Below, piece by piece: positions 1 to 64,000 of a stretch of DNA of 64,000 bases (the first letter of the stretch is position 1; each line of letters begins with the position of its first letter). Source of the stretch: a phage. The notes below the pieces were generated by a model, which did not search any database, was not told the DNA's origin, and saw nothing but the letters and a program-made list of their open reading frames with translations. The position numbers were made by a program, and so were the translations under genes. The DNA is taken from the NCBI GenBank assembly GCA_025611195.1, contig GCA_025611195.1_4718.1; one strand, written 5' to 3'.

Positions 1-472
1 GTCCTGAAGTTAACTCAACAAGTAATTGACCAACCCATACTTGGTTACCAGGTTTAGGTGTTATCGCAACATGTATCGGTGATTTGGATTTATCCAGATC
101 CGCGTCGACAATCTCGGTTTTATTGAGAAGGATACCGTACGTTGATGCTAAGACAGGTAATATCTCAGAGACCTTGGTCAGCGCGTCTAAGGTTTCGATC
201 TCGATGGGCCAGCGGTGCTGGCCACCAGACCAAATACCCAGTTTACCAAGATCAACGCGGTTATAATAGATGTCGACAGAGTTCACCAGCCCTGAACCTG
301 GTTGGGGATGCACAGTTAACTTGCTGTTACGCTTGTACCCTGTGCTTTCAGAAGCCTCACCGATAACCAGTTTATCCAGCGTTACGCCTCGAGCATCGAA
401 ATCGCTATGCTTTCGAATCAGCCGAAAGAGGATTTCTTTCGATTCTAACCCTAGGATTTCACTGTACTCCAT
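1..472 (-). CDS. hypothetical protein, N-terminal part only (gene runs past window start)
   Basis: Minus-strand ATG at 470-472 preceded by AAGGGG SD; hand translation MEYSEILGLESKEILFRLIRKHSDFDARGVTLDK... stays open to position 1. Track plus-strand ORFs 84-476 are antisense to it. Confidence 0.5.
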   Translation of the reverse strand, partial: MEYSEILGLESKEILFRLIRKHSDFDARGVTLDKLVIGEASESTGYKRNSKLTVHPQPGSGLVNSVDIYYNRVDLGKLGIWSGGQHRWPIEIETLDALTKVSEILPVLASTYGILLNKTEIVDADLDKSKSPIHVAITPKPGNQVWVGQLLVELTSG

Positions 473-487
473 TTAACACCCCTTAGG

Positions 488-1372
488 TTACGGTAGGATT
501 TCTGCGCCTGTCGGGCCTGCCTTACGAGCTTCCAACGCACCAAGGTCGTATTTCAACGTCAGCGTATCGTTGGTGGTAAATAGGTTGTGGTAAGTCGAAA
601 TCAGATCGGTAACCTGTGCGCCTACGATTTCGTTCATGTCGAAGGTAGAACCTTGACCATCTTCAGCACGAACGATTTTGTCACCAGCAGAGACCATCCC
701 AATTTCAGAAATAACCGCGTACTCTTCACCACCTTCGGTGAGTTTAGCCACATTGAGATATTCGTTAATATCCCATGGTGTCCAGACCAAAGAGACCTTA
801 CAGCTATAATCGTAGTACTCTCCGGTCGCCACCAGAATTCCTGTTGTTGGAATATCCGGTCGGGGCGGGTTGAGGTTCTTGTCGGTTGGATGCCATTCGA
901 TGGTCTGAGCAACACCATCGATGTACTTGGTATACCGCATGGAGCGGACAACGTTATCGAAATCGATACGACGACCGTAATAACAGATGTACTTTTTACC
1001 GTTTTCCAGCGTCTCAATACGACGTAACCCAAATTTAGCGCGTTCGTCTGTGGTCAAATCGTTACCAACTTCACGCATCACGAAAGGTTTGATTTTCCAT
1101 GGTGAAAGATCGCTTGCTTCGTGAGCGATCGGCATCGAGGAAGGGATGCCGTTAGCGTTGCGGATGAATTCGTGACCTTGGTTGCCGATACAGAAGTAAC
1201 GTACAGCAGGATTACCCTCGGGGTAAATCTTTGATTGAATCTGAAGCTTTTCGTTCAAGGTGCTGTGTTCTTCCCACGCATGAGGAAGACCGAGCGTAAG
1301 GTTCGTTTGTACTTGACCGCCGATAATCGTACGGACGATACGATCGGTAGCACGGATTTGTGTAGAAGCCAT
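488..1372 (-). CDS. hypothetical protein (294 aa)
   Basis: Long ORF, ATG start at 1370-1372, tight spacing with neighbours; no recognisable catalytic motif. Confidence 0.75.
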   Translation of the reverse strand: MASTQIRATDRIVRTIIGGQVQTNLTLGLPHAWEEHSTLNEKLQIQSKIYPEGNPAVRYFCIGNQGHEFIRNANGIPSSMPIAHEASDLSPWKIKPFVMREVGNDLTTDERAKFGLRRIETLENGKKYICYYGRRIDFDNVVRSMRYTKYIDGVAQTIEWHPTDKNLNPPRPDIPTTGILVATGEYYDYSCKVSLVWTPWDINEYLNVAKLTEGGEEYAVISEIGMVSAGDKIVRAEDGQGSTFDMNEIVGAQVTDLISTYHNLFTTNDTLTLKYDLGALEARKAGPTGAEILP

Positions 1373-1388
1373 GTCTTTTCCTATTTAA

Positions 1389-2240
1389 TCAGTTATATTG
1401 CATCAACAGGATACCGCCGTAGTTCGTGCAGTAATCTTGGCTAAGCGTAACGATAACAGCGTTAGCGAACGCAGGGTTAACAGGATAACCCTGTGCGATA
1501 AGTTCTGTTGTTTTACCGGTTGCGAGTACGGTAGCCCCGTAAAGGTTGTTTTCGTCTTCACGGCCGTTATAAACCCATGGGGTTGGTGCAACGTTGTTGA
1601 ATAAGCTGACCATTGCGCTTAGGTTACCACCAACCTTTAACCCGGCAAGATCGGAACGGATTGCCGTGCAGTCTATAGCGTAACTGTAGACCAATGCCTG
1701 GATACGATTTGCGGTGTAGTACGGGAAATTGAGACCGGTCATCACCGAAGTCTTCATCATCCCCGCAATATCGTGGGCACTATCGAGGAGGTAGAATGTA
1801 ACACTTCCCGTCCAAGCCAATCCGGTGTTTTTCAATTCTACGACATGAGGGAATGGGTATTCATCACCTCGTACAATCGGAGAATCGACGCAGCTATCCT
1901 GATCGATAACGATTCCGTACGTCGATTGGATCAGAGGGATAAGATCGTGCGTTGTTTTAACCCCGGCGTCGATAGCAAGCTTCGGTTCCATTCCCAAGAA
2001 GAAGTCTTGGATAGGGATACGATCGTACCACACGTAGCTGCTTTCACGGTATTGTGCTGGCGTTACTGTTGCCGAAGGCGATACCTTAGCGCGGGTGTTC
2101 CGTTTATACGCGTGGTTTCCGTTTTCAGCAGCATCCGTGATCTCAAGCGCATCGAAGTTAAAGTCGAAGTCAGGATTGGCTGCCTGAATAAGTTCGGCGA
2201 CCAGTACTTTAGGACTTTTGTTTAACAATTTCTGACTCAT
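1389..2240 (-). CDS. hypothetical protein, paralog of 2251-3198 (possibly structural)
   Basis: AAGGAA SD before ATG at 2240; shares LAWTGSV core and C-terminal DYCTNYGG-type motif with the upstream gene. Confidence 0.75.
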   Translation of the reverse strand: MSQKLLNKSPKVLVAELIQAANPDFDFNFDALEITDAAENGNHAYKRNTRAKVSPSATVTPAQYRESSYVWYDRIPIQDFFLGMEPKLAIDAGVKTTHDLIPLIQSTYGIVIDQDSCVDSPIVRGDEYPFPHVVELKNTGLAWTGSVTFYLLDSAHDIAGMMKTSVMTGLNFPYYTANRIQALVYSYAIDCTAIRSDLAGLKVGGNLSAMVSLFNNVAPTPWVYNGREDENNLYGATVLATGKTTELIAQGYPVNPAFANAVIVTLSQDYCTNYGGILLMQYN

Positions 2241-2250
2241 TGTTTATTCC

Positions 2251-3198
2251 TTAGCCTTGTTCTTCTGGAGAACGACCCTGGAGGCTTGCGGTATGTCCGT
2301 CGACGTTGTAATAGAAAATCAATGGACCGCCGACAGCAGTACAGTAGTTTTCATCCAGACTGATCTCGATACCGTATTGGTAACCCGCTCGTGCTGGAAT
2401 ACGTCCGCCTAACTCGCCGTTGAAAGCCACTTTAGCGTTATACAGGTTATACGGTGCGATGTTGTCGTCTAATACCCAACGGTCGGCGGTCATTTCAGCC
2501 AGAAGATCGGCGACCACCACATCGCTAATGACTGTACCTGTTACCAGCGAAGCCAGCTGCTCACCGTAATCGGAAGTATTGCGACTGTAACTGTAGATCT
2601 CACCGCTAGCGCGTACGCCCTGTCCGAAGAACTTAAGACCATCAAGCTCTTTGATTGCGATAATATCATCAAGATTCGGTACACGCGATTTCATCAAGAT
2701 ACGAACACTTCCCGTCCAAGCCAGGCAACTAGATACGACACGGAGCAATTGTCCGTTAACGGTATCCCAGTTAAGTTCGTCGTTGACAATTTCTTCTGCG
2801 GTAAGGCCGAGACCGAAACGTTCTTTGATGATAGGCCAGATATCACGCATCTTGGTGGCATCTGGCGCATCGATAAGAATAGGTGCTACGTTACGTAGAT
2901 ACGCACCGATGTTAATACGATCGTAATACAGCGTCGTCGAACCTTCATAATCGTCTAACTCGGTAAGCTTAGCGGTTGCTGTTGCCGTAATCTGGGTATC
3001 ACGCTCGTAGGCGCTTTGGTTGGTGGTTGGTGTCCCTAAAACCAATAATTCAGGGGTTAGAACATGTTCTCCGTTCTGAGGTGGGTTATCGTGGTTGATA
3101 AGACCATACACGAGATCGGATGAGGGTAAAGAGACGTCGACCGGGTAAAGTTCGGTGTCGTCAATAGTTGTTACCGTATCACTCACGGTGACCTCCAC
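2251..3198 (-). CDS. hypothetical protein, paralog of 1389-2240
   Basis: Track start is GTG at 3198; GGAGG then GTG at 3186 is an alternative start. Shares LAWTGSV and C-terminal ENYCTAVGG motif with 1389-2240. Confidence 0.7.
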   Translation of the reverse strand: MEVTVSDTVTTIDDTELYPVDVSLPSSDLVYGLINHDNPPQNGEHVLTPELLVLGTPTTNQSAYERDTQITATATAKLTELDDYEGSTTLYYDRINIGAYLRNVAPILIDAPDATKMRDIWPIIKERFGLGLTAEEIVNDELNWDTVNGQLLRVVSSCLAWTGSVRILMKSRVPNLDDIIAIKELDGLKFFGQGVRASGEIYSYSRNTSDYGEQLASLVTGTVISDVVVADLLAEMTADRWVLDDNIAPYNLYNAKVAFNGELGGRIPARAGYQYGIEISLDENYCTAVGGPLIFYYNVDGHTASLQGRSPEEQG

Positions 3199-3245
3199 GC
3201 CAGGAATTAATTAAAAAAGACTTTACGATTTGCTGCACTATCACG

Positions 3246-5657
3246 TTAAGCGTCCTCGATAGGCAAAGGTTTAACAATCAAACGATTGAGCGGATTCGAT
3301 AGACGCATACTGATAGGCTTATACGCAACATGATTCGTCTCACTTAGAACCGCTGACCTGAAACGACCATTCACCTGTTTGTAGATTGGTTCTATCCAAA
3401 GACCTCGAAGGTCATGTTTGCGGAAACGCTGTTCGAACGGTTTGATCGGGTTTATAGTCAGCCCATGCAACGACTCCGACAGTAAACGCTCACGAAGATC
3501 GCGTGGTGCCCGACCTGGGAACGGCGCAAGCCACAAACCATCGAGTGGGTTTTTACGGAAACGTAACGAGATAGGATCACTGACGACTTGTGCCCAATAT
3601 TGCGTACTGAATCGAACGGTTTGAGTATTCTCGTAACCGCTACAATCGCACCAGGTTGGTTTCGGAGGCGCTTCCAAACTTTCAACCGCTGATTCACGCC
3701 AGTTCGTCATCGGGTTGTTATCATGTACGAATTTGATAACTTCCGTAGCCTGGTTATCCGTATCGTGAACGTTTGCTTGCGCCCAGTCTTCCCACAGTTC
3801 TTCACTACCGCGTACTAAACTCGAACCAAGACGAACGGCGATTTTGTTTAGCGGCTTGATTGGATCGCTGTTGATTGTCTGGATAAAATGGATGGTGTAA
3901 CTGCTCAATGTCTTAAGCAGCTGCAGCATTCCGTATTGAATATCCTTAAGACTGGTGACATCTTCCAAATCTTGACCGGTGGCCTTTGTGAAGATATCGA
4001 GAGCTAGGATTCCCGCCTCTTCTTGACTGATTGCGTCAAGCTCCCAATCCATCGCTAAGAACCATTCCTTGTAAAGCTGACCGATACCGAAGTCGACACC
4101 AACATCCATGTAGAAATTTTCAACGATCGCTTCAGCCATGCCTCGAGCTTGATAATGTTCTTGGAGCTGGTACATGAACTGATGACGACGCCAGCCTTGG
4201 TAAATCTCGGTAACGACGTTGAGAAACTCTTCAGTACTGACGACCGCACGCAGCGTCACTTGCTTATCCAAACACCACCAGATCAGTTTATCGGGAATGA
4301 TAGCAGGATCGGTAATGCTGCGGAGATGGTCGAATGTCGGTAGCGTCAATACCCGGACATGGTTAGCATGTATCTTAGGTACTTCAATCAGCGTCATGCC
4401 CATCGAATAGTTAAGCAAGTACAAGAACAGCTTGTATGCATCTTTCATCGACATCGTCATGGTATCACCCGTCACCGGGTTGGTTGTCGTTAACCGTGAC
4501 TGATACATGCCTATTGCGCTAAGATGGATCCATTCATTCAGTAGGAAATCATACTTAGGATACAATTCACTGTCTGTAAGGTCTTCCGCTTCACTTTCCA
4601 ACACCTTGGTCGTTAAGGTGTTGTTGTCGTGCATCGACATCTTCTCTATTGTGCGGTTAAGCTCGGTATAATACTCTGCTTCGTTATCCCGCGCTAAAGG
4701 GAACTGTTGCTGCATCACGGTGGTGACCTTACGTCTTACCGTACCGTTGCCGACGATCTCTTGAAGGTTAAGCGGTTTACGCTCCATGTAAACTGTAGGT
4801 TTTAACGTCTGAGGTATCTCGGAAGCGTCTTGTTTGATCGAGAACGCACCGATTGGAATTCCACGTTCGGTTAATACCTTTTGAATGAGCTTATCGTAGT
4901 TTTCCGTTCTGCCCATGTTTCTTTCAACGTAAGCGATGTTACGATAGAACCAGAGCATTTGGGATTCGGTCATGTATCGCTCGAAACGATCGAGACCTTG
5001 ATGGCTTGCCAGATAACTCCAGATATGGAAGCTATGGGCATAATGGGTATGACAGTTTTCCCAACGAATACCTTTTATCATCTCAGGTATTTGTGTGAAT
5101 AGGATGGCGTATAACGCAGGCCAATGAAGCATATCGACGCTTTCATACGCCGGATGTTCCCAACGTCTAAAGTAGTCGTCGATTTCCTGCTGTAACCGTG
5201 GAATAAGGTTGGCCTCGCGCGATTCAACCTCTCGTGTATCGTACCAGAGAATCTCATGATTGCGTGCCGCAATTGCTTTCTCGATATCGATGGGGTTAAG
5301 GATACCCAAGATCAACATACGTTGTTCCGGGTACCGCGCAATTAAACGATTGAAATAATCTCCACCATACGCGTACTCCCTTGCCGTCATGCGGTGCCGT
5401 AACATGTTTTCCTTGGTGAACTCGATCTCTTCGAGCGTATCCAGGGAATTTACGGTCATCATTGTCTGACAAGGATGATACTCGCCAGCGAGATTCATGT
5501 AGTATAACCACGTGCGTGGGTCGTCCCCGACGGCCATCTGGTAGACTTCGGAAACCTTGAGGTTTAACCGTTCTGCCGTGATGTCGCTTTTAATAATCAG
5601 GGTGTCCGTTAGACGCTGCACGCTTTCCGAATAAAGCTGATAGTCAGTGTTGGACAC
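3246..5657 (-). CDS. hypothetical large protein with C-terminal RFRK-x-L-x-GLW internal repeat
   Basis: Track ORF 3246-5726 starts at TTG; in-frame GTG at 5657 follows GGAGGA SD. C-terminus has two copies of RFRK(N/H)xLxGLW(L/I)xP. Confidence 0.7.
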   Translation of the reverse strand: MSNTDYQLYSESVQRLTDTLIIKSDITAERLNLKVSEVYQMAVGDDPRTWLYYMNLAGEYHPCQTMMTVNSLDTLEEIEFTKENMLRHRMTAREYAYGGDYFNRLIARYPEQRMLILGILNPIDIEKAIAARNHEILWYDTREVESREANLIPRLQQEIDDYFRRWEHPAYESVDMLHWPALYAILFTQIPEMIKGIRWENCHTHYAHSFHIWSYLASHQGLDRFERYMTESQMLWFYRNIAYVERNMGRTENYDKLIQKVLTERGIPIGAFSIKQDASEIPQTLKPTVYMERKPLNLQEIVGNGTVRRKVTTVMQQQFPLARDNEAEYYTELNRTIEKMSMHDNNTLTTKVLESEAEDLTDSELYPKYDFLLNEWIHLSAIGMYQSRLTTTNPVTGDTMTMSMKDAYKLFLYLLNYSMGMTLIEVPKIHANHVRVLTLPTFDHLRSITDPAIIPDKLIWWCLDKQVTLRAVVSTEEFLNVVTEIYQGWRRHQFMYQLQEHYQARGMAEAIVENFYMDVGVDFGIGQLYKEWFLAMDWELDAISQEEAGILALDIFTKATGQDLEDVTSLKDIQYGMLQLLKTLSSYTIHFIQTINSDPIKPLNKIAVRLGSSLVRGSEELWEDWAQANVHDTDNQATEVIKFVHDNNPMTNWRESAVESLEAPPKPTWCDCSGYENTQTVRFSTQYWAQVVSDPISLRFRKNPLDGLWLAPFPGRAPRDLRERLLSESLHGLTINPIKPFEQRFRKHDLRGLWIEPIYKQVNGRFRSAVLSETNHVAYKPISMRLSNPLNRLIVKPLPIEDA

Positions 5658-5684
5658 GATCGGTCCTCCAAGGAGCCAGTGTAA

Positions 5685-8591
5685 ATGAACGATATAAATA
5701 AAGGGCGCGTCGCCCTCGAACGTCAAATGAGCAATAATGACGTTGCGAAGGCACTCATGAACAAATTTGTCGCTCCTGCTCCGCAGTCACGTCTTTATAA
5801 TACACGTGATGCGGAAGGAGCGAGCGGTCGTTTCGGGTTAGTTGTTCCCGACCAAATGACGATGAACACGGTTACGCGTGCGACCGCGACAAACATCGAG
5901 GATAATAAAAACATTCTCGAGCTGTTCCCTGAACTTAAACGCGTGATGCAGATCTACGTTGCCGCGTTGACGAACCCTAACGATCTTAAGACGGTCGAGA
6001 TGTTTATCGATAGCGAAGATTTCCCCGGTAGGGTCGCAGAAATCGTTCAGCCGATGATCGATACCATCGACACGCATTTTAAGAATATCTATAAAATAAA
6101 GACGCTTATCCCTCGTATCATCGAAGACGTCTTCTTTATCAAGGGCAGTTATAACTTCGTTGTTCTGCCAGAAAGCACGCTCGACCGCGCTATTAACGGT
6201 AACGGTCAACTGAAACTTGAAGAATACGGATTTAGAGACAACCACTTTGCAAGTTGGGGGCTTTTAGGTAACGATAGTCGCAAACGTCACGAAAATCAAT
6301 TACCTTCGACGGTTTCGATGGAAGATTATTTCTCAGGCGTTAATGAAACCATACCGTACGATCCCGTTGTCCGTATAGACAGCATTAAGTTTACCAATAC
6401 CCTGCTTCGTGATAAGGACGGTAAATTCATTGAAGCGAAGATCGATATTCCGGATATGGTTACGGTTGTCGATAACCCGGATATCCTCCGTATGCCTATT
6501 TTGCATCAGCGTCGAGCAGCGACAGCGGTGCAGCGTGCGTTACGCGCGAACACATTAGGAGGTAGTGGTTTGGTAACGCTGTCGGGTGATCCAACCCAAA
6601 CCGCTAACCGACGCGAGCTAACGCAAGAGCAGGTTAACGAGATTTGGAATAAACTCAACATCCAACGCCACACTAAGGTATCTCCCGTTTACGCGTTGGC
6701 AACCCCAGATACACTCGATCGTCAAAGTGTTGGTCACCCCGGCGTGATGCATGTACCGCCTGAGGCATTAGAACCAGTACATGCGCCAGGTGATCCGGAG
6801 AACCATATCGGGTATTTAGTTCAGTTGGATGAGTTTGGTTATCCGGTGCGTTTGGTTGAAGATGCGGCGTATTACAAACAGTTGGAAGGTCGGTTGTCGA
6901 AGATCACCGCGGATATCGCAGGTACTTCAAGCAACGGCATGGCGAGCGAGATGATCGGCGCGGCCAAGAACATGGTCCAAGGTACGTCATGTAATCAAGT
7001 AGACATGTCGGCCTTCGTATCGTCGTACGAATCATTGATGCAGCGCTACATTGTTGAACGTATCGTCAACGGTTATCTTGGTAGTGCGGTGGAGATCGGT
7101 GCGACATCATCGTTTTACCTATCGATGCTTGCTCGCAGTCTCGCCCACAAGCAGACTCGTGTTTTGTTTATTCCTCGTGAGATGGTGACATACATCGCTT
7201 ATGAATACAACAAATACGGTATCGGTCGTTCACTGCTTGAAAGTACGAAGATGATCTCGTCGCAACGAGCCATGCTCATGGTTCAAGAACTGATGGCGAA
7301 AATCAAAAGTTCGTTGAACTATACGACGCTAAGCGTAATGCTTGAAGACACCGACAGAAACCCGGTCGATACCGTCGAACAGGCATTACATAGTTTCGCT
7401 CGCGTCTACCAGTCTGGTTTCCCGTTGGGTGAAACTAACCCAATGGATATCATCAACGCGTACGAACGAAGCTCGATTCGATTGAAGGTTGAGGGGAATA
7501 ACCCACGCTTCCCGAAATTGAATACAGATGTCAGCGTTGAGCAGCGTAACTATCAGTCTCCTGATAACGAATTGATGGATCGTTACCGCCGTGACCATTT
7601 CATGGGTTTGGGAGTTTCTCCAGAGATTATCGATACTTCCTACCAATCTGAATTCGCGGCTTCTGTGATTACCGCCAACGCGATGCAAGAGAAGCAGTTC
7701 ACGGTTTGTCGTGAGGTTATCACGAACGGCTTAACTGATCACATCAAGAAGTACACGGCTTACAGTCCTGTATTGTTGACGTCGCTACGAAACACGGTTC
7801 GTGCGAACATGTCTAAGCTCTCCCAAGCACAATTGAAACAGCTTTTTGGTAGCGATTTCGAAAACGGCGTTATTCGTAACGTTAATGCTTATCAGGAGAT
7901 CGACGACCAGTCAGCAACAATGGACCTGGATTATTCTAAACCGGAAGTTCAGGAAGTTATTGCCGATGCTTATGTATCCATGTTCTTAAACAGTCTGCAG
8001 GTGCGTTTACCGAACAGCAATGCTCGCCGCCTTGAAGATCAGGTACGTGAATATAATCAGTACAAGGAAGCGATTACAGCGCAACTTGATGATTATTTAA
8101 CCCCTGATTACGTCATGGGTCTGGGTGGGGTTGATGAAACAACACTGCAGATGATCCGCGCATGCATTATTGGTACCGCGATGCGTACGTGGGCAAAAGA
8201 GAACAACTTCAATCAGGAGCTGGCTGATCTCTTCAGTCTTGACGATAAGAAGAATGCCGTGCAAGATTGGAAACGTGCATCCATGGAGCATATTGAAATC
8301 ATGGGTAAATGCATGGGTGATTTTGCATTGTATATTCAGAATCTGACGAAGAAGATTGAAGAGAAGATGGGGGATCAAGCACAGGACGGCAGCGTTTCAT
8401 CTGATGGTTCTTGGTCGTCTGATTCAAGTAGTGATACCGGTTCTTCTGATGACTTTGGTGGTGATGATTTCGGGGATACCGATTTCGATACCGAAACGAT
8501 GGAGGAAACCTCAACAGAGGAGACAACCACGTCTGAGGATACGACTACCGACACAACGTCAGAAGACGAGACTTCAGGTGATATTGTCTAA
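5685..8591 (+). CDS. hypothetical large protein (968 aa, portal-sized) with acidic Ser/Thr/Asp-rich C-terminal tail
   Basis: AAGGAG SD 10 nt before ATG 5685; last ~65 aa are S/D/T/E-rich low complexity. A portal role is a size- and context-based guess only. Confidence 0.8.
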   Translation: MNDINKGRVALERQMSNNDVAKALMNKFVAPAPQSRLYNTRDAEGASGRFGLVVPDQMTMNTVTRATATNIEDNKNILELFPELKRVMQIYVAALTNPNDLKTVEMFIDSEDFPGRVAEIVQPMIDTIDTHFKNIYKIKTLIPRIIEDVFFIKGSYNFVVLPESTLDRAINGNGQLKLEEYGFRDNHFASWGLLGNDSRKRHENQLPSTVSMEDYFSGVNETIPYDPVVRIDSIKFTNTLLRDKDGKFIEAKIDIPDMVTVVDNPDILRMPILHQRRAATAVQRALRANTLGGSGLVTLSGDPTQTANRRELTQEQVNEIWNKLNIQRHTKVSPVYALATPDTLDRQSVGHPGVMHVPPEALEPVHAPGDPENHIGYLVQLDEFGYPVRLVEDAAYYKQLEGRLSKITADIAGTSSNGMASEMIGAAKNMVQGTSCNQVDMSAFVSSYESLMQRYIVERIVNGYLGSAVEIGATSSFYLSMLARSLAHKQTRVLFIPREMVTYIAYEYNKYGIGRSLLESTKMISSQRAMLMVQELMAKIKSSLNYTTLSVMLEDTDRNPVDTVEQALHSFARVYQSGFPLGETNPMDIINAYERSSIRLKVEGNNPRFPKLNTDVSVEQRNYQSPDNELMDRYRRDHFMGLGVSPEIIDTSYQSEFAASVITANAMQEKQFTVCREVITNGLTDHIKKYTAYSPVLLTSLRNTVRANMSKLSQAQLKQLFGSDFENGVIRNVNAYQEIDDQSATMDLDYSKPEVQEVIADAYVSMFLNSLQVRLPNSNARRLEDQVREYNQYKEAITAQLDDYLTPDYVMGLGGVDETTLQMIRACIIGTAMRTWAKENNFNQELADLFSLDDKKNAVQDWKRASMEHIEIMGKCMGDFALYIQNLTKKIEEKMGDQAQDGSVSSDGSWSSDSSSDTGSSDDFGGDDFGDTDFDTETMEETSTEETTTSEDTTTDTTSEDETSGDIV

Positions 8592-8622
8592 ACGGATGTA
8601 AAAAAAAATAACACATAGTTAA

Positions 8623-8657
8623 CCTTCTCCCCAACCCGATGAGGGAAGGGGAGAAGG
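8623..8657. terminator. GC-rich palindromic hairpin between convergent genes
   Basis: ccttctcccc-aaccc-gatga-ggg-aa-ggggagaagg; A9 run just upstream (U-tract for minus-strand transcripts); TATG at 8660-8663. Confidence 0.55.
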
Positions 8658-8673
8658 GCTATGCGCTATTTAA

Positions 8674-8952
8674 TTATTTTCGAGAGGTTAACCACGATTC
8701 AATTGCGGTGAGGTTGCATTTCAGTTCACGCCAACTAGGGTGTGGTGGGATCACAGCACCTTTGTCGATTACGGTTAGCTGAACCTGGTACTTCTGTTGC
8801 ATACGCGCTACCGTATCGCTTACCGAGAGGAAAAGCTGGTAACGTTCGTACGCTGTCAGTTCGCGGTCCTGATAAACCGCGTAGGTGGCTAACGTAACTT
8901 CGCGTAAGTCCTTTGCGTCTACAGAGACGGTGATGAGTTTATATTGACTCAT
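8674..8952 (-). CDS. hypothetical small protein (92 aa)
   Basis: AAGGAAACC SD before ATG at 8952; flanked by hairpins 8623-8657 and 8972-8994. Confidence 0.6.
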   Translation of the reverse strand: MSQYKLITVSVDAKDLREVTLATYAVYQDRELTAYERYQLFLSVSDTVARMQQKYQVQLTVIDKGAVIPPHPSWRELKCNLTAIESWLTSRK

Positions 8953-8971
8953 ACGGTTTCCTTATCGACTA

Positions 8972-8994
8972 GGGTATTGCAAACTACAATACCC
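8972..8994. terminator. hairpin between 9015-11573 and 8674-8952
   Basis: gggtattg-caaacta-caataccc, 8-bp perfect stem. Confidence 0.4.
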
Positions 8995-9014
8995 GTCATC
9001 GGATGATAACTTAA

Positions 9015-11573
9015 TTACTGCTCTTCACGTTCCAACAGATACTCGGAAGCGGTAATACCGTTTACCGTACGTACTGCTTTCAGACGAGTATCATCACTCA
9101 GAATCACGGTAACAGACTGCAGACCTTTTACTTTGGTCTCGAAGGTCTTGAATACCTGATCCAGCATACGAGCAATGCTTGGGTTGGTTGCAGCCGATGC
9201 GTGAGTGTAACCATTCTGGTTCAGCTTCAGAATCTTGGCGTTGGTTGGTACACGAAGAACAACATGCGGACGCATTGCGAACACACTGTGGTTAAACCAG
9301 TAAGCATCGTTACTATCTTCGTCGGTGACGATGTCTGGATTAACACGCATGTCTTCGGTAGCCGCGTCTGCCAAACGACGTTCGATTTCGTCAGCATCCA
9401 GAGAGCCGTCCTTCTCCAGTTCTGCACGATACTCACTCATGGCAACCAGATGACGTTCACGATTCGCTGCAGATTTTTCGTGAGCGGCTTTCAGGTAGTC
9501 ATGCATGTTGTACAGTTCTGCTATGGAAAGACGAATGTTCCACTGACCTTCGCCGTCACGATTGCAGTAGAGACACTTCAGCATGTTGACCCAGGTGTAG
9601 TAGCAATTGGAGAACTCATCTTCAATGAACTTTTGATCCATTTTAAGATCGTGAATCAGCCAACCGGACAGTTCTCCGATATCATCAACGAAGCTAGAGA
9701 TGGTGGTTTCAGAGAAGTTCTTCGGTACGATACGTTTGATCAGCTTGTTAACGTCTTTGGTCATGCTATCGTTCAGGAAATGCCAAATACGCAGAGGGAT
9801 GACGTCACGATACTGTTGCATGATCTGACGATAAGCTTTGATATCGTCGCTACGACCTTTATCAATAGACAACGCGTCCAGGAATTCATGGATAGCATCC
9901 AGCTCTTTGTCGGTATAGGTTCCCAGATAGGAATTGACCGTGGCAAGGAATGCTAATGCGTCGTTTTGGTTGACGTCAGTGTTGGTCTGCTGAATGATCG
10001 CTACTGCAGCTTTGGTTTCAGCATCCTCAACGCTTGACGCTGCGATCGCGTCGGTAACAGTAAACAGTTTCATTTCGCGCTGTTCGCCGACAACGATCGG
10101 TTCACGTTGAATCGGTTTGTTAAGACTAACGCGAACAACTTCTGCTTGCGCGATACGATCCAGTTTTACCATTTCCTGCTCTGCCATACGACGAGCGGTT
10201 GGATCTGATTCAAGTTCGATGTATTCCACTTCTTCCTCCGTGAGGGATGTAATGTCAACAATGGTTTCATGAAGAATTCCGTTTTCGTCGATACGTGCTC
10301 GACGAGCGAAGTGTCTGAAGTCATACAACGTTGGCCAGCGACAATTCGGCGCGTAGTCTTTGGCCTTCAAACGCATCTGCATAAATTCTTCATGTTGAAC
10401 AACACGACCGTAACGCTTAGCATCTTCGGTCGCATCAATTGGATTAACGGTCTTTGTTACCGTAGCGGAACGAGCCGTACGAATGGGTTCCGGTTTAGTC
10501 TGCACAGGTTCAGGTTGAACGGATTTCTGTTGTCCGGCCTTAACATGCCATTCGGGTTCTTCGTACCGTTCAGCAAATTGCTCGGCTGCTGCAAAGATAT
10601 CATTGATGCCACCAATATCTCCTTCTGGGTTCGTCGAATATACCCGTGGTTGCGGTGCCTCATAACGCGGCGCTGCGGTAGCAGGTGCGTCATTAACGAT
10701 AGGATCGTCATCACCAACATCGTACAAACGGTTGAACGCACAATCCTTCGAATCGATATACGATGGAGCTTGTGGTTGGATAACCGTCGGTCGAGGCTGT
10801 GCGCCGTATCCCGGCATTGTTGGAGCCATACCACGCATAACTGCCGGGTTAGGTTGGTATTGTGGTTGTGGGTAGGTTCCACCATACGTGGGATATGCGG
10901 GCTGTTGCGGTTGACCGTACCCACCGCCAACCATCGCATTTGCTTGCGGCCCACGGTAAGTCATCCCCAGTTGCATTACCTGCTGCTTCAGACCACGGGA
11001 CTTCTGCGCTATTTGCGCTAGACTCCCACTTTTATTTAGCTGCGTGTACTTATTCGCGGCTTCCGGGTTAATGCGCGATAATTCAATCGCACGATAATAT
11101 TCCGGGTATTGATTGGCTTCAAAGAGCCAGGTTACGAGGTGATACAGCGCAACTGTGCTCACAGCAGCAGAGACGATCTGGTCGTTGGACGCATTCTGCG
11201 GCATCGGGTTGATGTAAGAGAATACGTTCCAACAACAGTCTTCAACAAGCGATTCCATCATCATATCGTTATTGGTGTAACGTGCGACGAACTCGGTTTG
11301 TATTTTATCCTGTTGGGCGAAGTCTTTCAGGACATTGAAGACGGCTTGACGGATTTTGACGATCGTCGCTTCTTGGGTGATGAAGTTATAGTTCTGCTGA
11401 TATGATGGTTGTTGGTACTGTGGTTGTTGATAGGTGTTATTCGGGTATGCGCCGTACGGTGGTTGCTGGTACTGTTGCTGGCGAACCTGCTCAGCCGCAT
11501 AATTAATCGTGCTCGCATAAGGGTTTTCGCTGTAGCCCATTTGCTGATACATGTTGTTACTGCCATTATACAT
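9015..11573 (-). CDS. hypothetical protein (852 aa) with Gln/Tyr/Pro-rich low-complexity segments
   Basis: AAGGA SD before ATG 11573; N-terminal ~64 aa and an internal ~58 aa stretch (GGGYGQPQQPAYPTYGGTYPQPQYQP...) are Q/Y/P/G-rich. Confidence 0.8.
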   Translation of the reverse strand: MYNGSNNMYQQMGYSENPYASTINYAAEQVRQQQYQQPPYGAYPNNTYQQPQYQQPSYQQNYNFITQEATIVKIRQAVFNVLKDFAQQDKIQTEFVARYTNNDMMMESLVEDCCWNVFSYINPMPQNASNDQIVSAAVSTVALYHLVTWLFEANQYPEYYRAIELSRINPEAANKYTQLNKSGSLAQIAQKSRGLKQQVMQLGMTYRGPQANAMVGGGYGQPQQPAYPTYGGTYPQPQYQPNPAVMRGMAPTMPGYGAQPRPTVIQPQAPSYIDSKDCAFNRLYDVGDDDPIVNDAPATAAPRYEAPQPRVYSTNPEGDIGGINDIFAAAEQFAERYEEPEWHVKAGQQKSVQPEPVQTKPEPIRTARSATVTKTVNPIDATEDAKRYGRVVQHEEFMQMRLKAKDYAPNCRWPTLYDFRHFARRARIDENGILHETIVDITSLTEEEVEYIELESDPTARRMAEQEMVKLDRIAQAEVVRVSLNKPIQREPIVVGEQREMKLFTVTDAIAASSVEDAETKAAVAIIQQTNTDVNQNDALAFLATVNSYLGTYTDKELDAIHEFLDALSIDKGRSDDIKAYRQIMQQYRDVIPLRIWHFLNDSMTKDVNKLIKRIVPKNFSETTISSFVDDIGELSGWLIHDLKMDQKFIEDEFSNCYYTWVNMLKCLYCNRDGEGQWNIRLSIAELYNMHDYLKAAHEKSAANRERHLVAMSEYRAELEKDGSLDADEIERRLADAATEDMRVNPDIVTDEDSNDAYWFNHSVFAMRPHVVLRVPTNAKILKLNQNGYTHASAATNPSIARMLDQVFKTFETKVKGLQSVTVILSDDTRLKAVRTVNGITASEYLLEREEQ
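10754..10930 (-). other. Gln/Tyr/Pro/Gly-rich low-complexity coding segment
   Basis: Encodes GGGYGQPQQPAYPTYGGTYPQPQYQPNPAVMRGMAPTMPGYGAQPRPTVIQPQAPSY within 9015-11573; a similar segment occupies the N-terminal ~64 codons (about 11380-11573). Coordinates approximate. Confidence 0.6.
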
Positions 11574-11608
11574 TTCTTACGATCCTTTTTATTTTATTCG
11601 GTTATGTG

Positions 11609-13405
11609 TCAATCGATTATGTCACGATCGTTAATTTCTACAATTTCTTCATCGAATCGACCGACGTCTTTCTTCAAGCCTGCATTTGTTGCTGCAACGT
11701 CATTTGCGATTTGTGGGGTAATGATTAACCGACCGCGTTCATCGATAGGTGCGTACATACTGAACTTCTGACGTCCGGTTGGTTCGGAGTGTGGAAGATT
11801 CAGATAGCTTGCGCAGAACGGGATGGAACCACTCACCAAACGACTCTCGTCAGCCAACGCAGCACCGCCTGCATTTTGGCTCTGGAGAACAACATGCGTG
11901 CTCACTTTGAACAGCATGCAATCGCCCGGTGACTGAATCGATGTTGCCACTTTCTCACGCTTATCACGATTGCTCTGGATATTGAGAATCGCTTCCGTTG
12001 CAACTTGATTGCGCAACGCCTTCTGTACATCGCGATTGGTCATCTCTTTACGGTTGTTCTGTCGTTTACCACGTTCCGTGGTTTTAAGATGGAACCCCAG
12101 TTTAAAGATGCTTTTACGCACATCCTCCATGACGTATTCCAACACCATCAATTCCTTACCGAACATCGTCGTGGTATCAACACGACTCATTTCGATAGTA
12201 ACGTTGTCAATCAGATACGCCATAAATTCGTAGAAGTCGTCGCAAGGAATATTTTCCTGTTTGAACTTCTTCTGTTGAATTTCATCAACGTAAAGATCGA
12301 GACTGTCGATGTGGTGGTTTACATCACGCAACAAACGCGCATCCGCATTGTTGTTATTAAAGATAATCAAACCGAGTAATGTACGCCAATGGTCTGGCGC
12401 ATTAGCGAACTCTTCAACCGGATAGTCTTCCGGGAAACGATCGTAATAACGGTCGATGAGATATAAGAACGCGCCGACAAGGCCAAGAACAATACGTTCC
12501 GTACCTCCACGTCTTACAGCGATTTGAATATCGGGATGTTTATAACGTACAGCGTTAGCGCTACGGCTTTTACCGCTTTTGCTGATACTAAAGCCTTTAG
12601 GAATAACCCCCATGGTGCGATAGATTACCCATTGGTCGCGCGGAAAATCGCGTTCAGCAAGATTCCGTCCGGTGACGGCTTCGACGCCAGCAAAACGTCG
12701 GAAACATTCACCCACCCCATACTTCGCAAAGAGATAGTGACCCAGTGTGGTTACGCTGGTGTGGTTGATGTTGTCACCGTTCACTTTACTTTGTTTGGTA
12801 AGATGATAGATTTGCGACCAGGGTAACGACAGGTAATGACGATAATCGATACCCGTTGGTGTATCATTGCTCAGGAACTGATACGGTGTACGTTTAACCG
12901 TGATTTTGTCACGCGGAAGCATGATGAACGCCATGTCTTTCGTGTAACTGATTACAGGGTCAGCGAGCACTGCACTGAGAATGAAGTTCGCACCACGTAG
13001 ACGCATTTTACCACCCTGACCTACCGCGGGCAATAGGAGAGGATGTCGGATAATGCAGTAGTCCTTTCCTGGTTCGCGGCGGTCACCTGATTCCATCGCA
13101 CCATACCAGCGGAATTCTAGCATCACCATAAACACGTCGGAAGGTGCAAGGTCGAAGGTCAGCTTACCGCTATCCTTCCCTTTGGTTTTCTTTCCTCCGC
13201 TTAAGTAGTGGAACTGTTCGCGGGCCATACAACGACGCAGGCCATGATACACCAGATCCTTAGGTAAACTATCTTTGCTGTTCCGCCAAAGACGATCAAC
13301 ATAGGACTCAACATCTTGCATCTTATCGACGACGATGTTGCGTGCTATCTTCTCGTTCATCTTCGGTGCAAGCTCAGCGACAGCTTTGCAGAATCTAGGA
13401 TCCAT
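11609..13405 (-). CDS. hypothetical protein (598 aa)
   Basis: AAAGGAG SD before ATG 13405; no P-loop or polymerase motif recognised. Confidence 0.8.
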   Translation of the reverse strand: MDPRFCKAVAELAPKMNEKIARNIVVDKMQDVESYVDRLWRNSKDSLPKDLVYHGLRRCMAREQFHYLSGGKKTKGKDSGKLTFDLAPSDVFMVMLEFRWYGAMESGDRREPGKDYCIIRHPLLLPAVGQGGKMRLRGANFILSAVLADPVISYTKDMAFIMLPRDKITVKRTPYQFLSNDTPTGIDYRHYLSLPWSQIYHLTKQSKVNGDNINHTSVTTLGHYLFAKYGVGECFRRFAGVEAVTGRNLAERDFPRDQWVIYRTMGVIPKGFSISKSGKSRSANAVRYKHPDIQIAVRRGGTERIVLGLVGAFLYLIDRYYDRFPEDYPVEEFANAPDHWRTLLGLIIFNNNNADARLLRDVNHHIDSLDLYVDEIQQKKFKQENIPCDDFYEFMAYLIDNVTIEMSRVDTTTMFGKELMVLEYVMEDVRKSIFKLGFHLKTTERGKRQNNRKEMTNRDVQKALRNQVATEAILNIQSNRDKREKVATSIQSPGDCMLFKVSTHVVLQSQNAGGAALADESRLVSGSIPFCASYLNLPHSEPTGRQKFSMYAPIDERGRLIITPQIANDVAATNAGLKKDVGRFDEEIVEINDRDIID

Positions 13406-13444
13406 TACTCACTCCTTTCAGAAAGTTGCTTAAGCAGATTAAAG

Positions 13445-14881
13445 TTACTTTTTCGATGACGTCTTCTCAAGAATCTTGAAAAAGGTCATACCTATACCGA
13501 CAACGGCCGCAGTTATACTCGCAGCGGCTTTCCAAACATCGACGTTACGTTGACGTCGCGCTTCTTCCGCTTCACGTTGTCTTTTTGCCTCTTCATCACG
13601 TCGACGTATCTCAGCAGCAAACTCGTCGTGCTTACGTTTGGCTTCTTCGTCTCGACGACGAAGTTCAGCGACGAATTCTTCATGTTTGCGTTTGGCCTCG
13701 TCATCACGACGTTTTAAATCAGCTTGATAATCTTCGTGTATTTGTCTACGTAGATCATCTTGACGTTTCATTTCGGCTTGGTGTTGTTCCATCCTACGTT
13801 TTGATTCGTCTCTAAGCTGATCGAGTTCGGCTTTGTGTTGTTCATCGCGCAGCTTTGCGTCGGCGCGATGCGCTTCGTGCATCTGTGCGATAACCGCCTT
13901 GTGTTCATCCGCCATACGCCGCATTTCAGCCATCACCCCTTTAAGGGTTTCTTCTGATGACTTACGTTCATAGCTACGCTGGTCGAAATCATTTTTGTAG
14001 GCTTCTTTTTGGATGGGGTCGCGCCAATGCAATGCCGATTCACGTGTCGGAAAAACATTATACTTCCACATCTCTTTTTCCAAATCTTCGACCGGTACGA
14101 AGACGGAGTCGTTATTCCCGAAGGTAACCAACATACCTGGCGCGCCTGCTCCATTCGTTGGTTTTATTTCGAACGCTTTCCCCAGCACGTTAACCCATAG
14201 GCTATACGGATTATGAAAGTCGGGCGGCGTCCAATGGATAGTGAGTTGCGTTCCGAGAATCCGGAAACCCTCTGTCTTTCCTGTCAAGCTCCGCGCACAT
14301 GTTGCGATGTAGGGGTGATCAATCCCTTTCGTAACATGGTCTGCGCTTTTGTATTCTCCTTTAACTTTTACGATTGCCACGTTGATTTGCGCGACATAAA
14401 TAGGTTGATTAAAGTTCAACGTGTTGAGGTCAATTTGACATATCTCATCCAGCGTATCGTACCAGTCTTGCTGGTCTAATAGACGCGGTATTTTCTCTGT
14501 GTTAACGGTGCGATGGATATGCGGTTTCCTTATCGCATAACCGGTGCCGTTTTTAACGCGGAGTATATCCCGACGTCTACCCGCGTAGACGAAGTTTCTG
14601 AATGCACCATTCGCATTAGATATGTCATGGCTGTCAACTATTACAGGACTACGAAATTTTGAACGTCGTACGATCCTGAATGTATTGCCGTCCTCAACTC
14701 TACCAGGAATGTACTGGAACATATTGTCGGAGGTGATAACCAACACGGTATGGCCGGATTCATTAATACATGCCCACCCTAATTCCAGGTCATACAACGG
14801 TTCAGCATAACCGTCAATGCGATATGCGTGCGTACCATCCCACGGTTCGAACGCGGTATCACATATTGGCATGGAGGGCAT
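13445..14881 (-). CDS. tail-anchored coiled-coil membrane protein (putative)
   Basis: Track start TTG 14887; GGAGG SD then ATG at 14881. C-terminal third is charged repeats (RRRDEEAKRKH-EF-AE) followed by a hydrophobic segment ITAAVVGIGMTFFKIL near the C-terminus. Confidence 0.75.
   Translation of the reverse strand: MPSMPICDTAFEPWDGTHAYRIDGYAEPLYDLELGWACINESGHTVLVITSDNMFQYIPGRVEDGNTFRIVRRSKFRSPVIVDSHDISNANGAFRNFVYAGRRRDILRVKNGTGYAIRKPHIHRTVNTEKIPRLLDQQDWYDTLDEICQIDLNTLNFNQPIYVAQINVAIVKVKGEYKSADHVTKGIDHPYIATCARSLTGKTEGFRILGTQLTIHWTPPDFHNPYSLWVNVLGKAFEIKPTNGAGAPGMLVTFGNNDSVFVPVEDLEKEMWKYNVFPTRESALHWRDPIQKEAYKNDFDQRSYERKSSEETLKGVMAEMRRMADEHKAVIAQMHEAHRADAKLRDEQHKAELDQLRDESKRRMEQHQAEMKRQDDLRRQIHEDYQADLKRRDDEAKRKHEEFVAELRRRDEEAKRKHDEFAAEIRRRDEEAKRQREAEEARRQRNVDVWKAAASITAAVVGIGMTFFKILEKTSSKK
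13553..13714. repeat. three degenerate tandem copies of a 54-bp unit inside the coiled-coil gene
   Basis: Units 13553-13606, 13607-13660, 13661-13714 (about two thirds identical by eye), each encoding an 18-aa RRRDEEAKRKH-EF-AE-type repeat. Confidence 0.6.
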
Positions 14882-15028
14882 CGTCAACCTCCATCAGATT
14901 GAAAACTATCACGCATAATGCATTTCCCTTTTCTTGTTCTTATCAAGCCGACAGCCGACGGTTTCAGCATCGTCCCTAGCGCGAGAACGACCTTACGTGT
15001 TGTCTATGCCTTATTAATCGCAGGCGTC

Positions 15029-15056
15029 TGTCACCTAGGTAATGTAAGCGTCAAAT
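15029..15056 (-). promoter_or_regulatory. diverged copy B of the promoter-like motif (TACATTAC variant)
   Basis: Minus strand reads ...GACGCTTACATTACCTAGGTGACAG; shares the ATTACCTAGGTGA core; upstream of gene 13445-14881. Confidence 0.35.
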
Positions 15057-15089
15057 TTTTTCTATTTATAACGATAAACGGCATAGAAA

Positions 15090-15119
15090 CCTCCCCCAAC
15101 CCTTACGGGCTGAGGGAGG
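15090..15119. terminator. GC-rich hairpin downstream of the capsid gene
   Basis: cctccc-cc-aa-ccc-ttac-ggg-ctga-gggagg; flanked by CATA (15082-15085) and TATG (15126-15129). Confidence 0.55.
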
Positions 15120-15218
15120 CTGACTTATGTATCACGGTGCCGGATGAATGTCCGGTGCAATGAAACCATCCGCAACGTTGTCGTCAAGAATATCATCCAA
15201 CGAAGCAGCTACGGTAGT

Positions 15219-17441
15219 TCAGTTAGTCTGAACCGGCAGCTTGATGTTTTCAGTGTAGACCTTACGCAGGTTCACAACGTTAATCAGACCCAGCAGCGGG
15301 CAGTTGTTAACGAAGCGGCAGCGAGGCTGAACCATGGTTTCTTTAGAAACCTGACCGTTACGGGTAACCTGAGCAACAGATACCAGTTCCGGTACATACA
15401 GGAACATACCGAAGGTCAGCGGATCCGGAGAACCCTGGATACCACGAGACAGGGTCACGAAGATCTTATCACGCAGCAGGACGTTCGGGTTATCTACAAC
15501 CACGAAGTTGAAGCTTACACCAACGGTACGGAAATCACCATCGGTCTGCAGGAACTGCGGGATGTAGTTGTCGGTTGCTACTACGCAACGCGGTTTCTCA
15601 TCAGCGTTGGAAGACAGCAGCTGCAGAGCTGGCTGATAACCAGACTCGGAGTACATGCGATATGCCATCTCACGAATCACGTTCATGATCGCAGCGGACA
15701 CTTCGGCACGACGTTCTGCAGTGGTGGTACCCTGAACAGATTTCGCCAGGTCCAGATTGATTTCTTCGAACCACGGACGGATCAGGTAACGACCGAAACC
15801 TTCGATCTGGATATCACCGAACTGACGGAAGCGAGAGGTCGCAACCGCTTTCAGTGCATCTTTGTAGCTGAACAGTTTCTCAACCATCAGGTTGTCGAAA
15901 CGTGCGTTAGCAGCTTGGATCAGAACGTCCAGGTCAGCAGCGTTTTCTTCCCAATCCAGCGGACGAGGAATAGAGAACGGAGCCAGCAGGCCGATTGCGT
16001 AACGTTCTTGCTTCATGTTGAAGTCAAGGTGTTTACCACGTTCACGACGGTTGCTGTTGTTACGGCGAATACGCAGTTCGTAACCAACCAGTTTGAAGCT
16101 CAGGTCGTCAGCCAGGTCTTTAAATTCTTGGCTCTTACGCGGCTGTTCGATGTTGTCCTGATCAACCAGGCGATACAGTTCAGCGTTAGCACCGTTAACA
16201 CGCAGACCTGCTTTCTCTACGTTGGAAGAACCGTAAACTTCGATAGCCAGCTGAGCAGCAGATTTCGCATCGATGATGTCCTGCAGCGCTTCAGCTTTCG
16301 CGCCTTTAACGTCAACGGTGTTCTCATCAACGAAGATGGAGTGGGTGTCGAACGCCAGGGTCATTTTGCGGAAGTCGCCTTCCAGGGATTTCTGGAAACC
16401 GTTGGTAATCAGACCGGATACGTCGAACGGAACGTAAGAGGTCTTGCTGTGCTTGGCTGATTTGATTTCCACCAGGATTTTGGTCAGCGTGATCTGAGCA
16501 TCCAGCGCGTCGGTGTTGTCGCTGTAACCGTTAGCCAGAATGCTATCGTCTTCAGCGATACCGATCATGTCGATCAGTTTATCAACAGCCAGGTAAGACG
16601 TTTTGTAAGTTACGCCTTTGATCTCGATGTCGCGCGGAGCAACGATAGTTTTGTCAACGAAGTACTGCGCGTTAGCATCGTCAGCACGATAGATCGGATG
16701 CAGATCGGTCACGTCGTTGGACAGAACGTCGTTGTACATGAACGCATCCAGCAGCGGACGACGTACCCAATCAGCCGGAGTACCGTCAGCGTTACGACGC
16801 AGGTGGTTGAACACCAGCGGACGACGGAAAGATACATCATAACCGATCTGGTTCGGAGCCAGAACGATGGTGTTGTACAGTTCGTTACCCATGCGGCTCA
16901 GACGAGAAGCCTTCACGTTGAACACAACGGAGTACGGCATCATGTCACGCAGTTCTTTCTGGTCGTAGGACAGCTGAACCAGTTCTTCAGATTCGCAACC
17001 GCAGGAATCAGCAGCCATCATGACGAAGTTAGAGCTGTCAACTTCACGGCCAGACGGAGTGGTGCTGATGTTCATGGAACGTGCTTGTTTAGCATATTCC
17101 ACCGGGTTGCCATGAGCCAGCATGATCAGTGCTGCTGCACGAGCCTGCTGTGCGTTCATGGTGAACAGCTGTTCTTCAATACGCTGCTTCTCTTCCGGAG
17201 TGGTGGTTTCGAAGCCCAGCATGGACAGAACCGGTTCTTCTGCTTTACGGATGTCGCTGCTGAAGCTCTTAACATCCATATCGTTAACCAGTTTGTCCAT
17301 GGATTTGAAATCAACCTTAGAAGCAGATTCCATAGACAGGAAGGTGTTCTCCAGACCTTTGTCTGCTGGTTTGCTACCATTAGCGGTCAGGAACTGGCGA
17401 GTGGCCGCGACCTGTTGGCTAAGAAGGGTTTTATCATTCAT
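15219..17441 (-). CDS. putative major capsid protein (740 aa, phiKZ-like size class)
   Basis: AAAGGA SD before ATG 17441; codon usage strikingly different from neighbours (CTG, CGT, GGT, AAC, ACC, TTC dominate), consistent with very high expression. The antisense track ORFs 15144-16460 and 16698-17444 are by-products of that bias. Confidence 0.55.
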   Translation of the reverse strand: MNDKTLLSQQVAATRQFLTANGSKPADKGLENTFLSMESASKVDFKSMDKLVNDMDVKSFSSDIRKAEEPVLSMLGFETTTPEEKQRIEEQLFTMNAQQARAAALIMLAHGNPVEYAKQARSMNISTTPSGREVDSSNFVMMAADSCGCESEELVQLSYDQKELRDMMPYSVVFNVKASRLSRMGNELYNTIVLAPNQIGYDVSFRRPLVFNHLRRNADGTPADWVRRPLLDAFMYNDVLSNDVTDLHPIYRADDANAQYFVDKTIVAPRDIEIKGVTYKTSYLAVDKLIDMIGIAEDDSILANGYSDNTDALDAQITLTKILVEIKSAKHSKTSYVPFDVSGLITNGFQKSLEGDFRKMTLAFDTHSIFVDENTVDVKGAKAEALQDIIDAKSAAQLAIEVYGSSNVEKAGLRVNGANAELYRLVDQDNIEQPRKSQEFKDLADDLSFKLVGYELRIRRNNSNRRERGKHLDFNMKQERYAIGLLAPFSIPRPLDWEENAADLDVLIQAANARFDNLMVEKLFSYKDALKAVATSRFRQFGDIQIEGFGRYLIRPWFEEINLDLAKSVQGTTTAERRAEVSAAIMNVIREMAYRMYSESGYQPALQLLSSNADEKPRCVVATDNYIPQFLQTDGDFRTVGVSFNFVVVDNPNVLLRDKIFVTLSRGIQGSPDPLTFGMFLYVPELVSVAQVTRNGQVSKETMVQPRCRFVNNCPLLGLINVVNLRKVYTENIKLPVQTN

Positions 17442-17590
17442 TGAAAGTATCCTTTACAGAATTAACTTATATAAGTCGGTCGATAGACCATAGCGTACAC
17501 GCGTGCATGCGCCACTATAGTATCAGTAAACACTTACCGTTATTGAGGTTGTGATACAACACTAAAAATGCCGCATAACTTTTCCCTACG

Positions 17591-18211
17591 TCACAAACGA
17601 CGCAGGCGATAATGGATGGAACGATTGGTGCAATATGAACGGAACAGCGGCAATTGCGCAACTTCCGCAAGACTCATATTAATTCGCAGATGTTCAATAA
17701 CGGCGCTGTAGTTATCAGCAATACGATCGCTCAATAACTCTTCTGCCAATAAAGGAAGACAATCGACAACAATCGCGATCACATCCTCATTAACATAACG
17801 CACCCGAACACTCAACGGACGTTTGTCTGGGCTGTAAGTTGGATCCGCCAAACGACGTTCAATATCACGCGGATAGCTCGTCAGTAAATGGTAATAACCA
17901 TTGTCATAACGATTGATGTACTCACACAGCACATCAACATTCTTCTCCGACGGCAAACCTGTTTCGTCATAGTGATACGCAAACATACCACCAAGTAGGT
18001 TGTTAAGATGTACCGCAGGGTTCGCTTGTTCGTGTTCTTTCGTGATGAAGAAAGGCACGTTTTGGGCTGCGAAATAAAAACCTACATCATTGGGCGATAG
18101 TATGCCGAAAAGACTTTTAGGATCCAACAGCACCTGTAAGTCATCACGCGCATTTCGAATAATCGCGTGTTCTACCCAATTCGGAACGACGAGATATCGG
18201 AGTTCCTTCAT
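17591..18211 (-). CDS. hypothetical protein (206 aa)
   Basis: AGAGG SD before ATG 18211; divergent from the helicase gene. Confidence 0.7.
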   Translation of the reverse strand: MKELRYLVVPNWVEHAIIRNARDDLQVLLDPKSLFGILSPNDVGFYFAAQNVPFFITKEHEQANPAVHLNNLLGGMFAYHYDETGLPSEKNVDVLCEYINRYDNGYYHLLTSYPRDIERRLADPTYSPDKRPLSVRVRYVNEDVIAIVVDCLPLLAEELLSDRIADNYSAVIEHLRINMSLAEVAQLPLFRSYCTNRSIHYRLRRL

Positions 18212-18250
18212 TATGATTACCTCTTTGCAAGTATCGAAAGGATTGAGTCG

Positions 18251-19861
18251 ATGGACCCAAAACAGATAGCCATTAAGATTATTACGTTACTGTTTCGTAA
18301 CGCACAATTGAACCATCCCGATCCCAGTACGATCGACCATGTTAAATCCGTCTTAGATAAAGTCGAACCCCCGAAAAACCATCTCGCTACGGACATAGAT
18401 AGAGAGGTTTTCAACAACCTGATGAATACCATTCATTGGATGCTGGAACAACCGTTATCGGAACCTTTCGACAAACAACAGTTGTTACAAAGGATACGTT
18501 TAGATTGCCTTGAGCAAAGCAATCTTTACGAGATTCTTGCCGACGGACTGTACGATATCGAAGACGATGCTCATATCAGTAAGGTCTGTTCGCTTTATTA
18601 CAACGAATTGCGTAACCTGGTTACCCGCCGTCGTGTTTTCGAAACCTTTAGAAACACGTACATGGATATCAGTAACGGGCGACTTGGGGATAAAGAATTT
18701 TTCGATGCGATGGCGAATTTGAAATTATCGCTTGATAGTATCGAAATGGATACCGAAAATCCCGAAGAGATGTCGTGTATGGTTGATGGCTTTATTGCCG
18801 ACAGCGAAGACGATATCGAGAAAGTCGAACGCATGTTCGTCAAAGCGATGGAACGTAACAGTCCTGAAGGTGGGTTTGTAACCGGCTGGCAAGGTTTTAA
18901 TAAAATGTTGGGGTCGGTCGGCGTTTTACGTCGCGGTACCTTAGGACTGATTGGTGCAATGCAGCACCGAAATAAATCGGGTGTGTTGTTAAAACTGTTC
19001 ACGCATCTGGCATTGTACAATAAACCTCATTTCTTTTTTCCGGAGCGAGCAAAGAAAGCATTACTGATTCATTTGTCAACAGAAAACGAAGTAGAAGAAA
19101 ACACGCTTCAGATATACAAGAACATGCGAGAACAGGAAACAGGCGAATATGTCGATATTCGTAAGATTGACCCTCGCGAGGCATCACGTTATGTGTTGAA
19201 GGTGTTCAACGATGCGGGTTTCTCTGTTTGTATGCGCCGTGTTGACGGGATGAGTTACAAACAACTCGCTAATCTCATCGACCATTTCGAACGCATGGGT
19301 TATGAGGTCATGGCGTTGTTCATTGACTATCTGAAAATGTTCTCATCGGAAGGGCTGGATAGAAATGGACCGACCGGCGCATGGCTACAAGAACTCTTCA
19401 ACAAAGTCCGTAACCTCTGCAGTGTTAAACGTATTTTAGGTATGACCGTACACCAGCTGTCATCCGACGCGAAGATGCGCGCACGTGATGGTAACGACGA
19501 AGAGTTTGTTGACCAGGTCGCAGGCTTAAGTTACTGGGATGGTTGTAAAGGGATTGACCGTGAGATCGATCTTGAAGTGATTGTTGATATCGTTAAGGAA
19601 CCGGGTAAACGTCAAAGCTGGCAAGTCTTTGCATTAGGGAAGGACCGTCAACCGGATAACGGTTCAACAAAACCTGAGGATAAACATTTCACAATGCCAT
19701 TCCAAACCATCGGGATGCTTCCTGATGATTACGGTAAGAAAGCAGTATACTGCCGTAAGGTTGGTGGACAACCGGTCTCCGAGGGAGGTAAAGGTCCGTG
19801 GAACAAATTCGATGAAAATGCAGCACCGAGTAATGAATTACAATTTGATTTAGAATTTTAA
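18251..19861 (+). CDS. DnaB-family (RecA-fold) replicative helicase homolog with atypical Walker A
   Basis: AAAGGA SD before ATG 18251 (track ORF starts 18167 and overlaps the divergent gene). Motifs: MALFIDYLKMF (Walker B-like), MTVHQLSSDAK (DnaB QLNR-like), GKDRQPDNG; P-loop position reads GAMQHRNKSG rather than GxxxxGK(S/T). Confidence 0.7.
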   Translation: MDPKQIAIKIITLLFRNAQLNHPDPSTIDHVKSVLDKVEPPKNHLATDIDREVFNNLMNTIHWMLEQPLSEPFDKQQLLQRIRLDCLEQSNLYEILADGLYDIEDDAHISKVCSLYYNELRNLVTRRRVFETFRNTYMDISNGRLGDKEFFDAMANLKLSLDSIEMDTENPEEMSCMVDGFIADSEDDIEKVERMFVKAMERNSPEGGFVTGWQGFNKMLGSVGVLRRGTLGLIGAMQHRNKSGVLLKLFTHLALYNKPHFFFPERAKKALLIHLSTENEVEENTLQIYKNMREQETGEYVDIRKIDPREASRYVLKVFNDAGFSVCMRRVDGMSYKQLANLIDHFERMGYEVMALFIDYLKMFSSEGLDRNGPTGAWLQELFNKVRNLCSVKRILGMTVHQLSSDAKMRARDGNDEEFVDQVAGLSYWDGCKGIDREIDLEVIVDIVKEPGKRQSWQVFALGKDRQPDNGSTKPEDKHFTMPFQTIGMLPDDYGKKAVYCRKVGGQPVSEGGKGPWNKFDENAAPSNELQFDLEF

Positions 19862-19887
19862 ACGCAAAAAAAAAAGATTGTACGGTT

Positions 19888-19919
19888 CCCTCCTCCAACC
19901 CGTAAGGGAAGGAGGAGGG
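19888..19919. terminator. GC-rich hairpin between convergent genes
   Basis: ccctcctcc-aa-ccc-gtaa-ggg-aa-ggaggaggg; A10 run 19866-19875 upstream; TATG 19921-19924. Confidence 0.6.
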
Positions 19920-19934
19920 TTATGACCGCGGTGG

Positions 19935-20261
19935 TTAACTTATCGTCATAAATTCGCTTGGTGAGAATTTCCAACCATTCTCATTGAGAAGTGTGTTGAG
20001 TTTCGCTGCGACGATAAGCCATGCATGCATAGCCGTTATGTCGTATTGGCGATTCACTCGACGTTGGTTTTCGATATTGATTTGCTCCTGTTCAGTGATG
20101 TTTGGATAGAGTGAGATAGCGCTGGGCTTACCCAACGCGCTAGTCATCACCGCAGTACATTCACTGATAATGTTGTTTAAGTGGTAGTTGTATACCGTTC
20201 CACGCATGACGCGATGACGGCATTCGATAATAGCGTCGTAAATGATTTCTCGAGTAATCAT
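19935..20261 (-). CDS. hypothetical small protein (108 aa)
   Basis: ORF between hairpin 19888-19919 and the next gene; weak SD. Confidence 0.55.
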   Translation of the reverse strand: MITREIIYDAIIECRHRVMRGTVYNYHLNNIISECTAVMTSALGKPSAISLYPNITEQEQINIENQRRVNRQYDITAMHAWLIVAAKLNTLLNENGWKFSPSEFMTIS

Positions 20262-20267
20262 GATAAC

Positions 20268-20669
20268 TTAAAACATACGTTCGTTTTTAGCACGTGCGGC
20301 CATTACCAGATCGTAGATACCCGCGGTTCGTAAACATTCGTCGTAGTAACGATGTGCGCCTTCCTCAGCCATCCATGATAACCCACGACTATCCGCAACA
20401 ATAACCAATTTGTTATTGTTGAATGCACACACAACACGGTAAGTCGCGTTGTTATTCGGATCGCGAGTGATCAGTTCATAGACACCGTTAACAGGTTTAC
20501 TGAATTCGCCATTTAACGGGACGAGTTCGGTAGTACCTTCAGCAAACGTTACGTTGATCGGAGAAGGATCTTTAGCGATAACAGTATATTCCACATTGTG
20601 TTCTTTACTGGTCATAATGCCGAAGTAAGAACTGATAGGAGAACGCGGTACACTAAGAATATTAAACAT
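20268..20669 (-). CDS. hypothetical small protein (133 aa)
   Basis: Track ORF extends to 20771; AGAGGA SD precedes in-frame ATG at 20669. Confidence 0.6.
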   Translation of the reverse strand: MFNILSVPRSPISSYFGIMTSKEHNVEYTVIAKDPSPINVTFAEGTTELVPLNGEFSKPVNGVYELITRDPNNNATYRVVCAFNNNKLVIVADSRGLSWMAEEGAHRYYDECLRTAGIYDLVMAARAKNERMF

Positions 20670-20739
20670 GAAAGTTGTCCTCTTAATTGGATATAAATTG
20701 TTGAGTTTGTGATTGGGAAATGAAAACGTTGTTTCGGTT

Positions 20740-21312
20740 TTAGACGATGAGTGACCAGGTGGTAAGCACACCGCTTGCGAATTCGAGCTTAAGACGTTTA
20801 CCGATAAGTTGTTGTTGAATCATCTTTTCAGTGATACGTCGATCTTGCTGAACCGCTTTATCAAACGCTTCTTTCGCTTCGGCTTGGTAGAAGTTCGTTT
20901 CTTCGTTGTCGTCGATCTCTTCGAGAGCGTCATCGTCGATGTCAGCAAGTTTCACTCGACCGTTTTCATCAGGTTGTTCTGCAGGCTCATTGTCATAAGG
21001 CGTGTCTTTTGTTGGTGCGACACGATGATGCAACTCGACCTGTGTTAACATGATCTCCATCTCACCATCGATAGGGATGATTTCATCGGCGCAGCCGTTT
21101 TCGGTCAGCTCTCGACTTTCCAGTAATGTCGTGGTGACAGAGAACACCTCTTCAACAGGAACCTCATCATCGTCGATAGTGTTAACCGTATTGCTGGTAA
21201 CTTCGGCAACGACCATCAAATCGAATGCGTGAGGATCACCTGGCATTTTGATTCCTGGAAGTTTGTTGAGGTACCAAGGATCGAGAATCATGATTTCTGG
21301 ATTAAACATCAT
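20740..21312 (-). CDS. hypothetical acidic protein (190 aa)
   Basis: GAAAGG SD before ATG 21312; Asp/Glu-rich. Confidence 0.65.
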   Translation of the reverse strand: MMFNPEIMILDPWYLNKLPGIKMPGDPHAFDLMVVAEVTSNTVNTIDDDEVPVEEVFSVTTTLLESRELTENGCADEIIPIDGEMEIMLTQVELHHRVAPTKDTPYDNEPAEQPDENGRVKLADIDDDALEEIDDNEETNFYQAEAKEAFDKAVQQDRRITEKMIQQQLIGKRLKLEFASGVLTTWSLIV

Positions 21313-21383
21313 TTTACCTTTCTATGTTAGGTGGATTGCGGATAGAAGAATCAATGCATAAACTAATTTAAGTTTGTTAAGGT

Positions 21384-22286
21384 TTACTTAGCCTTTGAGT
21401 TATGCGGACTAACATGCTGTTGTACTCGTTGGATTGTATCGTAGTACGGGTTAGATTGGTTGAACATGTTGTTGTGTGGGGGATAGCCATATGGCGCATT
21501 TTGCCTTGTTGGTGAGAAACCTTGTTGAGAAGGACGGTTTGAATTAACCGCGAGTACGTAGTAAACCAAATTTTGACGGTCGAATGTTCCTTCGTTTTTG
21601 AAAGTGTCGGCGTAGGCTTTTACCGCTGGAGTGAGCCTATCACCATCGGCTGTAATAATTGTACCGTCTGGGTAAACTTCCCGAACGACGCACCATGTTC
21701 CGATGAGAACATCTTTAGGTGCTGTATTACCATATCCGGTTGTAACGGTAAGGTAAGTATCGAACCCTTCAGAACAACAAGGATGACGATAGATGGGTCC
21801 TGTCATTTCCGTTCTATCGGTATCGCTACATTGTTCTATTGAGAGCGATGATGTGTCGGTTTTGAAATTGTCAAATTCTTTCTTTAAGTCGATTACGGGT
21901 TCTTTCGTATAGTACTTCTTGATTGCTTTGACGTAAAGATCAGGAACGGTTGTCAGCAATCCGTTATACCTGATTCTCAGGTTTTCGAGTAATCCAAAGA
22001 TGCTCGCGCATGCCTGTTCGCGAGGTTTTGTAAGATAAGAGATCCCCTCAGGAACGCTGGGATCTTTGAGAAAGAAGATTGCGTTATTGTCGTTGTGCGA
22101 TGCGTTGAAGAAAACGATTGATTCGATATATACGGAGCATAGGCTGTCATTGGCGTCGTCAGATAACACCCAGATGCACTCATCGGTCGTCTTGTTTAAA
22201 AGTTCTGTTTTGTCGACCAAACGTTGTTTCATTGCGAGGAAATGTGCCTGTTGTTCAGCAGTTAATTCACGATAAATAGTGGTCAT
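21384..22286 (-). CDS. hypothetical protein, Cys-containing paralog of 22372-23145
   Basis: AAGGAG SD before ATG 22286 (track start 22364). Shares (G/K)PIY(R/I)HP(C/E)C...YL(T/T)(V/I)T.G...REVYPDG(T/R)I with the upstream gene. Confidence 0.7.
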   Translation of the reverse strand: MTTIYRELTAEQQAHFLAMKQRLVDKTELLNKTTDECIWVLSDDANDSLCSVYIESIVFFNASHNDNNAIFFLKDPSVPEGISYLTKPREQACASIFGLLENLRIRYNGLLTTVPDLYVKAIKKYYTKEPVIDLKKEFDNFKTDTSSLSIEQCSDTDRTEMTGPIYRHPCCSEGFDTYLTVTTGYGNTAPKDVLIGTWCVVREVYPDGTIITADGDRLTPAVKAYADTFKNEGTFDRQNLVYYVLAVNSNRPSQQGFSPTRQNAPYGYPPHNNMFNQSNPYYDTIQRVQQHVSPHNSKAK

Positions 22287-22331
22287 GTTGGGCTCCTTGA
22301 TTACGATAAGGATGATTGCGGTTTTGTGGGT

Positions 22332-22364
22332 TTGGTAGGGCCCTAAACAAAGGAACCCTACCAA
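22332..22364. terminator. hairpin between the two Cys-containing paralogs
   Basis: ttggtaggg-(15-nt loop)-ccctaccaa, 9-bp stem. Confidence 0.4.
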
Positions 22365-22371
22365 TATTAGG

Positions 22372-23145
22372 TTAATCAGGATCGGCGTAGAAATGGTGAG
22401 GATAGCCGGAGTACGATCCTGCGTTACCGGCTATGGATTCTTTCTGGGAATCGACGACGAGCGCATAGAACTGTCGGGAATTTGTTAGCGTTGAGAAATA
22501 AGCGGAAAGGACTTTTTCATTCAATGCATCACAAGGTAGGCAGGTGCGACCGCAAAACGTCACGATACGGCCGTCAGGATAGATCTCACGAATCATTCTC
22601 CACTCACCGATATCCACTGGTGATGGCGCTGCTACACCACCTGTTATCGTTAAGTAACGATCGTACGTGGTATGGCATTCAGGATGAATATAGATCGGCT
22701 TGTTCGTTTCGACAGGTTCCGAAGTATCTCGACGACTAAGAAGCTCAACGACTTCAAGATAAATCGTTGGTAGATCGCGGAGAATACCGGTGCTACGACG
22801 TTTCTTTGTGATTCGCGGACGAATCTCGTTGAGAGCGTATTCGAGCTTACGTTCAGCTTCGTACGCATCGAGTTTTATCAAGCGACCCGGTTCATCGGAA
22901 TGATCCTGAGTTACGTAAACGAAATACGTGTCGCCTTTTGCAGCGTGAAAGATTCGAGCGACCTTAAATGTTTCTACGGTACGATAACCAAGGCGCGATT
23001 GATTTTCCACAGGAGAAAATATCCAATGCCGTCCTTCGTCAGCCTCAACAATTTCGTTGAAACTATCTGTCTGTTCTGGGACCTGGTAGTCAGCCAGTAA
23101 TGTGTCGAGAGCATCATCAGCCAGTTTGATGTAAATATCTGTCAT
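22372..23145 (-). CDS. hypothetical protein, Cys-containing paralog of 21384-22286
   Basis: GAGGA SD before ATG 23145; C-terminal KPIYIHPECHTTYDRYLTITGG...IREIYPDGRIVTFCGRTCLPC. Confidence 0.75.
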   Translation of the reverse strand: MTDIYIKLADDALDTLLADYQVPEQTDSFNEIVEADEGRHWIFSPVENQSRLGYRTVETFKVARIFHAAKGDTYFVYVTQDHSDEPGRLIKLDAYEAERKLEYALNEIRPRITKKRRSTGILRDLPTIYLEVVELLSRRDTSEPVETNKPIYIHPECHTTYDRYLTITGGVAAPSPVDIGEWRMIREIYPDGRIVTFCGRTCLPCDALNEKVLSAYFSTLTNSRQFYALVVDSQKESIAGNAGSYSGYPHHFYADPD

Positions 23146-23178
23146 GTTTGTATCCTCGGTTATTAAGAGAAATTTACA

Positions 23179-23204
23179 GTGATAACAGTAAGCGTTGTTA
23201 TCAC
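23179..23204 (-). promoter_or_regulatory. hairpin overlapping the 3' end of motif copy A
   Basis: gtgataaca-gtaagcgt-tgttatcac, 9-bp stem. Confidence 0.4.
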
Positions 23205-23230
23205 CTAGGTAATATAGTCGCGAAATAAAC
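23199..23230 (-). promoter_or_regulatory. conserved promoter-like motif, copy A (contains TATATTAC on minus strand)
   Basis: Minus strand reads AGTTTATTTCGCGACTATATTACCTAGGTGATAA; about 65 nt upstream of ATG 23145. Confidence 0.5.
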
Positions 23231-23259
23231 TGGAGTAATGCGCTTAAGACAGCATAAAC

Positions 23260-23291
23260 CCCTCTCCCAACCCGTCAGGGAAGGGAGAGGG
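23260..23291. terminator. GC-rich hairpin (CCCTCTCCC family)
   Basis: ccctctccc-aa-ccc-gtca-ggg-aa-gggagaggg; immediately after the stop of 23296-24663. Confidence 0.6.
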
Positions 23292-23295
23292 AATA

Positions 23296-24663
23296 TTAAA
23301 CGGTTGGACGAACGGTATTGTCTTTTTCTGGTGCGATCCATAACGTGACCGTACCATGGCATGTCCACTGTGGTTCACGTACAGAAGAACCCGCCATCGT
23401 TACAGCGCAATCGGTACGCATGATGACCCCATATGCTTCGCAGAGGTTGTTATCCTGCATCCACACAACTTTAGCGGGCATACCGGGATACAACAGATCC
23501 ATGTTTGCGTATTCCCACACCAACTGCATTGTTCTACCGCGTAATCCAGCAGTATTGCTTATTTCACGCCATCGGTTATCGGTTACGCGTCCCATCCCTT
23601 TCGCCACCTTCACGTTATCGCTACGCTCTTCAGTTACGTACTCGCTAACGTTTACGGTACGACTGATTATGGTATCGCCCCCCTTTGATAATGTCATCCC
23701 CTGACTCATCTGACTTGCCGAAACAAAACGCCCACCCGCATTACCTAACAACGAAGCCGCGTTATTGACGTCGCTTACCGACGCCCCTCTCGTACATGCA
23801 ATTTCCACGTATTTGTCGCGATTGATCCAGGTCTTGTCCATACCCGGAAACATATCGGCAGGATAGTTGTAAAAGATAGCTGTACGTCGACCGTCAGAGA
23901 AACGGGTTTCGTCGTATAAGGGGTAGATATACAGATACGGGGATTGATAATAACAACCGACATCTGCTGAATAAATACCAACCTGGTTCTGGATTTTATC
24001 TACGAGATCCATCGCATTGGTACCGTGTGGAAGAATAAGCAACTTGAATGGGTTGTCGTTATTCGGTGCAACGATATCCACACCCTGCATTTTGAATCCG
24101 GTGTCAGCTTCAACCGCAGAAAGTATCTTGCTGAATTCAAGGCGCAACACATCCAGCACTTTCGATCCAGTATAGTTCTCACCGGTTTCTGATTGCATGA
24201 AGCTTTCAAGAACAGGATCGAACAGTTGAAATTGAAGATCGACCATTTGTTCGTAGTCTTTCTTCGAAGAATCGGTTGCGGTACGTTCGTCGGTAGCAGA
24301 CATACGACTGTCTACGGTTGTTAAACAGACCGCCCGGTAGACATAAGCCTGTGCGGCATCGTCTACGGTTTGGCGTTGTCCGCGCATCAGGCTGTACGCC
24401 TGCACGATGATGCGCATTTTAAGTTGTTGTTGGTACGGTAGAATGTATTTTCCGTAACTGCCTGGTGGAAACTTTACAGAGATATAAAGTTCATCCCCTG
24501 CGTTACGTTCATAGTCTCGATACGTGTGGACTTGAGTCACTAAAGGAACAGACACCGTCATTGACGGCGTGATTAATTCCGCGGTGACTTTATACGCAAC
24601 AGCAACAGCTTCCTGCGCAAACGTACCGATATACCGTCCTAACGGCGTCTGTTTGTAATCCAT
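23296..24663 (-). CDS. hypothetical protein (455 aa), first visible gene of a six-gene operon, possibly structural
   Basis: Long ORF; 3-nt gap to the next gene; no catalytic motif. Confidence 0.8.
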   Translation of the reverse strand: MDYKQTPLGRYIGTFAQEAVAVAYKVTAELITPSMTVSVPLVTQVHTYRDYERNAGDELYISVKFPPGSYGKYILPYQQQLKMRIIVQAYSLMRGQRQTVDDAAQAYVYRAVCLTTVDSRMSATDERTATDSSKKDYEQMVDLQFQLFDPVLESFMQSETGENYTGSKVLDVLRLEFSKILSAVEADTGFKMQGVDIVAPNNDNPFKLLILPHGTNAMDLVDKIQNQVGIYSADVGCYYQSPYLYIYPLYDETRFSDGRRTAIFYNYPADMFPGMDKTWINRDKYVEIACTRGASVSDVNNAASLLGNAGGRFVSASQMSQGMTLSKGGDTIISRTVNVSEYVTEERSDNVKVAKGMGRVTDNRWREISNTAGLRGRTMQLVWEYANMDLLYPGMPAKVVWMQDNNLCEAYGVIMRTDCAVTMAGSSVREPQWTCHGTVTLWIAPEKDNTVRPTV

Positions 24664-24665
24664 GT

Positions 24666-25271
24666 TTAACGACCCCGTTGCTGTTGTTGAATGATGAATT
24701 CTTCGATCTTCGTGCCACGGAATTCGCTGTGACGAACTGCTTGCAGCTGCTCTTCAACGGTTGGACCAGCGTGGAGACCACCACGACGTGCACGGTTGAT
24801 GCCGATGCGACGACGTTGACCGATTTCACGCAAACGTGAAGATAATCCGCTCATTTCGGTTGGGTCTTTAATACGACCGCGTGCAACGTTCCACAGACCA
24901 CCCATGAACTCTTCGAGAATACGACTGGCTTCGAGAGATGGTACGCGTGCGTTAGGATCGTTTTCGAGATTGTATTTAACGTATTCCGTGTGTTCCAGAA
25001 GAAGCATGAACATCTTCATGGCGTTCACGTCAGGATTTGCAATACGCATAGGGACACCACGAGAATGCTTCTCAGCAGCCTGCGGTACGGTGAGCTGTGC
25101 GGGCACCTCTTCGTTCATGGTCATATCGTCGATTTCTGCAACCCCTGAAGAGTAGACACCGCTGACCTCATTGGTGTAATTGTCCACCATGAATTTACGG
25201 GGAATCCAGAATTCGAATTTACGTTCAAATAGACGTTTGGTTGGAGTATCTTTAACGTGTTGTAGACTCAT
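24666..25271 (-). CDS. hypothetical protein (201 aa)
   Basis: 4-nt overlap with the upstream gene (translational coupling). Confidence 0.7.
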   Translation of the reverse strand: MSLQHVKDTPTKRLFERKFEFWIPRKFMVDNYTNEVSGVYSSGVAEIDDMTMNEEVPAQLTVPQAAEKHSRGVPMRIANPDVNAMKMFMLLLEHTEYVKYNLENDPNARVPSLEASRILEEFMGGLWNVARGRIKDPTEMSGLSSRLREIGQRRRIGINRARRGGLHAGPTVEEQLQAVRHSEFRGTKIEEFIIQQQQRGR

Positions 25272-26584
25272 GGCTCAATAGCTCCTGCTCGTAACAGCAT
25301 AATAACGAACGGTGTGAAATAATAACGGTCCAGCGGAGAAAGCAACGGTAATGCGTCAACCATCTGTTTCAGTGCTGGGTGACTGATCGCTTTCTCATCG
25401 ACCATATCACGCACCATACTCTCAATGATTGTCATTGGGGCTTGGTTGCGATAGAAAGCCTCTGTGAAAACATAGTACGGATCGTCTGCTACCGATGGAA
25501 ATAACGGAACGTCGTCATACTCCATCGATGTATGATTGGTCACCAATGGGTTTGTCGGCGGTGTGTTTTCAGGCACAGCCAACTCTTTACCTACGTCTTC
25601 ACCGAGCGACGTGGTCGCAGGCCACATACAGAATCGCGCCCCGCTAAAACGAATCCCACCTGCAGCTGGGTACTGATAGAAACGCTTTGTTGACAACAGT
25701 GTGAATTTCACCGTCAACCGCGCCTCGTCTTCCCGACGTCCGTCCATGACCCATTCAAAGACAGAAATCGCGTTCGCTTCCTGGCTATCATCTACATTAA
25801 GACGTCCGAAGTTCCATGAGGGTTTTCCTTCAAGCGACGACCATAATTTCGTAAACGCGTTAACACACCAGGGGTCGTAGGTTGCAGCATCTTGACCAGG
25901 AACAAGCAGCGTGTTTAATTCACGGCTGTAAAATTCGTGGTAATACGCGTGACAAAGTCCCAGCGCACGACGGAGATAATCATACTTACGATTGTATTTC
26001 TCCGTTGCCATTACGGGATGTTTTCCGTGCTTTAACTGGTCTTGGTCGTACAGTGTATCCTCAACGATTTTCGCTTCCAGTTCGATAAGCTGTTTTTCGT
26101 CAAGAATACGCTGGAAGGAAATATCGCATTCGTAAGCCGGTGCTAAGCTGATGTTCTTCGGTGTGATTCTGGTGATAGTGTACACCGCGATACGATGATC
26201 GAGACCGGAGATTAACAGCATGTTACCTAAAAGAGGAACCGATACTGCCGGAAGTATACACGTACCCTCGGATTGAAAACGTGCGGTACCGTTGTCGTAC
26301 GACGGCGTCAATGACGACATTAACTTGATAGGGTAATGTCTGATACGACGGTACTGTTGTTCGGCGATATCGCGGTTAGCTTGAAAACTGCTTTGTTCAT
26401 CATCACGACCGAGAATCTGTTCGTAATAATCACATTCTACGGAATAACCGGATGCGTAATTCACCAGTCCGATTTGACTATTGTATTGCTCATCCACCAC
26501 CGCAGAACGATAAACATCGTCGCGAGCCTTCGCAGGCTGTTGGGGGTTGATGATGGGTTTCGCGGGCTTCTTAGCGAGCGCCAT
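25268..26584 (-). CDS. hypothetical protein (438 aa)
   Basis: GGAG SD before ATG 26584; overlaps neighbours by a few nt. Confidence 0.8.
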   Translation of the reverse strand: MALAKKPAKPIINPQQPAKARDDVYRSAVVDEQYNSQIGLVNYASGYSVECDYYEQILGRDDEQSSFQANRDIAEQQYRRIRHYPIKLMSSLTPSYDNGTARFQSEGTCILPAVSVPLLGNMLLISGLDHRIAVYTITRITPKNISLAPAYECDISFQRILDEKQLIELEAKIVEDTLYDQDQLKHGKHPVMATEKYNRKYDYLRRALGLCHAYYHEFYSRELNTLLVPGQDAATYDPWCVNAFTKLWSSLEGKPSWNFGRLNVDDSQEANAISVFEWVMDGRREDEARLTVKFTLLSTKRFYQYPAAGGIRFSGARFCMWPATTSLGEDVGKELAVPENTPPTNPLVTNHTSMEYDDVPLFPSVADDPYYVFTEAFYRNQAPMTIIESMVRDMVDEKAISHPALKQMVDALPLLSPLDRYYFTPFVIMLLRAGAIEP

Positions 26585-28136
26585 AGCGTTTCACTCCTAC
26601 GATGGTACCGACAAGAATTCTCGGTACGAATAAACTACGATGTTTGAACCATGAAGCGGTTGTTGGGATACGTTTGATGGCTTCGATAAGCCCGATTAGC
26701 GTATAACATCCCCGGCTGTTCTTCTTAGGCCAGTACTTTTTATCTAAACCTAATACCGCAAACAGTTCATCCACCAGATTGGGATAACAACACAACGCTT
26801 CAAGCGTCTCAACCTGTAACTGACTTAAATCTAACAGTATCGCCAGACGAACGTGGTAATCACTCCGTAAGTCTAACTGATCTTTCGCTTCAAGATCACC
26901 AACGTCGGTTAATGTCCACGCGTCTCTTGCGTAGCGGTATTTACCCTTCCAAACCTCAAGGAAAAAAGGAGATTGGTAATGGCATTTTGACCATTCTGGG
27001 TACTCGCGGAACCACCGAACAAGATCGGGATGGAATTCACCTTCTTCGGCTAACGCGTCCAACGTCACCAACAGGTTAGGTTGTTCAGGATCGATAGCGA
27101 GTAGCGCGGTGAAAAGCGTGCTTGATGGAAGCTCGGTCTCCACGCTCGATGGTGGCAGCCATTCATCCAAATCGGGATACCGATACGCTTGAATCGATGC
27201 ACCCTGTTCCGGCAAGAACGAATCACGAAGAATGTCCTGATACTGCACCACCATACCACCACGACGTGCACGGGATTTATCACGCACCGAGAGGCTCGGT
27301 TTGTAAAGGTACTCTTCGGGGAGTATCTGTTGGTGTACTTGAACCGGATACCGTGCTACGATGTGTGTTGGTGTGTCGTACGTGTAACGGTAAGAGAATG
27401 TAGCGTTGTACGAAGAACTGTTCTCATTCTTCTCTGGCTTCGGAGCGTCAGTGAAATCAAATTGACCAGAGATCTCTTCTTGCATTTCCCTGATAACCAA
27501 TTTAACGCTCTTACCGTCACCTGCGACTGTCGTCATGGTGGTTGCACGGTTGTCGAACCCGTCTCTAAGGTATTCGCTGAACTTATCCTTGTAACCCGCT
27601 ATTGCTTCTCGGTGTGTGTGAATAACTTTTAACAGCATGAGAAACTGTGTAGGGATCGCATAGCTGTATTCAGCACTGAGAAACGCGGCAACATGCTGAC
27701 TTGTGAGCAAACGTTTCATGTCGTACCACCAACGTTCGGCGGTGACCTGATCCTCGAACCGTTTGGTGATCTGCATGGTCGCAACCATCGTACTGTAAAC
27801 AGGTACTAGCGATACGCCAAGGTTACGGTCTTCAAATACTGGAAGACTGTTTCGTTTGTAAACGGTATCGTACATGGACGCCTGTTCTTCAGGAACAACG
27901 TTAAGCTCGATTTGGATAAACCCGTCAGCAGGCCCTTTTACATCCTGATCAACAACTTGCGGCGGTTGCTCGTTCGCAGCGCTCATTTTAGCGTGAAGAG
28001 CTTCCCCTCGAAAAAGAATATTCTCGCGATTGTAATCCCACCCGCAAAGCTCGCTGATCTGCCGTAATACCGCGATTGCAACTGGACGTGTTACCGTCGC
28101 GTATACGTCATTGATTTTTCGATCAAGTTTAGGCAT
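26571..28136 (-). CDS. hypothetical protein (about 521 aa)
   Basis: Track start GTG 28163; GAGGA SD then ATG 28136, overlapping the stop of the upstream gene (ATGCCTAA). Confidence 0.8.
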   Translation of the reverse strand: MPKLDRKINDVYATVTRPVAIAVLRQISELCGWDYNRENILFRGEALHAKMSAANEQPPQVVDQDVKGPADGFIQIELNVVPEEQASMYDTVYKRNSLPVFEDRNLGVSLVPVYSTMVATMQITKRFEDQVTAERWWYDMKRLLTSQHVAAFLSAEYSYAIPTQFLMLLKVIHTHREAIAGYKDKFSEYLRDGFDNRATTMTTVAGDGKSVKLVIREMQEEISGQFDFTDAPKPEKNENSSSYNATFSYRYTYDTPTHIVARYPVQVHQQILPEEYLYKPSLSVRDKSRARRGGMVVQYQDILRDSFLPEQGASIQAYRYPDLDEWLPPSSVETELPSSTLFTALLAIDPEQPNLLVTLDALAEEGEFHPDLVRWFREYPEWSKCHYQSPFFLEVWKGKYRYARDAWTLTDVGDLEAKDQLDLRSDYHVRLAILLDLSQLQVETLEALCCYPNLVDELFAVLGLDKKYWPKKNSRGCYTLIGLIEAIKRIPTTASWFKHRSLFVPRILVGTIVGVKRYGAR

Positions 28137-28512
28137 CGATGTCATCCTCGCTAATTTCACCATATCCTTGTTGTCGATATCCGGTATAATGAATCAGACT
28201 GCTCTGTAGAAGCTCTTTAACGAGCCCTAGACGCGTTTTATCTGCTTCATTGGACGTTTCCATTAATGTTTCTATTTCGTTGTTTAAAACAGCGTATAGC
28301 GCTTCTAACGGCAATCCTTGGATGATTGGTTTGCTGGTGCCTTCTGGCAATGCCGCAACAGGAATCTGCACGACGGTTTCATGCGCAGTATGCGGGTTAA
28401 TACGACAAATATACATACCTGGTACTGAATGTCGCGGGCACGCCGCTACCAAGCATGTCTGTTGTTGCGCACCGTTAAGTGCGAGTGGTAGAAATTTTGC
28501 TTCACGTCTCAT
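28129..28512 (-). CDS. hypothetical small protein (127 aa)
   Basis: ATG 28512 lies about 47 nt downstream of hairpin 28564-28585 and a TATG. Confidence 0.65.
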   Translation of the reverse strand: MRREAKFLPLALNGAQQQTCLVAACPRHSVPGMYICRINPHTAHETVVQIPVAALPEGTSKPIIQGLPLEALYAVLNNEIETLMETSNEADKTRLGLVKELLQSSLIHYTGYRQQGYGEISEDDIDA

Positions 28513-28563
28513 CGCAGATTCCTGTTTGAAAGATAAGATATCACATGATGGTCGACAGCATAA

Positions 28564-28585
28564 AGCCCACCCCGAAGGGCGGGCT
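28564..28585. terminator. imperfect GC-rich hairpin
   Basis: agcccacccc-gaa-gggcgggct with one A.C mismatch; CATA 28559-28562 and TATG 28589-28592 flank it. Confidence 0.45.
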
Positions 28586-28600
28586 GTTTATGCGCACGGA

Positions 28601-31600
28601 TTACTTGTAGGCACCGCAGTGTGCTTTGATGAGGAAAAGCACCGCTTGCATCGGTTTATTGAACTGTTGCCATAACGTCAATGCCGGATGGAACAACCAA
28701 TCTTCCAGGCCAAGAACAATACCGTAGTTAACGACATTATTAACATCGTTCTCAACGTTGAGTTCGCTATCCAGGAATTTATCGATTGAACGCAGGGCCT
28801 GCATGGCGTTGTCAGCAATAAGCCACGCTTCATGCGCTTCACGAGCCGCACGGAGCAATGCTTCCAGTTCGCTGGTGCTGGCTACCGGTAACTCCTCACT
28901 GGTGAGGTCGTCAGAAACCGTAAACTGGCGATTGATACCGGTGTAGATCCACTGCATCAGTTTCGCCGCTTCCTCGTTCGGGTTGTTACGTGTTGTCGCA
29001 TAGGTCGCGCTCATCTTCACGATATGCGTTTCACCAAGATACGCTTTGGACCCAACGCCTTTACGATCGCTGTCTTTCCACGGCTGTACGGTAGCGACCA
29101 TGAGCTTATCCCATTTCTGAATAGGAATACGCTTCAGACCAACAACCGATCCGGCGGATGTTTCGGACTGGTTGCTCTTCCGCACTTCGCCGAGTTCACG
29201 ATCGATAGCAACGATTAATTCACGCGTCATGTTACCAAGCATTTTGATTTCACCCAACGCAGCGATAAGCTTCTTCACATCGGTAATCGGTTCACCACCG
29301 ATGGTAAGATGACGGATGAAACGTTTCAGAATAATCCGTTCTGCTGCTGGGTTACCGCGACGCGCTTTAGCCAACGCTTGCTGTGTTTCGGCGAACAGCT
29401 TATCCCATGGAGCCGTAGCGGCGGTATAGTAACGGTGGTTGGTTTCAATCCAGTTACCGATACGGTTGACCGCACTCTTAACGGTATCCATGAATCCTTC
29501 CATCGCAATTTCGGTAGCTTCGACGTTACCCTGGAAGTTATCAGGACCGATCTCGCGTGCCGCTACCAGAATACCTTCCACCGCACTCACCGCATGCCGA
29601 CCGATAGCCAGATTTCGCTGTGCTTCTTCAGCACGCTCAACGAATTCCACCACTGCAGGATCGTCAACGATTTCCGCCTCGACAACAACACGTGTACCCG
29701 CATCACCTTCCAATGTCTCGATAGTGACAACCGGATCGTTTTCACCAGCAACATCCTGGTACTCTTCCTGTTTGAGTTCGCCGTTATCGGCCGCTGCGAC
29801 AGCGGTGAGTATACGGACGGTAACATCACCGAGTTCTTTCGCAGCGAATCCGTAGACGGTGCATGCTGTTGTCGCAAAGTTCATCAGTGCGCGTGTGCGT
29901 TTAACGATGTAGCCAACGCCGTAGTCACTACCGTTCTTATCGAGGTCGCGGATTAACCGTTCAGCTGTCTCCTGAAGTTGTGTAGCTGCTTTCAGAAGGT
30001 CTTCGTTAAACAGTTTCGTTGACGCATCGATCAGCATATCAACGCTAACGTTAGACGGTACGGCATCATCCTGCTGTTTCATGGCGCTAAGTTCGTCGCG
30101 GAACTTACGGATACCGTCTAAAGCGGCGTCGGCACTATGTCCGAACGCGGCCACGCCAGACATTGTTGTTGCTGTCAGCATGTCCGTATCAGCGTTTGGA
30201 CTTTCGCCTTCTTTAAGATCCTTCAGCTGGTCGAAGAACTTACGGGATGCTTCAGCGATACGTTTGCTGTCTTTTACCGCGTTTACGATTTTATCGACGG
30301 ATTTAGCATCGTTCGCAAGCAGCGTATCGAGTTTGTTCCATTCGACGTTGACTTTCTTTTCATCCGAAGTATTACTCGGTGGAGGAAGCAGTTTCATCAC
30401 CGGTGCTGTGCGTTGTTCTTTGGTCAGCTTGTTGGCCTTCCCTTCGATTTTTTTCTTATTAACACCAAAGAGATTTTTCAAACGCGCCACGAGGGCTTTT
30501 AAGAACTTCGCGACCGCTTCGTAAACCGATTTCAGAATCTGTTTAAAGCGACCCGGCTGCTTTTCCCCGTCTTCCAGATTAAGATCGCTGTTCAGCGCGA
30601 CATCAAGCTGTTTGTACGATTCCATGATGTATTCGTCTTTGATTTCAGGACGAATCTCGAAGCTTTCCATCGGACCTTCAGCCGGACGGAATTCCATTTT
30701 CAGTTCGCCTTGCAGAGTAGGGTCGACAATGGCGATCGCTTCACCCTGACCATCAGCGTTAAAGCGTTCAGCGTAACGAGTACGACGAACAATAACACTC
30801 TTATCCCCATCAAGACGACGTACCACCATGGTGCCAGGAATGTACGGTTGTTCTGTTTCAATGACGGTAACATCTGTCTCACCTTCACCGAGAATAACCG
30901 ATGCGCGCTGTTCAACAACAGGAACATCTAATACACCACGGGCTTCCAGCTCTTGATGAATTTCGAACGACTCTTGTTTCAGATCTTTATCTTCTTCGTT
31001 TTCGTCGTCTTCATCGTCACCTTTGGTGTTTTCATCACCCTCGGTGGTTTTGGTGTCGGCAGCATCAGCATCGGCGTCTGCGTTGGTGGGTTCTTCGGAC
31101 GCAGGTTCGGCGGTGCCGTCCTCGGTAGGCGTTTCATCAGCGTTATCGACATCAACATCGCCTTGCAGTTCTGTTTCCTGAGCAACTGCTTCGGCTTTCT
31201 GCTCGCCGGTATTACCGTCATTAGCGTCGACAGCAGGTTGTTCGTCAGCGACGGTATCTTCAACCTTTTCTACTTTCTCTACGACACGTTTAATCACAGT
31301 GACTTTGATGGGTTCTTCCGTTGTTTTGGTTTCTGGTACCGCATCGGCTACCGCAGGTGCTGTTTCAACAACAGGTTCTGCTTCTTCCGGTTCGACGACA
31401 CTACCTTTAACACCCTCGGTAGTTTCCGCAGGTTGTGCTGCCTGTTCGATTTGTGTTGGGTTGGTTGGATCGATGGCGTTAGCCGCATCCTGAATCTTGT
31501 TCTTCAGGTTATCGCGGTCAGCGTTAACGGTCGGGTCATTGGTCACTTTCGGTGCCGGTGTTTCGGTCGGTGCGTTTGCCGGATACGGGTTCTTCGGCTC

Positions 31601-31984
31601 TTCACCAGGTGCGGTTGGTACCGCGATCAGAACGAACGGTTGAACATCGTTACCGTCTTCCATGGTCACGCCACCGTTGCTCGGTGTGAAACGAATTCGT
31701 AAACTACCATCGATAGGACGGGTCACAATAACAGCACGCACGACATCCTCACCGTTTTCATCCGTGCTACGAATCACACGAACGGCGTCATCAACAGTAG
31801 CCCCTTCCTCGAGCGTATCTGATTCGATCGTCGCTTCGATGCTGTCTGGCCGTGCCGCTGTAGGTAATGCGATCACTTGCTCTTCTTTATCGGTAGAAAG
31901 CGTTGCTTTGACTTCGATGGGTGTATCGCCGCTTTCCAGGTTAAGATGCGACTTACGCATCAGATCAGCTAACGATTTTTTCAT
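28601..31984 (-). CDS. large head-type protein (1127 aa) with acidic low-complexity region; member of the paralogous inner-body-like family
   Basis: AAGAGGA SD before ATG 31984; ~180 aa Asp/Glu/Thr/Ala-rich segment; carries the family helix (PMESFEIRPEIKDEY...RFKQILKSVYEAVAKFLKAL). Confidence 0.8.
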   Translation of the reverse strand: MKKSLADLMRKSHLNLESGDTPIEVKATLSTDKEEQVIALPTAARPDSIEATIESDTLEEGATVDDAVRVIRSTDENGEDVVRAVIVTRPIDGSLRIRFTPSNGGVTMEDGNDVQPFVLIAVPTAPGEEPKNPYPANAPTETPAPKVTNDPTVNADRDNLKNKIQDAANAIDPTNPTQIEQAAQPAETTEGVKGSVVEPEEAEPVVETAPAVADAVPETKTTEEPIKVTVIKRVVEKVEKVEDTVADEQPAVDANDGNTGEQKAEAVAQETELQGDVDVDNADETPTEDGTAEPASEEPTNADADADAADTKTTEGDENTKGDDEDDENEEDKDLKQESFEIHQELEARGVLDVPVVEQRASVILGEGETDVTVIETEQPYIPGTMVVRRLDGDKSVIVRRTRYAERFNADGQGEAIAIVDPTLQGELKMEFRPAEGPMESFEIRPEIKDEYIMESYKQLDVALNSDLNLEDGEKQPGRFKQILKSVYEAVAKFLKALVARLKNLFGVNKKKIEGKANKLTKEQRTAPVMKLLPPPSNTSDEKKVNVEWNKLDTLLANDAKSVDKIVNAVKDSKRIAEASRKFFDQLKDLKEGESPNADTDMLTATTMSGVAAFGHSADAALDGIRKFRDELSAMKQQDDAVPSNVSVDMLIDASTKLFNEDLLKAATQLQETAERLIRDLDKNGSDYGVGYIVKRTRALMNFATTACTVYGFAAKELGDVTVRILTAVAAADNGELKQEEYQDVAGENDPVVTIETLEGDAGTRVVVEAEIVDDPAVVEFVERAEEAQRNLAIGRHAVSAVEGILVAAREIGPDNFQGNVEATEIAMEGFMDTVKSAVNRIGNWIETNHRYYTAATAPWDKLFAETQQALAKARRGNPAAERIILKRFIRHLTIGGEPITDVKKLIAALGEIKMLGNMTRELIVAIDRELGEVRKSNQSETSAGSVVGLKRIPIQKWDKLMVATVQPWKDSDRKGVGSKAYLGETHIVKMSATYATTRNNPNEEAAKLMQWIYTGINRQFTVSDDLTSEELPVASTSELEALLRAAREAHEAWLIADNAMQALRSIDKFLDSELNVENDVNNVVNYGIVLGLEDWLFHPALTLWQQFNKPMQAVLFLIKAHCGAYK

Positions 31985-31999
31985 AAAGCGTTATTCCTC

Positions 32000-33106
32000 T
32001 TAAAAGTAATATTTCAGCGCCTCGCGAGAGACCTCAAGCATAGCCGCCGTTGAATTCGTAAAGAACTCGGCATAGCCCACAAGCGGCACCTTGATCCACG
32101 CGGTATACGCTGTAAGGTATCGAGAAAGGGCTACCATAGCATCATCAGAAGCAGTAGTAACTGACAACTGACCTTGTTGACGATAAACGTCGTTAAGTTT
32201 TGCTTGTAGATTCCCTGCAATTTCGAGTAACTCACTGGCGTACTTTTTACGATGGTAACTAACCAGTAAATCAACACCCGTATTCACAGACTCGAGCAGA
32301 ATACCAACTTGTTCTAATGTTGGCATTGTAACCACCATATCCCGTTCAACGGACGGTACGTCCTGGACTTCAAACCGTGCGGATTGAATGGCGAGGGACT
32401 GTTGAATTGATCCGGAACCTGAGGCGGTAACCTGATCGAGTCGCAGCATACGGTTGCCCAGTAACGTTACGTTGACGAGTCTCGATTCGTTCAGCGTACT
32501 GTAGACTTTATGCAATAACGTATACGCATCGCGATTAATCACATCGATTAATGCGGTATCCGTCTGTTTTAAGATAATGTCGAGCGCTCTATCTAACGTA
32601 TTAGCGAACTGCTTGAAATCATCACGGAACGACGAAGACAAGAGATATTCAGCGATTGCCAAATTCTGTTTGTATAATGTATTCCCGGTCGTGAAATCGA
32701 ACCCAAAACTGTTCCCATACCGTAGATGTGGTGCCAGCATTGTCGAAGCTTCGAAGCTTTGCGCGATGGGTTTACGACCAACGGCTTTTGTGTAGTGGCG
32801 ACGGATGTTACTGAGTTCGAGTTGTAGTGCGCGACTACGATCGATAAACCGTGCGATAAACGCAGTAATGTTCCGCAACGTTGTCCAGATTGCATCGATG
32901 ATGGCTTTGATGATTTTCATCGCAAGCTGATTGTACGATTCCATCGTGAGGAGATCAGCACTTTCTGTGGTATAGCTGGTCGGCAGCATACCGCCCGCTT
33001 GTTGATAAATAAGCTGGTGAATTTGTCGTTGCGTTGCTGTCTCTGGCACAGGTAATGTCTTTAACAAGCTTAACGCTTGAATCTGTCCATCATAGGTCTG
33101 CAGCAT
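32000..33106 (-). CDS. inner-body-like paralog (putative head protein)
   Basis: Track start 33169; GAGGAAA SD then ATG 33106, overlapping the upstream stop. Motif MESYNQLAMKIIKAIIDAIWTTL. Confidence 0.7.
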   Translation of the reverse strand: MLQTYDGQIQALSLLKTLPVPETATQRQIHQLIYQQAGGMLPTSYTTESADLLTMESYNQLAMKIIKAIIDAIWTTLRNITAFIARFIDRSRALQLELSNIRRHYTKAVGRKPIAQSFEASTMLAPHLRYGNSFGFDFTTGNTLYKQNLAIAEYLLSSSFRDDFKQFANTLDRALDIILKQTDTALIDVINRDAYTLLHKVYSTLNESRLVNVTLLGNRMLRLDQVTASGSGSIQQSLAIQSARFEVQDVPSVERDMVVTMPTLEQVGILLESVNTGVDLLVSYHRKKYASELLEIAGNLQAKLNDVYRQQGQLSVTTASDDAMVALSRYLTAYTAWIKVPLVGYAEFFTNSTAAMLEVSREALKYYF

Positions 33107-34391
33107 TGCCGGTTTCCTCAAGTTCGAGATGTGCATCAAGATAATCATTAAGACCGTCGATGACGTCACAGACAGTTAACAGGAATCGGGCAAAAGCGAC
33201 CGCCTGGAAACCGACGACGTTACGCGCGATACCCACACGCTGAACGATAGCGGATGAAGCGGTATCGTTGTTGTCCATCTGTTGTAGCAAACGTTCATAA
33301 GGCTGAATCCATTCGTCCTGGTCGGCAAGGCTTGCTTCAAGACACCGTTTAAATTCCAACTGTCGTAGCGTAGACCATAACGTACTTAATGCGTTGATAA
33401 TCGCGTTGGTTCCGTCGATAACATCGTTCAACGGCAAGAAACGGAATCCGTCTTTTGCTGATTGGAAAGATACGGCTTCCCACACAACGCTGAATTGCGT
33501 TCCTGTTGCGTCTTCGATGTCGTGTACTTTAAGATAGGAAGCACCAACAGGTACGTCAACGACGATATCGTCTGTTCCGGTAGGCTTTAACGGCTTCTCG
33601 CATAACGCATCGTTGATGGCCTCGAGAATATTCTCCCAACAGGCTTCGTTTTCTGCAGCGATACCTTCTTTGTTATCCGCTGATGGTGCTTTTAGTAGCT
33701 GCATTAATAACGGATCGAGTTGACGATGCCATGCTGCGAGGATCCCTGTGTTCGTTACGATGTTTTCTGCGGTTTGCCGTAAATCAGCAATACTGCTTAC
33801 CGCACCGCCTTTCGGATGAAGATATCGCCAGTTGTAGGGAAAGTTCTCCCAGAATGCGTTATCTTCATTAACATCGTATTCGGAAATAGTTTTCAACGCA
33901 GCCGCTTTCTTTAATAACGGCTTCACCTGACGAACGAATCGACGATAACAACGATTACAGATATCGATCGCGTAGCGGTATAACTCGTTCATGTAAAGCC
34001 ATAATGCACGGGTTGCTTCTTTTGAGGTCTTGTCAAAACTTTCCATGTTCAAGCTCATCCCGCTGGAAGTTTCCTCTTCCAGACCCTCGATGATTTGGTT
34101 TGGGTCCATTCCCATTCCGGCTGCTGCGGTTGTTGCGATATGTTTGATCGTGCTGATATCGCGTTCTTCAACTTCAGTCATGTTTGGGACAATATCCAGC
34201 CGGAGTTTATTTAATGTTTGAAGGTGTTGTTCACCTTCTTTCATCACCGTGTTTGTTTCGTCGATTGAGTGAAACTGATTCTCAATATTACTGGCATCGA
34301 GAATATTGCCAGCGATACCGAACGATTCTACAGGTTCATCATCAATCCCTTGAAACAACGATGTCATGGGTTGTTGTAACACGTTTTCCAT
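33090..34391 (-). CDS. inner-body-like paralog (putative head protein)
   Basis: ATG 34391; motif MESFDKTSKEATRALWLYMNELY. Confidence 0.75.
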   Translation of the reverse strand: MENVLQQPMTSLFQGIDDEPVESFGIAGNILDASNIENQFHSIDETNTVMKEGEQHLQTLNKLRLDIVPNMTEVEERDISTIKHIATTAAAGMGMDPNQIIEGLEEETSSGMSLNMESFDKTSKEATRALWLYMNELYRYAIDICNRCYRRFVRQVKPLLKKAAALKTISEYDVNEDNAFWENFPYNWRYLHPKGGAVSSIADLRQTAENIVTNTGILAAWHRQLDPLLMQLLKAPSADNKEGIAAENEACWENILEAINDALCEKPLKPTGTDDIVVDVPVGASYLKVHDIEDATGTQFSVVWEAVSFQSAKDGFRFLPLNDVIDGTNAIINALSTLWSTLRQLEFKRCLEASLADQDEWIQPYERLLQQMDNNDTASSAIVQRVGIARNVVGFQAVAFARFLLTVCDVIDGLNDYLDAHLELEETGNAADL

Positions 34392-34443
34392 TTGGGACTC
34401 CTACGTAGGAAAATCTTGGCGGGTGATCATGTCCGCCATTTAC

Positions 34444-34466
34444 CTTCTGAACCGTTGATTCAGAAG
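34444..34466. other. hairpin in the 5' leader of gene 33090-34391
   Basis: cttctgaa-ccgttga-ttcagaag, 8-bp perfect stem. Confidence 0.4.
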
Positions 34467-34497
34467 TCAAAAGATAACCGGATACCAACGCCATAAA

Positions 34498-34529
34498 CCT
34501 TCCTCCAACCCAACAGGGAAGGAGGAAGG
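34498..34529. terminator. GC-rich hairpin (CCCTCTCCC family)
   Basis: ccttcctcc-aa-ccc-aaca-ggg-aa-ggaggaagg; after the stop of 34540-35829. Confidence 0.6.
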
Positions 34530-34539
34530 GATATAGTGG

Positions 34540-35829
34540 TTATGCTTTTTCGGTCACGGCGTTAAAGTATTTCGCTGCAGCAAATACGGCATCCGCATAT
34601 TGACGTATCGAAGCGCGAAGAATCTTGGTTGACAGTACCGTACTTAAACGCGCCATTTCAGAAACCGCGCCTACATAAGGACGGATGGTTTCACGATCGG
34701 CTTCAGGCAACTTGTCGAGCATATCACCCCACTTCGTTTTGATTTTCATACCGTTGAGTTTAGCGGTACGCTCCACAGAACCAGCCAAAGCTTCAACCAT
34801 GTGAAAATAAGAGGGGTCGATCGTACGGAACACGTTAAGATAGGAAGTTAACGCACCCTTCAGTTCGTTATCGTCTTTGAAAATGTTTGCGTTCTCTATC
34901 TCACCGGCCACCGTCATCTCGGCTTCAACCCGAATATTTTTCACCAACGTATAGGCTTTAATCGCGTCACGTTCGTTTTCAACAGCATCGAGACCTTGAA
35001 TAACGAATTCCTTCCCACCGCTCTCTGGAAAAACAACTTTATTCAGCGCGGATTTGATCGCCAGCAGGTATTTGTCTAAGATAGACGGAAGTAGAGTTAG
35101 GTCGGTGAGGTCTGCGACCTTTTTATTGATATCAGCTACTTGCTTAAACAGTGAATCTACCCCGCTTGCGCTTGCAGCGAGTTGTTCGATATGCTTGCTT
35201 GCAAACATGGCATTCGCTGACTTCGCGTTAGGGAACATATTGACCATATTTTCAGTGGGTTTATCCAGTTGTTTGATATGGCGTTCACCTTTATTCACGG
35301 CGGTTGCGATGCCGACAATTTTGTTGTATGCGATGACCAGGTTCTTGAACAGCATCTGGAGCAGTTTGAACAGCTGCTCAGCGATATTTGCAATGATTAC
35401 CCAGACAGCATATAACGCTTGTGCTGCGCGTTCTTTAAAGCCTTCCAATACAATAGCTTGCCCTTCCACTAACTTATCATTAGCCTGGAACATGTCTTCA
35501 TCGGACATCCCCAGGTTAGCCGCTGATGTCGAAGCGATCTGACGGATAAGTGCGACGTCGCTCGCACGTGCTTCCAAGATCGTTGGTGCGATCATGTATG
35601 CTGTATCTTCCAGCGTTGCTGAGGTACGCACTGCAATTTCAGCCAGTTCGCTGGATTCATCGATTGTCTCGTCGGTACGTTGAATCACCAACTCAACTTC
35701 ACCCTCTTCAATTTCTGCGTTAGGATCGTGCTGCTCCGCCGGAATCGTCGCGAGAAGATCTTCGGCGCTCAATAGAGAGAGTTCGAATGCGTTTTTATTG
35801 ACGTTATCAAAAAGAGAAATACGTGCCAT
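34540..35829 (-). CDS. inner-body-like paralog (putative head protein)
   Basis: AAGGAA SD before ATG 35829; N-terminal AxE-rich propeptide; motif QAIVLEGFKERAAQALYAVWVIIANIAEQLF. Confidence 0.8.
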   Translation of the reverse strand: MARISLFDNVNKNAFELSLLSAEDLLATIPAEQHDPNAEIEEGEVELVIQRTDETIDESSELAEIAVRTSATLEDTAYMIAPTILEARASDVALIRQIASTSAANLGMSDEDMFQANDKLVEGQAIVLEGFKERAAQALYAVWVIIANIAEQLFKLLQMLFKNLVIAYNKIVGIATAVNKGERHIKQLDKPTENMVNMFPNAKSANAMFASKHIEQLAASASGVDSLFKQVADINKKVADLTDLTLLPSILDKYLLAIKSALNKVVFPESGGKEFVIQGLDAVENERDAIKAYTLVKNIRVEAEMTVAGEIENANIFKDDNELKGALTSYLNVFRTIDPSYFHMVEALAGSVERTAKLNGMKIKTKWGDMLDKLPEADRETIRPYVGAVSEMARLSTVLSTKILRASIRQYADAVFAAAKYFNAVTEKA

Positions 35830-35838
35830 GTTAGTTCC

Positions 35839-37155
35839 TTAACCTTTGGTATAGGCTTTAACGAGAGTGTTGATAAATGAAGTCAGTGCGCGAAGATATT
35901 GGTAAGCGAATTGGTTTTCAATACGGTTCTCTTTACCGCAAAGCAGAATCGCGCGCTTAACGAGTTTAGGGTAGATCTCGACGTACGGTTGGTAGCTCGC
36001 ATCAAAATTCTGCTCGTTGAAGCGTTTCATGGTGATTTCCTGGATGCGCTCCATGGTGCGAATTTTATTGCGAGAGAACATCTCAGAGAAAGCGTGTCCG
36101 CGTTTTGTTACCATCAACAGATCTTTCGCGAACGTCAGCTGTCGAACGCTACGCAAATCGTCAGGTGTTGGTAGGACGTACGTTTCCGGTTCACTATCCC
36201 ATTCAACATCTTCAACGATAATATCCAAGTCGAGGTAACGTTTAACCGCATCGATGATGTTGTCTTTTGACGCATCGAATTCTTTCAAGAAGACTGCGCC
36301 GTTGATGTAGCGGATACGTTTTCCGGAAACCGTTGGGGTGATAACGTCAGCACCTTCCACAGAACCACGATTTTCCAGCGTTGATTTGACAGCGTGCAAG
36401 AAAGACAGATAATCAACGGGAAGTTTTTCGACCTTATCTAAATGGAAGTCGAAGATGTTTAATCCTAAACCATCAATAACTGAATAGCCGTCCGATTTAA
36501 GGAACATCTGATTGAAGGTATCGATGTTGCTTTTCAGTGTGTCTACACCACCAACTTTGTTACGGTTAGGGAAAAGTGCCCACCATTCAGGTTTAAACGC
36601 AACCTCTTTATTTTCCGTGTATTTGCCTTTGGGCATTTGTTCGAGGTTCGCAACGGCTTTCTGAAAATTGCGTGTTTCGTCGTAAACAAGACGGGTGAGC
36701 TTCTCGAAGGCTGCTGCCAGAGTCAGGGCAATATCAACGATGATATCCCAGATCTTTTTCATGGCTTTTACAACGGTGTCCTTAAACCCCTCAACAACCA
36801 AAGCTTCTCCAACCTCAACACGATCGGTTGGAGTCAGCAACGCTTCGGAGGGCAGACCCAGAGCAATCGATGCGGATTCTTGAACGTTACGAACTAATGC
36901 AACGTCACAGTAGTTAGCCGATTCGATAGTCGGAGCAACATCAAAACTGATTTCCCGCAGTGCAGCAACAGCAGGGAAAGCACGATCGAGTGCATCTTCA
37001 TGTTCGTCGATTGTCGCCAAACGTAATTCAACACCATCGGCATCGATGACTTCAGCGGTAGGCTCCACAGCAAGCGCTTCAGCAACAATAGGATCTTTTT
37101 CAAACGCCTCAAGGCTGATATCGCCTTGTGTCGTAAATAGTGGTATGTGTACCAT
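35839..37155 (-). CDS. inner-body-like paralog (putative head protein)
   Basis: Track start TTG 37179; GGAGA SD then ATG 37155. Motif EALVVEGFKDTVVKAMKKIWDIIVDIAL. Confidence 0.8.
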   Translation of the reverse strand: MVHIPLFTTQGDISLEAFEKDPIVAEALAVEPTAEVIDADGVELRLATIDEHEDALDRAFPAVAALREISFDVAPTIESANYCDVALVRNVQESASIALGLPSEALLTPTDRVEVGEALVVEGFKDTVVKAMKKIWDIIVDIALTLAAAFEKLTRLVYDETRNFQKAVANLEQMPKGKYTENKEVAFKPEWWALFPNRNKVGGVDTLKSNIDTFNQMFLKSDGYSVIDGLGLNIFDFHLDKVEKLPVDYLSFLHAVKSTLENRGSVEGADVITPTVSGKRIRYINGAVFLKEFDASKDNIIDAVKRYLDLDIIVEDVEWDSEPETYVLPTPDDLRSVRQLTFAKDLLMVTKRGHAFSEMFSRNKIRTMERIQEITMKRFNEQNFDASYQPYVEIYPKLVKRAILLCGKENRIENQFAYQYLRALTSFINTLVKAYTKG

Positions 37156-37203
37156 GTGTTGTCTCCAGTAATGATTCAAAAGATAAACCTGGACGGCATA
37201 TAA

Positions 37204-37235
37204 CCCTCTCCCAACCCGTAAGGGAAGGGAGAGGG
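37204..37235. terminator. GC-rich hairpin downstream of the highly expressed 37258-38583 gene
   Basis: ccctctccc-aa-ccc-gtaa-ggg-aa-gggagaggg; minus-strand TATATG follows (plus 37197-37202), 42 nt before ATG 37155. Confidence 0.65.
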
Positions 37236-37257
37236 AATATATCAGTCTATTAACTGA

Positions 37258-38583
37258 TTACTGCTGTGCTGCGTCAGCCGGTTTCTCAGCCGCCTGGCCG
37301 CCGTACTCTTTCAGCATTTTAGCAGCGCCGTCCAGGACAGCGTTACCTGCCTGAACACCGTATTTCATCAGACCAGTCTGCGGGTTCACGTAGCAGGAAC
37401 GTGCGTCTTTCAGTGCAGACAGTACAGCTTGAACACGCTGTTTTTCCTGAGCGGAAACTTCGCCTTTCTTAGACAGATCAGCTTCCATATCGTCACCGAA
37501 TTTAACAGCGTCTTTGAAGCCCTGGGATTTCTTACCGATGTTGCCTTTCAGCGCCAGCAGTTTGTCAGCCAGTACTTCAACACCGCTAACCGCAGCGGCC
37601 AGCTGATTCAGGGACAGGACGGTAGCTTCAACTTCTTTTGCTTCACCGGAGCGTTCCCAGGTTACTTTACCGTCGTTGGTTTTGAAACCCCAACCTGCCG
37701 GGCCAGCAACATCTGCGATTGCCGGTGCGTTCAGTTTATCAGCGTACTCGGTGTGAGATTTAGCAACAACGGTGTTGACGAATTTATCAGCACGGTCGTC
37801 AGCAGCCTTCATTGCTTTCTCGAAGGTGTCAGCGATTTTGGTCGCACCGGTAACCAGATCGTCGCCACCGATGTAACCTGAAATGCCGCTACCCAGGGTA
37901 ACTTTGGCATTTTTAGCAGCGCCTTTACGTTTGGCAATCATTTCTTTCAGTTTAGCAGCGCGTGCTTTCAGTTTGGTTGCGCCGTCGAAGATACGATCCA
38001 TGAACTTCACGAAGGTTTCCCAGGAAGTTTTCAGGAAGTTCTTGATGGTTGCCCACAGTTTCTGCCACCATTTTTGTTCTTCCAGGAAGATCATGTTGGT
38101 TGCGTCGTAACGGGAAGCGGAACCACCGAAGCTTTCGAAGGACGGCATGGTTTCCGGCAGTTTGAAACCGATAGTACCACACAGGCGTTTCAGGTTACGC
38201 ATGTGTTCCTGAGCGGTTTGTGCAGACATACCACCGTCTTTTAGGTAGCTTTCGGTTGCAACAACGGTTTCCGTCAGTTCGTCCATGGCTTCGTCCATGG
38301 CTTCTGCGGTTTCGTCGTCTTTTGCAATTTCGATAACAACAGCATCAACCTGCTCGATATCGCCACGAACTTCGATAGCCAGTTCGGTTTCAGCTGCGGT
38401 ATCTTCAGCGATTTCAGCGCGTTCGGTCAGTTCAGCTACAACGGTTTCATCTGCTGCTGCTGCGGCATCAGCTGCCGGTTCTGCTTCAACGGTTGCCGCT
38501 GCATCTGGATCGATCTCAGCAGCCAGTTGAACCAGCTGTGCGTTAGATGGATTTGCGACAAGACGATCAAAAATAGAAGGCAT
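37258..38583 (-). CDS. inner-body-like paralog, highly expressed (host-optimised codons)
   Basis: AAAGGAAAC SD before ATG 38583; Ala/Glu-rich N-terminal ~150 aa with many A-x-E sites; codon usage like the capsid gene; motif ESFGGSASRYDATNMIFLEEQKWWQKLWATIKNFL. Confidence 0.8.
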   Translation of the reverse strand: MPSIFDRLVANPSNAQLVQLAAEIDPDAAATVEAEPAADAAAAADETVVAELTERAEIAEDTAAETELAIEVRGDIEQVDAVVIEIAKDDETAEAMDEAMDELTETVVATESYLKDGGMSAQTAQEHMRNLKRLCGTIGFKLPETMPSFESFGGSASRYDATNMIFLEEQKWWQKLWATIKNFLKTSWETFVKFMDRIFDGATKLKARAAKLKEMIAKRKGAAKNAKVTLGSGISGYIGGDDLVTGATKIADTFEKAMKAADDRADKFVNTVVAKSHTEYADKLNAPAIADVAGPAGWGFKTNDGKVTWERSGEAKEVEATVLSLNQLAAAVSGVEVLADKLLALKGNIGKKSQGFKDAVKFGDDMEADLSKKGEVSAQEKQRVQAVLSALKDARSCYVNPQTGLMKYGVQAGNAVLDGAAKMLKEYGGQAAEKPADAAQQ

Positions 38584-38608
38584 AATTTGTTTCCTTTACA
38601 ATAAATTG

Positions 38609-38651
38609 CACATTAGCTAATGTGGCTTAAGTGGACCGTTAGCCCACTTAA
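38609..38651. other. two adjacent hairpins upstream of the highly expressed 37258-38583 gene
   Basis: cacattagctaatgtg (perfect 16-nt palindrome) and ttaagtgg-accgttagc-ccacttaa. Confidence 0.4.
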
Positions 38652-39178
38652 AAGCCCTTAAAACCCGGTGCCATAGGTTGCCCAAACACCGCATTCAAAG
38701 TACATATGATGTCCTGGATGCCATTGTCCCAATGGAGCCAAGTACGCACCATCTCTTCGTCTGACAACGTGATATAACTCATAAGTTTACCGCTGCTTTC
38801 CAGACGTTGGTGTGAACTTAGCGACTGACGATCTGACCAGTTATCAATCAATTGACCGGCAATCTGAACGTTCGTGTCTCGTCTACCCGTGTGAATGAAC
38901 CGCAGTGTATCACGGATAAACTCCAGACTGGTGAAATTCAGATTTGGGTTATGGCTGTTCATTTCCACCCAATCGGTGATGGGGTACATCAAACGATAAA
39001 GGGTAGAAAGAACCTGACGTTCATATTTCCAGTCGTCGAGAGGGGTACCGTCGACCAAACGCTGATACAAACTAACAACGTCACGATCGTAGTTCTCCTG
39101 GCGTTTTACACCGTTAACCGGAAATCCAAAGAACCCGGTACCGTATAACGTTAAAGGGACGTCACGAAGTGCACTCAT
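38648..39178 (-). CDS. hypothetical protein (about 176 aa)
   Basis: Track start 39310 lies inside the upstream gene; ATG 39178 overlaps the upstream stop (ATGA) with GAGG SD. Confidence 0.65.
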   Translation of the reverse strand: MSALRDVPLTLYGTGFFGFPVNGVKRQENYDRDVVSLYQRLVDGTPLDDWKYERQVLSTLYRLMYPITDWVEMNSHNPNLNFTSLEFIRDTLRFIHTGRRDTNVQIAGQLIDNWSDRQSLSSHQRLESSGKLMSYITLSDEEMVRTWLHWDNGIQDIICTLNAVFGQPMAPGFKGF

Positions 39179-40077
39179 ACAGCCGCCTCTTCTTTTCGTT
39201 TGATGTCGTAACGAAGTTTCTTCAGTCGCTCTTCGTGATATTCGATCTGCTGCTGGATTTTTGGATCGTTGCCCGCATTCTGTTGCTTTTGCTTCAGTGA
39301 CAAAATCCAATACTCCAGTGCTTGGGCTTCTTCTTTGGCCGCTTGCAATGATGCTTCTTCACGTTCGCTGCGCCAGATACGGAAACGGTAAACGAGCGTG
39401 TCGGTTACATCACCGTTAGCCCACGAACCCATACGCATCGGGTCAGTATTACCCGCGTTGTACAACCCATTACCAACACCGTCTTCATCAGAAACCACGA
39501 CATCCGGGATTTTATCCAACCCAGCAAGGATCTGTTGTTTCTGTCCACACAGCACTTCGGTGGCAATGGCGAAACCGTACATATTGGCGGTCAGGTAAGC
39601 AATCTCGTTTTTGGTGAAGAACTCACCAAGTGCTTTATCACCACCTGGCATGCTTTCGCAGATGACCGTCGCACGAAGCAGTGTACGAGCGTAGCTAACG
39701 TAGAAGCCCAAGGACTCAACAAGACGTACCAGAGCGGCTTCTTTGAAACTTAGACCGTCGGCAGCAACATCGATTTCCAGGTTTTTGTTAACACGTTTAA
39801 CAATTTCTGGAATCAGGTCAACAGCATTACGTAACGCTAAGTGAACGTTTTCTACCCAGCTTCCAGATCGAACGCGGGTTAAACGCTGGTGCAGATCCTT
39901 GTCAGCGAGTTTCCATAATGCGCTTTCTCCCTTTTGGAGAAGCGAAGCGGATGTCTCGTAGTAAGGAATCGCGGTGTTGTTGATTTCGTCACGGATTGAT
40001 TCAAGTGCGTCAGCAACACCGGTGCGTTTAAAAAGCGGCTTCAAACCGCGAATGAATTCTTTAAAATCGATTGCCAT
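39175..40077 (-). CDS. hypothetical protein (300 aa)
   Basis: AGGTG SD before ATG 40077. Confidence 0.75.
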   Translation of the reverse strand: MAIDFKEFIRGLKPLFKRTGVADALESIRDEINNTAIPYYETSASLLQKGESALWKLADKDLHQRLTRVRSGSWVENVHLALRNAVDLIPEIVKRVNKNLEIDVAADGLSFKEAALVRLVESLGFYVSYARTLLRATVICESMPGGDKALGEFFTKNEIAYLTANMYGFAIATEVLCGQKQQILAGLDKIPDVVVSDEDGVGNGLYNAGNTDPMRMGSWANGDVTDTLVYRFRIWRSEREEASLQAAKEEAQALEYWILSLKQKQQNAGNDPKIQQQIEYHEERLKKLRYDIKRKEEAAV

Positions 40078-40116
40078 GAGTGAGCACCTATGCTATTTCG
40101 AAACAGGTTACGTGTA

Positions 40117-41223
40117 TTAACGAATCTGTGGGACGTTTCCGGTACGGAGCGCCTGGAGGATCGTCAGAAGATCGGAACCCGAGGTTGACGAACTGTTGGA
40201 TTTTTCCAGCTGCTTGAAGCTTACGGTGGTCCCTTGATCCAAGCTGTGGAAATAGAAGGTCACCATCTCTTCAGCTTCGTCGATGATGATCAACTGCATT
40301 GCAAGGGCTTCAGCCATGACTTTCTGACGTGTGTTATAGTCAGATAAACGACGTCCGATCTTACGCTCGATGGCTTCCTGGTTAGCCTTAGAGATGATAT
40401 AGGTGGAGGCGATTGCTCCAGAAGAAGGGATCTTTGTGCTCGCTGCTGCTTTTGCGGCATTGATGCGCGCAGCATTAACAGCCTTGCGGATACCCTCTTT
40501 ATCCATGCGTGAGATTCGTTTATGTTCACGAACCAGATCGCTAAGCAGGATCATATCGCTCCAGAAAGATAGCTCACCGGCCATCATGCGATGCCAACGT
40601 GCTCGCCAGGTGTTCTGTGGACCGCCAATCGCTAAAATCGCTGCAAGCACTTCCGCTGGCGAACTCGCGATACGCATGCTGATGTTCAACGGCATTTTCA
40701 TCGTTGCCTGACCATCGGTCAGCGTTACGGTTAAGAACTTGCCGGTAACCGCGTTCGCATCTTTGTTCAGCAATTCGATCGCAGCGTCGCTGGCTCCAAC
40801 ATCGGCGATGTTTTTTTGTTTCCCCTGCAGGTTGAATCCTTTGTCATCAAGGAAAACAAGGCTTTTGCTATCCGCACTTTCCAGTGCTAATTTAACAGCC
40901 TTATCCATCAGGTTAGCGTTACGGTTTGGGTTCACACGACCCAGCGTTTTATCGACACTGATATTACCCACCTGCATGATGGTGTTCAACGCCAGTAAAT
41001 AGAACCCGGTATACATGTTTTCAGCGGTGCGCATGCAGTTGCCTAACGCATTGCGTGCGTCGCTATAATACAACTCACGTTCAAAAATCAACGGCGCGAT
41101 AACGCGTGAAGGTTGTGAGAGTTCAACCAGCGAACCTGGCTGGATAAGTTTATTAACTTCGTAGACTTTAGCGATACCGGACGCAACAACGTTAACAGCG
41201 TCGGCAATTTCTGATGCTACCAT
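40117..41223 (-). CDS. hypothetical protein (368 aa)
   Basis: AAGGA SD before ATG 41223; divergent from the 41258 gene with only 34 nt between starts. Confidence 0.8.
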   Translation of the reverse strand: MVASEIADAVNVVASGIAKVYEVNKLIQPGSLVELSQPSRVIAPLIFERELYYSDARNALGNCMRTAENMYTGFYLLALNTIMQVGNISVDKTLGRVNPNRNANLMDKAVKLALESADSKSLVFLDDKGFNLQGKQKNIADVGASDAAIELLNKDANAVTGKFLTVTLTDGQATMKMPLNISMRIASSPAEVLAAILAIGGPQNTWRARWHRMMAGELSFWSDMILLSDLVREHKRISRMDKEGIRKAVNAARINAAKAAASTKIPSSGAIASTYIISKANQEAIERKIGRRLSDYNTRQKVMAEALAMQLIIIDEAEEMVTFYFHSLDQGTTVSFKQLEKSNSSSTSGSDLLTILQALRTGNVPQIR

Positions 41224-41257
41224 ATTGAAATCCTTATTTACAAATAAAGGAAAGAAA

Positions 41258-42463
41258 ATGTCTAATTACTACGACCAAGCTATTCAAACCATTCAGGAGA
41301 ATAATGCGTCGTTAACACCCGAAGCTGTGGAGGCAGCGGGCAATGCGGTGTTATTCACTGATTCGGATTGGGCAATAGCGCGGAAGAATATTCGTACCAG
41401 TGTCGGTCAAGGGACATACGAGGACAGTATCGCCAGACGGTATCGGAATGTGTCACCTATTCCAGGTAACAGCCCGATTCCGATTAACCGCGATCATGCC
41501 GGTATTACCTTCTTCACACGACCTAATTTACATCTTACCGACGCGAACTTAAAACGAGATCGACGTTTGTGGTCGTTACGCACGGATAACCCTAACAGTA
41601 TTCAGGCTGTTGTCCGCGACTACTTGGACCCTGTGGGTGCCAGAAAGCGGAACCATCGAGGACGTGCCATCGTCGATGAGCGCAATCCATTCATAAGTAT
41701 ACTGACGGACAACCTAACGGATATCAGTGGCTTCAACGACATGGAAATGCAGGTTTACCAGGGTAAACCGGGATTACGTCAAGAAACCGTTGTGATGGCT
41801 GACGGTTCAGTGGATATGTTCCAGCCCTATAACCTGAACGCGACGTTCAAGAACATCATGGGTAACCCCATCATGTTCCTTCATTATATTTGGTTGATTT
41901 ACATCGCAGGCGTGCATAATGGCGAACTGACGCCAAGCCCTCAGGCCATCATTGATAATGAAATGGATTACTGGACAAGATGCTATCGTATCATCTTGGA
42001 TCCGACTGGGATGTATGTTCGTTATATCTTCGCACCGACCGCGATGTTTCCTGTCGGGTTACCGATCGGTAATATGGCTAACTACAGCGTCGATAAACCC
42101 TTCACGCAAGATAACGAACGTATCACTATCCCATACCAAGCGGTTGGTAACAACGCATTCGATGAAATTCTGAAGGATGAATTCAATCGCCTTGTTCTGA
42201 TGTTCTATTACGGTGAGAACGATACCCGTACGTTCCTTGAAGATGAGGAGTTGGTACCTATCTCACCCTACGAGCGTCGAATCATGTCGTATCGTGTCGA
42301 TATGTATCCATTTATTCATCCGTTGACCTCAGAGCTTCTTTGGTTCGTACCCGCTGATGCTTACAACGAATTCTATCTGGATCTTGAGCCATCGGCGTTA
42401 CCACCGGATACGTTCAGTCGCGATCTTGTCCGTACCACCATTCCGCAAAATTACGAGGGATAA
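41258..42463 (+). CDS. hypothetical protein (401 aa)
   Basis: Track start is TTG 41225; AAAGGAAAG SD precedes ATG 41258. Confidence 0.75.
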   Translation: MSNYYDQAIQTIQENNASLTPEAVEAAGNAVLFTDSDWAIARKNIRTSVGQGTYEDSIARRYRNVSPIPGNSPIPINRDHAGITFFTRPNLHLTDANLKRDRRLWSLRTDNPNSIQAVVRDYLDPVGARKRNHRGRAIVDERNPFISILTDNLTDISGFNDMEMQVYQGKPGLRQETVVMADGSVDMFQPYNLNATFKNIMGNPIMFLHYIWLIYIAGVHNGELTPSPQAIIDNEMDYWTRCYRIILDPTGMYVRYIFAPTAMFPVGLPIGNMANYSVDKPFTQDNERITIPYQAVGNNAFDEILKDEFNRLVLMFYYGENDTRTFLEDEELVPISPYERRIMSYRVDMYPFIHPLTSELLWFVPADAYNEFYLDLEPSALPPDTFSRDLVRTTIPQNYEG

Positions 42464-42466
42464 TAA

Positions 42467-45460
42467 ATGAGCGTAACCAACAAAGATCTTGCTGAACAGC
42501 TCAATCGCTATATGCTTTCACCTATTGAGATGCAGGCTGTTGCAAGCGATATGATCCGTTTGGCTTCTGATGGTGAATTAACCCTGGTTGACCCCAGCTG
42601 TCCGTTTGTTTATCTGCTGGAGGTTGCAACGGCGACGGCTGCGAACCAGAACGCACGGGATGAGTCCCGTGTTCGCGAACTGTATCCAAAACTTGCAACG
42701 AACTGGAATCAGCTCTATCGTTGGATGTATGATGAGTCGTACGTCGGACGTTTCGCAATGCCGGGTAAAACGGAAATCATTTATTCGTTAGGGTATCAGG
42801 AAATCCTCGATCGCGCTGTAGAAATTCCAAACACCGCTTCCTCCGATGATTTAAGCCGTTCTTACAGCCGTAAGTTAGTGATACCACGTACGACGGCGTT
42901 TACGGTAGCCGGAATGGATTTCGGGTTGCATTATCCCATCGAAATCCAAGTGCAGGCGCACGACCAGATACGCGTTGTTTATAACACGGATAACATCAGC
43001 CCGTTGCAAACCTTGGAGAGTAACCAAGTTGAGTATGGGGTTGTTCGTGTAAAAGCGGGCAAAGTGTTGGTGATGCGTATCCCGCTGTTCCAGTTTAAAA
43101 CGCTGGTAAAAGATGTGCCGTTTAACAGCGTTCACGGGATGAACAGCAGCATTACCTTCGAAGATCAGTTTTACCATTGTCGTGCGTACATGTCGTCGGA
43201 TAACGATACCTGGACGGAGATAGCGACAACCCACAGTCAACAGATCTACGATCCGTTAACACCGACCATCGCGTTACAAGTAGAAGGGAACAAACTTAAC
43301 TGGCGTGTTCCTGAAATTTATTTGTCTCAAGGTACGATGGATAAAAGCACCATTCGACTTGAGGTGTTGACGACGAAAGGGAAAATCAGCGTCGACCCGT
43401 CTGATTACGACGTGACCGATTGGAAAGATAACTACATCGATTTGTCACCAAAAGCCGAACAGAAATACAGTGCGCCGCTAAGTGCGTTCAACATTAAAGG
43501 GATTTATAGTGAAGGGGCGTTGTCGGGCGGACGATCCGCATTAACGTTCGAGGAGCAACGTGAACGCGTTATGGCAGGCGTGAACAAAACCAAGGTACCG
43601 ATCACGGGAACACAGGTAGAGCTGGTGCTTCAAGATGCGGGTTATGGGATGGTAACCACTATCGACAACGTAACAAATCGTTCGTTCCTGGCAACCCGAG
43701 ATTTACCGCAATTGAGCGACAGCGTGCCGCAGGCCGGTTCGTTGATGGGGTCTTTCTATACGTCAGCCGCAGCATTGGTGAAAAGTAAGTTTGTCGCCGA
43801 TAACGGCGATCGTATCACGATTAAACCTGACTGCCTGTATCGTGACAGTAACGGAAGTATCGCGCTGTTGTCAGACGATGAAATTGATCGTATTAATGCA
43901 GGCGACTCCGATGCGAAGTTGAACGCAGTAAACAACGCCATGTTGTTTTACAGCCCGTTTCATTACGTGTTGGATGCGACAAGCGATTTCGACATTCATG
44001 CTTATTACCTGGATGCTCCTAAGATCGGCACACAAGCATTCCTCGACGCGAACGAGACAATCCCGTTAACCGCTATGGTGACCGGATACCGTCTGGACCG
44101 TATCGCTGAAGGATATCGTCTAAGCCTCATCGTCGAAGGTAACGACGCATGGAAAGCGCTCGACGATAAAAACGTGCATGTGCAACTGGGATTCAATCCG
44201 CGGGGTGAGGGTGATTACGCAACGATGTTAGCATCGCCTACAACCGATGATGAAGGTCGTCGTTTGTTCACCTTCGATATCACCACGAATTATGATTTTA
44301 CACGAATCCTGGCTGATGATTCCACAGCGTATGAACCGTATATCGCACTGACGTCCTTCTCGATGTATGAATCCACACCACGCGATTACTGGGCGTCATT
44401 ACAACAGTACCTGGAAATCTTCCATGTGGTGACGGATTACGCGCCGGAAGATGTCGACGGTATTTTACACAGCGCTTCCGATAATTACCTGGTTAAGAAA
44501 CTTACGCTTCAAAATGGGTATTGTTTCTACCGTGAACGTCTCACCGCAACCTTTGGTTATGATCTGGATGGTCTTTGGATGCGCTCTCGTACGGTAGCCT
44601 CGGAGATTACGTATAAACGTTACACCGAGAACATTCCGTGGGTGTATGAAGAAGATATTCCAGCGACGGATGAGACCGGTTCGGTTATCATTGAGCAAGG
44701 TGAAGACGGTACGTTGTCGGTTAAATACCTGCATCGTAAAGGTGACCCGAAATTAAACAGTGATGGAAGCCAAGCCTATCGTTATCTGAAAGGCGACATC
44801 ATGAAAGATAATTACGGTAATCCGATTCCTGTCGATGAACGTGAAGTTCTGCGTAACCTGGACATGTTCTTTATCGATGCGTCGTATCTGCTAGCGAACG
44901 ATACTGACGTGATTGACTATCGTAATGCGATTCCTACGCAGCTTATCGAGTGGATCAAGAACGATATCATCACGTTCAGGAATTTCTGTTATGAGGAAAC
45001 GGAAATTTCACTGTATCCTAAACAATCGTTGGGGTATGTGGACGTTATTGTGGAGAACGGATTGGAAACGACGCTTCCTGCTGCCCTATCGTTTAACGTA
45101 ACGCTGTACTTACCGGCTAAGCAATACGCGGATTTGGATCTACGTCAAGTCCTTCAAGCGATGGTATCGAAAGTCATCAATAAATGCTTAACATCCCGTA
45201 CAGTGGCTAAAGCAGAAATGATCGCGATGATTCGTGAGGAAGGTGGCGACGACATCCTTAACGTTGAAATCGATGATTTTGGACCAGGTAAGAACCTCAG
45301 TGTTTATACCGCGAAGAACGACGGTGTTCGTTGTGCGGTGAAGAAAGAGCTTTATGTGAAAGCGGATGGTATCTTGTCCGTACGTGAAGCGATCGATGTA
45401 AGTTTTGTGAAACATGCACAAAGCAACAGTTCGGCATTAGCGCAAGGCCTTCGTGTCTAA
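42467..45460 (+). CDS. hypothetical large protein (997 aa), possibly structural
   Basis: Starts 4 nt after the previous stop; ends before hairpin 45482-45513. Confidence 0.8.
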   Translation: MSVTNKDLAEQLNRYMLSPIEMQAVASDMIRLASDGELTLVDPSCPFVYLLEVATATAANQNARDESRVRELYPKLATNWNQLYRWMYDESYVGRFAMPGKTEIIYSLGYQEILDRAVEIPNTASSDDLSRSYSRKLVIPRTTAFTVAGMDFGLHYPIEIQVQAHDQIRVVYNTDNISPLQTLESNQVEYGVVRVKAGKVLVMRIPLFQFKTLVKDVPFNSVHGMNSSITFEDQFYHCRAYMSSDNDTWTEIATTHSQQIYDPLTPTIALQVEGNKLNWRVPEIYLSQGTMDKSTIRLEVLTTKGKISVDPSDYDVTDWKDNYIDLSPKAEQKYSAPLSAFNIKGIYSEGALSGGRSALTFEEQRERVMAGVNKTKVPITGTQVELVLQDAGYGMVTTIDNVTNRSFLATRDLPQLSDSVPQAGSLMGSFYTSAAALVKSKFVADNGDRITIKPDCLYRDSNGSIALLSDDEIDRINAGDSDAKLNAVNNAMLFYSPFHYVLDATSDFDIHAYYLDAPKIGTQAFLDANETIPLTAMVTGYRLDRIAEGYRLSLIVEGNDAWKALDDKNVHVQLGFNPRGEGDYATMLASPTTDDEGRRLFTFDITTNYDFTRILADDSTAYEPYIALTSFSMYESTPRDYWASLQQYLEIFHVVTDYAPEDVDGILHSASDNYLVKKLTLQNGYCFYRERLTATFGYDLDGLWMRSRTVASEITYKRYTENIPWVYEEDIPATDETGSVIIEQGEDGTLSVKYLHRKGDPKLNSDGSQAYRYLKGDIMKDNYGNPIPVDEREVLRNLDMFFIDASYLLANDTDVIDYRNAIPTQLIEWIKNDIITFRNFCYEETEISLYPKQSLGYVDVIVENGLETTLPAALSFNVTLYLPAKQYADLDLRQVLQAMVSKVINKCLTSRTVAKAEMIAMIREEGGDDILNVEIDDFGPGKNLSVYTAKNDGVRCAVKKELYVKADGILSVREAIDVSFVKHAQSNSSALAQGLRV

Positions 45461-45481
45461 AACAAAATAGCATGAGCATAA

Positions 45482-45513
45482 CCCTCCTCCAACCCAACAG
45501 GGAAGGAGGAGGG
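45482..45513. terminator. GC-rich hairpin between convergent genes
   Basis: ccctcctcc-aa-ccc-aaca-ggg-aa-ggaggaggg; CATA 45477-45480 and TATG 45516-45519. Confidence 0.6.
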
Positions 45514-45522
45514 AATATGTTG

Positions 45523-48315
45523 TTATCTTACGTTGCTGCTATTCTGCTGTTCGCTGAACCAACAGTACACCTTGAGATCGGTACCGTATTTCAATGCGAT
45601 ATACGCATTCAGTGCGGCACAGAACAAAGACGCGAATGCCCATATCAGCGAAGGATCAACATCTTCCGTTACTACCGGGGGAGTATTATCCGGTTCCCAT
45701 GATGGAGAACTGTCCATGAACGTCGTGTACCATTCCCGCCGTTGTTCTTCAGTGGTAAAGTCGCTATGAGGTTCCAACGCTTCTTTTGCCAGACGTCGAT
45801 ATTCGAACATATGCGTTGCTAAAGCCGATGAGTTACCAGATTCGCCTTCATAGTTCGGATCCACCGCATAACAGAGTTCTGTGGAATTTAACAAAGCAAT
45901 CGCTTGTATGATGCTGTCGGCAGTGCCTGCACTATAGAGCTCGATAGACCGCGAAAGCTTTTCACAGAACGTATTTAACGCGGCAGGATTGGACACCTGA
46001 AGGTCGAGGCCTAATGTCCACGGATAGTTACTGAACACGCCCGTAAACCGCGGCATAACACCCAACAGATGTTGTCCGATTACGGCACGGTTATAAACAG
46101 CCCGGTTATAGACTTGAAACGCAGCCTCCAAGGCTTGGTTATAATGACGACGAAGTTCATCACGCGAGTTGCGGAATCTGTTTGCCGCAAGACTTGTGGC
46201 TGCGACGCTACAAACATCGTAATCGGTGGACGAGAGCACAGTTTCGTTAAGATCGAACGCTTCCTGTTTCAACGTTCCGCTAACAGCCGCTGCTTCGCTG
46301 TTTGCTTTATCGACAACTGTACTCAAAGCGTTGATGTAACGCTTAGCTCGGACCTCCAACCATTGTGCGATGCCGAGAATATCCACCGCAGCTTTAGCAA
46401 GGTCGCGTGCGTTCACGATTTCGTTCTTCAACGCACCTAAACCTTTATTCTCAGGCGATGAGGCTTGTTGACGAATCATGCTGTTCAACATGGTAAGCAG
46501 ATTATCCAACTCGTGTCCGCTGACCTTGTTACGCGCATCGGTAACTGGCCCTTGCAGGAATTTACGGCAACCATCGTTGTATCGAATCAGTTTATCCACA
46601 TCGATCGATTCGTTCGTGGATTCCTTGAACTGATCCTTCAATTCTTCACGGTAGTCATGGATTTCACTTGCGAGATTATCGATAGTGATACCATCGTGTC
46701 CAAGAAGAACTTTATTGAAGTTACCTTTCTCGAATGCAAGAGCAAGACCTTCACGAATCTTAGCGAGTTTATCCTGATCGAGTTCACGACCGTTCGATAG
46801 CTCTTTCACTTCCGAGCTGATTAATGCCGAAACGTTACCCAGATTGTCGGTAACCCCTTTGAACGCTCCCGACCAAATCGTTCCTGCTTCAGCGTATTTC
46901 GCAATGGTCTGAATACCGACGGTGTGCAGCGATGCTAAACGTTTCTTCGTGCCTTCGGTAAGCAATGCGTCTTTAGCTCGCGTAAGTTGACTGTTATTAG
47001 CTTCCGCCTGCTGAATCGCTGCTTTCGCACTTCCATTACGCCAGCTCTTAACCAGCCAATCAACCAAACGTTTTAGGATATTGACGGTGTATTCCATTGT
47101 CCGCCGTAACGTTTCCCACGCGCTTTCTGCGGTATAGATGCCGTACCCTTCCATCTTCGTTGGGTCAAAGAAACCTTCCTGCACGAGATCGGTACGTGTG
47201 TAGCCATCAGCAGCTTCTACTTCCGCCTGGGTTTTATCCCAGAAGTCGTCACTCTTTGCAGCAATCGCTGTATCTTTAACGTCCAGGATGATCTGACCAA
47301 CCGTTTGTGCAAACAGCAAGGCCGCACGTACCGATTGTGCGAACATCCGCTGATATTTGATTCGAACGCATTGCATCTGGGTTAGCAGATTCAGTTGTGC
47401 GATCCCATCCAAGGTGCTATCCTGAGCAAGCCCTTCGGCTTTAGCGATAACCTGTTTTACACGTTCAGCGACATCACCGTACTGCTGGCAAACATCCCGC
47501 AGAATACGTACCGCGAAGACCCCGGTACCGATATAGTTCAATAGGTCTTTTAACGACCATTCGGTCGGACAATCGGTCGGCGCAATAGGGAGTAAGCAAC
47601 CATCACCGTCCATGAATCTCTCTAATGCGTTAATATCCTGATTTTCTACGCTCATGGGGATATCGACATCAGCCGCTTGCAGATCCAGCATCTGTTGTAG
47701 GATGTTGGTATCGGCTTGTACAAGCGTCGCAAGCGCTTGGCTGTGTGCGATTATTGGTAACGCAGGCGACCATACTGCAGCAAGCTTGTCGACGTGACGT
47801 TGAATGGCATACCCCATATCCTCGATCACATCGGGATGCTCGATAACCCCCTGAAGCGTTTGATGTAGCTCACCGAGTTGCTGAGACAGATCGACCATCA
47901 TGGTGTTGAAGGTTTCGCCATCCTCTTTGTGGTTGTCCAGACGCTCGAGTTCATGTCGAAGCAATGTAACGAGCTGTCCGTTGCCTTCTTGCTTCAGCTT
48001 GCTTTCCATTAACGTAATGGCTTTATCGACGATCTGACACGCTTCACGAAAACCGGTTGTGGAAGGAAGCTCTGTCCATAACGCCAGCGGTTTACCGTCA
48101 AGGGCTTCCGGCATCGATAACGAAAGCATAGACAGTTGTTGACGTGATACTTGCTGTTCACGGTGTAATGTTTCTTTTAACGCCAGGAGATCGTCAAGAA
48201 ACGCGCCGTTAAGGGTGGTCGTACGCGGTGTTGAATTAATACCGTCAGTTAACGATTCAAGCACCAGGAGACCGTTATCAGCTGAAGAGAGTCCCGCGGC
48301 AAGATATTTGTTCAT
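45523..48315 (-). CDS. large inner-body-like family member (930 aa)
   Basis: GGAGTG SD before ATG 48315; contains DLVQEGFFDP...WETLRRTMEYTVNILKRLVDWLV matching the family helix. Confidence 0.75.
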   Translation of the reverse strand: MNKYLAAGLSSADNGLLVLESLTDGINSTPRTTTLNGAFLDDLLALKETLHREQQVSRQQLSMLSLSMPEALDGKPLALWTELPSTTGFREACQIVDKAITLMESKLKQEGNGQLVTLLRHELERLDNHKEDGETFNTMMVDLSQQLGELHQTLQGVIEHPDVIEDMGYAIQRHVDKLAAVWSPALPIIAHSQALATLVQADTNILQQMLDLQAADVDIPMSVENQDINALERFMDGDGCLLPIAPTDCPTEWSLKDLLNYIGTGVFAVRILRDVCQQYGDVAERVKQVIAKAEGLAQDSTLDGIAQLNLLTQMQCVRIKYQRMFAQSVRAALLFAQTVGQIILDVKDTAIAAKSDDFWDKTQAEVEAADGYTRTDLVQEGFFDPTKMEGYGIYTAESAWETLRRTMEYTVNILKRLVDWLVKSWRNGSAKAAIQQAEANNSQLTRAKDALLTEGTKKRLASLHTVGIQTIAKYAEAGTIWSGAFKGVTDNLGNVSALISSEVKELSNGRELDQDKLAKIREGLALAFEKGNFNKVLLGHDGITIDNLASEIHDYREELKDQFKESTNESIDVDKLIRYNDGCRKFLQGPVTDARNKVSGHELDNLLTMLNSMIRQQASSPENKGLGALKNEIVNARDLAKAAVDILGIAQWLEVRAKRYINALSTVVDKANSEAAAVSGTLKQEAFDLNETVLSSTDYDVCSVAATSLAANRFRNSRDELRRHYNQALEAAFQVYNRAVYNRAVIGQHLLGVMPRFTGVFSNYPWTLGLDLQVSNPAALNTFCEKLSRSIELYSAGTADSIIQAIALLNSTELCYAVDPNYEGESGNSSALATHMFEYRRLAKEALEPHSDFTTEEQRREWYTTFMDSSPSWEPDNTPPVVTEDVDPSLIWAFASLFCAALNAYIALKYGTDLKVYCWFSEQQNSSNVR

Positions 48316-48330
48316 AAAACACTCCGTTGG

Positions 48331-48361
48331 CCTAGGGGAAGGTTTTCAGCCTTCCCCTAGG
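48331..48361. terminator. 12-bp perfect-stem hairpin between 48375-51179 and 45523-48315
   Basis: cctaggggaagg-ttttcag-ccttcccctagg. Confidence 0.55.
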
Positions 48362-48374
48362 GTTATAAACACAA

Positions 48375-51179
48375 TTAAGCTAATTTACCGAAACCGGCTT
48401 TCTGTAGTTTCTCGTTGATGATTTTCGCTTCAGCGAAGACGTAATCGCGGTAGGCGGTCACTAACGCATCCACACGTGAACGCAAGGCTTCTTCGAAGCT
48501 ATACCACGCTGCGATTTCACGAATCTGTGCGTTGATATAATCAACGGTTGAGCGAAGCTCGGTTGCGTTTTCTTGCGGGATGGCTTTCACCTGGCGAGCA
48601 ACGTCATTTAAACGACGGAACTGTGTTTCGATTTCTTTAAACTTACTGTCGGCAAGTTTGCTGAATTCGTCACCGGAACGGGTAAATAACAGATAGCTGT
48701 TGCCGTCAAGTGCGGTCGCTAACTGCTGAAGTACGTTGGTGTCCGGATACACAGGAGTACCGCTTTGCAATACTTTCTCACCGAATTCCGCGAAGTCCTT
48801 CGGCGGTAAGTGTGCAGACGTTGTCAACTCGTTGAAACGGAAAGTCAGCGAATTATCATAAAGCATCCGGTACGCTTCCATACCCTGTTTCATGGTACCA
48901 GCCAGGTTAGCCAGACGCGGAGCAATCTCACCTTCTTTAGCGCGTTTCTGATCTTCTAACGCCCCTTCGAGTTCTTTACACTGGTCATTCAGATACACGA
49001 TACGATCGGGACGCAGACGACGCATCTCACGAAGAATAGTATCCAGCTTACCTTCCTGGAAATAACCTAACGTTAAAGACGTACACGCTTGCTGAAGACG
49101 ATCGAACACCGGTAAGGTCACCATCTCTTTACGGATACCATCAACAATCGCAGAAACAGCCGAAAGTTTCTGTTCGGTGGTTAATGGAGCGTCAGAGACC
49201 GACTTGCTGGGCGCGCCAACAACGTTACGCATTGCGTCGGTATCCTCGGTTTTATCAACCTCTTTACGAACGTTCTCATCAGGAACATAAACGTTCGCGT
49301 TACGTTTCGCCTGCTTGATGGCGTCGTTGGCTGCTTTTTCGGTGGCCGCTACACTATCGGCACGTTTCTTCAAGAGTTCAATAATCCAGAGCAACAGACG
49401 ACGAATCGCTGTATAGGCTGTCGTGATGATGACACCGATAACAGCCATCTTCATGATACCGAACGATTCCATGGTCGGCTCTAACGCCCGGTCTGGCATA
49501 TACCGTTCACGCAGTTCCAGATAGATCTGCTCATCTGGTTTGCTGATCTCACCACGATGCGAAGTCCGATAGATGGCTTCGTCAATCTCAACAAGATCTT
49601 TACGTGCTTGACGGTCTGTTTCGGTCAAATAAGCGCAGCCGGATACGTCGTCTTCAAAACTTTCGAACTTAAAGAAATCGACAACCATCTTGGCAAGCGC
49701 CTCTTTCTTAGCAGGATCGAGCGTCTTCGCATCCTCTTTTTGCTTATCCATTTTTTCCTTGAATTTCTCTTTATAGTCATTCAAGGGTTTTACCGCTCTT
49801 GCCTTCAACGCGTTATAGATAGCTTTCCACTCATCGTCACGTTCGAGGACAATGAAATGGTTCTTGAGTTCGAAAGCACGATAGCGTGCAACGAGCTGTT
49901 CTACCTGAATGTGAGCGAGTTGGATATCCATTAACCAACGCGACATCGCCGAGATCAAACGGCTATAAGCGAACAACGTTTGGTAGGTTAACTTCATGTA
50001 TGTTTCATACAGCTCAATATCGCCGCTCTGAATATTGGCTGTTGGATTCATTTCCTTTGTTGCCCTGAAGACCTGTTCTGCTTCTCTCAGCGTCTTTTCG
50101 AACTTAACGTCATTAAACGCAGTGAATGGTTCAGCCAACTCATGCATTTTATCGTGGAGTTCGCGGATCCAAGATTCCTTGCTGTCGCGGATGGTGTTTT
50201 CATCATGGAGCGCAGTCTGATGTTTTCGTACCCATTCTTCCACGATATCAGCAGCTGCAACCACCTGGACACGATCTGAAATCAATGGGACAATCGCGTG
50301 AAGTGCCCCAACACATTCTGGCGTGTCCCAGTGTTTCTGGAGGTCACCACGGAAACGGTCGATGTCTTTTAAGGTGGTACCTAAGTCAAGGAAAGTGCCG
50401 CCATTATGACTCATTTGTGCGACAAGATCGGCAAATACCTTTTGTTTTTCGATGACAAAAGGAACCATCCGCATAAGCCATTCAGCAGTTGCTTTAGCCT
50501 TTTCTTTCAGATTTTTGTCGGCGATTTCTTTAAGGTTAATCGCGCTACTGTATCCTGCAAGTTCGTTGTAGACGTCGTTAACCGTCATCTCTTTATCCAA
50601 CATTTCTTTGAAACGTGGATAATCTGCACCTAACGCGTCGATGACTTCTTGGATGATGTCGTCTGTGGTGGCGATAAATTTATTTGTGCCACCGTAATGT
50701 TTCCAGATTTTCTGTAGCATCTTCTTAAAGAATTCGAAGACGAATGTCCAGATACGCTTGATGAGTTCCCAGACTTTCTTCGCGCCATCGACAAACAGTT
50801 TAGAGACCTTGGCAACGAATCCTTCCTGTACCAACTCAACGCCGTTACGTGATGGGATTTCCGTGAAGAAAGCATCTGGCAGTTGTTTCGGGAACGCATC
50901 GCCAAGACGCATACGTAGTTCAGGTACATCGGCACGAGAGATACCGCGTGTTACTAACTGTTCGTGAAGACGAACATTTTCTTCACCAGAGGCTACGAAT
51001 TCGTTAACGTCAAATGAAACCAGTTCTTGATCTTCGGTGGTGACGACGCTTGAACCATCACTGGTTTGGATGTCTTCGTCAGGGAACGCCATCAGCATAC
51101 CGTGACGCATTTCAACCACTCCGTAATCGGTTGCTAAACCGAATTCGTTGTGATCGGGAGTAATAACTGGGATACTCAT
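48375..51179 (-). CDS. large inner-body-like family member (934 aa) with one hydrophobic helix
   Basis: ATG 51179 overlaps upstream stop; motif VELVQEGFVAKVSKLFVDGAKKVWELIKRIW; hydrophobic segment MAVIGVIITTAYTAI. Confidence 0.75.
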   Translation of the reverse strand: MSIPVITPDHNEFGLATDYGVVEMRHGMLMAFPDEDIQTSDGSSVVTTEDQELVSFDVNEFVASGEENVRLHEQLVTRGISRADVPELRMRLGDAFPKQLPDAFFTEIPSRNGVELVQEGFVAKVSKLFVDGAKKVWELIKRIWTFVFEFFKKMLQKIWKHYGGTNKFIATTDDIIQEVIDALGADYPRFKEMLDKEMTVNDVYNELAGYSSAINLKEIADKNLKEKAKATAEWLMRMVPFVIEKQKVFADLVAQMSHNGGTFLDLGTTLKDIDRFRGDLQKHWDTPECVGALHAIVPLISDRVQVVAAADIVEEWVRKHQTALHDENTIRDSKESWIRELHDKMHELAEPFTAFNDVKFEKTLREAEQVFRATKEMNPTANIQSGDIELYETYMKLTYQTLFAYSRLISAMSRWLMDIQLAHIQVEQLVARYRAFELKNHFIVLERDDEWKAIYNALKARAVKPLNDYKEKFKEKMDKQKEDAKTLDPAKKEALAKMVVDFFKFESFEDDVSGCAYLTETDRQARKDLVEIDEAIYRTSHRGEISKPDEQIYLELRERYMPDRALEPTMESFGIMKMAVIGVIITTAYTAIRRLLLWIIELLKKRADSVAATEKAANDAIKQAKRNANVYVPDENVRKEVDKTEDTDAMRNVVGAPSKSVSDAPLTTEQKLSAVSAIVDGIRKEMVTLPVFDRLQQACTSLTLGYFQEGKLDTILREMRRLRPDRIVYLNDQCKELEGALEDQKRAKEGEIAPRLANLAGTMKQGMEAYRMLYDNSLTFRFNELTTSAHLPPKDFAEFGEKVLQSGTPVYPDTNVLQQLATALDGNSYLLFTRSGDEFSKLADSKFKEIETQFRRLNDVARQVKAIPQENATELRSTVDYINAQIREIAAWYSFEEALRSRVDALVTAYRDYVFAEAKIINEKLQKAGFGKLA

Positions 51180-51616
51180 GCATTCTCTCCTTGCAGTGCG
51201 TTAGCGAAAGCTGTTGCAAGTTGCGCAACCAGTTTCGGATCAACGCCTTCGATAACGTCGGGCAGCCCCGCGGTTTCTTGGTCACGAACAGCAGCTGCTA
51301 ATAACAGCATGGTTTCAGGTGCTGTCGGCTCATGCACCATGCGGTAACGCAGGCACCAGAAGTAGCGGGCAACGTCTAACGCATCAGCCAACCCAATAAC
51401 CAGCACCTTGTTCAGCTTATCCAGCCCTTCACGGATTTTAGGGAGATGTTCACGAACGAAAATGCTATCTGCGGTCAGATCTTCTTTTTCAGCGAATACC
51501 GGCATGCTGTAACCAGCGATGTAACCTGCGGCAATACTCAATGCACGGGTCTGTTGTTCGGCCGGGAAATCACGTACCAGGTCTTTCAGCTGAACGGCGA
51601 AATCAGAAATATTCAT
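51176..51616 (-). CDS. hypothetical protein (146 aa)
   Basis: Coupled (ATGA overlap) to the downstream gene. Confidence 0.65.
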   Translation of the reverse strand: MNISDFAVQLKDLVRDFPAEQQTRALSIAAGYIAGYSMPVFAEKEDLTADSIFVREHLPKIREGLDKLNKVLVIGLADALDVARYFWCLRYRMVHEPTAPETMLLLAAAVRDQETAGLPDVIEGVDPKLVAQLATAFANALQGENA

Positions 51617-51645
51617 GTTAAATTCCTTTATAGTGAGGTTAAAGA

Positions 51646-52965
51646 TTAGGCGACAATAGAGTCAAGTGTTGCTGCCGTTTTAAACAGATCGTTGTTGATA
51701 ACCGTAGACAGTGTTTTCTGAACCTGCTCCTGCTTCACGGCTTGCTGAACATCAGAACGCAACGCGATGGTAATGAGCTCCATAACGGTACGATTATCGT
51801 TGACCGTTTTCAAGATCTTGTCGATTTCTTTTATCGCGTCTAGTGTCGAAACGCGGATATCCTGAGGTAAATCACGATCTTTAAGACGTCCAACCAACTC
51901 TTGTTTTAATTTCGCAACACGATCCTTGTCGCTGGTGTACGTGGAATAGGTAAAGTCGTATAGTGTTATTGTTTTCAGGTTGACGAAAAGAGCTACCGTA
52001 CTCATTGTACCCAGGATTGGGTTAATTAACGATAAACCAACGATTGCGCCAATAACGGACAATGAACATACAGCATATTGCGTCCAAATACTATTGCGAT
52101 CCCTTACTGATATTTTTCCGAGACGTTTGTAAATTTTTGCTAGCGCGTCTGCCATTGCAGCTCCGCCGCCATGACGGGTGACGAATTGATCGGCGACAAA
52201 TTCCGCTGAAGTATCGGAATAGCGACCCATGTGCGTTGCGACACGTGTCTGCTCTTCTTTATTGCTTATATACACGGTGTACCAGGTGGCAACATCGCTT
52301 GATTCCGCAATGACGTTGACGTCAACCGTTGTACCCATCGCATCGTTTAATGATTTCGCGAGCGTGATCTTTTTCTCTTTATCTGTTGTTTGTAGTAATT
52401 CGCGTGCGGCGGTTGCGAGAGAAAAATCCGTCTTAGCGGATTCGGCGATAAATTCCAGGAAAGTAAAAGCGTGCCCAACTTCGTGCAATACAAACGCTGC
52501 TTTGTTTTCCGGAGTGAATTCCGTATCACGAATAAATCCGTCGGTTACAAATACGCGGATAACGATTTTCTCGAACGCACCTTTCACCCTACCATTGACA
52601 AGATCGACCACACCGACGATTTCATCGATATTCTTACTTAACTGTTTAAAATCTCTGTTTCGATAGAACTGTTTACGCCATTCTTCAATAAGCACATTGT
52701 TTTTTGTAATGTCTGGAGTAATACAGGAACAGTTAATTTCACTCATGTTCGGTATTACTTCTGTCTGGATGGTCAACCCAGTGTGTTTGCGTATTAAATC
52801 GGATAGTGGCTTACCACTGATATATTTTACCTTTTCTTCATAGCTGGTAAGATTATCCATTGTTTTGAATAACTCGGTCATTTCCTTGAACAAGGAACCA
52901 TCTTGAAACTTGATGGCCTCCATCGTTAATTCGTCATGACCATACACGCGTTGTAGTAATGACAT
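51646..52965 (-). CDS. putative membrane-associated Zn metallopeptidase (HExxH)
   Basis: GAGAG SD before ATG 52965; motif AFVLHEVGHAFTFLEFIAE (HExxH plus downstream Glu); ~40-residue hydrophobic stretch YAVCSLSVIGAIVGLSLINPILGTMSTVALFV. Confidence 0.5.
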   Translation of the reverse strand: MSLLQRVYGHDELTMEAIKFQDGSLFKEMTELFKTMDNLTSYEEKVKYISGKPLSDLIRKHTGLTIQTEVIPNMSEINCSCITPDITKNNVLIEEWRKQFYRNRDFKQLSKNIDEIVGVVDLVNGRVKGAFEKIVIRVFVTDGFIRDTEFTPENKAAFVLHEVGHAFTFLEFIAESAKTDFSLATAARELLQTTDKEKKITLAKSLNDAMGTTVDVNVIAESSDVATWYTVYISNKEEQTRVATHMGRYSDTSAEFVADQFVTRHGGGAAMADALAKIYKRLGKISVRDRNSIWTQYAVCSLSVIGAIVGLSLINPILGTMSTVALFVNLKTITLYDFTYSTYTSDKDRVAKLKQELVGRLKDRDLPQDIRVSTLDAIKEIDKILKTVNDNRTVMELITIALRSDVQQAVKQEQVQKTLSTVINNDLFKTAATLDSIVA

Positions 52966-52977
52966 TGTACACTCTCT

Positions 52978-52993
52978 AAATTTACGTAAATTT
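52978..52993. promoter_or_regulatory. perfect 16-bp palindrome in divergent intergenic region (candidate operator)
   Basis: aaatttacgtaaattt equals its own reverse complement; centred about 20 nt upstream of the metallopeptidase start codon. Confidence 0.35.
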
Positions 52994-53186
52994 AAGGGCT
53001 AATGGATCGGCTGGCCGCACCAATCACAATGTGTTCGTTGCTATGCAACGGCATTCATAGAAATACCTTTTGACGGTAACATCACCGTTCATACCCCAAG
53101 CGATAAGAGTGGTCGGTTAAAAACAACAGAACGTGGGGATGATATAGAAAATCACCTTTTAACACTTATTACGAGTTTAGCAAGCC

Positions 53187-54938
53187 ATGAGCGAACAAGA
53201 ACGAAAACCTAAGAAGAAACTGCTCGGTATTCAATGTCGACACATCAGCTATAACGAAGCGAACGATGGTAGTAAGAACGACCTCATGATCGCAAAAGAG
53301 ATCATGTTCTTCGATGATAATACGCAAGCGACGAACCTTCGCTTCTTCGAGAATTACAAACGTCCGTTTTGGGTGACGGTAGAGAGTAAACGCAAGAACA
53401 AATATAAAAAGGAAAGCGAGAAGCTCTCGCACGTGCGACGCTACGATGTCCGTCAAAGTGAGCTGGTTGAAAAGATCAGCTCGGTGCTTTATAAAAGACG
53501 TGCTGACGATAACACCCGTTTACAGCAGCTTGCACGGAGTCCCTACCTCTATGGCACGGACGTTAGCGCCAGCTGTTATTTAAAAACCCAATACAATACA
53601 AAATGGCCGGAATACGTCGATAAATTACCCGCGTCTATCGCATGTTTCGATATCGAAACCGATGTTGTCCACGGACACGGTAAGATCGTCTGTATGTCTA
53701 TTACAATGGGATACAATGCGATCCTTTGCTATACCAAGGACTTCGTTGGTCATATTCCGAATGCGATTGAGAAAACCCATGAGAAGATTCGATATTACCT
53801 GGCCGAACGTCTGAACACCAAAGAAGATCCTCATGCGTTCGAAAAATATCAGTACGATGTTCGAATCGTAGAAAGCCCAGCACAAGCGGTCATCCAATGC
53901 ATGCAGAAGGTTCACGAATGGCAGCCGGATTATCTCCTTGGCTGGAATATCGCGTTCGATATTCCGCGTATGCTCCAGGCACTGAACGAGGAAGGGTATC
54001 GTCCCGAGGATGTTTTCTCCGATCCTCGTGTACCACCTAAGTATCGTATTGCTCGCTGGGTACCACCGAAGACCGACAAGGTATCTGCTTCAGGTCGTAA
54101 AACCAACCTTACCCTTGAGCAAACCTGGCCGATGTTTTATACGATGGCCACGTATCAGGTTATGGATGCGATGTGTGGTTATAAGTTCGTTCGTTTAGGA
54201 AGACCGGATGAGGGGAGATACTCACTCGATGCGGTGTTAGAGCGAAATAAATGTCATACGAAATTAAAAGCAATTCCTGGTACAGAGGGGTTCACGGAGC
54301 TTGCGTGGCACGAAGAGATGCAAACGAACCATCAAATCGACTACGGCGTATATAACCTTTGGGATAACCAGGGTATCGAGGCGTTGGACCAGAAAACAAA
54401 AGACTATTCGATGACCATCCCTATTCGTTTGGCAGCATCGGATTTGAAAGATTTCAGTTCTAACCCTAAACGTATCTGCGATAAACTTTTCTTCGTTTAT
54501 CTTAACCGTGGGGAAGTCATGGGATGCACCGCCGACGACATGACCCAGGAAGAAGATAAGTGGGTTATCTCACGAACCGGACATATCGTCACATTGCCAT
54601 GCGATCTCATGGCGGACAACGGCATCCATCTCTTCTGGGATATGCCGAACCTGAGAAGTTATATCCGTCTATTCGTTGCAGACCTCGACATTAGCAGTTC
54701 ATACCCGAATGGGCAGATCCTGTTGAATCTATCCAGAGCATGTGTTTTTCGTGAGCTCTCACGCATTGAAGGCGTCTCTGACTATCAGTTCAGGAAGTTA
54801 GGTATCAACTTTATTACCGGAGGTAAAACGAACGCTGTAGACTTCTGTAGAATCGTTTATAAAGCACCATCGATGTTCGAACTCTTAGAACATTTCGATG
54901 CAACGCGTCCAAAAGGGGAAGCGCGGACCATCGAATGA
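53187..54938 (+). CDS. family-B DNA polymerase, N-terminal fragment (3'-5' exonuclease domain plus motif A)
   Basis: Exo I ACFDIETD, Exo II GWNIAFDIP, Exo III YGVYNLWD, motif A DLDISSSYPN; ORF stops ~75 aa later with no motif B (KxxxNSxYG) or motif C (YGDTDS). Confidence 0.75.
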   Translation: MSEQERKPKKKLLGIQCRHISYNEANDGSKNDLMIAKEIMFFDDNTQATNLRFFENYKRPFWVTVESKRKNKYKKESEKLSHVRRYDVRQSELVEKISSVLYKRRADDNTRLQQLARSPYLYGTDVSASCYLKTQYNTKWPEYVDKLPASIACFDIETDVVHGHGKIVCMSITMGYNAILCYTKDFVGHIPNAIEKTHEKIRYYLAERLNTKEDPHAFEKYQYDVRIVESPAQAVIQCMQKVHEWQPDYLLGWNIAFDIPRMLQALNEEGYRPEDVFSDPRVPPKYRIARWVPPKTDKVSASGRKTNLTLEQTWPMFYTMATYQVMDAMCGYKFVRLGRPDEGRYSLDAVLERNKCHTKLKAIPGTEGFTELAWHEEMQTNHQIDYGVYNLWDNQGIEALDQKTKDYSMTIPIRLAASDLKDFSSNPKRICDKLFFVYLNRGEVMGCTADDMTQEEDKWVISRTGHIVTLPCDLMADNGIHLFWDMPNLRSYIRLFVADLDISSSYPNGQILLNLSRACVFRELSRIEGVSDYQFRKLGINFITGGKTNAVDFCRIVYKAPSMFELLEHFDATRPKGEARTIE

Positions 54939-54985
54939 ATCAAGTATGTTGATCCTCGTTTAACAAAAAGAAAACGCATGCGAAG

Positions 54986-55017
54986 CCCCTCCCCCTGGCG
55001 GAAGCCGGAGGGAGGGG
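54986..55017. terminator. GC-rich hairpin between the DNA polymerase fragment and the small-paralog operon
   Basis: cccctccc-cct-ggc-ggaa-gcc-gga-gggagggg; A-rich upstream, U-rich plus TATG (55027-55030) downstream. Confidence 0.55.
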
Positions 55018-55035
55018 TGGAAGTTTTATGTGTTT

Positions 55036-55485
55036 TTAATTATTGTTGATGGGGTTATCGTCCGGCTTATATTCGATGCCGTAGGCGACGTAACGGTCTG
55101 TCGTATGGACGACAAGCGAGATGGGGAAATCATAATGCGTGGTTTTGTCTCGGACGAGCTGAGTAAAGAGATCCATATAACGTATTAAGTCTTCACTGGT
55201 GTAATCAGAAGGGAAGAAGACGTCGATGGTTATTGAATCTTCATAGAGGCGTATAACCAACTTATCCAGAAGGTCGGCATATTGGTTAGCCGGGGTGACG
55301 TCCAGCTCACAGATATCACGATCTCCTTCGTCTCGTGATACCCACATCATGGTATCCTGTAATGAGGTTTCAAGGATCTCGAAAATGCATTTTGCTGTAA
55401 GTTTTAGTTTATTTGTTACGTCATGGTTAGGTGAATAATGGTCACGGATGTTTTTCACTGCGTCTTTGATAGAGAAAGTCATCAT
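55036..55485 (-). CDS. small paralog family member 1 (149 aa)
   Basis: C-terminal DFPISLVVHTTDRYVAYGIEYKPDDN matches the family FP(I/L)xL...(E/H)YxPD signature. Confidence 0.7.
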   Translation of the reverse strand: MMTFSIKDAVKNIRDHYSPNHDVTNKLKLTAKCIFEILETSLQDTMMWVSRDEGDRDICELDVTPANQYADLLDKLVIRLYEDSITIDVFFPSDYTSEDLIRYMDLFTQLVRDKTTHYDFPISLVVHTTDRYVAYGIEYKPDDNPINNN

Positions 55486-55495
55486 TGATGCTCCT

Positions 55496-56005
55496 TCAAA
55501 TGAAATTAATACGTGCGGCTGTCGAAACGAGTTCGCTTGTAAAGCAATGCTTACCGTCGGTGTTTACCGTGTATGTAAGTTTACAAACCTTAGCGGCAGG
55601 GTTAGCACCGATAACAAGGACGGTCGTCATATCGAACAGTTCCACACGTTGAAGAAATGCCGTATCGGCTACCTTCTGTAAACCGGTTGCTTCAAAATCG
55701 ATGTGGTCGTTAAGAGGCACCAATTGGATTTCAATGCGTTCTTTGAAAAGTTTAAACGTTACTGAAAACCGATGAGGTTCGGTATTAAGCCATAAAGGTC
55801 CACGTTGGAAGTGCTGATATGCTTCATTCGCGGTGTTCTCGAAAACCCAGCAGTCGTGGACAAGAGAAGCCTCTTGTAACGATGATTCCAGGTAGTCAAA
55901 TACCTTGTTTATCGTTTTCTCAAGCATAGGCGCTAGTGAACCAGGGTATCCGGCAAATGCTGCTTCGGCAATCGATTTTATTGATACGATGTTGTTCTGA
56001 CTCAT
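55496..56005 (-). CDS. small paralog family member 2 (about 169 aa)
   Basis: AAGGAA SD then ATG 56005 (track start 56032); architecture resembles neighbours but divergent. Confidence 0.6.
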   Translation of the reverse strand: MSQNNIVSIKSIAEAAFAGYPGSLAPMLEKTINKVFDYLESSLQEASLVHDCWVFENTANEAYQHFQRGPLWLNTEPHRFSVTFKLFKERIEIQLVPLNDHIDFEATGLQKVADTAFLQRVELFDMTTVLVIGANPAAKVCKLTYTVNTDGKHCFTSELVSTAARINFI

Positions 56006-56009
56006 TTCT

Positions 56010-56462
56010 TTATTCCTTGTTGGCTTCTTCAATGTGCTTGGTGTCGTAAGACAAATGCTGAATTAATTTTCTAGGTTCGATGAAAATACGACATGTGATA
56101 AACACATCAGGGTTGTATTGTTCCACGCAACGTCCGAAGGCTCGTTTTGCGGACTGACGCATCAATGTTAATTCCTGATCGTTCATCTCATCATCAAATT
56201 CGATGTGTATCGTGATTTTATCGGGAAATAAATAGATAGAGTAGTCGCTACCGATATCACCGTCGTCAAAACGATAATCGTTGTGGTAATGGTGGAGTTT
56301 ACCTTCGTGTATCGTCTGGTACCACCCAACGATACTATCAAGACCCATACCCAGGCGTCCGAATGCTTGAGTAATAACATCCTCAACGACGGATGCGGGC
56401 GTGGGACCATTGAATAGACGATCTAAGCGCTTTTTCATTGATTTGTCGGTTTTCATGTTCAT
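56010..56462 (-). CDS. small paralog family member 3 (about 150 aa)
   Basis: Track start TTG 56492 lies inside hairpin 56493-56522; AGGAAAAG SD then ATG 56462. C-terminal AKRAFGRCVEQYNPD. Confidence 0.65.
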   Translation of the reverse strand: MNMKTDKSMKKRLDRLFNGPTPASVVEDVITQAFGRLGMGLDSIVGWYQTIHEGKLHHYHNDYRFDDGDIGSDYSIYLFPDKITIHIEFDDEMNDQELTLMRQSAKRAFGRCVEQYNPDVFITCRIFIEPRKLIQHLSYDTKHIEEANKE

Positions 56463-56492
56463 TGTTTCTTTTCCTGTGTAGTCGGTATACAA

Positions 56493-56522
56493 CCCTTCCC
56501 CGGCCTGATGGCTAGGGAAGGG
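56493..56522. terminator. GC-rich hairpin inside the small-paralog operon
   Basis: cccttccc-cggcc-tgat-ggcta-gggaaggg; TATG 56525-56528. Confidence 0.5.
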
Positions 56523-56536
56523 GCTATGCTACGTTG

Positions 56537-56935
56537 TTATGCTTCGCAATCAGCTGAAGACGTCGCGCCTTTCTTACCAGCGATACGCCAAATCCGACAC
56601 GCTGGATAATGGTTAACCTCTAGAGAGCAAGGAATGTTATATTTCTCTTCCAGCGCATAAAGACATTTCGTTAGCTGCTCCAGCGCGTTCTCGTCGTGTC
56701 GTAACGCGTGGTGGCCTAATCGATGTTGGTCGTTCTTTATATACGCCTCGAAGAGAACATGTTGGCGATGTACGCTGACGTTTACAGCCTCGAGTATAGC
56801 TTGGTCGAGCATACGACTAAAGCACATCAACGAGTCAGATACGTTTTCTCGCTTAACCAGATCGATCATGGCGGGAATATACGAATGGTCGATGTTATCG
56901 ATGACCGCTTTAGCGACGGAATCAGCAACGTTCAT
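56537..56935 (-). CDS. small paralog family member 4 (about 132 aa)
   Basis: Track start GTG 56965; AGGGA SD then ATG 56935. Close paralog of 56972-57367 (VAKAVIDNIDH..., EEKYNIPCSLEVN). Confidence 0.7.
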   Translation of the reverse strand: MNVADSVAKAVIDNIDHSYIPAMIDLVKRENVSDSLMCFSRMLDQAILEAVNVSVHRQHVLFEAYIKNDQHRLGHHALRHDENALEQLTKCLYALEEKYNIPCSLEVNHYPACRIWRIAGKKGATSSADCEA

Positions 56936-56971
56936 CTTTTTAATCCCTAGTTTGTTATTGATCACGTATAT

Positions 56972-57367
56972 TTACTCTTTGACGTCAGTTGTCGTTTCGA
57001 CATGCTTCTCACTACTGACGTACCAGAGCAGGTACGCTGGGAAAAGATTGACCTCTAAGCTAAATGGGATATTGTATTTCTCTTCCATTTTACAGAGATG
57101 TTCTTTAATTAAATTTCTCGCGTCTCTGTCACCACGAACAGAGTGCCAGTCTAGTTCTTTGTTCTCCTTTACCAGGACCTCTACGATGATACGTTGCTCG
57201 TGAACCTCGGTTTTCACAGTGAAAAGTAAATCGCTGCTATCAAAACGGGTAAAACGAATGTATGAACCAGGTGTTTTTTCTTGTTTAATAATATCGATCA
57301 TGGTAGAAATGCGCGGATGATCGATGTTGTCGTTAACAGCTTTAACGATGGATTCTACAATGCTCAT
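56972..57367 (-). CDS. small paralog family member 5 (131 aa)
   Basis: IVKAVNDNIDHPRISTMIDIIKQE and EEKYNIPFSLEVN mirror member 4. Confidence 0.7.
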   Translation of the reverse strand: MSIVESIVKAVNDNIDHPRISTMIDIIKQEKTPGSYIRFTRFDSSDLLFTVKTEVHEQRIIVEVLVKENKELDWHSVRGDRDARNLIKEHLCKMEEKYNIPFSLEVNLFPAYLLWYVSSEKHVETTTDVKE

Positions 57368-57399
57368 TTTTTATCCTTAATGTTATCGATTTGGAAATA

Positions 57400-58167
57400 T
57401 TACTTATTTTTGCTTTCTTTATAGACAGTTGTTACCCACGATGGGAAAGCCGGATGGAAACAGAGCGTGAACGTAACTGTCGTATCGTATTTAAACGCGC
57501 AGTTCACTAACCGGGTATCGAACGTTTTCCTTAGACCATCATCATCGTTATCGATGACAGCCATATCTCTTAATATCCCAAGCACGTTAACGCCGTCGAG
57601 TGTCTGGGTTACGACAAGTCGTCGTAATGGCCCGCATGTATAGTCACGTACAAATCCTTTCTTCGGGTCCGATACCCTGTTTAACGCATCGTGATTTTTG
57701 ATGAATTCATCGGCGATACAATAGGTTTGTTCCCTTGCTTTATCGGGATCGTATTCTGCTAATAGTTCCTTCGTGTCGAACGTTATCATGTTATTATCAT
57801 TCGATTCAGAAGGGAAACATAAAACTAAACGAACAGGGTATTCGTATTGATCTGTTCTTGTTTCGAAAGCATTAGCTAGACACGGCTTGTATGCCTTTGC
57901 GTCGACATTGTCCAAACATGGATGCAATAATGCATGAATAACGGCACCATCGTCAGTTAAACCGAATTCCAGAAATTGTACTTTATCAGTATCCGCTACG
58001 GTTTTCTGAAGATACGCTTTACCGTTTACGATATCGGTATCCCACATATCGTCGTTTAACGATTCTTCAAACTTATCGAATATATGGTTTACGAGATTGA
58101 CGAGTTCATCAATACGGCACTGTTGGTTGAATTCGATTAATCGCTGAACTTTATCTTTGATAGACAT
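57400..58167 (-). CDS. small paralog family member 6 (255 aa, apparently two-domain)
   Basis: YEYPVRLVLCFPS...EYDPD signature plus a second VTFTLCFHP strand. Confidence 0.7.
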   Translation of the reverse strand: MSIKDKVQRLIEFNQQCRIDELVNLVNHIFDKFEESLNDDMWDTDIVNGKAYLQKTVADTDKVQFLEFGLTDDGAVIHALLHPCLDNVDAKAYKPCLANAFETRTDQYEYPVRLVLCFPSESNDNNMITFDTKELLAEYDPDKAREQTYCIADEFIKNHDALNRVSDPKKGFVRDYTCGPLRRLVVTQTLDGVNVLGILRDMAVIDNDDDGLRKTFDTRLVNCAFKYDTTVTFTLCFHPAFPSWVTTVYKESKNK

Positions 58168-58169
58168 GA

Positions 58170-58628
58170 TTACCCCTTAGTTTCTTCTTCGTCTGGAGAG
58201 TACTCCATTGTGTAGAATTCATAACCATCGGAAAACTTGAGTGTTAATGTAATAGGGAAATCGCACGGCATAGCTGATTTCGTAAACGCGTTATTAGCAA
58301 CATCAGCCAACCGACGTATAGCATCAGTCCCGCTGACGCTGAACGGTAGTTGTATGTTGATAAGGATGCGGTGCTTGTAAACATGGAAAACAACGGTACT
58401 GTCAAGATAAACGCTATGGAACGGTATTGTTGGGATGCGTTCCACGATGGTAAAATACGTCCCGTCATTATCGCTATGTCCCATCGACCAAATATCGGAT
58501 TTGCGTAGATTTTGTTTGAGGGATTCGATACTTCGAGTGACGGTATCAACAACAGGCGTGACGTAAGTGTCTTTATGCGAGTCGAAAAGTTCGTTGACGT
58601 TAGATTCGAATGAATACATTGTTGCCAT
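58170..58628 (-). CDS. small paralog family member 7 (152 aa)
   Basis: QLPFSVSGTDAIRRLADVANNAF...CDFPITLTLKFSDGYEFYTMEYSPDEE; start ATG overlaps upstream stop (TAATG). Confidence 0.75.
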   Translation of the reverse strand: MATMYSFESNVNELFDSHKDTYVTPVVDTVTRSIESLKQNLRKSDIWSMGHSDNDGTYFTIVERIPTIPFHSVYLDSTVVFHVYKHRILINIQLPFSVSGTDAIRRLADVANNAFTKSAMPCDFPITLTLKFSDGYEFYTMEYSPDEEETKG

Positions 58629-59089
58629 TATTCTACCTCTTTCTTCATCTTCATCGGAACAGAGAGTGCTGTTATCTCTGTTCCATTATCCGGTTCATAC
58701 TCCAATGTAACGAGATTGCAGCCATCCGATAATTCATAATCGATCGCTAGGGGGAACGAGACACCGTGCGACTTTATGCATTTACCAAATGTCTCGTTGG
58801 CTGTATACATTAGAAGTTGCTTTGCGGCAAGCCCGTTTACGCTGAAAGGTAATCGTGCTGTCGCAGCGATACGATTATTGTAAACTCTGATATCGGTGAT
58901 ATCTACAATCGTAGCATTGCCGTGTTGTGTCGTTGGAACGGATAGGCTGTAGAAGTAAGGTTCGGAGTCGGAATCGGGCTCGTTAAATAATTCCCAGCAC
59001 CCGTCCTCCTGCAATCTTACTTCGAGTATTTCAAAGCTTTTAATTATCGATTCTACCAGCTGCTCACCGTAAGAATCCCATGTCGTCAT
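58628..59089 (-). CDS. small paralog family member 8 (about 153 aa)
   Basis: Track start GTG 59107; AAGGTG SD then ATG 59089. RLPFSVNGLAAKQLL...VSFPLAIDYELSDGCNLVTLEYEPDNG. Confidence 0.7.
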   Translation of the reverse strand: MTTWDSYGEQLVESIIKSFEILEVRLQEDGCWELFNEPDSDSEPYFYSLSVPTTQHGNATIVDITDIRVYNNRIAATARLPFSVNGLAAKQLLMYTANETFGKCIKSHGVSFPLAIDYELSDGCNLVTLEYEPDNGTEITALSVPMKMKKEVE

Positions 59090-59159
59090 TTTTAACACCT
59101 TCGACACCTTTTAACCGATGCGTGCCCCACCTAACAAGGGACACGATATCGTTGATTAA

Positions 59160-59654
59160 TTACTCTTCTGTGTTTTCATTGTCAGGATCGTAATGGAATT
59201 CGAACAGCCCTGAACCGTCATGTCCGTTGATTGTTAGTATAACGGGCATATCGAATCCTCGGACGCGCGAATGAAAACACTGTGCTAATTTTAGTTTGGC
59301 GTATGCCGCTATTTCATTGACGGCAATACACGACTCACCTGTTATACTCAGTATAACGTCGATACTAACAACGTTGTCGTGCAACGCAAAACGCCAGCGA
59401 TCGATACGATTATTATCTTTAGCAGCTGTCTCGTTTACGAGATAGACTTTATCGTCAACTGACAAAGCAGGGCTCCAGCAACGTTCGTTTATTAAATTCG
59501 CCTGGAGTTTTAGTATCGTCTGATCAATAATATCCCAACACGCAACCAGTGTGGTGTCGGGCACTGAACAGAGAAGGGCGAGCACTTTATCCTTTATTTT
59601 AAGTGCTTCCACAGAGCGTCCGCAAATACCATGCATTTCAACCTTCTTATTCAT
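59160..59654 (-). CDS. small paralog family member 9 (about 164 aa)
   Basis: Track start GTG 59660; AGAGGTG SD then ATG 59654. ...FDMPVILTINGHDGSGLFEFHYDPDNE. Confidence 0.7.
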   Translation of the reverse strand: MNKKVEMHGICGRSVEALKIKDKVLALLCSVPDTTLVACWDIIDQTILKLQANLINERCWSPALSVDDKVYLVNETAAKDNNRIDRWRFALHDNVVSIDVILSITGESCIAVNEIAAYAKLKLAQCFHSRVRGFDMPVILTINGHDGSGLFEFHYDPDNENTEE

Positions 59655-59697
59655 ATTCACCTCTTTCTTAATCTAAATGTTAGTTGGGGTGGGATGC

Positions 59698-60300
59698 TTA
59701 CATGCTTTCTAGCATATTGACGATCATGGAACCCATACCGAAACTCGGTCTCTCGCCAATGTACTCAGCAAGCTGACGATGAACGTCTTTTGGATTCCCT
59801 TCTTCACCGTCGGCGTCGATGTAAACCGAAAAAGAAAATGAATCGCAATCCACGCTGATAACCAGACGACGCTCATTGCGTTCCTTGAGTGTGTCGACAA
59901 TAGCTGCTTTCAGTACTGCGATCGCGTTCATCGCGTGCAAGATATCTCCATCGGGTTTCGGCAGATCGATCTTTTCTTTCAGGTCGATATTGATGTTGGT
60001 TACAATTGGATTGAGGTCGACCTTGACATAATCGTTAGGGTACATGCGAATAATCGCACGATCGATATCTGAACCGTAAAAGTCAACACGCGGCTTTAAC
60101 ACTTCTTTGTTTGGATCCATGTTTTCATCCATACCCGCCTGTAGAAAGCGTTCTACGTTATCCAGTTCACGATAGATTGACGCTTCGATTTCTTTCAGAT
60201 AGTTGGCTGCGGTTTCATGTTCTTTACGCAGCTCGTCTTTAAGGAGCTGTACGGTGGTTTCACTGGAACGAATGCTGTTTGCGAACTGGGTAATTGACAT
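59698..60300 (-). CDS. hypothetical small protein (200 aa)
   Basis: Track ORF extends to 60390 across terminator 60357-60377; AAGGAA SD then ATG 60300. Confidence 0.65.
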   Translation of the reverse strand: MSITQFANSIRSSETTVQLLKDELRKEHETAANYLKEIEASIYRELDNVERFLQAGMDENMDPNKEVLKPRVDFYGSDIDRAIIRMYPNDYVKVDLNPIVTNINIDLKEKIDLPKPDGDILHAMNAIAVLKAAIVDTLKERNERRLVISVDCDSFSFSVYIDADGEEGNPKDVHRQLAEYIGERPSFGMGSMIVNMLESM

Positions 60301-60349
60301 ATCGAATTCCTTAAATTCTCTTGAGTTCAATTGATGATGAAAAGCTGTT

Positions 60350-60377
60350 AAAAAAATGGTGGGGTTCTCCCCCACCA
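60350..60377 (-). terminator. canonical intrinsic terminator (minus strand): hairpin plus U7
   Basis: Minus-strand RNA would read GGUGGGG-gagaa-CCCCACC followed by UUUUUUU (plus 60350-60356). Confidence 0.65.
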
Positions 60378-60400
60378 AAACGTCAGACACACGCAGAAAA

Positions 60401-60823
60401 TCAATTCAGTGATGCATACAACGCATAACGACTGTAGATTTCAACCGCTGGTCCATTATGCGTTAACAGACCATCTCGGTTGTAGTATTGGAAAAATGAA
60501 TAACGTTTGTCGAAGTGATAAACGAAAGCAATGTCTTTGCCAAGACCTGTGATGTGCGGTCTGTTTTTATCTAGCAATGCTTTGACTTTTAACAGTGTTG
60601 CCGCACGCGCTTTAACATTAGGGATTAATCCATCACAGTCGATATAAATCGTGTAACCTGTTTCTGATGCTGCGACAGTTGTATTGCGATTGACGCGAAA
60701 GATTTTTGTTTTGTATGTATCATCTTCAAGGATTGGGTTTTGTTTTTCGTATTTTCGTTTACGCAGAAATTCTACAACGGTAATATAGTTAGCGGTAATA
60801 TGTCCGGTTATAGCTTGTAACAT
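60401..60823 (-). CDS. hypothetical small protein (140 aa)
   Basis: ATG 60823 is about 65-95 nt downstream of conserved promoter-like motif 60889-60918; followed by a canonical terminator. Confidence 0.65.
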   Translation of the reverse strand: MLQAITGHITANYITVVEFLRKRKYEKQNPILEDDTYKTKIFRVNRNTTVAASETGYTIYIDCDGLIPNVKARAATLLKVKALLDKNRPHITGLGKDIAFVYHFDKRYSFFQYYNRDGLLTHNGPAVEIYSRYALYASLN

Positions 60824-60867
60824 CTTGACATCCTCTTATATTGGATTGATTACAGTTATCTTAAATA

Positions 60868-60895
60868 GGTGATAAGATATCTTGCTCTTATCACC
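60868..60895 (-). promoter_or_regulatory. hairpin overlapping the 3' end of motif copy C
   Basis: ggtgataaga-tatcttgc-tcttatcacc, 10-bp stem; stem differs from copy A by paired substitutions. Confidence 0.4.
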
Positions 60896-60918
60896 TTAGT
60901 AATATAGTCGTGAAATAG
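60889..60918 (-). promoter_or_regulatory. conserved promoter-like motif, copy C (contains TATATTAC on minus strand)
   Basis: Minus strand reads AGTCTATTTCACGACTATATTACTAAGGTGATAA, about 29 of 33 positions identical to copy A; upstream of ATG 60823. Confidence 0.5.
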
Positions 60919-60951
60919 ACTGCGTTAACAAGAAATAAAAACAGCATAAAA

Positions 60952-60989
60952 CCTCCTCCCCCATCCTTCAAGAGGACGGTGGGAAGAGG
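60952..60989. terminator. imperfect GC-rich hairpin
   Basis: cctcctccc-ccatcc-ttcaaga-ggacgg-t-gggaagagg with mismatches; minus-strand side followed by UUUUAUG and U-rich sequence. Confidence 0.4.
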
Positions 60990-60997
60990 GAGAGAGA

Positions 60998-61399
60998 TTA
61001 AATGTCGTGGACGGCAATGCCGTTTAACCAGCAATACAGCTTAACGCGACACGGATATCGCTTCGTTGCAGCAGCCATTTCATCGCGTAAACGCTGGTAG
61101 ATTTCATCCTGGTGTTCACGTTCAATGGGGTAATCAGCCCAACATTCGATCATGACGTCACCATTAGTCAAAATCGTCGTACGCATCCTGTCCTGGACAC
61201 GACGATCTTTCCCAGCATTAGGGAAATACATTCCTTCAGTACGAATAAGGTCGCCACAGGGCATGACTAACCATTCGTTCGTTTTGCTGGTATTCTTATA
61301 ATCCAATACAGCTTGCATTGCGGTGTCAACGCTAAAAGAAACATAATTCCAAACGGGGGTCCAACGATAGATTGCAGGTTGTTCAAGTGTTTCGTTCAT
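60998..61399 (-). CDS. hypothetical small protein (133 aa)
   Basis: AGGAAAAG SD before ATG 61399; TATG 49 nt upstream; bounded by hairpins on both sides. Confidence 0.65.
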   Translation of the reverse strand: MNETLEQPAIYRWTPVWNYVSFSVDTAMQAVLDYKNTSKTNEWLVMPCGDLIRTEGMYFPNAGKDRRVQDRMRTTILTNGDVMIECWADYPIEREHQDEIYQRLRDEMAAATKRYPCRVKLYCWLNGIAVHDI

Positions 61400-61456
61400 G
61401 AGGCGCTTTTCCTATTTTTTATTTTCTGCACAGGATAAATTCAACGGCATAAAGCC

Positions 61457-61484
61457 CTTCCCTGCCCTTATATGGGGCGGGAAG
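61457..61484. terminator. GC-rich hairpin with bulges
   Basis: cttccctgccc-ttatat-ggggcgggaag; CATA 61448-61451 and TATG 61488-61491. Confidence 0.45.
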
Positions 61485-61614
61485 AGTTTATGACCGCAAT
61501 GAGAATCTCTCACGACAAGCTCACGACGATTATCGCATCACCCCGCGAGTGAGGGAGATCAGGATCACCTCCTACGTCGTAATGACAGCAATCCTGTTAA
61601 CGTCGCCTTAGGCA

Positions 61615-62253
61615 TTATGCAAAGCGACGCATGTAACCTGCCAGATAGTTACGCGTATCGAAGTAGGCGATTTCAGGAATTGCGATATTAAGGTCGATAG
61701 CGCGGATTTCAACTTGGCGACGGCTTTCATCATAGATCGCATCCATCAGACGCAGTACTGTCAGGAAAGCCATGCGGGTATGGTAGTCCAGCGGCATGTT
61801 ATCGATACCGCGATACAGATAACGGTTTGCGTTAAACGCCCCTTCACTGTTATCTTTCCAGATCTTCAGAATATCAGCAAAAGCGGCGCGGAAAACCTCA
61901 GGATTATCCACATCCAGTAACGCACGGAAGGCAGACATCAAAGATCGCTGATGACGGATCAAGGACTGCGGCGTTTGCGGCATGGTCGGACCCATTTCTT
62001 CCGCATATTTCTGGAACGGGGCGACCAGGGTTGCGGCACGAGAAGCAACGATAGAAACAGCAGGCGATTCTTTCACCGCTGGTTTCGCAGGCTTTTCTTC
62101 AACGGTGGTTTCCTTCTTCTCAACAGCAACCGTTTCCGGTTGTGCTACAACGTTGTTGGTCGGAGCAGCAGTCGCACCATTTTCCACGGCGGTCTCTACT
62201 GCTGTAATCTTTTCTTCCATTTGTGCGGAACGTTGGTCTTTATTCTTGCTCAT
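61615..62253 (-). CDS. hypothetical protein (212 aa) immediately downstream of the RNAP beta-prime fragment
   Basis: Ala/Glu/Val-rich N-terminus then a helical domain; no recognised motif. Confidence 0.7.
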   Translation of the reverse strand: MSKNKDQRSAQMEEKITAVETAVENGATAAPTNNVVAQPETVAVEKKETTVEEKPAKPAVKESPAVSIVASRAATLVAPFQKYAEEMGPTMPQTPQSLIRHQRSLMSAFRALLDVDNPEVFRAAFADILKIWKDNSEGAFNANRYLYRGIDNMPLDYHTRMAFLTVLRLMDAIYDESRRQVEIRAIDLNIAIPEIAYFDTRNYLAGYMRRFA

Positions 62254-62278
62254 GTCTATTTCCTTTCATTTAACAAGG

Positions 62279-63580
62279 TTAACTAATATAAAGTTCAGGA
62301 TCGTAAGGCGCTAATGATACACTGGCGTTATGCATTGCTTTCATCATAGTGTTCATGAAAACGTTGTTTACACCGGTGATCTCTGCCCCGATCGCGTCTG
62401 GGGTTGGAGCCATCGCGTTACCGCAACAGGTAGCACAGTATTCCAATGGACCTGCTTTACAGCGCTGAGGATCGCGTAACTTGATGGTTTGTCCTTCCAA
62501 GGAAGCGAGTAATTCAGCATCAATAAGTTTAAGCGCTGCGCCGTCGATCATGTAACGGCCGACAAGTAGCTTATCTTTGATGTGGTCGCGGTTTACCGTG
62601 AACAGAATATGTTCTTGGGTGCCGCAGTCGTCCATCGTGATTTTAAGGTTCTGTGTTGCGCGTTGTGATTCTTTAGCCGTTTGTCCAGCTAAAGCGGTCA
62701 ACGCACCACGTGAGAACGAACCAGCACGTGCACTGTTGTTGTACTCCGCCCAATGGTCGACACGCATCCCTTCAGCCAGGCTGTGTGTGATAACGTTACG
62801 TTTACCAGGGTCAACGAAGTCAGCCTCAACCCCCATCATGATGTGCGTTTTCTTTCGAGTATTACCGAAACTCTTGCCAGGGTTAATATAGAACCCTTCC
62901 GATTCATCGCCCTTAAAGGATTCCTTATCCATTTTGGTTAGCGTGGCTTCGAGTTTGATCAGTTCTTCAGGCGTGAACTTACCTTCCTCTTGCAAACGCG
63001 CTAACTCTTTATCACGATAGGCAATAATATCATCGTCGACCGTTAACGCTTTATCGCTCATCGATGGCACAATCAAACGGTTGATAGCGGTTAATGCGCT
63101 GATATTGTTGGTGAATTTCTTCACTTCGCTTGCGTATAGCGGGCCAATCGGACGTTCGTTAGGATCGGGTATTCCCTCTTCAGGGTCGTCTGCTACGCGT
63201 GGCGCAATCAGTGATTCTAGTGTACCGCTGGTCAACCGTCCTGCCTGATATTCAATCTGAATACCGAAAGCATCATAAAGGACGTACATATTGAACAACG
63301 CTTCACCGAAGGTTGTGGCGGTTGTGTTCTTAACCGACGGTAGATCACCAGGTGCAAGCTCCAACGGCTCCCAGAAATTCAACAAGGGTTTTGTTGGTTC
63401 TGTTTCCCATTGGTGTTCTTCACCGTCGATGGTAACCGTAACGATGTTACCTTGACGACGTAATTTAGGCTGATACTTCTCAGCACCGCCTTCCGTAAAA
63501 GCAAATGCGTCGTTAATCCATTCAAGATAACGGTAGTGCCCTTCACGCAACGCGTAAAGGAAATAATCACGAGGTGTCAT
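62279..63580 (-). CDS. multisubunit RNA polymerase beta-prime homolog, C-terminal fragment (bridge helix to trigger loop)
   Basis: AAAAGGAG SD before ATG 63580. GALTALAGQTAKES...MDDCGTQEHILF resembles the bacterial bridge helix plus DDCGT; CATCCGN...AIGAEITGVNNVFMNTMMKAMH resembles the trigger-loop region. No NADFDGD motif, so the catalytic N-terminal half is encoded elsewhere. Confidence 0.7.
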   Translation of the reverse strand: MTPRDYFLYALREGHYRYLEWINDAFAFTEGGAEKYQPKLRRQGNIVTVTIDGEEHQWETEPTKPLLNFWEPLELAPGDLPSVKNTTATTFGEALFNMYVLYDAFGIQIEYQAGRLTSGTLESLIAPRVADDPEEGIPDPNERPIGPLYASEVKKFTNNISALTAINRLIVPSMSDKALTVDDDIIAYRDKELARLQEEGKFTPEELIKLEATLTKMDKESFKGDESEGFYINPGKSFGNTRKKTHIMMGVEADFVDPGKRNVITHSLAEGMRVDHWAEYNNSARAGSFSRGALTALAGQTAKESQRATQNLKITMDDCGTQEHILFTVNRDHIKDKLLVGRYMIDGAALKLIDAELLASLEGQTIKLRDPQRCKAGPLEYCATCCGNAMAPTPDAIGAEITGVNNVFMNTMMKAMHNASVSLAPYDPELYIS

Positions 63581-63593
63581 GTAACAACTCCTT

Positions 63594-64000
63594 TTAAACG
63601 TGGGTCAGGTCACCGTGACGTGAAACGAACTCTGATAACGCTCGGGTTGCTTCTTTGGATTCTTCAACCATCGGGAAGTTTGTGGTAACAAGTTCTCGTA
63701 GGACAGGAATGATTTCATTATCTTCGAGATCGGAAGCTAACGCGAATGCGATCAGTTCTTGGGCGTACGCATACGGCTGCTGACGTAATGCGGCAAGCTG
63801 ATTCCGACACTGCGACATTAGCAGGTCCAGTGGAACCGCTATTGTACCCCCTTCATCAATATACTGACCGAATACCGGTGGGAACGCATCGCTGATTACA
63901 CGAATTCGTCGACGGATGCGATCAGGAATCTGGACGTTTTCTTCGTCGGCGATATTTTCGCTGTCTTTCTCCAGCTTCTTGGTTAACACCTGCTGGATAC
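63594..64000 (-). CDS. hypothetical protein, C-terminal part only (N-terminus beyond window end)
   Basis: Frame stays open upstream of the track start (GTG 63989) to the window edge. Confidence 0.5.
   Translation of the reverse strand, partial: IQQVLTKKLEKDSENIADEENVQIPDRIRRRIRVISDAFPPVFGQYIDEGGTIAVPLDLLMSQCRNQLAALRQQPYAYAQELIAFALASDLEDNEIIPVLRELVTTNFPMVEESKEATRALSEFVSRHGDLTHV

Follow-up and report, generated by a model that had tools for sequence, protein, structure and literature searches.

A DnaB-like gene with an altered nucleotide-binding loop

Does a DnaB-type helicase whose nucleotide-binding loop departs from the canonical Walker A sequence still serve as the replicative motor of its phage, or has it lost that activity and taken on another role? 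The question is raised by a gene on a phage contig (GenBank assembly GCA_025611195.1), of which a stretch of 64,000 nucleotides, the window in what follows, was analysed. The window DNA is ~95-96% identical to Escherichia phage Goslar (Chimalliviridae). The gene and its ribosome-binding region are as follows:

18251..19861, plus strand: coding sequence of a divergent DnaB-like replicative helicase of 536 aa (from the open reading frame list and homology)
18238..18242, plus strand: AAGGA, resembling a Shine-Dalgarno sequence, 8 nt ahead of the start codon at 18251 (direct reading of the sequence)

All homologs start at the equivalent of the ATG at 18251 (the MDxK position); the mechanical open reading frame opens earlier, at the GTG at 18167. 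The scan for intrinsic terminators around the gene returned none, and the sigma-70 scan returned fewer promoter-like sites there than in shuffled sequence; because chimalliviruses use their own RNA polymerases, neither scan is informative.

As a discovery the gene carries little weight, being a near-identical copy of an annotated Goslar gene, and its variant P-loop is a family-wide feature that is already known from the curated Pfam family PF20307 and from Iyer et al. 2021 (PMC7824862), who described the divergent DnaB together with its modified nucleotide-binding motif. What we add is small: the loop lies in the exact register of the DnaB Walker A, the residue before its lysine is variable with the canonical Gly recurring, and the catalytic residues are invariant or nearly so. 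Taken together, these three observations make an active enzyme the default expectation for experiments. The gene matters because the replisome of nucleus-forming phages, with its divergent polymerase, its divergent DnaB and no known primase, is biochemically unexplored, and the helicase offers an entry point to it. Our search of the literature on Goslar gp043, phiKZ gp118 and 201phi2-1 gp197 found only statements on localisation and comparative genomics, and turned up neither biochemistry nor a structure for any member of the family.

Homology to DnaB and purifying selection

The initial annotation, made from the letters of the sequence, called the product a DnaB-family helicase homolog with a non-canonical P-loop, and this identification is borne out by Pfam, PHROG, hhalign and Foldseek results and by the Walker A reading GAMQHRNKSG. 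PF20307 (divDNAB, "Divergent DnaB-like ATPase") is matched at 402.1 bits, where 26 is the curated gathering threshold (E = 2.1e-120), over aa 151-513 of the helicase and positions 3-355 of the 356 in the profile, and the same family is matched by all 18 of the 18 aligned homologs. The PHROG family phrog_3213, 'DnaB-like replicative helicase', matches the protein as well (E = 8e-123).

The relationship to DnaB proper is much stronger than chance would give. Alignment of the family against a DnaB alignment with hhalign gave a probability of 96.9% (E = 1.7e-10) over 263 columns, covering aa 149-448, and the DnaB motifs Walker A, SLEM, Walker B, SQLN and EQDAD all fell in register with the family. 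Pfam DnaB_C (PF03796) is matched directly by five of the 18 close homologs (best E = 2.9e-7); the helicase query alone falls below the thresholds of both PF03796 and the DnaB N-terminal family (PF00772), and NCBIfam holds no model for the protein. Likewise, a search of PDB sequences with the family profile reaches DnaB chains (E = 5e-4), whereas a single-sequence phmmer search of PDB sequences returned nothing relevant, DnaB being reached by the family profile only. When an HMM built from five DnaB sequences was run against all open reading frames of the window, the helicase scored E = 0.14, a weak value that shows how far it has diverged from DnaB; no other reading frame scored better, and no second DnaB-like gene was found with this HMM among the window's reading frames.

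Orthologs of the gene, with names taken from a note in the 201phi2-1 record, are Goslar gp043, phiKZ gp118, 201phi2-1 gp197 and RAY gp315, and the 201phi2-1 protein is 31% identical to the helicase (E = 6e-75). A tblastn search found a single copy in each of 282 jumbo-phage records. The coding sequence has 96.2% DNA identity to Goslar and its product differs from gp043 at 7 of 536 amino acids; 56 codons have changed synonymously, the seven replacements are all conservative and none falls in a motif. The gene is thus under purifying selection.

Domain architecture and predicted fold

Four regions were delimited along the protein:

18251..18754, plus strand: N-terminal region, aa 1-168, helical throughout and similar to the DnaB N-terminal domain (AF2 models)
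18806..18856, plus strand: predicted linker helix, aa 186-202, joining the N-terminal region to the RecA-like domain (AF2 secondary structure)
18863..19795, plus strand: RecA-like ATPase domain, aa ~205-515 (PF20307, hhalign, Foldseek)
19796..19858, plus strand: disordered C-terminal tail, aa 516-536, ending ...GKGPWNKFDENAAPSNELQFDLEF, acidic and aromatic, Phe-terminal (pLDDT <50)

The AF2 model, which was computed with no ligand and with only 18 sequences as input, shows five short helices in the N-terminal region and, after them, a long hairpin of two helices (H106-141 and H147-168); in hhalign the linker helix falls on the equivalent stretch ahead of the Walker A in E. coli DnaB. With the full-length model (pLDDT 80.5) as query, the top 50 PDB hits of Foldseek were all DnaB, G40P or T4 gp41 (best E = 4e-17, ~500 aligned columns). 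For aa 1-205 alone nine of the ten top hits were DnaB chains, four of them isolated N-terminal domains, at values that are statistically weak (E from 0.018 to 0.3, a probability of 0.95 for the match with E = 0.018, TM 0.26-0.43). In the family the C-terminal tails have a Gly-rich stretch and after it a P-[FW]-[WF]-[DE]-like motif, and they end in Phe in 42 of 171 members.

The variant Walker A loop

The loop on which the question turns is located in the RecA-like domain:

18953..18982, plus strand: variant Walker A GAMQHRNKSG, aa 235-244 (aligns with no gap to the DnaB Walker A)

Two profile methods fix its register. HMMER aligns vigaLqhnfKtG gap-free to IVAARPSVGKTA of B. stearothermophilus DnaB, and hhalign aligns IGAMQHRNKSGV gap-free to VAARPSMGKTTF of E. 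coli DnaB. The view of the initial annotation that the spacing of the motif is off was therefore mistaken, as both methods place the loop without gaps on DnaB AARPS(M/V)GKT, in identical register, and the DnaB Walker A itself begins with Ala. The other departure it reported, Asn in place of the Gly before the Lys, is real and is the sole change relative to the DnaB register: Lys242 and Ser243 are retained, Asn241 stands where Gly is expected and Gly244 follows. The loop, A-M-Q-H-R-N-K-S, accordingly does not fit the canonical [AG]xxxxGK[ST]. A correct alignment placing a canonical GxxxxGK(S/T) elsewhere in the protein had been named as the finding that would speak against this reading; a motif scan of the whole protein detected no other [AG]xxxxGK[ST], and a K[ST] dipeptide occurs just once more, as K32-S in the N-terminal domain. 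All the motifs quoted from the translation were recovered, namely GAMQHRNKSG at aa 235-244, IDYLKMF at aa 358-364, HQLSSDAK at aa 401-408 and GKDRQPDNG at aa 463-471.

Conservation was counted over 171 diverse family members, mostly less than 50% identical. Lys242 and Ser/Thr243 are each present in 171/171, while the position immediately before the Lys is occupied by Tyr (70), Phe (65), Asn (18), Trp (7), Gly (4), His (4) or Ser (1). The remaining columns of the loop are more uniform, with L/M237 in 163, Q238 in 116, H239 in 149 and G244 in 156 of the 171. The same variation is seen among named orthologs, 201phi2-1 gp197 having the canonical AALQHQGKS, a phiKZ-like phage GGLQHQYKSG and Goslar GAMQHRNKSG. 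The four representatives bearing Gly241 are mutually unrelated (28-30% identity), and in three of these four the Gly two residues after the Lys is absent (Fisher p = 0.002, not corrected for phylogeny). The Gly lost before the Walker A Lys is probably compensated by the Gly two residues after it.

The Gly before the Lys aids the backbone bend and stabilises the alpha-phosphate (PMC9599734), and Asn, Tyr or Phe in its place could alter nucleotide binding. In the AF2 model the helix starts at His239, three residues ahead of the Lys; if this helix start is real, the anion hole would be shorter than the canonical one.

A possible alternative is that the helicase is active and that the remodelling of its P-loop is adaptive rather than neutral, the aromatic residue or Asn before the Lys, the Gln-His pair and the later Gly altering the nucleotide used, its affinity or its coupling. 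Examples would be a preference for dNTP or dTTP, as in T7 gp4, or a tuning to the nucleotide pools of the phage nucleus. The strong conservation of LQH-x-[YFN]-K-[ST]-G suggests that one particular alternative geometry is under selection, as opposed to drift, and both the contact that the replaced Gly normally makes with the alpha-phosphate (PMC9599734) and the extension of the helix into the loop in the AF2 model point in the same direction. The residue before the Lys is, however, the most variable of the loop, and canonical Gly recurs at this position in four unrelated lineages and in 201phi2-1 gp197, a recurrence that a strict new specificity dependent on this residue would not readily explain. 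On balance we regard adaptive remodelling as unlikely.

Carried further, the pattern [AG]-L-Q-H-x-[YFNW]-K-[ST]-G, with its Gly shifted from before the Lys to two residues after it, would constitute a distinct nucleotide-binding geometry in the replicative helicase of most nucleus-forming phages, one that might alter NTP/dNTP preference or coupling, and in that case the C-terminal tail, acidic, aromatic and conserved, would serve as a handle to the divergent family B polymerase. We give this extended proposal little credence; were it true, the NTP/dNTP preference might suit the phage nucleus and a replisome with no known primase.

Conservation of the other catalytic residues

Outside the loop, four further motifs were located:

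19073..19087, plus strand: LSTEN, aa 275-279, in which Glu278 corresponds to the catalytic Glu of DnaB SLEM (aligned to FSLEM of Aquifex and E. coli DnaB)
19316..19336, plus strand: Walker B LFIDYLK, aa 356-362, with Asp359 and Tyr360 (aligned to DnaB IDYLQL)
19451..19462, plus strand: HQLS, aa 401-404, in which Gln402 corresponds to the gamma-phosphate sensor Gln of DnaB SQLNR (aligned to SQLS/SQLN)
19637..19648, plus strand: GKDR, aa 463-466, putative trans-acting K-x-R fingers as in DnaB GKxRNG (motif and spacing)

Glu278 and Asp359 are found in 171/171 family members, Tyr360 in 170/171, the sensor Gln402 in 168/171, and Lys464 and Arg466 of the K-x-R motif in 167/171 each. The role of K-x-R in DnaB, KaiC and T7 gp4 has been described (PMC9599734). 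In the DnaB alignment the invariant K440, R442 and G444 lie at a similar distance after the Asp of EQDAD as GKDR does here; because the significant hhalign alignment ended at aa 448, the equivalence of the two K-x-R motifs is drawn from motif and position. The catalytic set of V. cholerae DnaB comprises the Thr following the Walker A Lys, the Walker B Asp, the Tyr following that Asp, the Glu, the Gln, Lys437 and Arg439 (PMC9599734), and the conserved positions of the family correspond to it.

Catalytic residues that are invariant or nearly so, next to a variable residue before the Lys, indicate an active ATPase and not a dead loader or regulator, and judging by these sequence patterns the helicase is most likely an active enzyme. 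Iyer et al. also judge the divergent DnaB catalytically active (PMC7824862). The initial annotation had offered two readings, an ATPase that may bind nucleotide unusually and an inactive helicase-like loader or regulator, and the second of these finds no support in a family whose catalytic residues are kept in 167-171 of 171 members and in which orthologs with the canonical Gly exist. In its broader form, a catalytically dead DnaB-like loader, scaffold or regulator would draw solely on the one-position departure from GxxxxGK[ST] and on this phage group having no known primase to partner it. Set against it are the near invariance of the residues for Mg-NTP binding and hydrolysis and of the trans fingers, residues of a kind that pseudo-enzymes typically lose, the orthologs with a fully canonical AxxxxGKS, the lack of any other DnaB-like gene in the window that could be the real helicase, and the treatment of the gene as the replicative helicase in the chimallivirus literature (PMC7824862, PMC10299810). 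A dead protein is in our judgement very improbable.

Genomic context and the phage nucleus

The order of major capsid protein gene, small gene and divergently transcribed helicase gene is the same in Goslar, 201phi2-1 and the phiKZ-like SL2. The small intervening gene was considered as a homolog of phiKZ gp119 and 201phi2-1 gp198, an assignment that we rejected since BLASTP showed no similarity between it and 201phi2-1 gp198 (phiKZ gp119). The helicase gene is located among structural genes and not in a replication module. Previous work uses the replicative helicase as a conserved chimallivirus marker, assigns the capsid gene and a helicase to core block 5 of these phages, and has located gp315, the ortholog in RAY, within the phage nucleus (PMC10299810). 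No primase of the DnaG or archaeo-eukaryotic (AEP) type can be recognised in group 1 jumbo phages (PMC7824862), which leaves the DnaB N-terminal collar without its usual partner, and jumbo phages depend heavily on recombination (PMC7824862).

The absence of a recognisable primase, this heavy reliance on recombination (PMC7824862) and the position of the gene among structural genes would fit an active RecA-fold hexameric motor whose main work is not the unwinding of forks but, for instance, recombination or branch migration, as with RadA/Sms, or recombination-dependent restart of replication. The predicted collar, linker helix and RecA domain, as well as the best fold and profile matches, are nevertheless those of DnaB and gp41 and not of RadA/Sms; moreover, a second DnaB-like gene is absent from the window, and in the literature it is this gene that is called the replicative helicase (PMC7824862, PMC10299810). 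Of the explanations weighed here, we consider a motor working mainly outside fork unwinding the least probable.

A probable replicative helicase with a tolerated P-loop change

Homology, fold, the conservation of catalytic residues, purifying selection and conserved synteny bring us to the explanation that we hold to be highly probable: the gene gives a Goslar-like chimallivirus its replicative helicase, a hexameric DNA helicase of the DnaB type (superfamily 4) in which the change in the P-loop is lineage-wide and tolerated and no function has been lost. Hexamer formation, ATPase activity, unwinding and the compensation within the P-loop we infer from these properties. By homology to DnaB, the helicase would be translated in the cytoplasm and then imported into the phage nucleus, where its subunits may assemble into a ring of two tiers, the helical collar being N-terminal and the RecA-like motor C-terminal. 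Such a ring would encircle single-stranded DNA, and sequential NTP hydrolysis at the subunit interfaces would drive translocation. At each site Lys242 and Ser243 may bind phosphate and Mg2+, Asp359 of Walker B and Glu278 would handle Mg2+ and the catalytic water, Gln402 would sense the gamma-phosphate, and Lys464 and Arg466 would reach in from the neighbouring subunit as the K-x-R fingers.

Comparison with known systems

The closest relatives are the PF20307 proteins of group 1 (phiKZ-like, Chimalliviridae), with Goslar gp043, phiKZ gp118, 201phi2-1 gp197, EL gp76 and RAY gp315 as members, with which the helicase has in common homology over the full length, the variant P-loop pattern and the place beside the major capsid gene. 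The Goslar-like clade departs from the family consensus in having Asn and not Tyr or Phe before the Lys, GKDR and not GKHR, Ala270 and Val400 where the consensus has Pro, and a longer acidic C-terminal tail. Nothing distinguishes the protein from Goslar gp043.

With DnaB of E. coli, B. stearothermophilus and V. cholerae, SPP1 G40P and T4 gp41 the helicase has in common a predicted two-tier architecture and the motifs of the RecA-like core in the same order and register (Lys-Ser/Thr, the SLEM Glu, Asp-Tyr, the SQLN Gln and an EQDAD-like Asp), and also a putative GKxR motif, equated by motif and position. It differs from them in being only 12-16% identical and in carrying the loop MQHRN instead of RPSMG, and from DnaB in that its phage group has no known DnaG primase partner (PMC7824862).

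The helicase domain of T7 gp4 is likewise an SF4 RecA-like hexameric helicase, and the primase domain fused to it is absent here. When profiles were compared with T7 gp4 alone, the match fell short of significance (probability 0.5%, E = 0.11), and its placement of K242 on the GKS of gp4 is not counted as evidence. In T7 gp4 an acidic C-terminal tail ending in Phe contacts the polymerase, and an acidic tail ending in Phe is a feature that the helicase shares with it.

Relationship to the DnaB helicases

The DnaB relationship of the protein is far beyond chance. The initial annotation had recognised in it a DnaB homolog with a non-canonical P-loop, and this reading was borne out by PF20307, PHROG 3213, hhalign and Foldseek, with Asn standing in place of the Gly before the Walker A Lys; all the motifs that it quoted were found in the translation (GAMQHRNKSG at aa 235-244, IDYLKMF at aa 358-364, HQLSSDAK at aa 401-408 and GKDRQPDNG at aa 463-471). 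The gene and its C-terminal extension are located as follows:

18251-19861, + strand: helicase CDS, the single long ORF of the region, encoding 536 aa
19796-19858, + strand: C-terminal tail (aa 516-536), disordered (pLDDT below 50), acidic and aromatic, with Phe as last residue

The mechanical ORF opens at GTG 18167; the real start is the initially annotated ATG at 18251. AAGGA lies 8 bases upstream of it, and all homologs begin at the same MDxK position. The protein scored 402 bits (cut-off 26, E 2e-120) against Pfam PF20307, 'Divergent DnaB-like ATPase' (the divDNAB family), and matched PHROG 3213, 'DnaB-like replicative helicase', end to end (E 8e-123). The divDNAB profile built from 18 members matched DnaB chains in the PDB and, when compared by hhalign with a five-member DnaB alignment, gave a probability of 96.9% (E 1.7e-10, 263 columns), while five of the 18 homologs reached Pfam DnaB_C independently. 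The top 50 PDB matches retrieved by Foldseek with the AlphaFold2 model (mean pLDDT 80.5) were all DnaB, G40P or T4 gp41 (best E 4e-17), in alignments of about 500 columns that spanned both tiers.

The N-terminal half is modelled as five short helices followed by a long hairpin of two helices (106-141 and 147-168), with a linker helix (186-202) joining it to the RecA domain, a predicted layout that resembles that of DnaB. Searched alone, aa 1-205 placed DnaB chains on top, weakly (E 0.018-0.3, TM 0.26-0.43), some of these being isolated N-terminal domains (DnaB of M. tuberculosis and of B. stearothermophilus); against the Pfam DnaB N-terminal model the protein gave no match.

The feature is already catalogued; the divergent DnaB family and its modified motif were described by Iyer et al. 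2021 (PMC7824862). In the divDNAB alignments Walker B (IDYL, hhhDYL) is intact and DnaB-like and Walker A is the modified motif, and we suspect that the 'B' used in naming the modified ATP-binding motif in section 3.4.1 of PMC7824862 is a slip in the text. Literature searches found no enzymology or experimental structure of any divDNAB member.

The Walker A loop and the catalytic residues

The spacing of the loop, initially described as off, is that of DnaB. HMMER aligned the family loop vigaLqhnfKtG with IVAARPSVGKTA of B. stearothermophilus DnaB, and hhalign aligned IGAMQHRNKSGV with VAARPSMGKTTF of E. coli DnaB, in both cases gap-free. DnaB's own Walker A also opens with Ala, therefore the register A-x4-[G]-K-[ST] is kept exactly in the helicase and the sole departure from DnaB is the change of Gly to Asn before the Lys. 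A scan of the rest of the 536-aa protein for a canonical GxxxxGK[ST], which would have undermined the initial reading, found none, the sole other K[ST] dipeptide lying in the N-terminal domain.

The exhaustive divDNAB profile search, conducted on representatives of clusters at 50% identity, recovered 1,528 with E-values up to 1e-3, of which 652 had E-values up to 1e-30, and tblastn located the family in 282 jumbo-phage records, with Pseudomonas, Erwinia, Salmonella, Vibrio, Serratia, Aeromonas, Klebsiella and Ralstonia among the hosts. The family alignment comprised 171 sequences, namely the query and 170 others (23 close homologs and the best 150 of the 1,528 representatives, three being common to both).

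Residues in the 171-sequence divDNAB alignment
Lys242 (Walker A): 171/171
Ser/Thr243: 171/171
Glu278: 171/171
Asp359: 171/171
Tyr360: 170/171
Gln402: 168/171
Lys464: 167/171
Arg466: 167/171
Gly244 (two after Lys242): 156/171
Position 241 (before Lys242): Tyr 70, Phe 65, Asn 18, Trp 7, Gly 4, His 4, Ser 1

Among named phages, the Walker A of 201phi2-1 gp197 (2992-4524 of locus L009) is AALQHQGKSY, fully canonical and of the DnaB type, that of the phiKZ-like phage SL2 is GGLQHQYKSG and that of Goslar is GAMQHRNKSG. These loops and the family counts indicate that position 241 is the one freely evolving site in an otherwise frozen active site, with orthologs alternating between canonical and non-canonical forms. 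The four Gly241 representatives share only 28-30% identity with one another, and their nearest neighbours have Phe or Tyr.

Replacing the Gly before the Lys is not trivial, because that Gly aids the bending of the backbone and stabilises the alpha-phosphate (Kozlova et al., PMC9599734). Gly241 and Gly244 tend toward mutual exclusion in the family alignment: Gly244 is absent in three of the four Gly241 members and in 12 of the 167 others (Fisher p = 0.002, on small numbers and uncorrected for phylogeny). The conservation of Gly244 and its tendency to vanish when the canonical Gly returns suggest that the Gly two residues after the Lys is a compensating shift for the lost one. In the AlphaFold2 model, which is ligand-free and built from 18 sequences, a helix begins three residues ahead of the Lys, at His239, and this could correspond to a shorter anion hole.

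Genomic context and relation to Goslar

The sole megablast match of the helicase gene was Escherichia phage vB_EcoM_Goslar (96.2% identity), where the counterpart is HOV27_gp043, named 'DnaB-like replicative helicase' in RefSeq and 'hypothetical protein' in GenBank. Over at least 51 kb, and with one insertion excepted, the window runs colinear with Goslar (about 95% identity), and it therefore belongs to a Goslar-like, nucleus-forming member of the Chimalliviridae. Sixty-three helicase codons differ from Goslar, 56 synonymously and seven by conservative replacements, all outside the motifs, which points to strong purifying selection on the gene. In the 201phi2-1 record, gp197 is given as the equivalent of phiKZ gp118 and EL gp76. 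The neighbouring genes are:

15219-17441, - strand: major head protein, 740 aa (phrog_3231, E 6.5e-165), adjoining the 206-aa gene
17591-18211, - strand: 206-aa gene, divergent from the helicase gene and lying between it and the capsid gene
21384-22364, - strand: ORF of 326 aa, inside the insertion
22372-23145, - strand: ORF of 257 aa, inside the insertion

The 206-aa gene sits where phiKZ gp119 and 201phi2-1 gp198 (virion structural protein) do. It had no Pfam or PHROG match and no BLASTP similarity to 201phi2-1 gp198, and would be either very diverged from these genes or non-orthologous to them. About 5 kb from the helicase gene, beyond the capsid gene, lies the stretch colinear with Goslar gp039, an annotated 598-aa 'polymerase' (about 11608-13404, - strand), which may encode a divergent family B DNA polymerase; Iyer et al. 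(PMC7824862) paired the divergent DnaB with such a polymerase.

The 1.78-kb insertion (21361-23140) lies 1.5 kb downstream of the helicase gene, and Goslar has only about 90 bp between the same flanks. Its two ORFs are paralogous (37% identity across the C-terminal 119 aa, E 5e-17), gave no Pfam or PHROG match, and look like a pair of accessory genes particular to this strain. A GC-rich hairpin (ACCCCTCTCCCAACCCGTxAGGGAAGGGAGAGGGAATAT, about 45 bp) occurs twice in near-identical intergenic copies, at 23252-23296 and 37192-37240, after - strand genes. Read on the - strand, it is followed by a T-rich stretch and therefore probably serves the - strand operons as a reused intrinsic terminator; further putative terminators are marked in the corresponding region of the Goslar record.

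Probable replicative role and comparison with known helicases

It was initially proposed that the protein might be an inactive loader or regulator. This finds no support in the alignment, where Lys242, Ser/Thr243, Glu278 and Asp359 are invariant, nor in the existence of canonical-loop orthologs, and the conservation pattern fits an active NTPase rather than a pseudo-enzyme. We consider it likely that the protein is the phage's working replicative helicase. Prichard et al. 2023 (PMC10299810) count the replicative helicase among six conserved marker proteins of chimalliviruses, assign a helicase and the capsid gene to core block 5 and show that gp315, the ortholog in RAY, is found within the nucleus of the phage; reviews restate that the phage DNA helicase is nuclear. 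DnaG-type and AEP primases are both reported to be absent from the group 1 jumbo phages (PMC7824862). That the remodelled loop alters nucleotide usage in a replisome with no known primase seems to us improbable; if true, it would be of moderate interest to replication specialists.

The catalytic inventory of V. cholerae DnaB, comprising the Thr after the Walker A Lys, Asp340, Tyr341, Glu259, Gln381, Lys437 and Arg439, the last two being the K-x-R fingers common to DnaB, KaiC and T7 gp4 (Kozlova et al. 2022, PMC9599734), matches the conserved positions of the divDNAB family, with Lys464 and Arg466 as the putative counterparts of the fingers by motif and spacing. By homology, the protein would form a DnaB-like two-tier hexamer and translocate along ssDNA, powered by NTP sites at the subunit interfaces, each of which would be made of Lys242, Ser243, Glu278, Asp359, Tyr360 and Gln402, with Lys464 and Arg466 supplied by the neighbouring subunit.

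Across the family the tails are disordered, Gly-rich at first and then acidic and aromatic, with a P-[FW]-[WF]-[DE]-like motif after the Gly-rich part, and Phe is the last residue in 42 of the 171 members, including the protein studied here. The tail of T7 gp4 binds the polymerase; the tail of the phage helicase recalls it and, by this analogy, may be a partner-binding peptide.

Follow-up and report, generated by a model that had tools for sequence, protein, structure and literature searches.

A recurrent hairpin straddling the predicted start site of early promoters in Goslar-like jumbo phages

The window, by which we mean the whole 64,000-nt stretch of phage contig GCA_025611195.1_4718.1 that was analysed, is colinear with positions 28,221-89,781 of Escherichia phage vB_EcoM_Goslar (MK327938) at 94-95% identity, and by sequence it represents a Goslar-like nucleus-forming jumbo phage of E. 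coli, a member of Chimalliviridae. The Goslar annotation contains several RNA polymerase beta-like and beta-prime-like genes. At two loci in the window, copies A and C, all surrounding genes lie on the minus strand and the layout is the same: the stop codon of an upstream gene is followed by a GC-rich hairpin, the sequence TTTATGCTG, a conserved block and a palindrome, and ~30-40 nt past the palindrome a small gene without a family follows with its ribosome-binding site and ATG (Table 1). Neither of the two downstream genes matched a Pfam or PHROG family. Goslar lacks the 1.8-kb segment (21360-23141) that lies behind copy A and encodes two ORFs on the minus strand (21384-22364, 326 aa; 22372-23145, 257 aa); in Goslar the flanks are ~90 bp apart, and similarity resumes exactly at the ATG after promoter A. 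The 326-aa ORF found no match in Pfam. This segment looks like cargo exchanged behind a conserved promoter cassette. The window also contains a mosaic region of lower G+C (0.43-0.45), with non-Goslar blocks at 51696-52860, 54679-54702, 55030-55987, 56545-58180 and 58629-59182, and it lacks Goslar positions 81182-82967, which carry the NUMOD1/HNH endonuclease gene gp069.

Three GC-rich hairpins, each followed by TTTATGCTG, were observed on the minus strand at 23250-23292, 28556-28600 and 60942-60989. The window has three copies of the nonamer TTTATGYTG, and Goslar has 17 where 3.6 are expected. In phiKZ, the terminator motif consists of a hairpin plus TTAT (PMC10914365). The TTTATGYTG hairpins fit this motif, and the terminator signal therefore seems to be shared by the chimalliviruses of Pseudomonas and E. 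coli; in phiKZ, TATG also serves as the start motif of late promoters. The phiKZ-type terminator thus corresponds to the GC-rich hairpins that neighbour the palindromes at A and C, each followed by TTTATGCTG, and it is a different element from the promoter-proximal stem, which is AT-rich and carries no such tail.

Table 1. Features at copies A, B and C of the conserved block, in window coordinates
Feature	Position	Strand	Details
Copy A, terminator hairpin of upstream ORF 23296-24663	23259-23292	-	-29.9 kcal/mol, z -5.2; TTTATGCTG at 23250-23258
Copy A, predicted early promoter	23209-23245	-	box CTATATTAC 23209-23217, T-rich upstream part CAGTTTATTTCGCGA; PWM score 46 vs background <=22
Copy A, predicted transcription start	23202	-	G of TGA, 7th nt after TATATTAC; by homology
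Copy A, hairpin	23178-23205	-	5' arm 23196-23205, loop 23188-23195, 3' arm 23178-23187; 9 Watson-Crick pairs + 1 G·U
Copy A, downstream gene	22372-23145	-	257 aa; first gene of the 1.8-kb segment absent from Goslar
Copy B, predicted promoter	15032-15047	-	box TTACATTAC 15039-15047, predicted start 15032; PWM score 44
Copy C, terminator hairpin of upstream gene 60998-61399	60952-60989	-	-28.4 kcal/mol, z -4.1; TTTATGCTG at 60942-60950
Copy C, predicted early promoter	60899-60935	-	box CTATATTAC 60899-60907; PWM score 41
Copy C, predicted transcription start	60892	-	G of TGA; by homology
Copy C, hairpin	60867-60896	-	5' arm 60886-60896, loop 60878-60885, 3' arm 60867-60877; 11 Watson-Crick pairs
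Copy C, downstream gene	60401-60823	-	140 aa, 95% identical to Goslar gp075

The inverted-repeat finder returned, on the plus strand of copy A, the arms GTGATAACA (23179-23187) and TGTTATCAC (23196-23204), which are 9 nt long, 100% complementary and separated by an 8-nt spacer; on the coding (minus) strand, an extra G·U pair extends this hairpin. At copy C, the arms GGTGATAAGA and TCTTATCACC (60868-60877 and 60886-60895) gain a further A-T pair, resulting in a perfect 11-bp stem. Folding of the coding strand gave -11.4 kcal/mol for copy A (z -4.4 against dinucleotide shuffles) and -16.1 kcal/mol for copy C (z -5.8), with 0/200 shuffles as good in either case, and the two hairpins noticed in the first-pass annotation were thus confirmed by both inverted repeats and folding. 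The same annotation had claimed that the stems differ yet stay complementary while the loop is not conserved. This held as well: the arms of A and C differ by a single compensated pair, C-G in A and G-C in C, the coding-strand loops are unrelated (ACGCTTAC versus GCAAGATA), and the orthologues described below keep their stems. The flanks of the two copies have ~55 nt of similarity in common (TTATCACCTWRGTAATATAGTCGYGAAATARACTG on the plus strand). Because it is one event between two paralogues, the paired substitution between A and C is weak evidence when taken alone. At copy C, the inverted-repeat finder also returned an extended 21-nt, 81% repeat that runs into the -10 box, and this was set aside as AT-rich chance similarity.

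No terminator-like site was called at hairpin A or C. The tails that follow the two hairpins are GTAAATTT and ATTTAAG, and the AT-rich promoter-proximal stem has neither a U-tract nor a TTAT tail; an intrinsic terminator or attenuator was ruled out at both hairpins for want of a GC-rich stem with a U-tract (or TTAT). A scan for sigma-70 promoters at the hairpins gave none at A and, at C, a weak 9/12 match coinciding with the phage box. Rfam covariance models run over the copy A region (22900-23400) identified no family, the one match being a chance snoRNA hit (E 0.29) outside the hairpin.

The conserved block at A and C reads TTTCRCGA CTATATTAC YTWNNTGA on the coding strand. Our inspection of phiKZ early promoter sequences revealed the arrangement AAAAAAATTTGAGATT TATATTAC NNNNN TGA, and the chimallin promoters of phiKZ and Goslar are near-identical in sequence. 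Jumbo phages that encode RNA polymerases each have an AT-rich motif near -10, which proved to be an early promoter wherever tested (PMC7598289); in phiKZ the motif takes the form of an extended -10 box (PMC8244752), AR9 has the consensus AAATATATATTAT-(6N)-G+1 with the box TATATTAT, and the starts of phiKZ and phiR1-37 lie 6 nt past the element (PMC5312081). The Goslar-lineage block has the same AT-rich box TATATTAC near -10, the same A/T-rich upstream part and the same conserved T-G, the predicted T-1 G+1, six nt on, and it likewise stands before early genes, including that of chimallin. Because its layout matches that of the phiKZ and AR9 promoters, the conserved motif is, as judged from sequence, an early promoter of the virion-packaged multisubunit RNA polymerase, with the form TATATTAC-N5-TGA. 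Comparison with the start sites mapped in phiKZ and AR9 makes the G of the conserved TGA the most likely start of transcription. In Goslar, the predicted starts on the minus strand are 49718 (A), 86691 (C) and 172964 (chmA). This promoter class is already known, and its occurrence in Goslar-like phages follows published expectation. The Goslar lineage differs from phiKZ in the TTTCACGR that precedes the box and in a palindrome that straddles the start at ~60% of its promoters.

A weight-matrix scan of Goslar revealed 13 sites scoring 30-52, the next best scoring 22, and each of the 13 is located upstream of a gene, on its coding strand. One of them directly precedes gp189, which encodes chimallin (Pfam PF25677, E 5e-25), and according to a review chmA is among the earliest genes transcribed by the virion polymerase. 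In the window, the matrix found three sites, namely A (box start 23217), B (15047) and C (60907). T-G-A occupies positions 6-8 after the box at 13/13 Goslar sites and 3/3 window sites, so that the predicted start G is invariant. An exact CTATATTAC at 60780-60788 (minus strand), inside the copy C gene, has no TTTCACG upstream part or TGA and scored below threshold; it is probably a chance match and was left out of the promoter count. A literature search with the bare motif string returned unrelated papers only.

The first-pass annotation had taken the 5' arm of the hairpin to be the end of the conserved motif, and this was borne out, with the motif now assigned to the early promoter. It had also placed the stem at the very 5' end of the transcript. 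Since mapped phiKZ and AR9 promoters put the start inside the 5' arm, the stem would indeed lie at the very 5' end of the RNA, and RNA folded from the predicted start G opens directly with a 7-bp stem at both copies (-6.7 kcal/mol, z -4.8 at A; -7.6 kcal/mol, z -2.6 at C). This placement does not cover the 3-6 nt by which complementarity usually extends past the predicted start in the upstream direction, a feature to which we return below.

The hairpin recurs at other Goslar promoters. When the 45 nt after the box were folded for all 13 sites and only the part past the conserved first 12 nt was shuffled, the summed minimum free energy (MFE) was -114.5 against -67.7 ± 7.8 for tail shuffles (z -6.0, 0/500). 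With a sliding 34-nt window, the MFE minimum fell at the first nucleotide after the box, averaging -7.2 compared with approximately -3 in the neighbouring leader and flanks, while sets of 13 random genomic 34-nt windows gave a mean of -4.5 ± 0.8. Folding the Goslar RNAs from the predicted G+1 showed that the first nucleotide is paired with a mean probability of 0.60, as opposed to 0.27 in shuffles (z 4.5, 0/300). A clear stem is present at ~8/13 Goslar promoters (~60%), and none is present at 4-5 of them (142801, 201945, 43267, which corresponds to copy B, and 2568). Further genomic copies with a stem, which the first-pass annotation had suggested looking for, therefore exist, but so do copies that lack one, and the motif does not always come with a hairpin. 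The first-pass annotation had named copies without stem complementarity as counting against its claim, and copy B in part does so. At copy B, RNA from the predicted start folds to -5.3 kcal/mol (z -0.65), and the inverted-repeat finder returned no start-proximal repeat. Copy B has a conserved internal GCCT...AGGC stem ~14 nt into its leader; it lies just downstream of a 740-aa ORF (15219-17441) equivalent to Goslar gp041, whose annotation gives weak similarity to a putative major head protein, and ~150 nt upstream of a 480-aa gene without an assigned function.

The same tests on 18-19 phiKZ early promoters gave neither hairpin enrichment (z -1.1) nor an excess of first-nucleotide pairing (z 0.6), and the hairpin as a family-wide feature was rejected on these promoters. 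Both tests being negative, the hairpin is a trait of the Goslar lineage rather than of the promoter class, and because phiKZ shares the promoter yet shows no enrichment, the hairpin is not required by the polymerase. Individual stems that include the start G were seen at the phiKZ promoters 34584, 23585, 45568 and 266882. At another phiKZ site (L037, 220781-220808), the -10 box forms half of the palindrome TATATCAC AAAT GTGATATA, so that the motif can be read on both strands.

Pattern scans of IMG/VR and metagenome contigs yielded at least seven further Goslar-sized genomes plus some more distant ones, and 75 distinct promoter-plus-leader sequences were assembled from these relatives. With positions numbered from 1 at the nucleotide next to the box, which puts the predicted start at 7, we found ~15 different stems whose 5' edge lies anywhere from position 1 to 7; the predicted start G is paired in all of them, and none begins after it. 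In ~11 families, including A and C, the first stem starts exactly at RNA nucleotide 1, given the homology-based start. The A hairpin is kept in the orthologues of Goslar, c237k, c182k, OGZS and ERZ1026903, with arms GGTGATAACA...TGTTATCACT in the window, GGTGATAACAG...CTGTTATCGCT in c237k (IMG/VR contig 3300011560_000001) and GATGATAACAG...CTGTTATCGTT in Goslar; these orthologues display a change from U-A to U·G and a compensatory change from G-C to A-U. The C hairpin has orthologues in Goslar, ERZ1643250, ERZ1026903 and SKEV, with a change from G-C to G·U. In an alignment of A and C together (10 sequences), 90.9% of cells pair in register, compared with 33-69% when the partner is slid. Two pairs changed on both sides in this alignment (12-23, C-G or G-C; 5-30, G-C to A-U), and G·U occurs four times; its shuffle control was marginal (40/500) because the alignment comprises only two clades. 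In the Goslar-15068 family, Goslar has A-U/G-C at two neighbouring pairs where another genome has G-C/C-G, and a U·G inside the stem has been retained throughout the divergence.

Column variability across seven orthologue groups mirrored this pattern. Variable columns made up 18/55 in loops and 4/45 among the 3'-arm bases paired with transcribed positions (Fisher p 0.007 versus loops), along with 3/20 among the 3'-arm bases paired with -6 to -1 and 12/74 in the 3' flank. Across at least seven related genomes, the stem has been maintained in evolution while the loop has been free to vary. Among internal transition mismatches in strong stems, G·T on the coding strand arose in three independent events and A·C in none, a count that is suggestive only. 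Other relatives depart from the pattern. In L050, an A-type promoter leads straight into the ribosome-binding site with no hairpin, and L047 and L089 carry uncompensated arm changes; the hairpin is thus dispensable, and some natural variants break the stem. In L089 (an ERZ1643250 contig), where the A stem is broken, a new stem is present, shifted 6 nt downstream.

The reading we prefer, tentatively and with slightly less than even confidence, is a 5'-terminal stem-loop on early mRNAs that acts in RNA. Transcription would begin at the G of the conserved TGA, the initiation region of the promoter would itself serve as the 5' arm, with the complementary 3' arm following 3-13 nt on, and the early mRNA would start with a hairpin and zero unpaired 5' nucleotides. 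The most likely role of such a stem-loop would be to shield early mRNAs from decay that depends on the 5' end (through RppH/RNase E in E. coli); that it might tag early mRNAs for handling or for export out of the early infection vesicle seems less likely. This function is predicted, as is the start site, whereas the promoter identity and the existence, position, recurrence and conservation of the hairpin are what the analysis shows. Stabilising stem-loops at RNA 5' ends were reportedly described by Emory, Bouvet and Belasco in 1992 for the ompA 5' UTR and the T7 phi10 leader, where a stem flush with the 5' end blocks the entry of RppH and RNase E. The hairpins here resemble these stabilisers in being flush with the RNA 5' end, as counted from the predicted start, and they resemble T7 phi10 in that the conserved initially transcribed sequence of a phage-polymerase promoter forms the 5' arm. 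However, the ompA and T7 phi10 stabilisers neither need nor show complementarity upstream of the start, whereas the Goslar-lineage hairpins show it.

This upstream complementarity extends for 3 pairs at A, 4-5 at C and 4 in the Goslar-113798 family, and it reaches 6 nt upstream of the predicted start in Goslar-226696, L044, L010 and Goslar-187640. In four families (Goslar 226696 with L044; 160792; 187640; L010 with L059), the 5' arm occupies essentially positions 1-8, and RNA from the predicted G keeps 1-3 pairs; Goslar-226696 and L044 differ by a compensatory double change at -4/-3 (T-A/C-G versus C-G/T-A). An upstream extension of at least 3 pairs is found in 5 of the 11 families with a substantial RNA stem, for which we estimate a chance of ~1e-4, a rough figure that takes 0.3-0.5 per step. 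A model confined to the RNA predicts none of these features, and the DNA-level alternative of the first-pass annotation therefore still has to be weighed. The extension could possibly mean that the start lies some nucleotides further upstream than in phiKZ and AR9, or that the sense-strand DNA matters too. It is also possible that a palindrome-forming mutation makes both arms in one step and that only the transcribed part is subsequently maintained, and the variability figures, small as the numbers are, lean slightly toward this last option. Strand asymmetry in MFE was not decisive, the coding strand folding better in 8 families and the opposite strand in 4.

A palindrome acting in DNA would form a non-template-strand hairpin or small cruciform from approximately -6 to +26 and modulate promoter opening, start-site presentation, or escape and re-initiation, a reading we regard as unlikely. 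As a DNA element of initiation, it would account for the anchoring of the complementarity on T-1/G+1 and for its upstream extension: every stem includes these conserved nucleotides, none starts after G+1, most families have 3-6 nt of upstream complementarity, and in four it lies almost wholly upstream. Those four families also have perfect 8-9-bp arms with 4-6-nt spacers, which is the best geometry for extrusion; the compensatory double change at -4/-3 falls in the upstream part, and the MFE dip is deepest from the first nucleotide after the box, not from +1. There is in addition a relevant case in phiKZ, whose non-virion polymerase reads a start-site consensus on the single-stranded non-template strand (PMC12809450). 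Against such a role, a hairpin is not needed for promoter use, being absent from phiKZ and from 4-5/13 Goslar sites, and spacers of 8-13 nt, found at A, at C and in Goslar-113798, are unfavourable for cruciforms. The G·T pairs of the coding strand would be A·C mismatches on the opposite strand, and the partners of -6 to -1 are as variable as the flanks (3/20 versus 12/74), the partners of transcribed bases being more constrained (4/45). We know of no DNA-hairpin mechanism of this sort for a multisubunit polymerase.

The nearest known parallel for a DNA structure is the promoter of the N4 virion RNA polymerase, which also pairs a virion-delivered polymerase and early genes with a promoter-associated DNA hairpin. 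In N4, however, an obligatory hairpin with a 3-nt loop and specific bases is located upstream of +1 and serves a single-subunit enzyme. The Goslar-lineage palindrome is optional, extends from -6 to +26 and has loops of 3-13 nt that may have any sequence, and the evident recognition element there is a conserved linear box. An N4-type hairpin promoter was rejected on the -6 to +26 span, the variable loops and the absence from 4-5/13 promoters. That a start-straddling DNA hairpin or cruciform tunes the injected multisubunit virion polymerase, as a counterpart of the N4 hairpin promoter, seems to us quite doubtful.

Another explanation is that the repeats have little or no function, arising through palindrome-making mutation and gene conversion among mobile promoter cassettes and persisting for a while. 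Template switching, or quasi-palindrome mutagenesis, can generate perfect arms and apparent compensatory changes in one step, and it would ignore the start site, which would account for the upstream extensions. Conversion between cassettes would fit the A locus of ERZ1643250 with its C-type arm and the mosaic of 160792 and 226696 in L044, and the cargo swap immediately after promoter A and the dispensability of the hairpins point the same way. We nevertheless consider this improbable, given ~15 different stems all anchored at one position with the start G always paired, the strong enrichment over shuffles, the arms kept while loops diverge across at least seven genomes, the internal G·U persisting in the Goslar-15068 family, and the replacement stem where the old one broke in ERZ1643250.

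Signs of gene conversion between promoter cassettes were seen in L089, L044 and L047. In L089, the A locus has a C-type 5' arm, and L044 (an ERZ1026852 contig) joins the upstream half of Goslar 160792 to the downstream half of 226696, with a stem of its own. Arbiol and colleagues reportedly described promoter-early stem-loop (PeSL) cassettes of T4-type phages in 2010, in which units of a terminator hairpin and an early promoter flank small genes without a family and mark cargo swaps, as here. The likeness extends to the 1.8 kb of different genes after promoter A and to the mosaics between cassettes. In PeSL, however, the stem-loop is the upstream terminator, whereas the hairpin considered here is a second one, downstream of the promoter, and the polymerase differs.

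A role of the hairpin in read-through middle or late RNAs, as a processing site, decay barrier or attenuator, is in our view more improbable again. Such RNAs would carry the whole palindrome, including its -6 to -1 part, and short 5'-UTR RNAs arise from conditional termination in phiKZ (PMC10914365). Yet A and C have strong terminators of their own ~45-50 nt upstream, and Goslar 226696 and 187640, two promoters with most of the 5' arm upstream of the predicted start, lie between divergently oriented genes and have no gene upstream of them on their own strand. The stems lack a U-tract and were not called as terminators, and at 9-11 bp they are too short for RNase III. Least probable of all is a dyad that serves as an operator for a dimeric phage or host protein switching the early promoters, the protein-binding dyad of the first-pass annotation: it would overlap the start site, a classical operator position, and A and C have GTGATAA/TTATCAC half-sites in common, but this reading fails because the half-sites beyond the promoter consensus differ (GATAACA, GAAGC, TCATGAT, GATGT), as do arm lengths (5-11 bp) and spacers (3-13 nt, with 9 to ~28 nt from TGA to its TCA partner), while complementarity is kept through covariation of the variable bases, which a protein site does not need, and because 4-5 promoters have no dyad.

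The transcription papers and reviews that we searched (phiKZ, 201phi2-1, AR9, Goslar and general jumbo-phage reviews) do not mention a promoter-proximal hairpin. Relative to these papers, what is new is a recurrent promoter-proximal hairpin in the Goslar lineage, the start-straddling geometry being the part that most deserves experiment. Should its effect be confined to mRNA stabilisation, the 5'-terminal stem-loop would extend a well-established principle only modestly. Stems that stabilise RNA would make promoter and leader usable as a compact expression cassette for the phage polymerase. In practical terms, the observations can guide the annotation of early promoters and 5' ends in genomes of the Goslar type. 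Nucleus-forming jumbo phages carry out their early transcription inside a membrane vesicle, with few injected polymerases and uncoupled from translation. A recurrent, evolving stem fixed at the predicted start of ~60% of early promoters in the E. coli lineage, and absent from phiKZ, would be a mutable handle both on promoter recognition by the virion polymerase and on how early mRNAs survive and exit the vesicle, in a phage that is now genetically tractable through RNA-targeting tools.

Follow-up and report, generated by a model that had tools for sequence, protein, structure and literature searches.

We consider it likely that eight genes (g1 to g8) in a 64,000-nucleotide stretch of phage DNA (GenBank assembly GCA_025611195.1, contig GCA_025611195.1_4718.1; the window hereafter) are late structural genes whose products are loaded into the prohead and cut after a conserved glutamate, where g1-g6 encode PF12699 paralogues, g8 a vertex subunit, and g7 a neighbour. 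The feature common to the eight proteins is the N-terminal module of the PF12699 family, which would consist of four parts: an acidic leader that is poor in Lys and Arg; a short conserved helix (G-[IVM]-S-[RKQ]...); one or two conserved Glu sites, here of the form x-[M/V/L/Q]-E↓[G/S]-[F/Y] (the arrow marks the mapped or predicted cut); and the first long amphipathic helix of the helical body, which contains Trp.

Gene set and PF12699 paralogues

The DNA of the window is that of a nucleus-forming jumbo phage, a chimallivirus of E. coli closely related to Goslar, with which it shares the gene order at a nucleotide identity of 93.5-96.5%. The eight ORFs singled out in a sequence-only reading of the window are all present on the minus strand and are the annotated Goslar CDS gp53-58, gp64, and gp65 (Table 1); the ATG starts chosen in that reading for 32000-33106 and 35839-37155 are those in the Goslar annotation. 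The reading described a paralogous family of head-type proteins with one very large and acidic member, which is g1 (1,127 aa, with a pI of 4.1 over its first 455 aa). The family description holds for g1-g6 (gp53-gp58), which are PF12699 paralogues, but it does not hold for gp65 as an inner-body or ejection protein, and the profile evidence for gp64 is weak. Nor is the family a large expansion, as had been proposed: eight members are ordinary, as PF12699 proteins also number eight in phiKZ and seven in phiPA3. The core idea nevertheless survives, because similarity to phiKZ head proteins was found (g6 scores 64 bits on PF12699) and all eight Goslar orthologues are present in purified virions by mass spectrometry (10.64898/2026.04.21.720040), at about 50 to 2,150 copies each (10.64898/2026.04.21.720040). 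The assignment of gp53-58 as PF12699 paralogues, the eight virion proteins, and the injection of gp58 are already in the 2026 Goslar preprint (10.64898/2026.04.21.720040), and the window brings no new kind of system.

Table 1. Genes and predicted maturation sites in the window (nucleotide positions in the window; residue numbers refer to each protein).
Feature	Position	Strand	Description
g1, gp53 orthologue, 1,127 aa	28601..31984	-	95.1% identity to gp53; acidic 1-455 (pI 4.1), two motif-plus-helix copies, PF12699-like domain at C-terminal 811-1127
g2, gp54 orthologue, 368 aa	32000..33106	-	PF12699 paralogue; short N-terminal segment, 56 aa
g3, gp55 orthologue, 433 aa	33090..34391	-	PF12699-type paralogue
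g4, gp56 orthologue, 429 aa	34540..35829	-	PF12699-fold paralogue
g5, gp57 orthologue, 438 aa	35839..37155	-	PF12699-type paralogue
g6, gp58 orthologue, 441 aa	37258..38583	-	Canonical, dominant PF12699 internal head protein
g7, gp64 orthologue, 930 aa	45523..48315	-	Lineage-restricted virion protein
g8, gp65 orthologue, 934 aa	48375..51179	-	Vertex-binding-complex protein, phiKZ gp86 counterpart
g1 first copy	30515..30667	-	Predicted PME440↓SF, IME455↓SY, then helix
g1 second copy	29393..29500	-	Predicted AME829↓GF + helix; opens PF12699-like domain
g2 site	32834..32941	-	Predicted TME56↓SY + helix; aligns with PF12699 family site 2
g3 site	33936..34043	-	Predicted NME117↓SF + helix
g4 site	35338..35445	-	Predicted VLE129↓GF + first helix; aligns with gp93 ISLE↓D, gp86 ISQE↓
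g5 site	36685..36792	-	Predicted VVE122↓GF + first helix; motif, HMM match
g6 double site	38029..38253	-	Predicted ATE111↓SY, SFE150↓SF (family site 1), then IFLEE, helix QKWWQKLW
g7 internal double site	47026..47178	-	Predicted VQE380↓GF, KME389↓GY + helix ESAWETLRR...WLVKSW
g7 N-terminal module	47995..48156	-	Predicted VSRQQL..MPEAL..PLALWTELPSTTGF..TLME104↓SK, about residues 54-107
g8 N-terminal module	50718..50963	-	Predicted RGISRADV..FFTEIPSRNG..VQE119↓GF + helix
g8 second motif	49344..49502	-	Predicted TME571↓SF + hydrophobic helix; boundary of second folded domain

Genes g1-g6 lie after the orthologues of gp61, gp60, and gp59, in an operon syntenic with that of the phiKZ gp89/gp90/gp91 homologues, and the gp59 orthologue scores 159 bits on PF25618. 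Genes g7 and g8 are located outside this operon, in the neighbouring gp86 slot. A promoter and terminator scan of 28000-39500 gave no excess over the shuffled expectation.

Relative to the Pfam gathering threshold of 27 bits, which we used as the cut-off for PF12699 membership, g6 scores well above (64.1 bits), and g1 (25.7 bits, E = 8e-6, residues 811-1127), g2 (21.6 bits), and g5 (20.9 bits, residues 30-154) fall below; g3, g4, g7, and g8 give no Pfam PF12699 match. Profile-profile comparisons by hhalign, in which the best reversed-sequence decoy set a noise floor of P = 2.5e-4, linked PF12699 to the g6 family (P = 3.8e-20) and, over 346 columns and full length, to a family profile of g3, g4, and g5 (P = 1.3e-9). 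The latter three are also connected by BLAST (g3 to g4 at 2e-7, g3 to g5 at 3e-7, g4 to g5 at 3e-17), g2 was reached by iterative HMM searching (E = 1.1e-5, residues 67-380, before it was included), and g1 carries the PHROG assignment 'internal head protein'. A tblastn search with g6 against 50,697 phage records returned Goslar plus one weak match and nothing else, the family having diverged beyond the reach of BLAST; iterative HMM searches run locally from g2, g4, g6, g7, and g8 likewise gave no match outside Goslar.

Predicted structure, which had been suggested as a check, showed a helix-rich PF12699-type fold for g4, the one member so analysed with AF2 and Foldseek. The AF2 model (pLDDT 71.5; 80-95 in the domain) has a helix beginning at E129, and the best 50 Foldseek matches on BFVD are all from chimalliviruses (E down to 2e-7, probability 1.0), several of them carrying the annotation internal head protein or virion structural protein. 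Foldseek against the PDB gave no match (best E = 0.17) and recovered no solved gp65 or gp86 structure. AF3 is reported to give the same fold for Goslar gp53-58 (10.64898/2026.04.21.720040), where gp53 is present at about 330, gp54 at about 70, and gp58, which is injected, at about 2,150 copies per virion (10.64898/2026.04.21.720040). The g4 protein is the sole hypervariable member, with only 76.5% identity to Goslar gp56.

The N-terminal module and its predicted cleavage sites

The shared helix motif noted in the sequence-only reading is real. The eight proteins (5,100 aa) contain E-[GS]-[FY] 16 times, and the other 46 ORFs of the window (14,969 aa) contain it 11 times, so that 3.7 would be expected in the former from the background rate (Poisson P = 2.2e-6); in 5,000 shuffles that preserved composition, the count never exceeded 10. 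Trp follows the motif within 40 residues in 8/8 family proteins compared to 6/46 other ORFs. Moreover, an HMM of the N-terminal module, trained solely on PF12699 proteins of nine other phages and thus on no Goslar or window sequence, matched seven of the eight proteins exactly at the motif positions (E = 2.7e-11 to 0.05, where unrelated ORFs appear from about E = 0.2), including g1 at both 470-520 and 820-874. A second HMM, trained on gp86-slot proteins of other phages and likewise free of Goslar and window sequences, had g8 as its best non-training match (E = 1.4e-6, residues 73-153). The motif-plus-helix unit is present in two copies each in g1 and g8, and g7 has the N-terminal module and one internal copy.

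The motif is also retained in a distant lineage (lineage 2; 25-44% identity), as E-[GS]-[FYW] at the orthologous sites examined: residues 119 and 568 of the gp65-like protein (IAE119↓SF, with numbering identical to that in g8, and SME568↓GF for E571), 102 and 141 of the gp58-like protein (TTE102↓SY and SFE141↓SF, corresponding to both g6 sites), 139 of IP2 (VLE139↓GF, the counterpart of the g4 site), and 96 and 429 of the gp64-like protein, where ALE429↓SF and a helix-proximal TTE↓GAW stand at the place of the g7 internal double site. Among g3, g4, g5, and the gp56 alleles, neither E129 nor F131 varies, and G130 hardly does.

The segments that precede the motif were said to be acidic and dense in S/A/G-x-E. 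Each of them has an acidic pI (4.05-4.67), but the density of [SAG]xE is elevated in only about half of the genes: markedly in the g4, g5, and g6 leaders (3.1-4.7 per 100 aa versus a background of 1.26) and slightly in g1 and g8, with low values in g2, g3, and g7. The motif does not always directly follow an N-terminal segment either, being far from the N-terminus in g1 (residues 440/455/829) and g7 (380/389).

That the prohead protease cuts these proteins is supported by alignment of the motif with mapped sites. In g2-g5, the C-terminal copy of g1, and g8, the motif aligns with verified prohead-protease sites in SPN3US gp53/gp54 and phiKZ gp86, and g6, g7, and the first g1 copy have a two-site version of the module. 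The motif Glu of g4, g8, and g2 is family site 2 by alignment, which is the mapped cut in SPN3US gp53 ((E)↓GWKETLK) and gp54 ((E)↓SLWDDIK) and the cut of phiKZ gp86 at SQE-122 (phiKZ sites are taken second-hand from PMC5694885 and PMC11297242); SPN3US gp54 AQE-124↓SY is family site 1. By contrast, the proposed S/A/G-x-E rule does not describe the motif sites, since the residue three before the cut is more often V, K, P, T, I, or N than S, A, or G, and in this position the sites depart from the phiKZ/SPN3US cleavage rule. In the capsid protein, the cut is likely at CESEE↓L near residue 153, which is without the G/S-F/Y feature, and the first 157 residues are missing from the Goslar major capsid protein.

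Observations on Goslar virions are consistent with N-terminal removal. The solved gp65 chain begins 14 residues past E119, with the first 133 residues missing from the model. Among the peptides listed in the Goslar peptide table, which are those starting with 'A', the gp53 leader peptide AAQPAETTEGVK has an area of 662 versus 287,000 for the body peptide AATQLQETAER, and two testable N-terminal peptides of gp64 are absent where its body peptides are present. For gp58 (6 spectra), gp65, and gp53, virions nonetheless yield leader peptides among those listed, which implies that removal is incomplete or that some copies are uncut. From the alignment with mapped sites and the low leader-peptide intensities in Goslar, we infer that N-terminal propeptides are removed after Glu. 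The exact positions in the eight window proteins are predictions from alignment (Table 1), including the putative new N-termini GFFDPTK/GYGIYTAESAWETLR at the internal g7 sites.

gp65, gp64, and alternative readings

The g8 protein has 97.5% identity to solved Goslar gp65 (PDB 11fg/36za), in which the 36za chain starts at K134, and gp65 has been placed in the capsid vertex binding complex (10.64898/2026.04.21.720040). An inner-body or ejection role was considered for gp65 and ruled out, as it is a modelled capsid vertex-binding-complex protein. Its N-terminal module (73-153) is followed by a second motif and hydrophobic helix (571-612), and it matches the gp86-slot family by hhalign at P = 3.5e-6. 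A direct comparison with PF12699 gave a short alignment at P = 0.003, and neither g7 nor g8 matched PF25617 at E <= 0.1, a family on which phiKZ gp86 scores 516 bits. No internal repeats emerged when g1, g7, and g8 were each compared with themselves by BLAST, and hhalign of g8 or g7 to itself gave no significant second alignment. The second g8 motif is weak (P = 0.004-0.011), and a fusion origin of gp65 from two gp86-slot genes, which would draw on this motif, is speculative.

The g7 protein had only 4 matches among 1.84 billion representatives, and its homologue search gave nothing besides proteins that are 97-100% identical. The distant gp64 homologue P0156 was absent from the viral, metagenome, and genome contig collections scanned, and its locus was reached through a search for contigs that encode it. 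The N-terminal module HMM matched g7 at 397-428 (E = 1.5e-4) and the slot HMM at 54-107 (E = 4.7e-3). Comparisons by hhalign with the g8 N-terminus (P = 4e-4) and with PF12699 (P = 2.3e-4) are both at the decoy noise floor, P = 1.7e-3 was obtained against the gp86-slot family, and the AF2 model (pLDDT 44.5) is unusable. The protein gp64 is present in Goslar at about 110 copies per virion (10.64898/2026.04.21.720040), which is roughly two per non-portal vertex subunit. Gene g7 adjoins the gp63 orthologue (gp87 homologue), and g8 adjoins the gp66 orthologue (gp85 homologue). Nearby, gp67 (51646-52965) contains an HEVGH string without a match to a Pfam peptidase family.

The N-terminal module HMM also matches gp86-slot proteins that were absent from its training (E = 1e-7 to 5e-5), and the phiKZ gp86 family aligns with the PF12699 profile at P = 1.1e-7 over 308 columns; an iterative HMM search seeded with phiKZ gp86 had a PA1C homologue as its sole match. 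These profile comparisons provide evidence that gp86-type proteins are diverged relatives of the PF12699 internal head proteins with a homologous N-terminal module. As judged from its sequence, gp65 clearly carries a PF12699-type N-terminal module, and support is weaker for the lineage-restricted gp64. It is somewhat unlikely that only gp53-gp58 are true paralogues and that gp64 and gp65 share with them a portable loading-cleavage signal and amphipathic helix, acquired by module exchange or convergence, on unrelated bodies. Consistent with unrelated bodies are the weak PF12699 comparisons of g7 and g8 given above, the lack of a Pfam match for g8, the failure of the g4 model to recover solved gp65 or gp86 by Foldseek, and single-sequence alignments that span only 27-86 columns around the helix.

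Alternatively, E-[GS]-[FY] could be structural, as a helix cap or in docking to the capsid wall or scaffold, with the cuts made upstream at S/A/G-x-E in the acidic leaders. We regard this as unlikely. It would account for the residue three before the cut, for the leaders of g4, g5, and g6 that are rich in canonical [SAG]xE, for a g6 motif that is family site 1 rather than the helix-proximal site 2, and for E571 of g8, which lies within the solved chain with both flanks included, so that any cut there frees no fragment. However, the SPN3US cuts (E↓GW, E↓SL, and E↓SY) fall exactly on the homologous positions, the phiKZ gp86 cut lies after the aligned SQE, the gp65 model starts just past E119, and lineage 2 retains the motif despite its low identity. 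An artefact of chance or composition in Glu-rich helical proteins is extremely improbable. The motif is short, and reversed helical sequences reach the hhalign noise floor, but the enrichment over shuffled sequences, the landing of two independently trained HMMs on the exact motif positions, and the conservation of these positions in lineage 2 effectively refute it.

Proposed maturation and relation to known systems

In the loading and cleavage that we favour, the leader would bring each protein into the assembling prohead and would keep a basic body neutral (body pI 8.4-9.3 in g2, g4, g5, and g6). A prohead protease of the phiKZ gp175 / SPN3US gp245 type would then cut after the conserved Glu, and most of the leader would exit the head or persist as small capsid-bound fragments; N-terminal fragments of phiKZ gp93 and gp162 remain on the capsid wall after cleavage. 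The helical bodies would remain in the head, the PF12699 proteins with the DNA and gp65 at the vertices, and ejection of the genome would carry the PF12699 bodies along into the early infection vesicle. PF12699 proteins are reported to be co-injected with DNA (10.64898/2026.04.21.720040); the loading role of the leader in the window phage and the ejection of members besides gp58 are proposed by extension. More tentatively, and with some doubt, the inner-body/ejection and gp86-type proteins may form one superfamily with a cassette for loading and then cutting after Glu, which would have been duplicated in gp53, gp64, and gp65 with its sites shifted to x-[M/V/L/Q]-E↓[G/S]-[F/Y], and gp64 may be vertex-associated and fill the unassigned density beside gp65.

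Goslar gp53-gp58 and phiKZ gp92-gp97, gp162, and gp163 (PF12699) resemble g1-g6 in operon synteny near gp89-gp91 homologues, and the phiKZ inner-body proteins are also alike in their helical fold, leader, two-site architecture, and high virion copy number. In contrast, the Goslar-lineage sequences are very divergent from them, Goslar has one dominant member (gp58, about 2,150 copies) rather than several at 100-200 copies, and an inner body is not seen in Goslar cryo-EM (10.64898/2026.04.21.720040). The window motif has Met, Val, Leu, or Gln two before the cut and G/S-F/Y after it, whereas phiKZ sites have S, A, or G three before the cut. SPN3US gp53 and gp54 (paralogue family A) are PF12699 members with leaders of 125-137 aa that contain two close Glu cuts (E↓SY, E↓GW, E↓SLW) aligned with the window motif; however, SPN3US has only two paralogues, its sites are strictly A-x-E, and cleavage is experimental there and predicted by alignment here.

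The g8 gene shares the slot between gp87 and gp85 homologues with phiKZ gp86 (PF25617), 201phi2-1 gp148, and SPN3US gp47. In the capsid model its product takes the position of phiKZ gp86, it has the same N-terminal module, and phiKZ gp86 is cut at SQE-122 directly before the equivalent helix. Unlike phiKZ gp86, g8 has no PF25617 match, is twice as long (934 versus 422 aa) with a second domain that occupies the place of phiKZ gp28, and has an additional gene of 930 aa, gp64, after it in this lineage. The T4 internal proteins IPI-IPIII work alike, in that an N-terminal capsid-targeting peptide is removed after Glu by the prohead protease gp21 and the basic proteins are packaged with DNA and ejected, as proposed here. 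Kinship in sequence or fold to the T4 proteins is not expected, and their leaders are 10-19 aa compared to 56-455 aa in the window.

The role of the abundant PF12699 proteins is a key unsolved question in the chimallivirus life cycle (10.64898/2026.04.21.720040). The analysis specifies where each of the eight proteins is predicted to be matured and adds evidence that gp86-type vertex proteins are diverged relatives of the internal head proteins with a common loading-and-cleavage module. It also identifies gp56 as the one paralogue that is hypervariable in natural populations, which makes it a candidate for host interaction after injection.

Gene orthology and the shared motif

Escherichia phage vB_EcoM_Goslar is a nucleus-forming jumbo phage, and the window is a close variant of it, with the same gene order and 93.5% (28601-38583) and 96.5% (45523-51179) nucleotide identity. 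The eight ORFs on which the sequence-only reading was built (g1-g8) are all present at the coordinates given there, and their proteins are 95-98% identical to the Goslar orthologues for all but g4 (76.5% to gp56). Residues about 200-350 of g4 are just 58-60% identical to gp56, and gp56 alleles in public data fall into classes of 95-98, 81-83, 76-78, and 67% identity, which suggests recombination or diversifying selection within one phage species. Assemblies labelled as E. coli, Salmonella, Shigella, or Enterobacter hormaechei also contain Goslar-like genomes (230-245 kb contigs) in hundreds of cases, and a TPA E. coli record from a 135-kb contig matches g7 at 100% identity. This is unexpected for a virulent jumbo phage and could reflect a carrier state or contamination.

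Features discussed in the text (g1-g8 on the minus strand; / marks a predicted or, in the text, also a mapped cut; L-numbers are comparison loci)
Feature	Location	Detail
g1	28601-31984	Goslar gp53
g2	32000-33106	Goslar gp54
g3	33090-34391	Goslar gp55
g4	34540-35829	Goslar gp56
g5	35839-37155	Goslar gp57
g6	37258-38583	Goslar gp58
g7	45523-48315	Goslar gp64
g8	48375-51179	Goslar gp65
g1 acidic leader	30659-31984	residues 1-442
g1 apparent leader repeat, copy 1	about residue 107	GSLRIRFTPSNGGVTME/DG, by eye
g1 apparent leader repeat, copy 2	to E440	GELKMEFRPAEGPME440/SF, by eye
Major capsid protein	15219-17441	
gp67 orthologue	51646-52965	phiKZ gp84 homologue
phiKZ gp86	L002 22949-24217	PF25617 vertex-binding protein; compared with phiKZ gp92-gp97
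Second lineage	L011 1-22815, L012 1-22937 (Logan SRR29937422, SRR33371453)	gp67-gp66-gp65-gp64; gp63, gp62; gp61-gp60-gp59-gp58-IP
Second lineage gp65-like		E119/SF, E568/GF
Second lineage gp58-like		E102/SY, E141/SF
Second lineage, next internal-protein paralogue		VLE139/GF
Second lineage gp64-like		E96/GF, E429/SF

The shared motif and helix are real. The eight proteins (5,100 aa) contain E-[GS]-[FY] 16 times, compared to 3.7 expected (Poisson P = 2.2e-6); the remaining 46 ORFs of the window (14,969 aa) contain it 11 times, and 0 of 5,000 shuffles reached 16. A Trp-containing helix follows the motif in 8/8 proteins. In the AF2 model of g4, this helix (residues 129-160) begins at the motif Glu. 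Two motif-plus-helix copies are present in both g1 and g8, and g7 has one N-terminal module and one internal copy. The motif sits where the sequence-only reading placed it only in part, since in g1 and g7 it is found hundreds of residues into the protein. Of the proposed acidic, A-x-E-rich propeptides, the acidity was borne out, since the N-terminal segments of all eight proteins have pI values of 4.05-4.67 and few Lys or Arg residues, but [SAG]xE density is clearly raised in g4, g5, and g6 only. g2, g4, g5, and g6 have basic bodies (pI 8.4-9.3). By eye, the g1 leader appears to repeat a small unit ending ...ME; self-BLAST of g1 detected no repeat.

Relationships to PF12699 and gp86-type proteins

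By sequence, g6 is a canonical member of PF12699, the phiKZ-type internal head proteins (64 bits; hhalign P = 3.8e-20). On PF12699, g1 scores 25.7 bits over its C-terminal 317 residues, and an iterative search brings g2 into the family (E = 1.1e-5, residues 67-380). g3, g4, and g5 are related to one another (BLAST 3e-17 to 3e-7), and the family of the three aligns with the PF12699 profile along its entire length (P = 1.3e-9). The g4 model has pLDDT of 80-95 over residues 160-429, and its top 50 matches in BFVD (E down to 2e-7) are all chimallivirus proteins, several of which carry the annotation of internal head protein or virion structural protein. These assignments agree with a Goslar preprint of April 2026 (10.64898/2026.04.21.720040), in which AF3 places gp53-gp58 in the PF12699 fold, all six are measured in virions (about 2,150 copies of gp58, about 330 of gp53, and 50-70 of gp54-gp57), and gp58 is injected. 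The PF12699 paralogue cluster, with all members in virions, is already published for Goslar. Eight members is not the large expansion first proposed and is ordinary for the group; PF12699 proteins number eight in phiKZ and seven in phiPA3.

The proposed family of eight holds for g1-g6; g8 is different in kind, and the matches of g7 are individually weak. An alignment of 308 columns links the phiKZ gp86 family (PF25617) to the PF12699 profile (P = 1.1e-7), and the family of Proteus phage 10, Ea35-70, and RP12 proteins encoded in the gp86 slot, between the gp87 and gp85 homologues, also matches that profile (P = 3.7e-6); the best reversed-sequence decoy reached 2.5e-4. Moreover, phiKZ gp86 carries the same two Glu sites as PF12699 proteins, SLEQY and ISQE/, the latter a mapped cut. 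From these profiles, PF25617 and PF12699 look like one superfamily, gp86-type proteins in general are relatives of internal head proteins, and the homology probably extends to the whole body. g8, which has no Pfam match of its own, shares 97.5% identity with Goslar gp65, whose structure is solved (PDB 11fg, 36za) and which the preprint assigns to the capsid vertex-binding complex. Through its N-terminal module, g8 matches the gp86-slot family (P = 3.5e-6). The 36za chain starts at K134, 14 residues past the predicted cut at E119. For g7, an HMM of this N-module (1.5e-4), a gp86-slot HMM (4.7e-3), and hhalign against the g8 N-terminus (4e-4) and against PF12699 (2.3e-4; best decoy 2.5e-4) are each weak and agree in position; its AF2 model failed to give a usable fold. 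Because of the N-module link of g8 and the weak but position-consistent matches of g7, we regard g8 as a distant family member and g7 as a probable one. The g7 orthologue, gp64, is not discussed in the main text of the preprint, and Table S4 lists about 110 copies per virion (10.64898/2026.04.21.720040).

Two genes occupy the gp86 slot in several chimalliviruses (about 22940-25830 in L005, L006, L004, and L008), whereas phiKZ and SPN3US have one; the RP12 pair are clear paralogues (E = 5e-10). One type of slot gene has a hydrophobic first helix that resembles both SPN3US gp47 (...ALE/SWANAGKVGLVV...) and the second motif of g8 (residues 571-612). In the sequence file of 36za, a chain with the sequence of Goslar gp65 residues 134-934 (55 copies) is named "Inner-peripheral baseplate spoke gp32", probably a mislabel in the deposition.

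The N-module and predicted prohead-protease sites

We aligned PF12699 proteins of nine other chimalliviruses (phiKZ, PA1C, an SPN3US-like phage, PhiEaH1, Proteus phage 10, Ea35-70, RP12, EarlPhillipIV, and OBP). Their conserved N-terminal module consists of a short helix and then site 1, x-[LMF]-E-[SNDAG]-[FY], followed after 12-16 residues by site 2, x-x-E, and the first long body helix. Both sites coincide with cuts mapped experimentally in SPN3US gp54, AQE-124/SY (site 1) and ARE-137/SLW (site 2); gp53 of that phage matures at AQE-125/GW (PMC10052503). The cut of phiKZ gp86 at SQE-122 (PMC5694885) corresponds in the alignment to site 2 in gp93 and E129 in g4. An N-module HMM trained without any Goslar or window sequence and searched against 398 ORFs matched at the motif in g6 (2.7e-11), g7, g2 (1.9e-3), g1 (2.6e-3, both copies), g4 (3.1e-3), g5 (0.014), and g3 (0.051), with unrelated ORFs appearing from about E = 0.2 upward. 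This HMM also matched gp86-slot proteins outside its training set (E 1.3e-7 to 4.5e-5). Conversely, for the HMM trained on gp86-slot proteins from other phages, the best new match was g8 (1.4e-6, residues 73-153); this HMM also matched PF12699 proteins and g7 (residues 54-107).

Most likely, the leader would carry each protein into the prohead, and the prohead protease would cut behind the conserved Glu. Leader fragments would then exit the head or remain on the capsid wall, and the basic helical bodies would remain with the DNA and later be ejected into the early infection vesicle, with gp65 staying at the vertices. In phiKZ, residues 14-84 of gp93 and 19-134 of gp162 form capsid-bound fibres after cleavage (PMC11297242). 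An N-terminally truncated phiKZ gp93, made in the cytoplasm, was the control for protein that does not come into the cell from the virion. The Goslar peptide table gives limited support, as the entries used are those for peptides beginning with A. Among these, a gp53 leader peptide has an area of 662 compared to 287,000 for a similar-sized body peptide, and two candidate gp64 N-terminal peptides are absent while body peptides are present. For gp58 (area 4,880, six spectra) and gp65 (area 451), leader peptides do occur, at low levels. We infer that these proteins are cleaved in the window phage, with the caveats that the residues ahead of the predicted cuts are unusual (Met two positions ahead at 7/16 sites, S/A/G rare three positions ahead) and that the likely capsid-protein site lacks the G/S-F/Y feature.

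Residues 1-157 of the major capsid protein are missing from the Goslar structure, and the Glu residues closest to that boundary (E150, E152, and E153) make CESEE/LVQLS a candidate maturation site unlike the G/S-F/Y sites of the internal proteins; the leader also contains LSME38/SA. The gp67 orthologue contains HEVGH, a HExxH metalloprotease-like string, and matched no Pfam peptidase family; its Proteus phage 10 homologue was annotated by the depositors as a BepA-like protease.

Conservation in a second lineage

Among 1.84 billion representatives, distant relatives of g7 came solely from a second jumbo-phage lineage, which was not found in the phage, viral-contig, metagenome, and GTDB collections searched. 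Its locus has the Goslar gene order, including gp65-like (942 aa) and gp64-like (976 aa) genes. At 25-44% protein identity, E-[GS]-[FY] is retained at the orthologous positions examined, with TTE/GAW in the place corresponding to the helix-proximal site of the gp64-like protein. In the literature covered, we found no description of the N-module homology between gp86-type and PF12699 proteins, of explicit site predictions with a lineage-specific site signature, of the two-module layout of gp53, gp64, and gp65, or of gp56 hypervariability. The N-module homology, site predictions, two-module layout, and gp56 hypervariability are useful leads of modest surprise.
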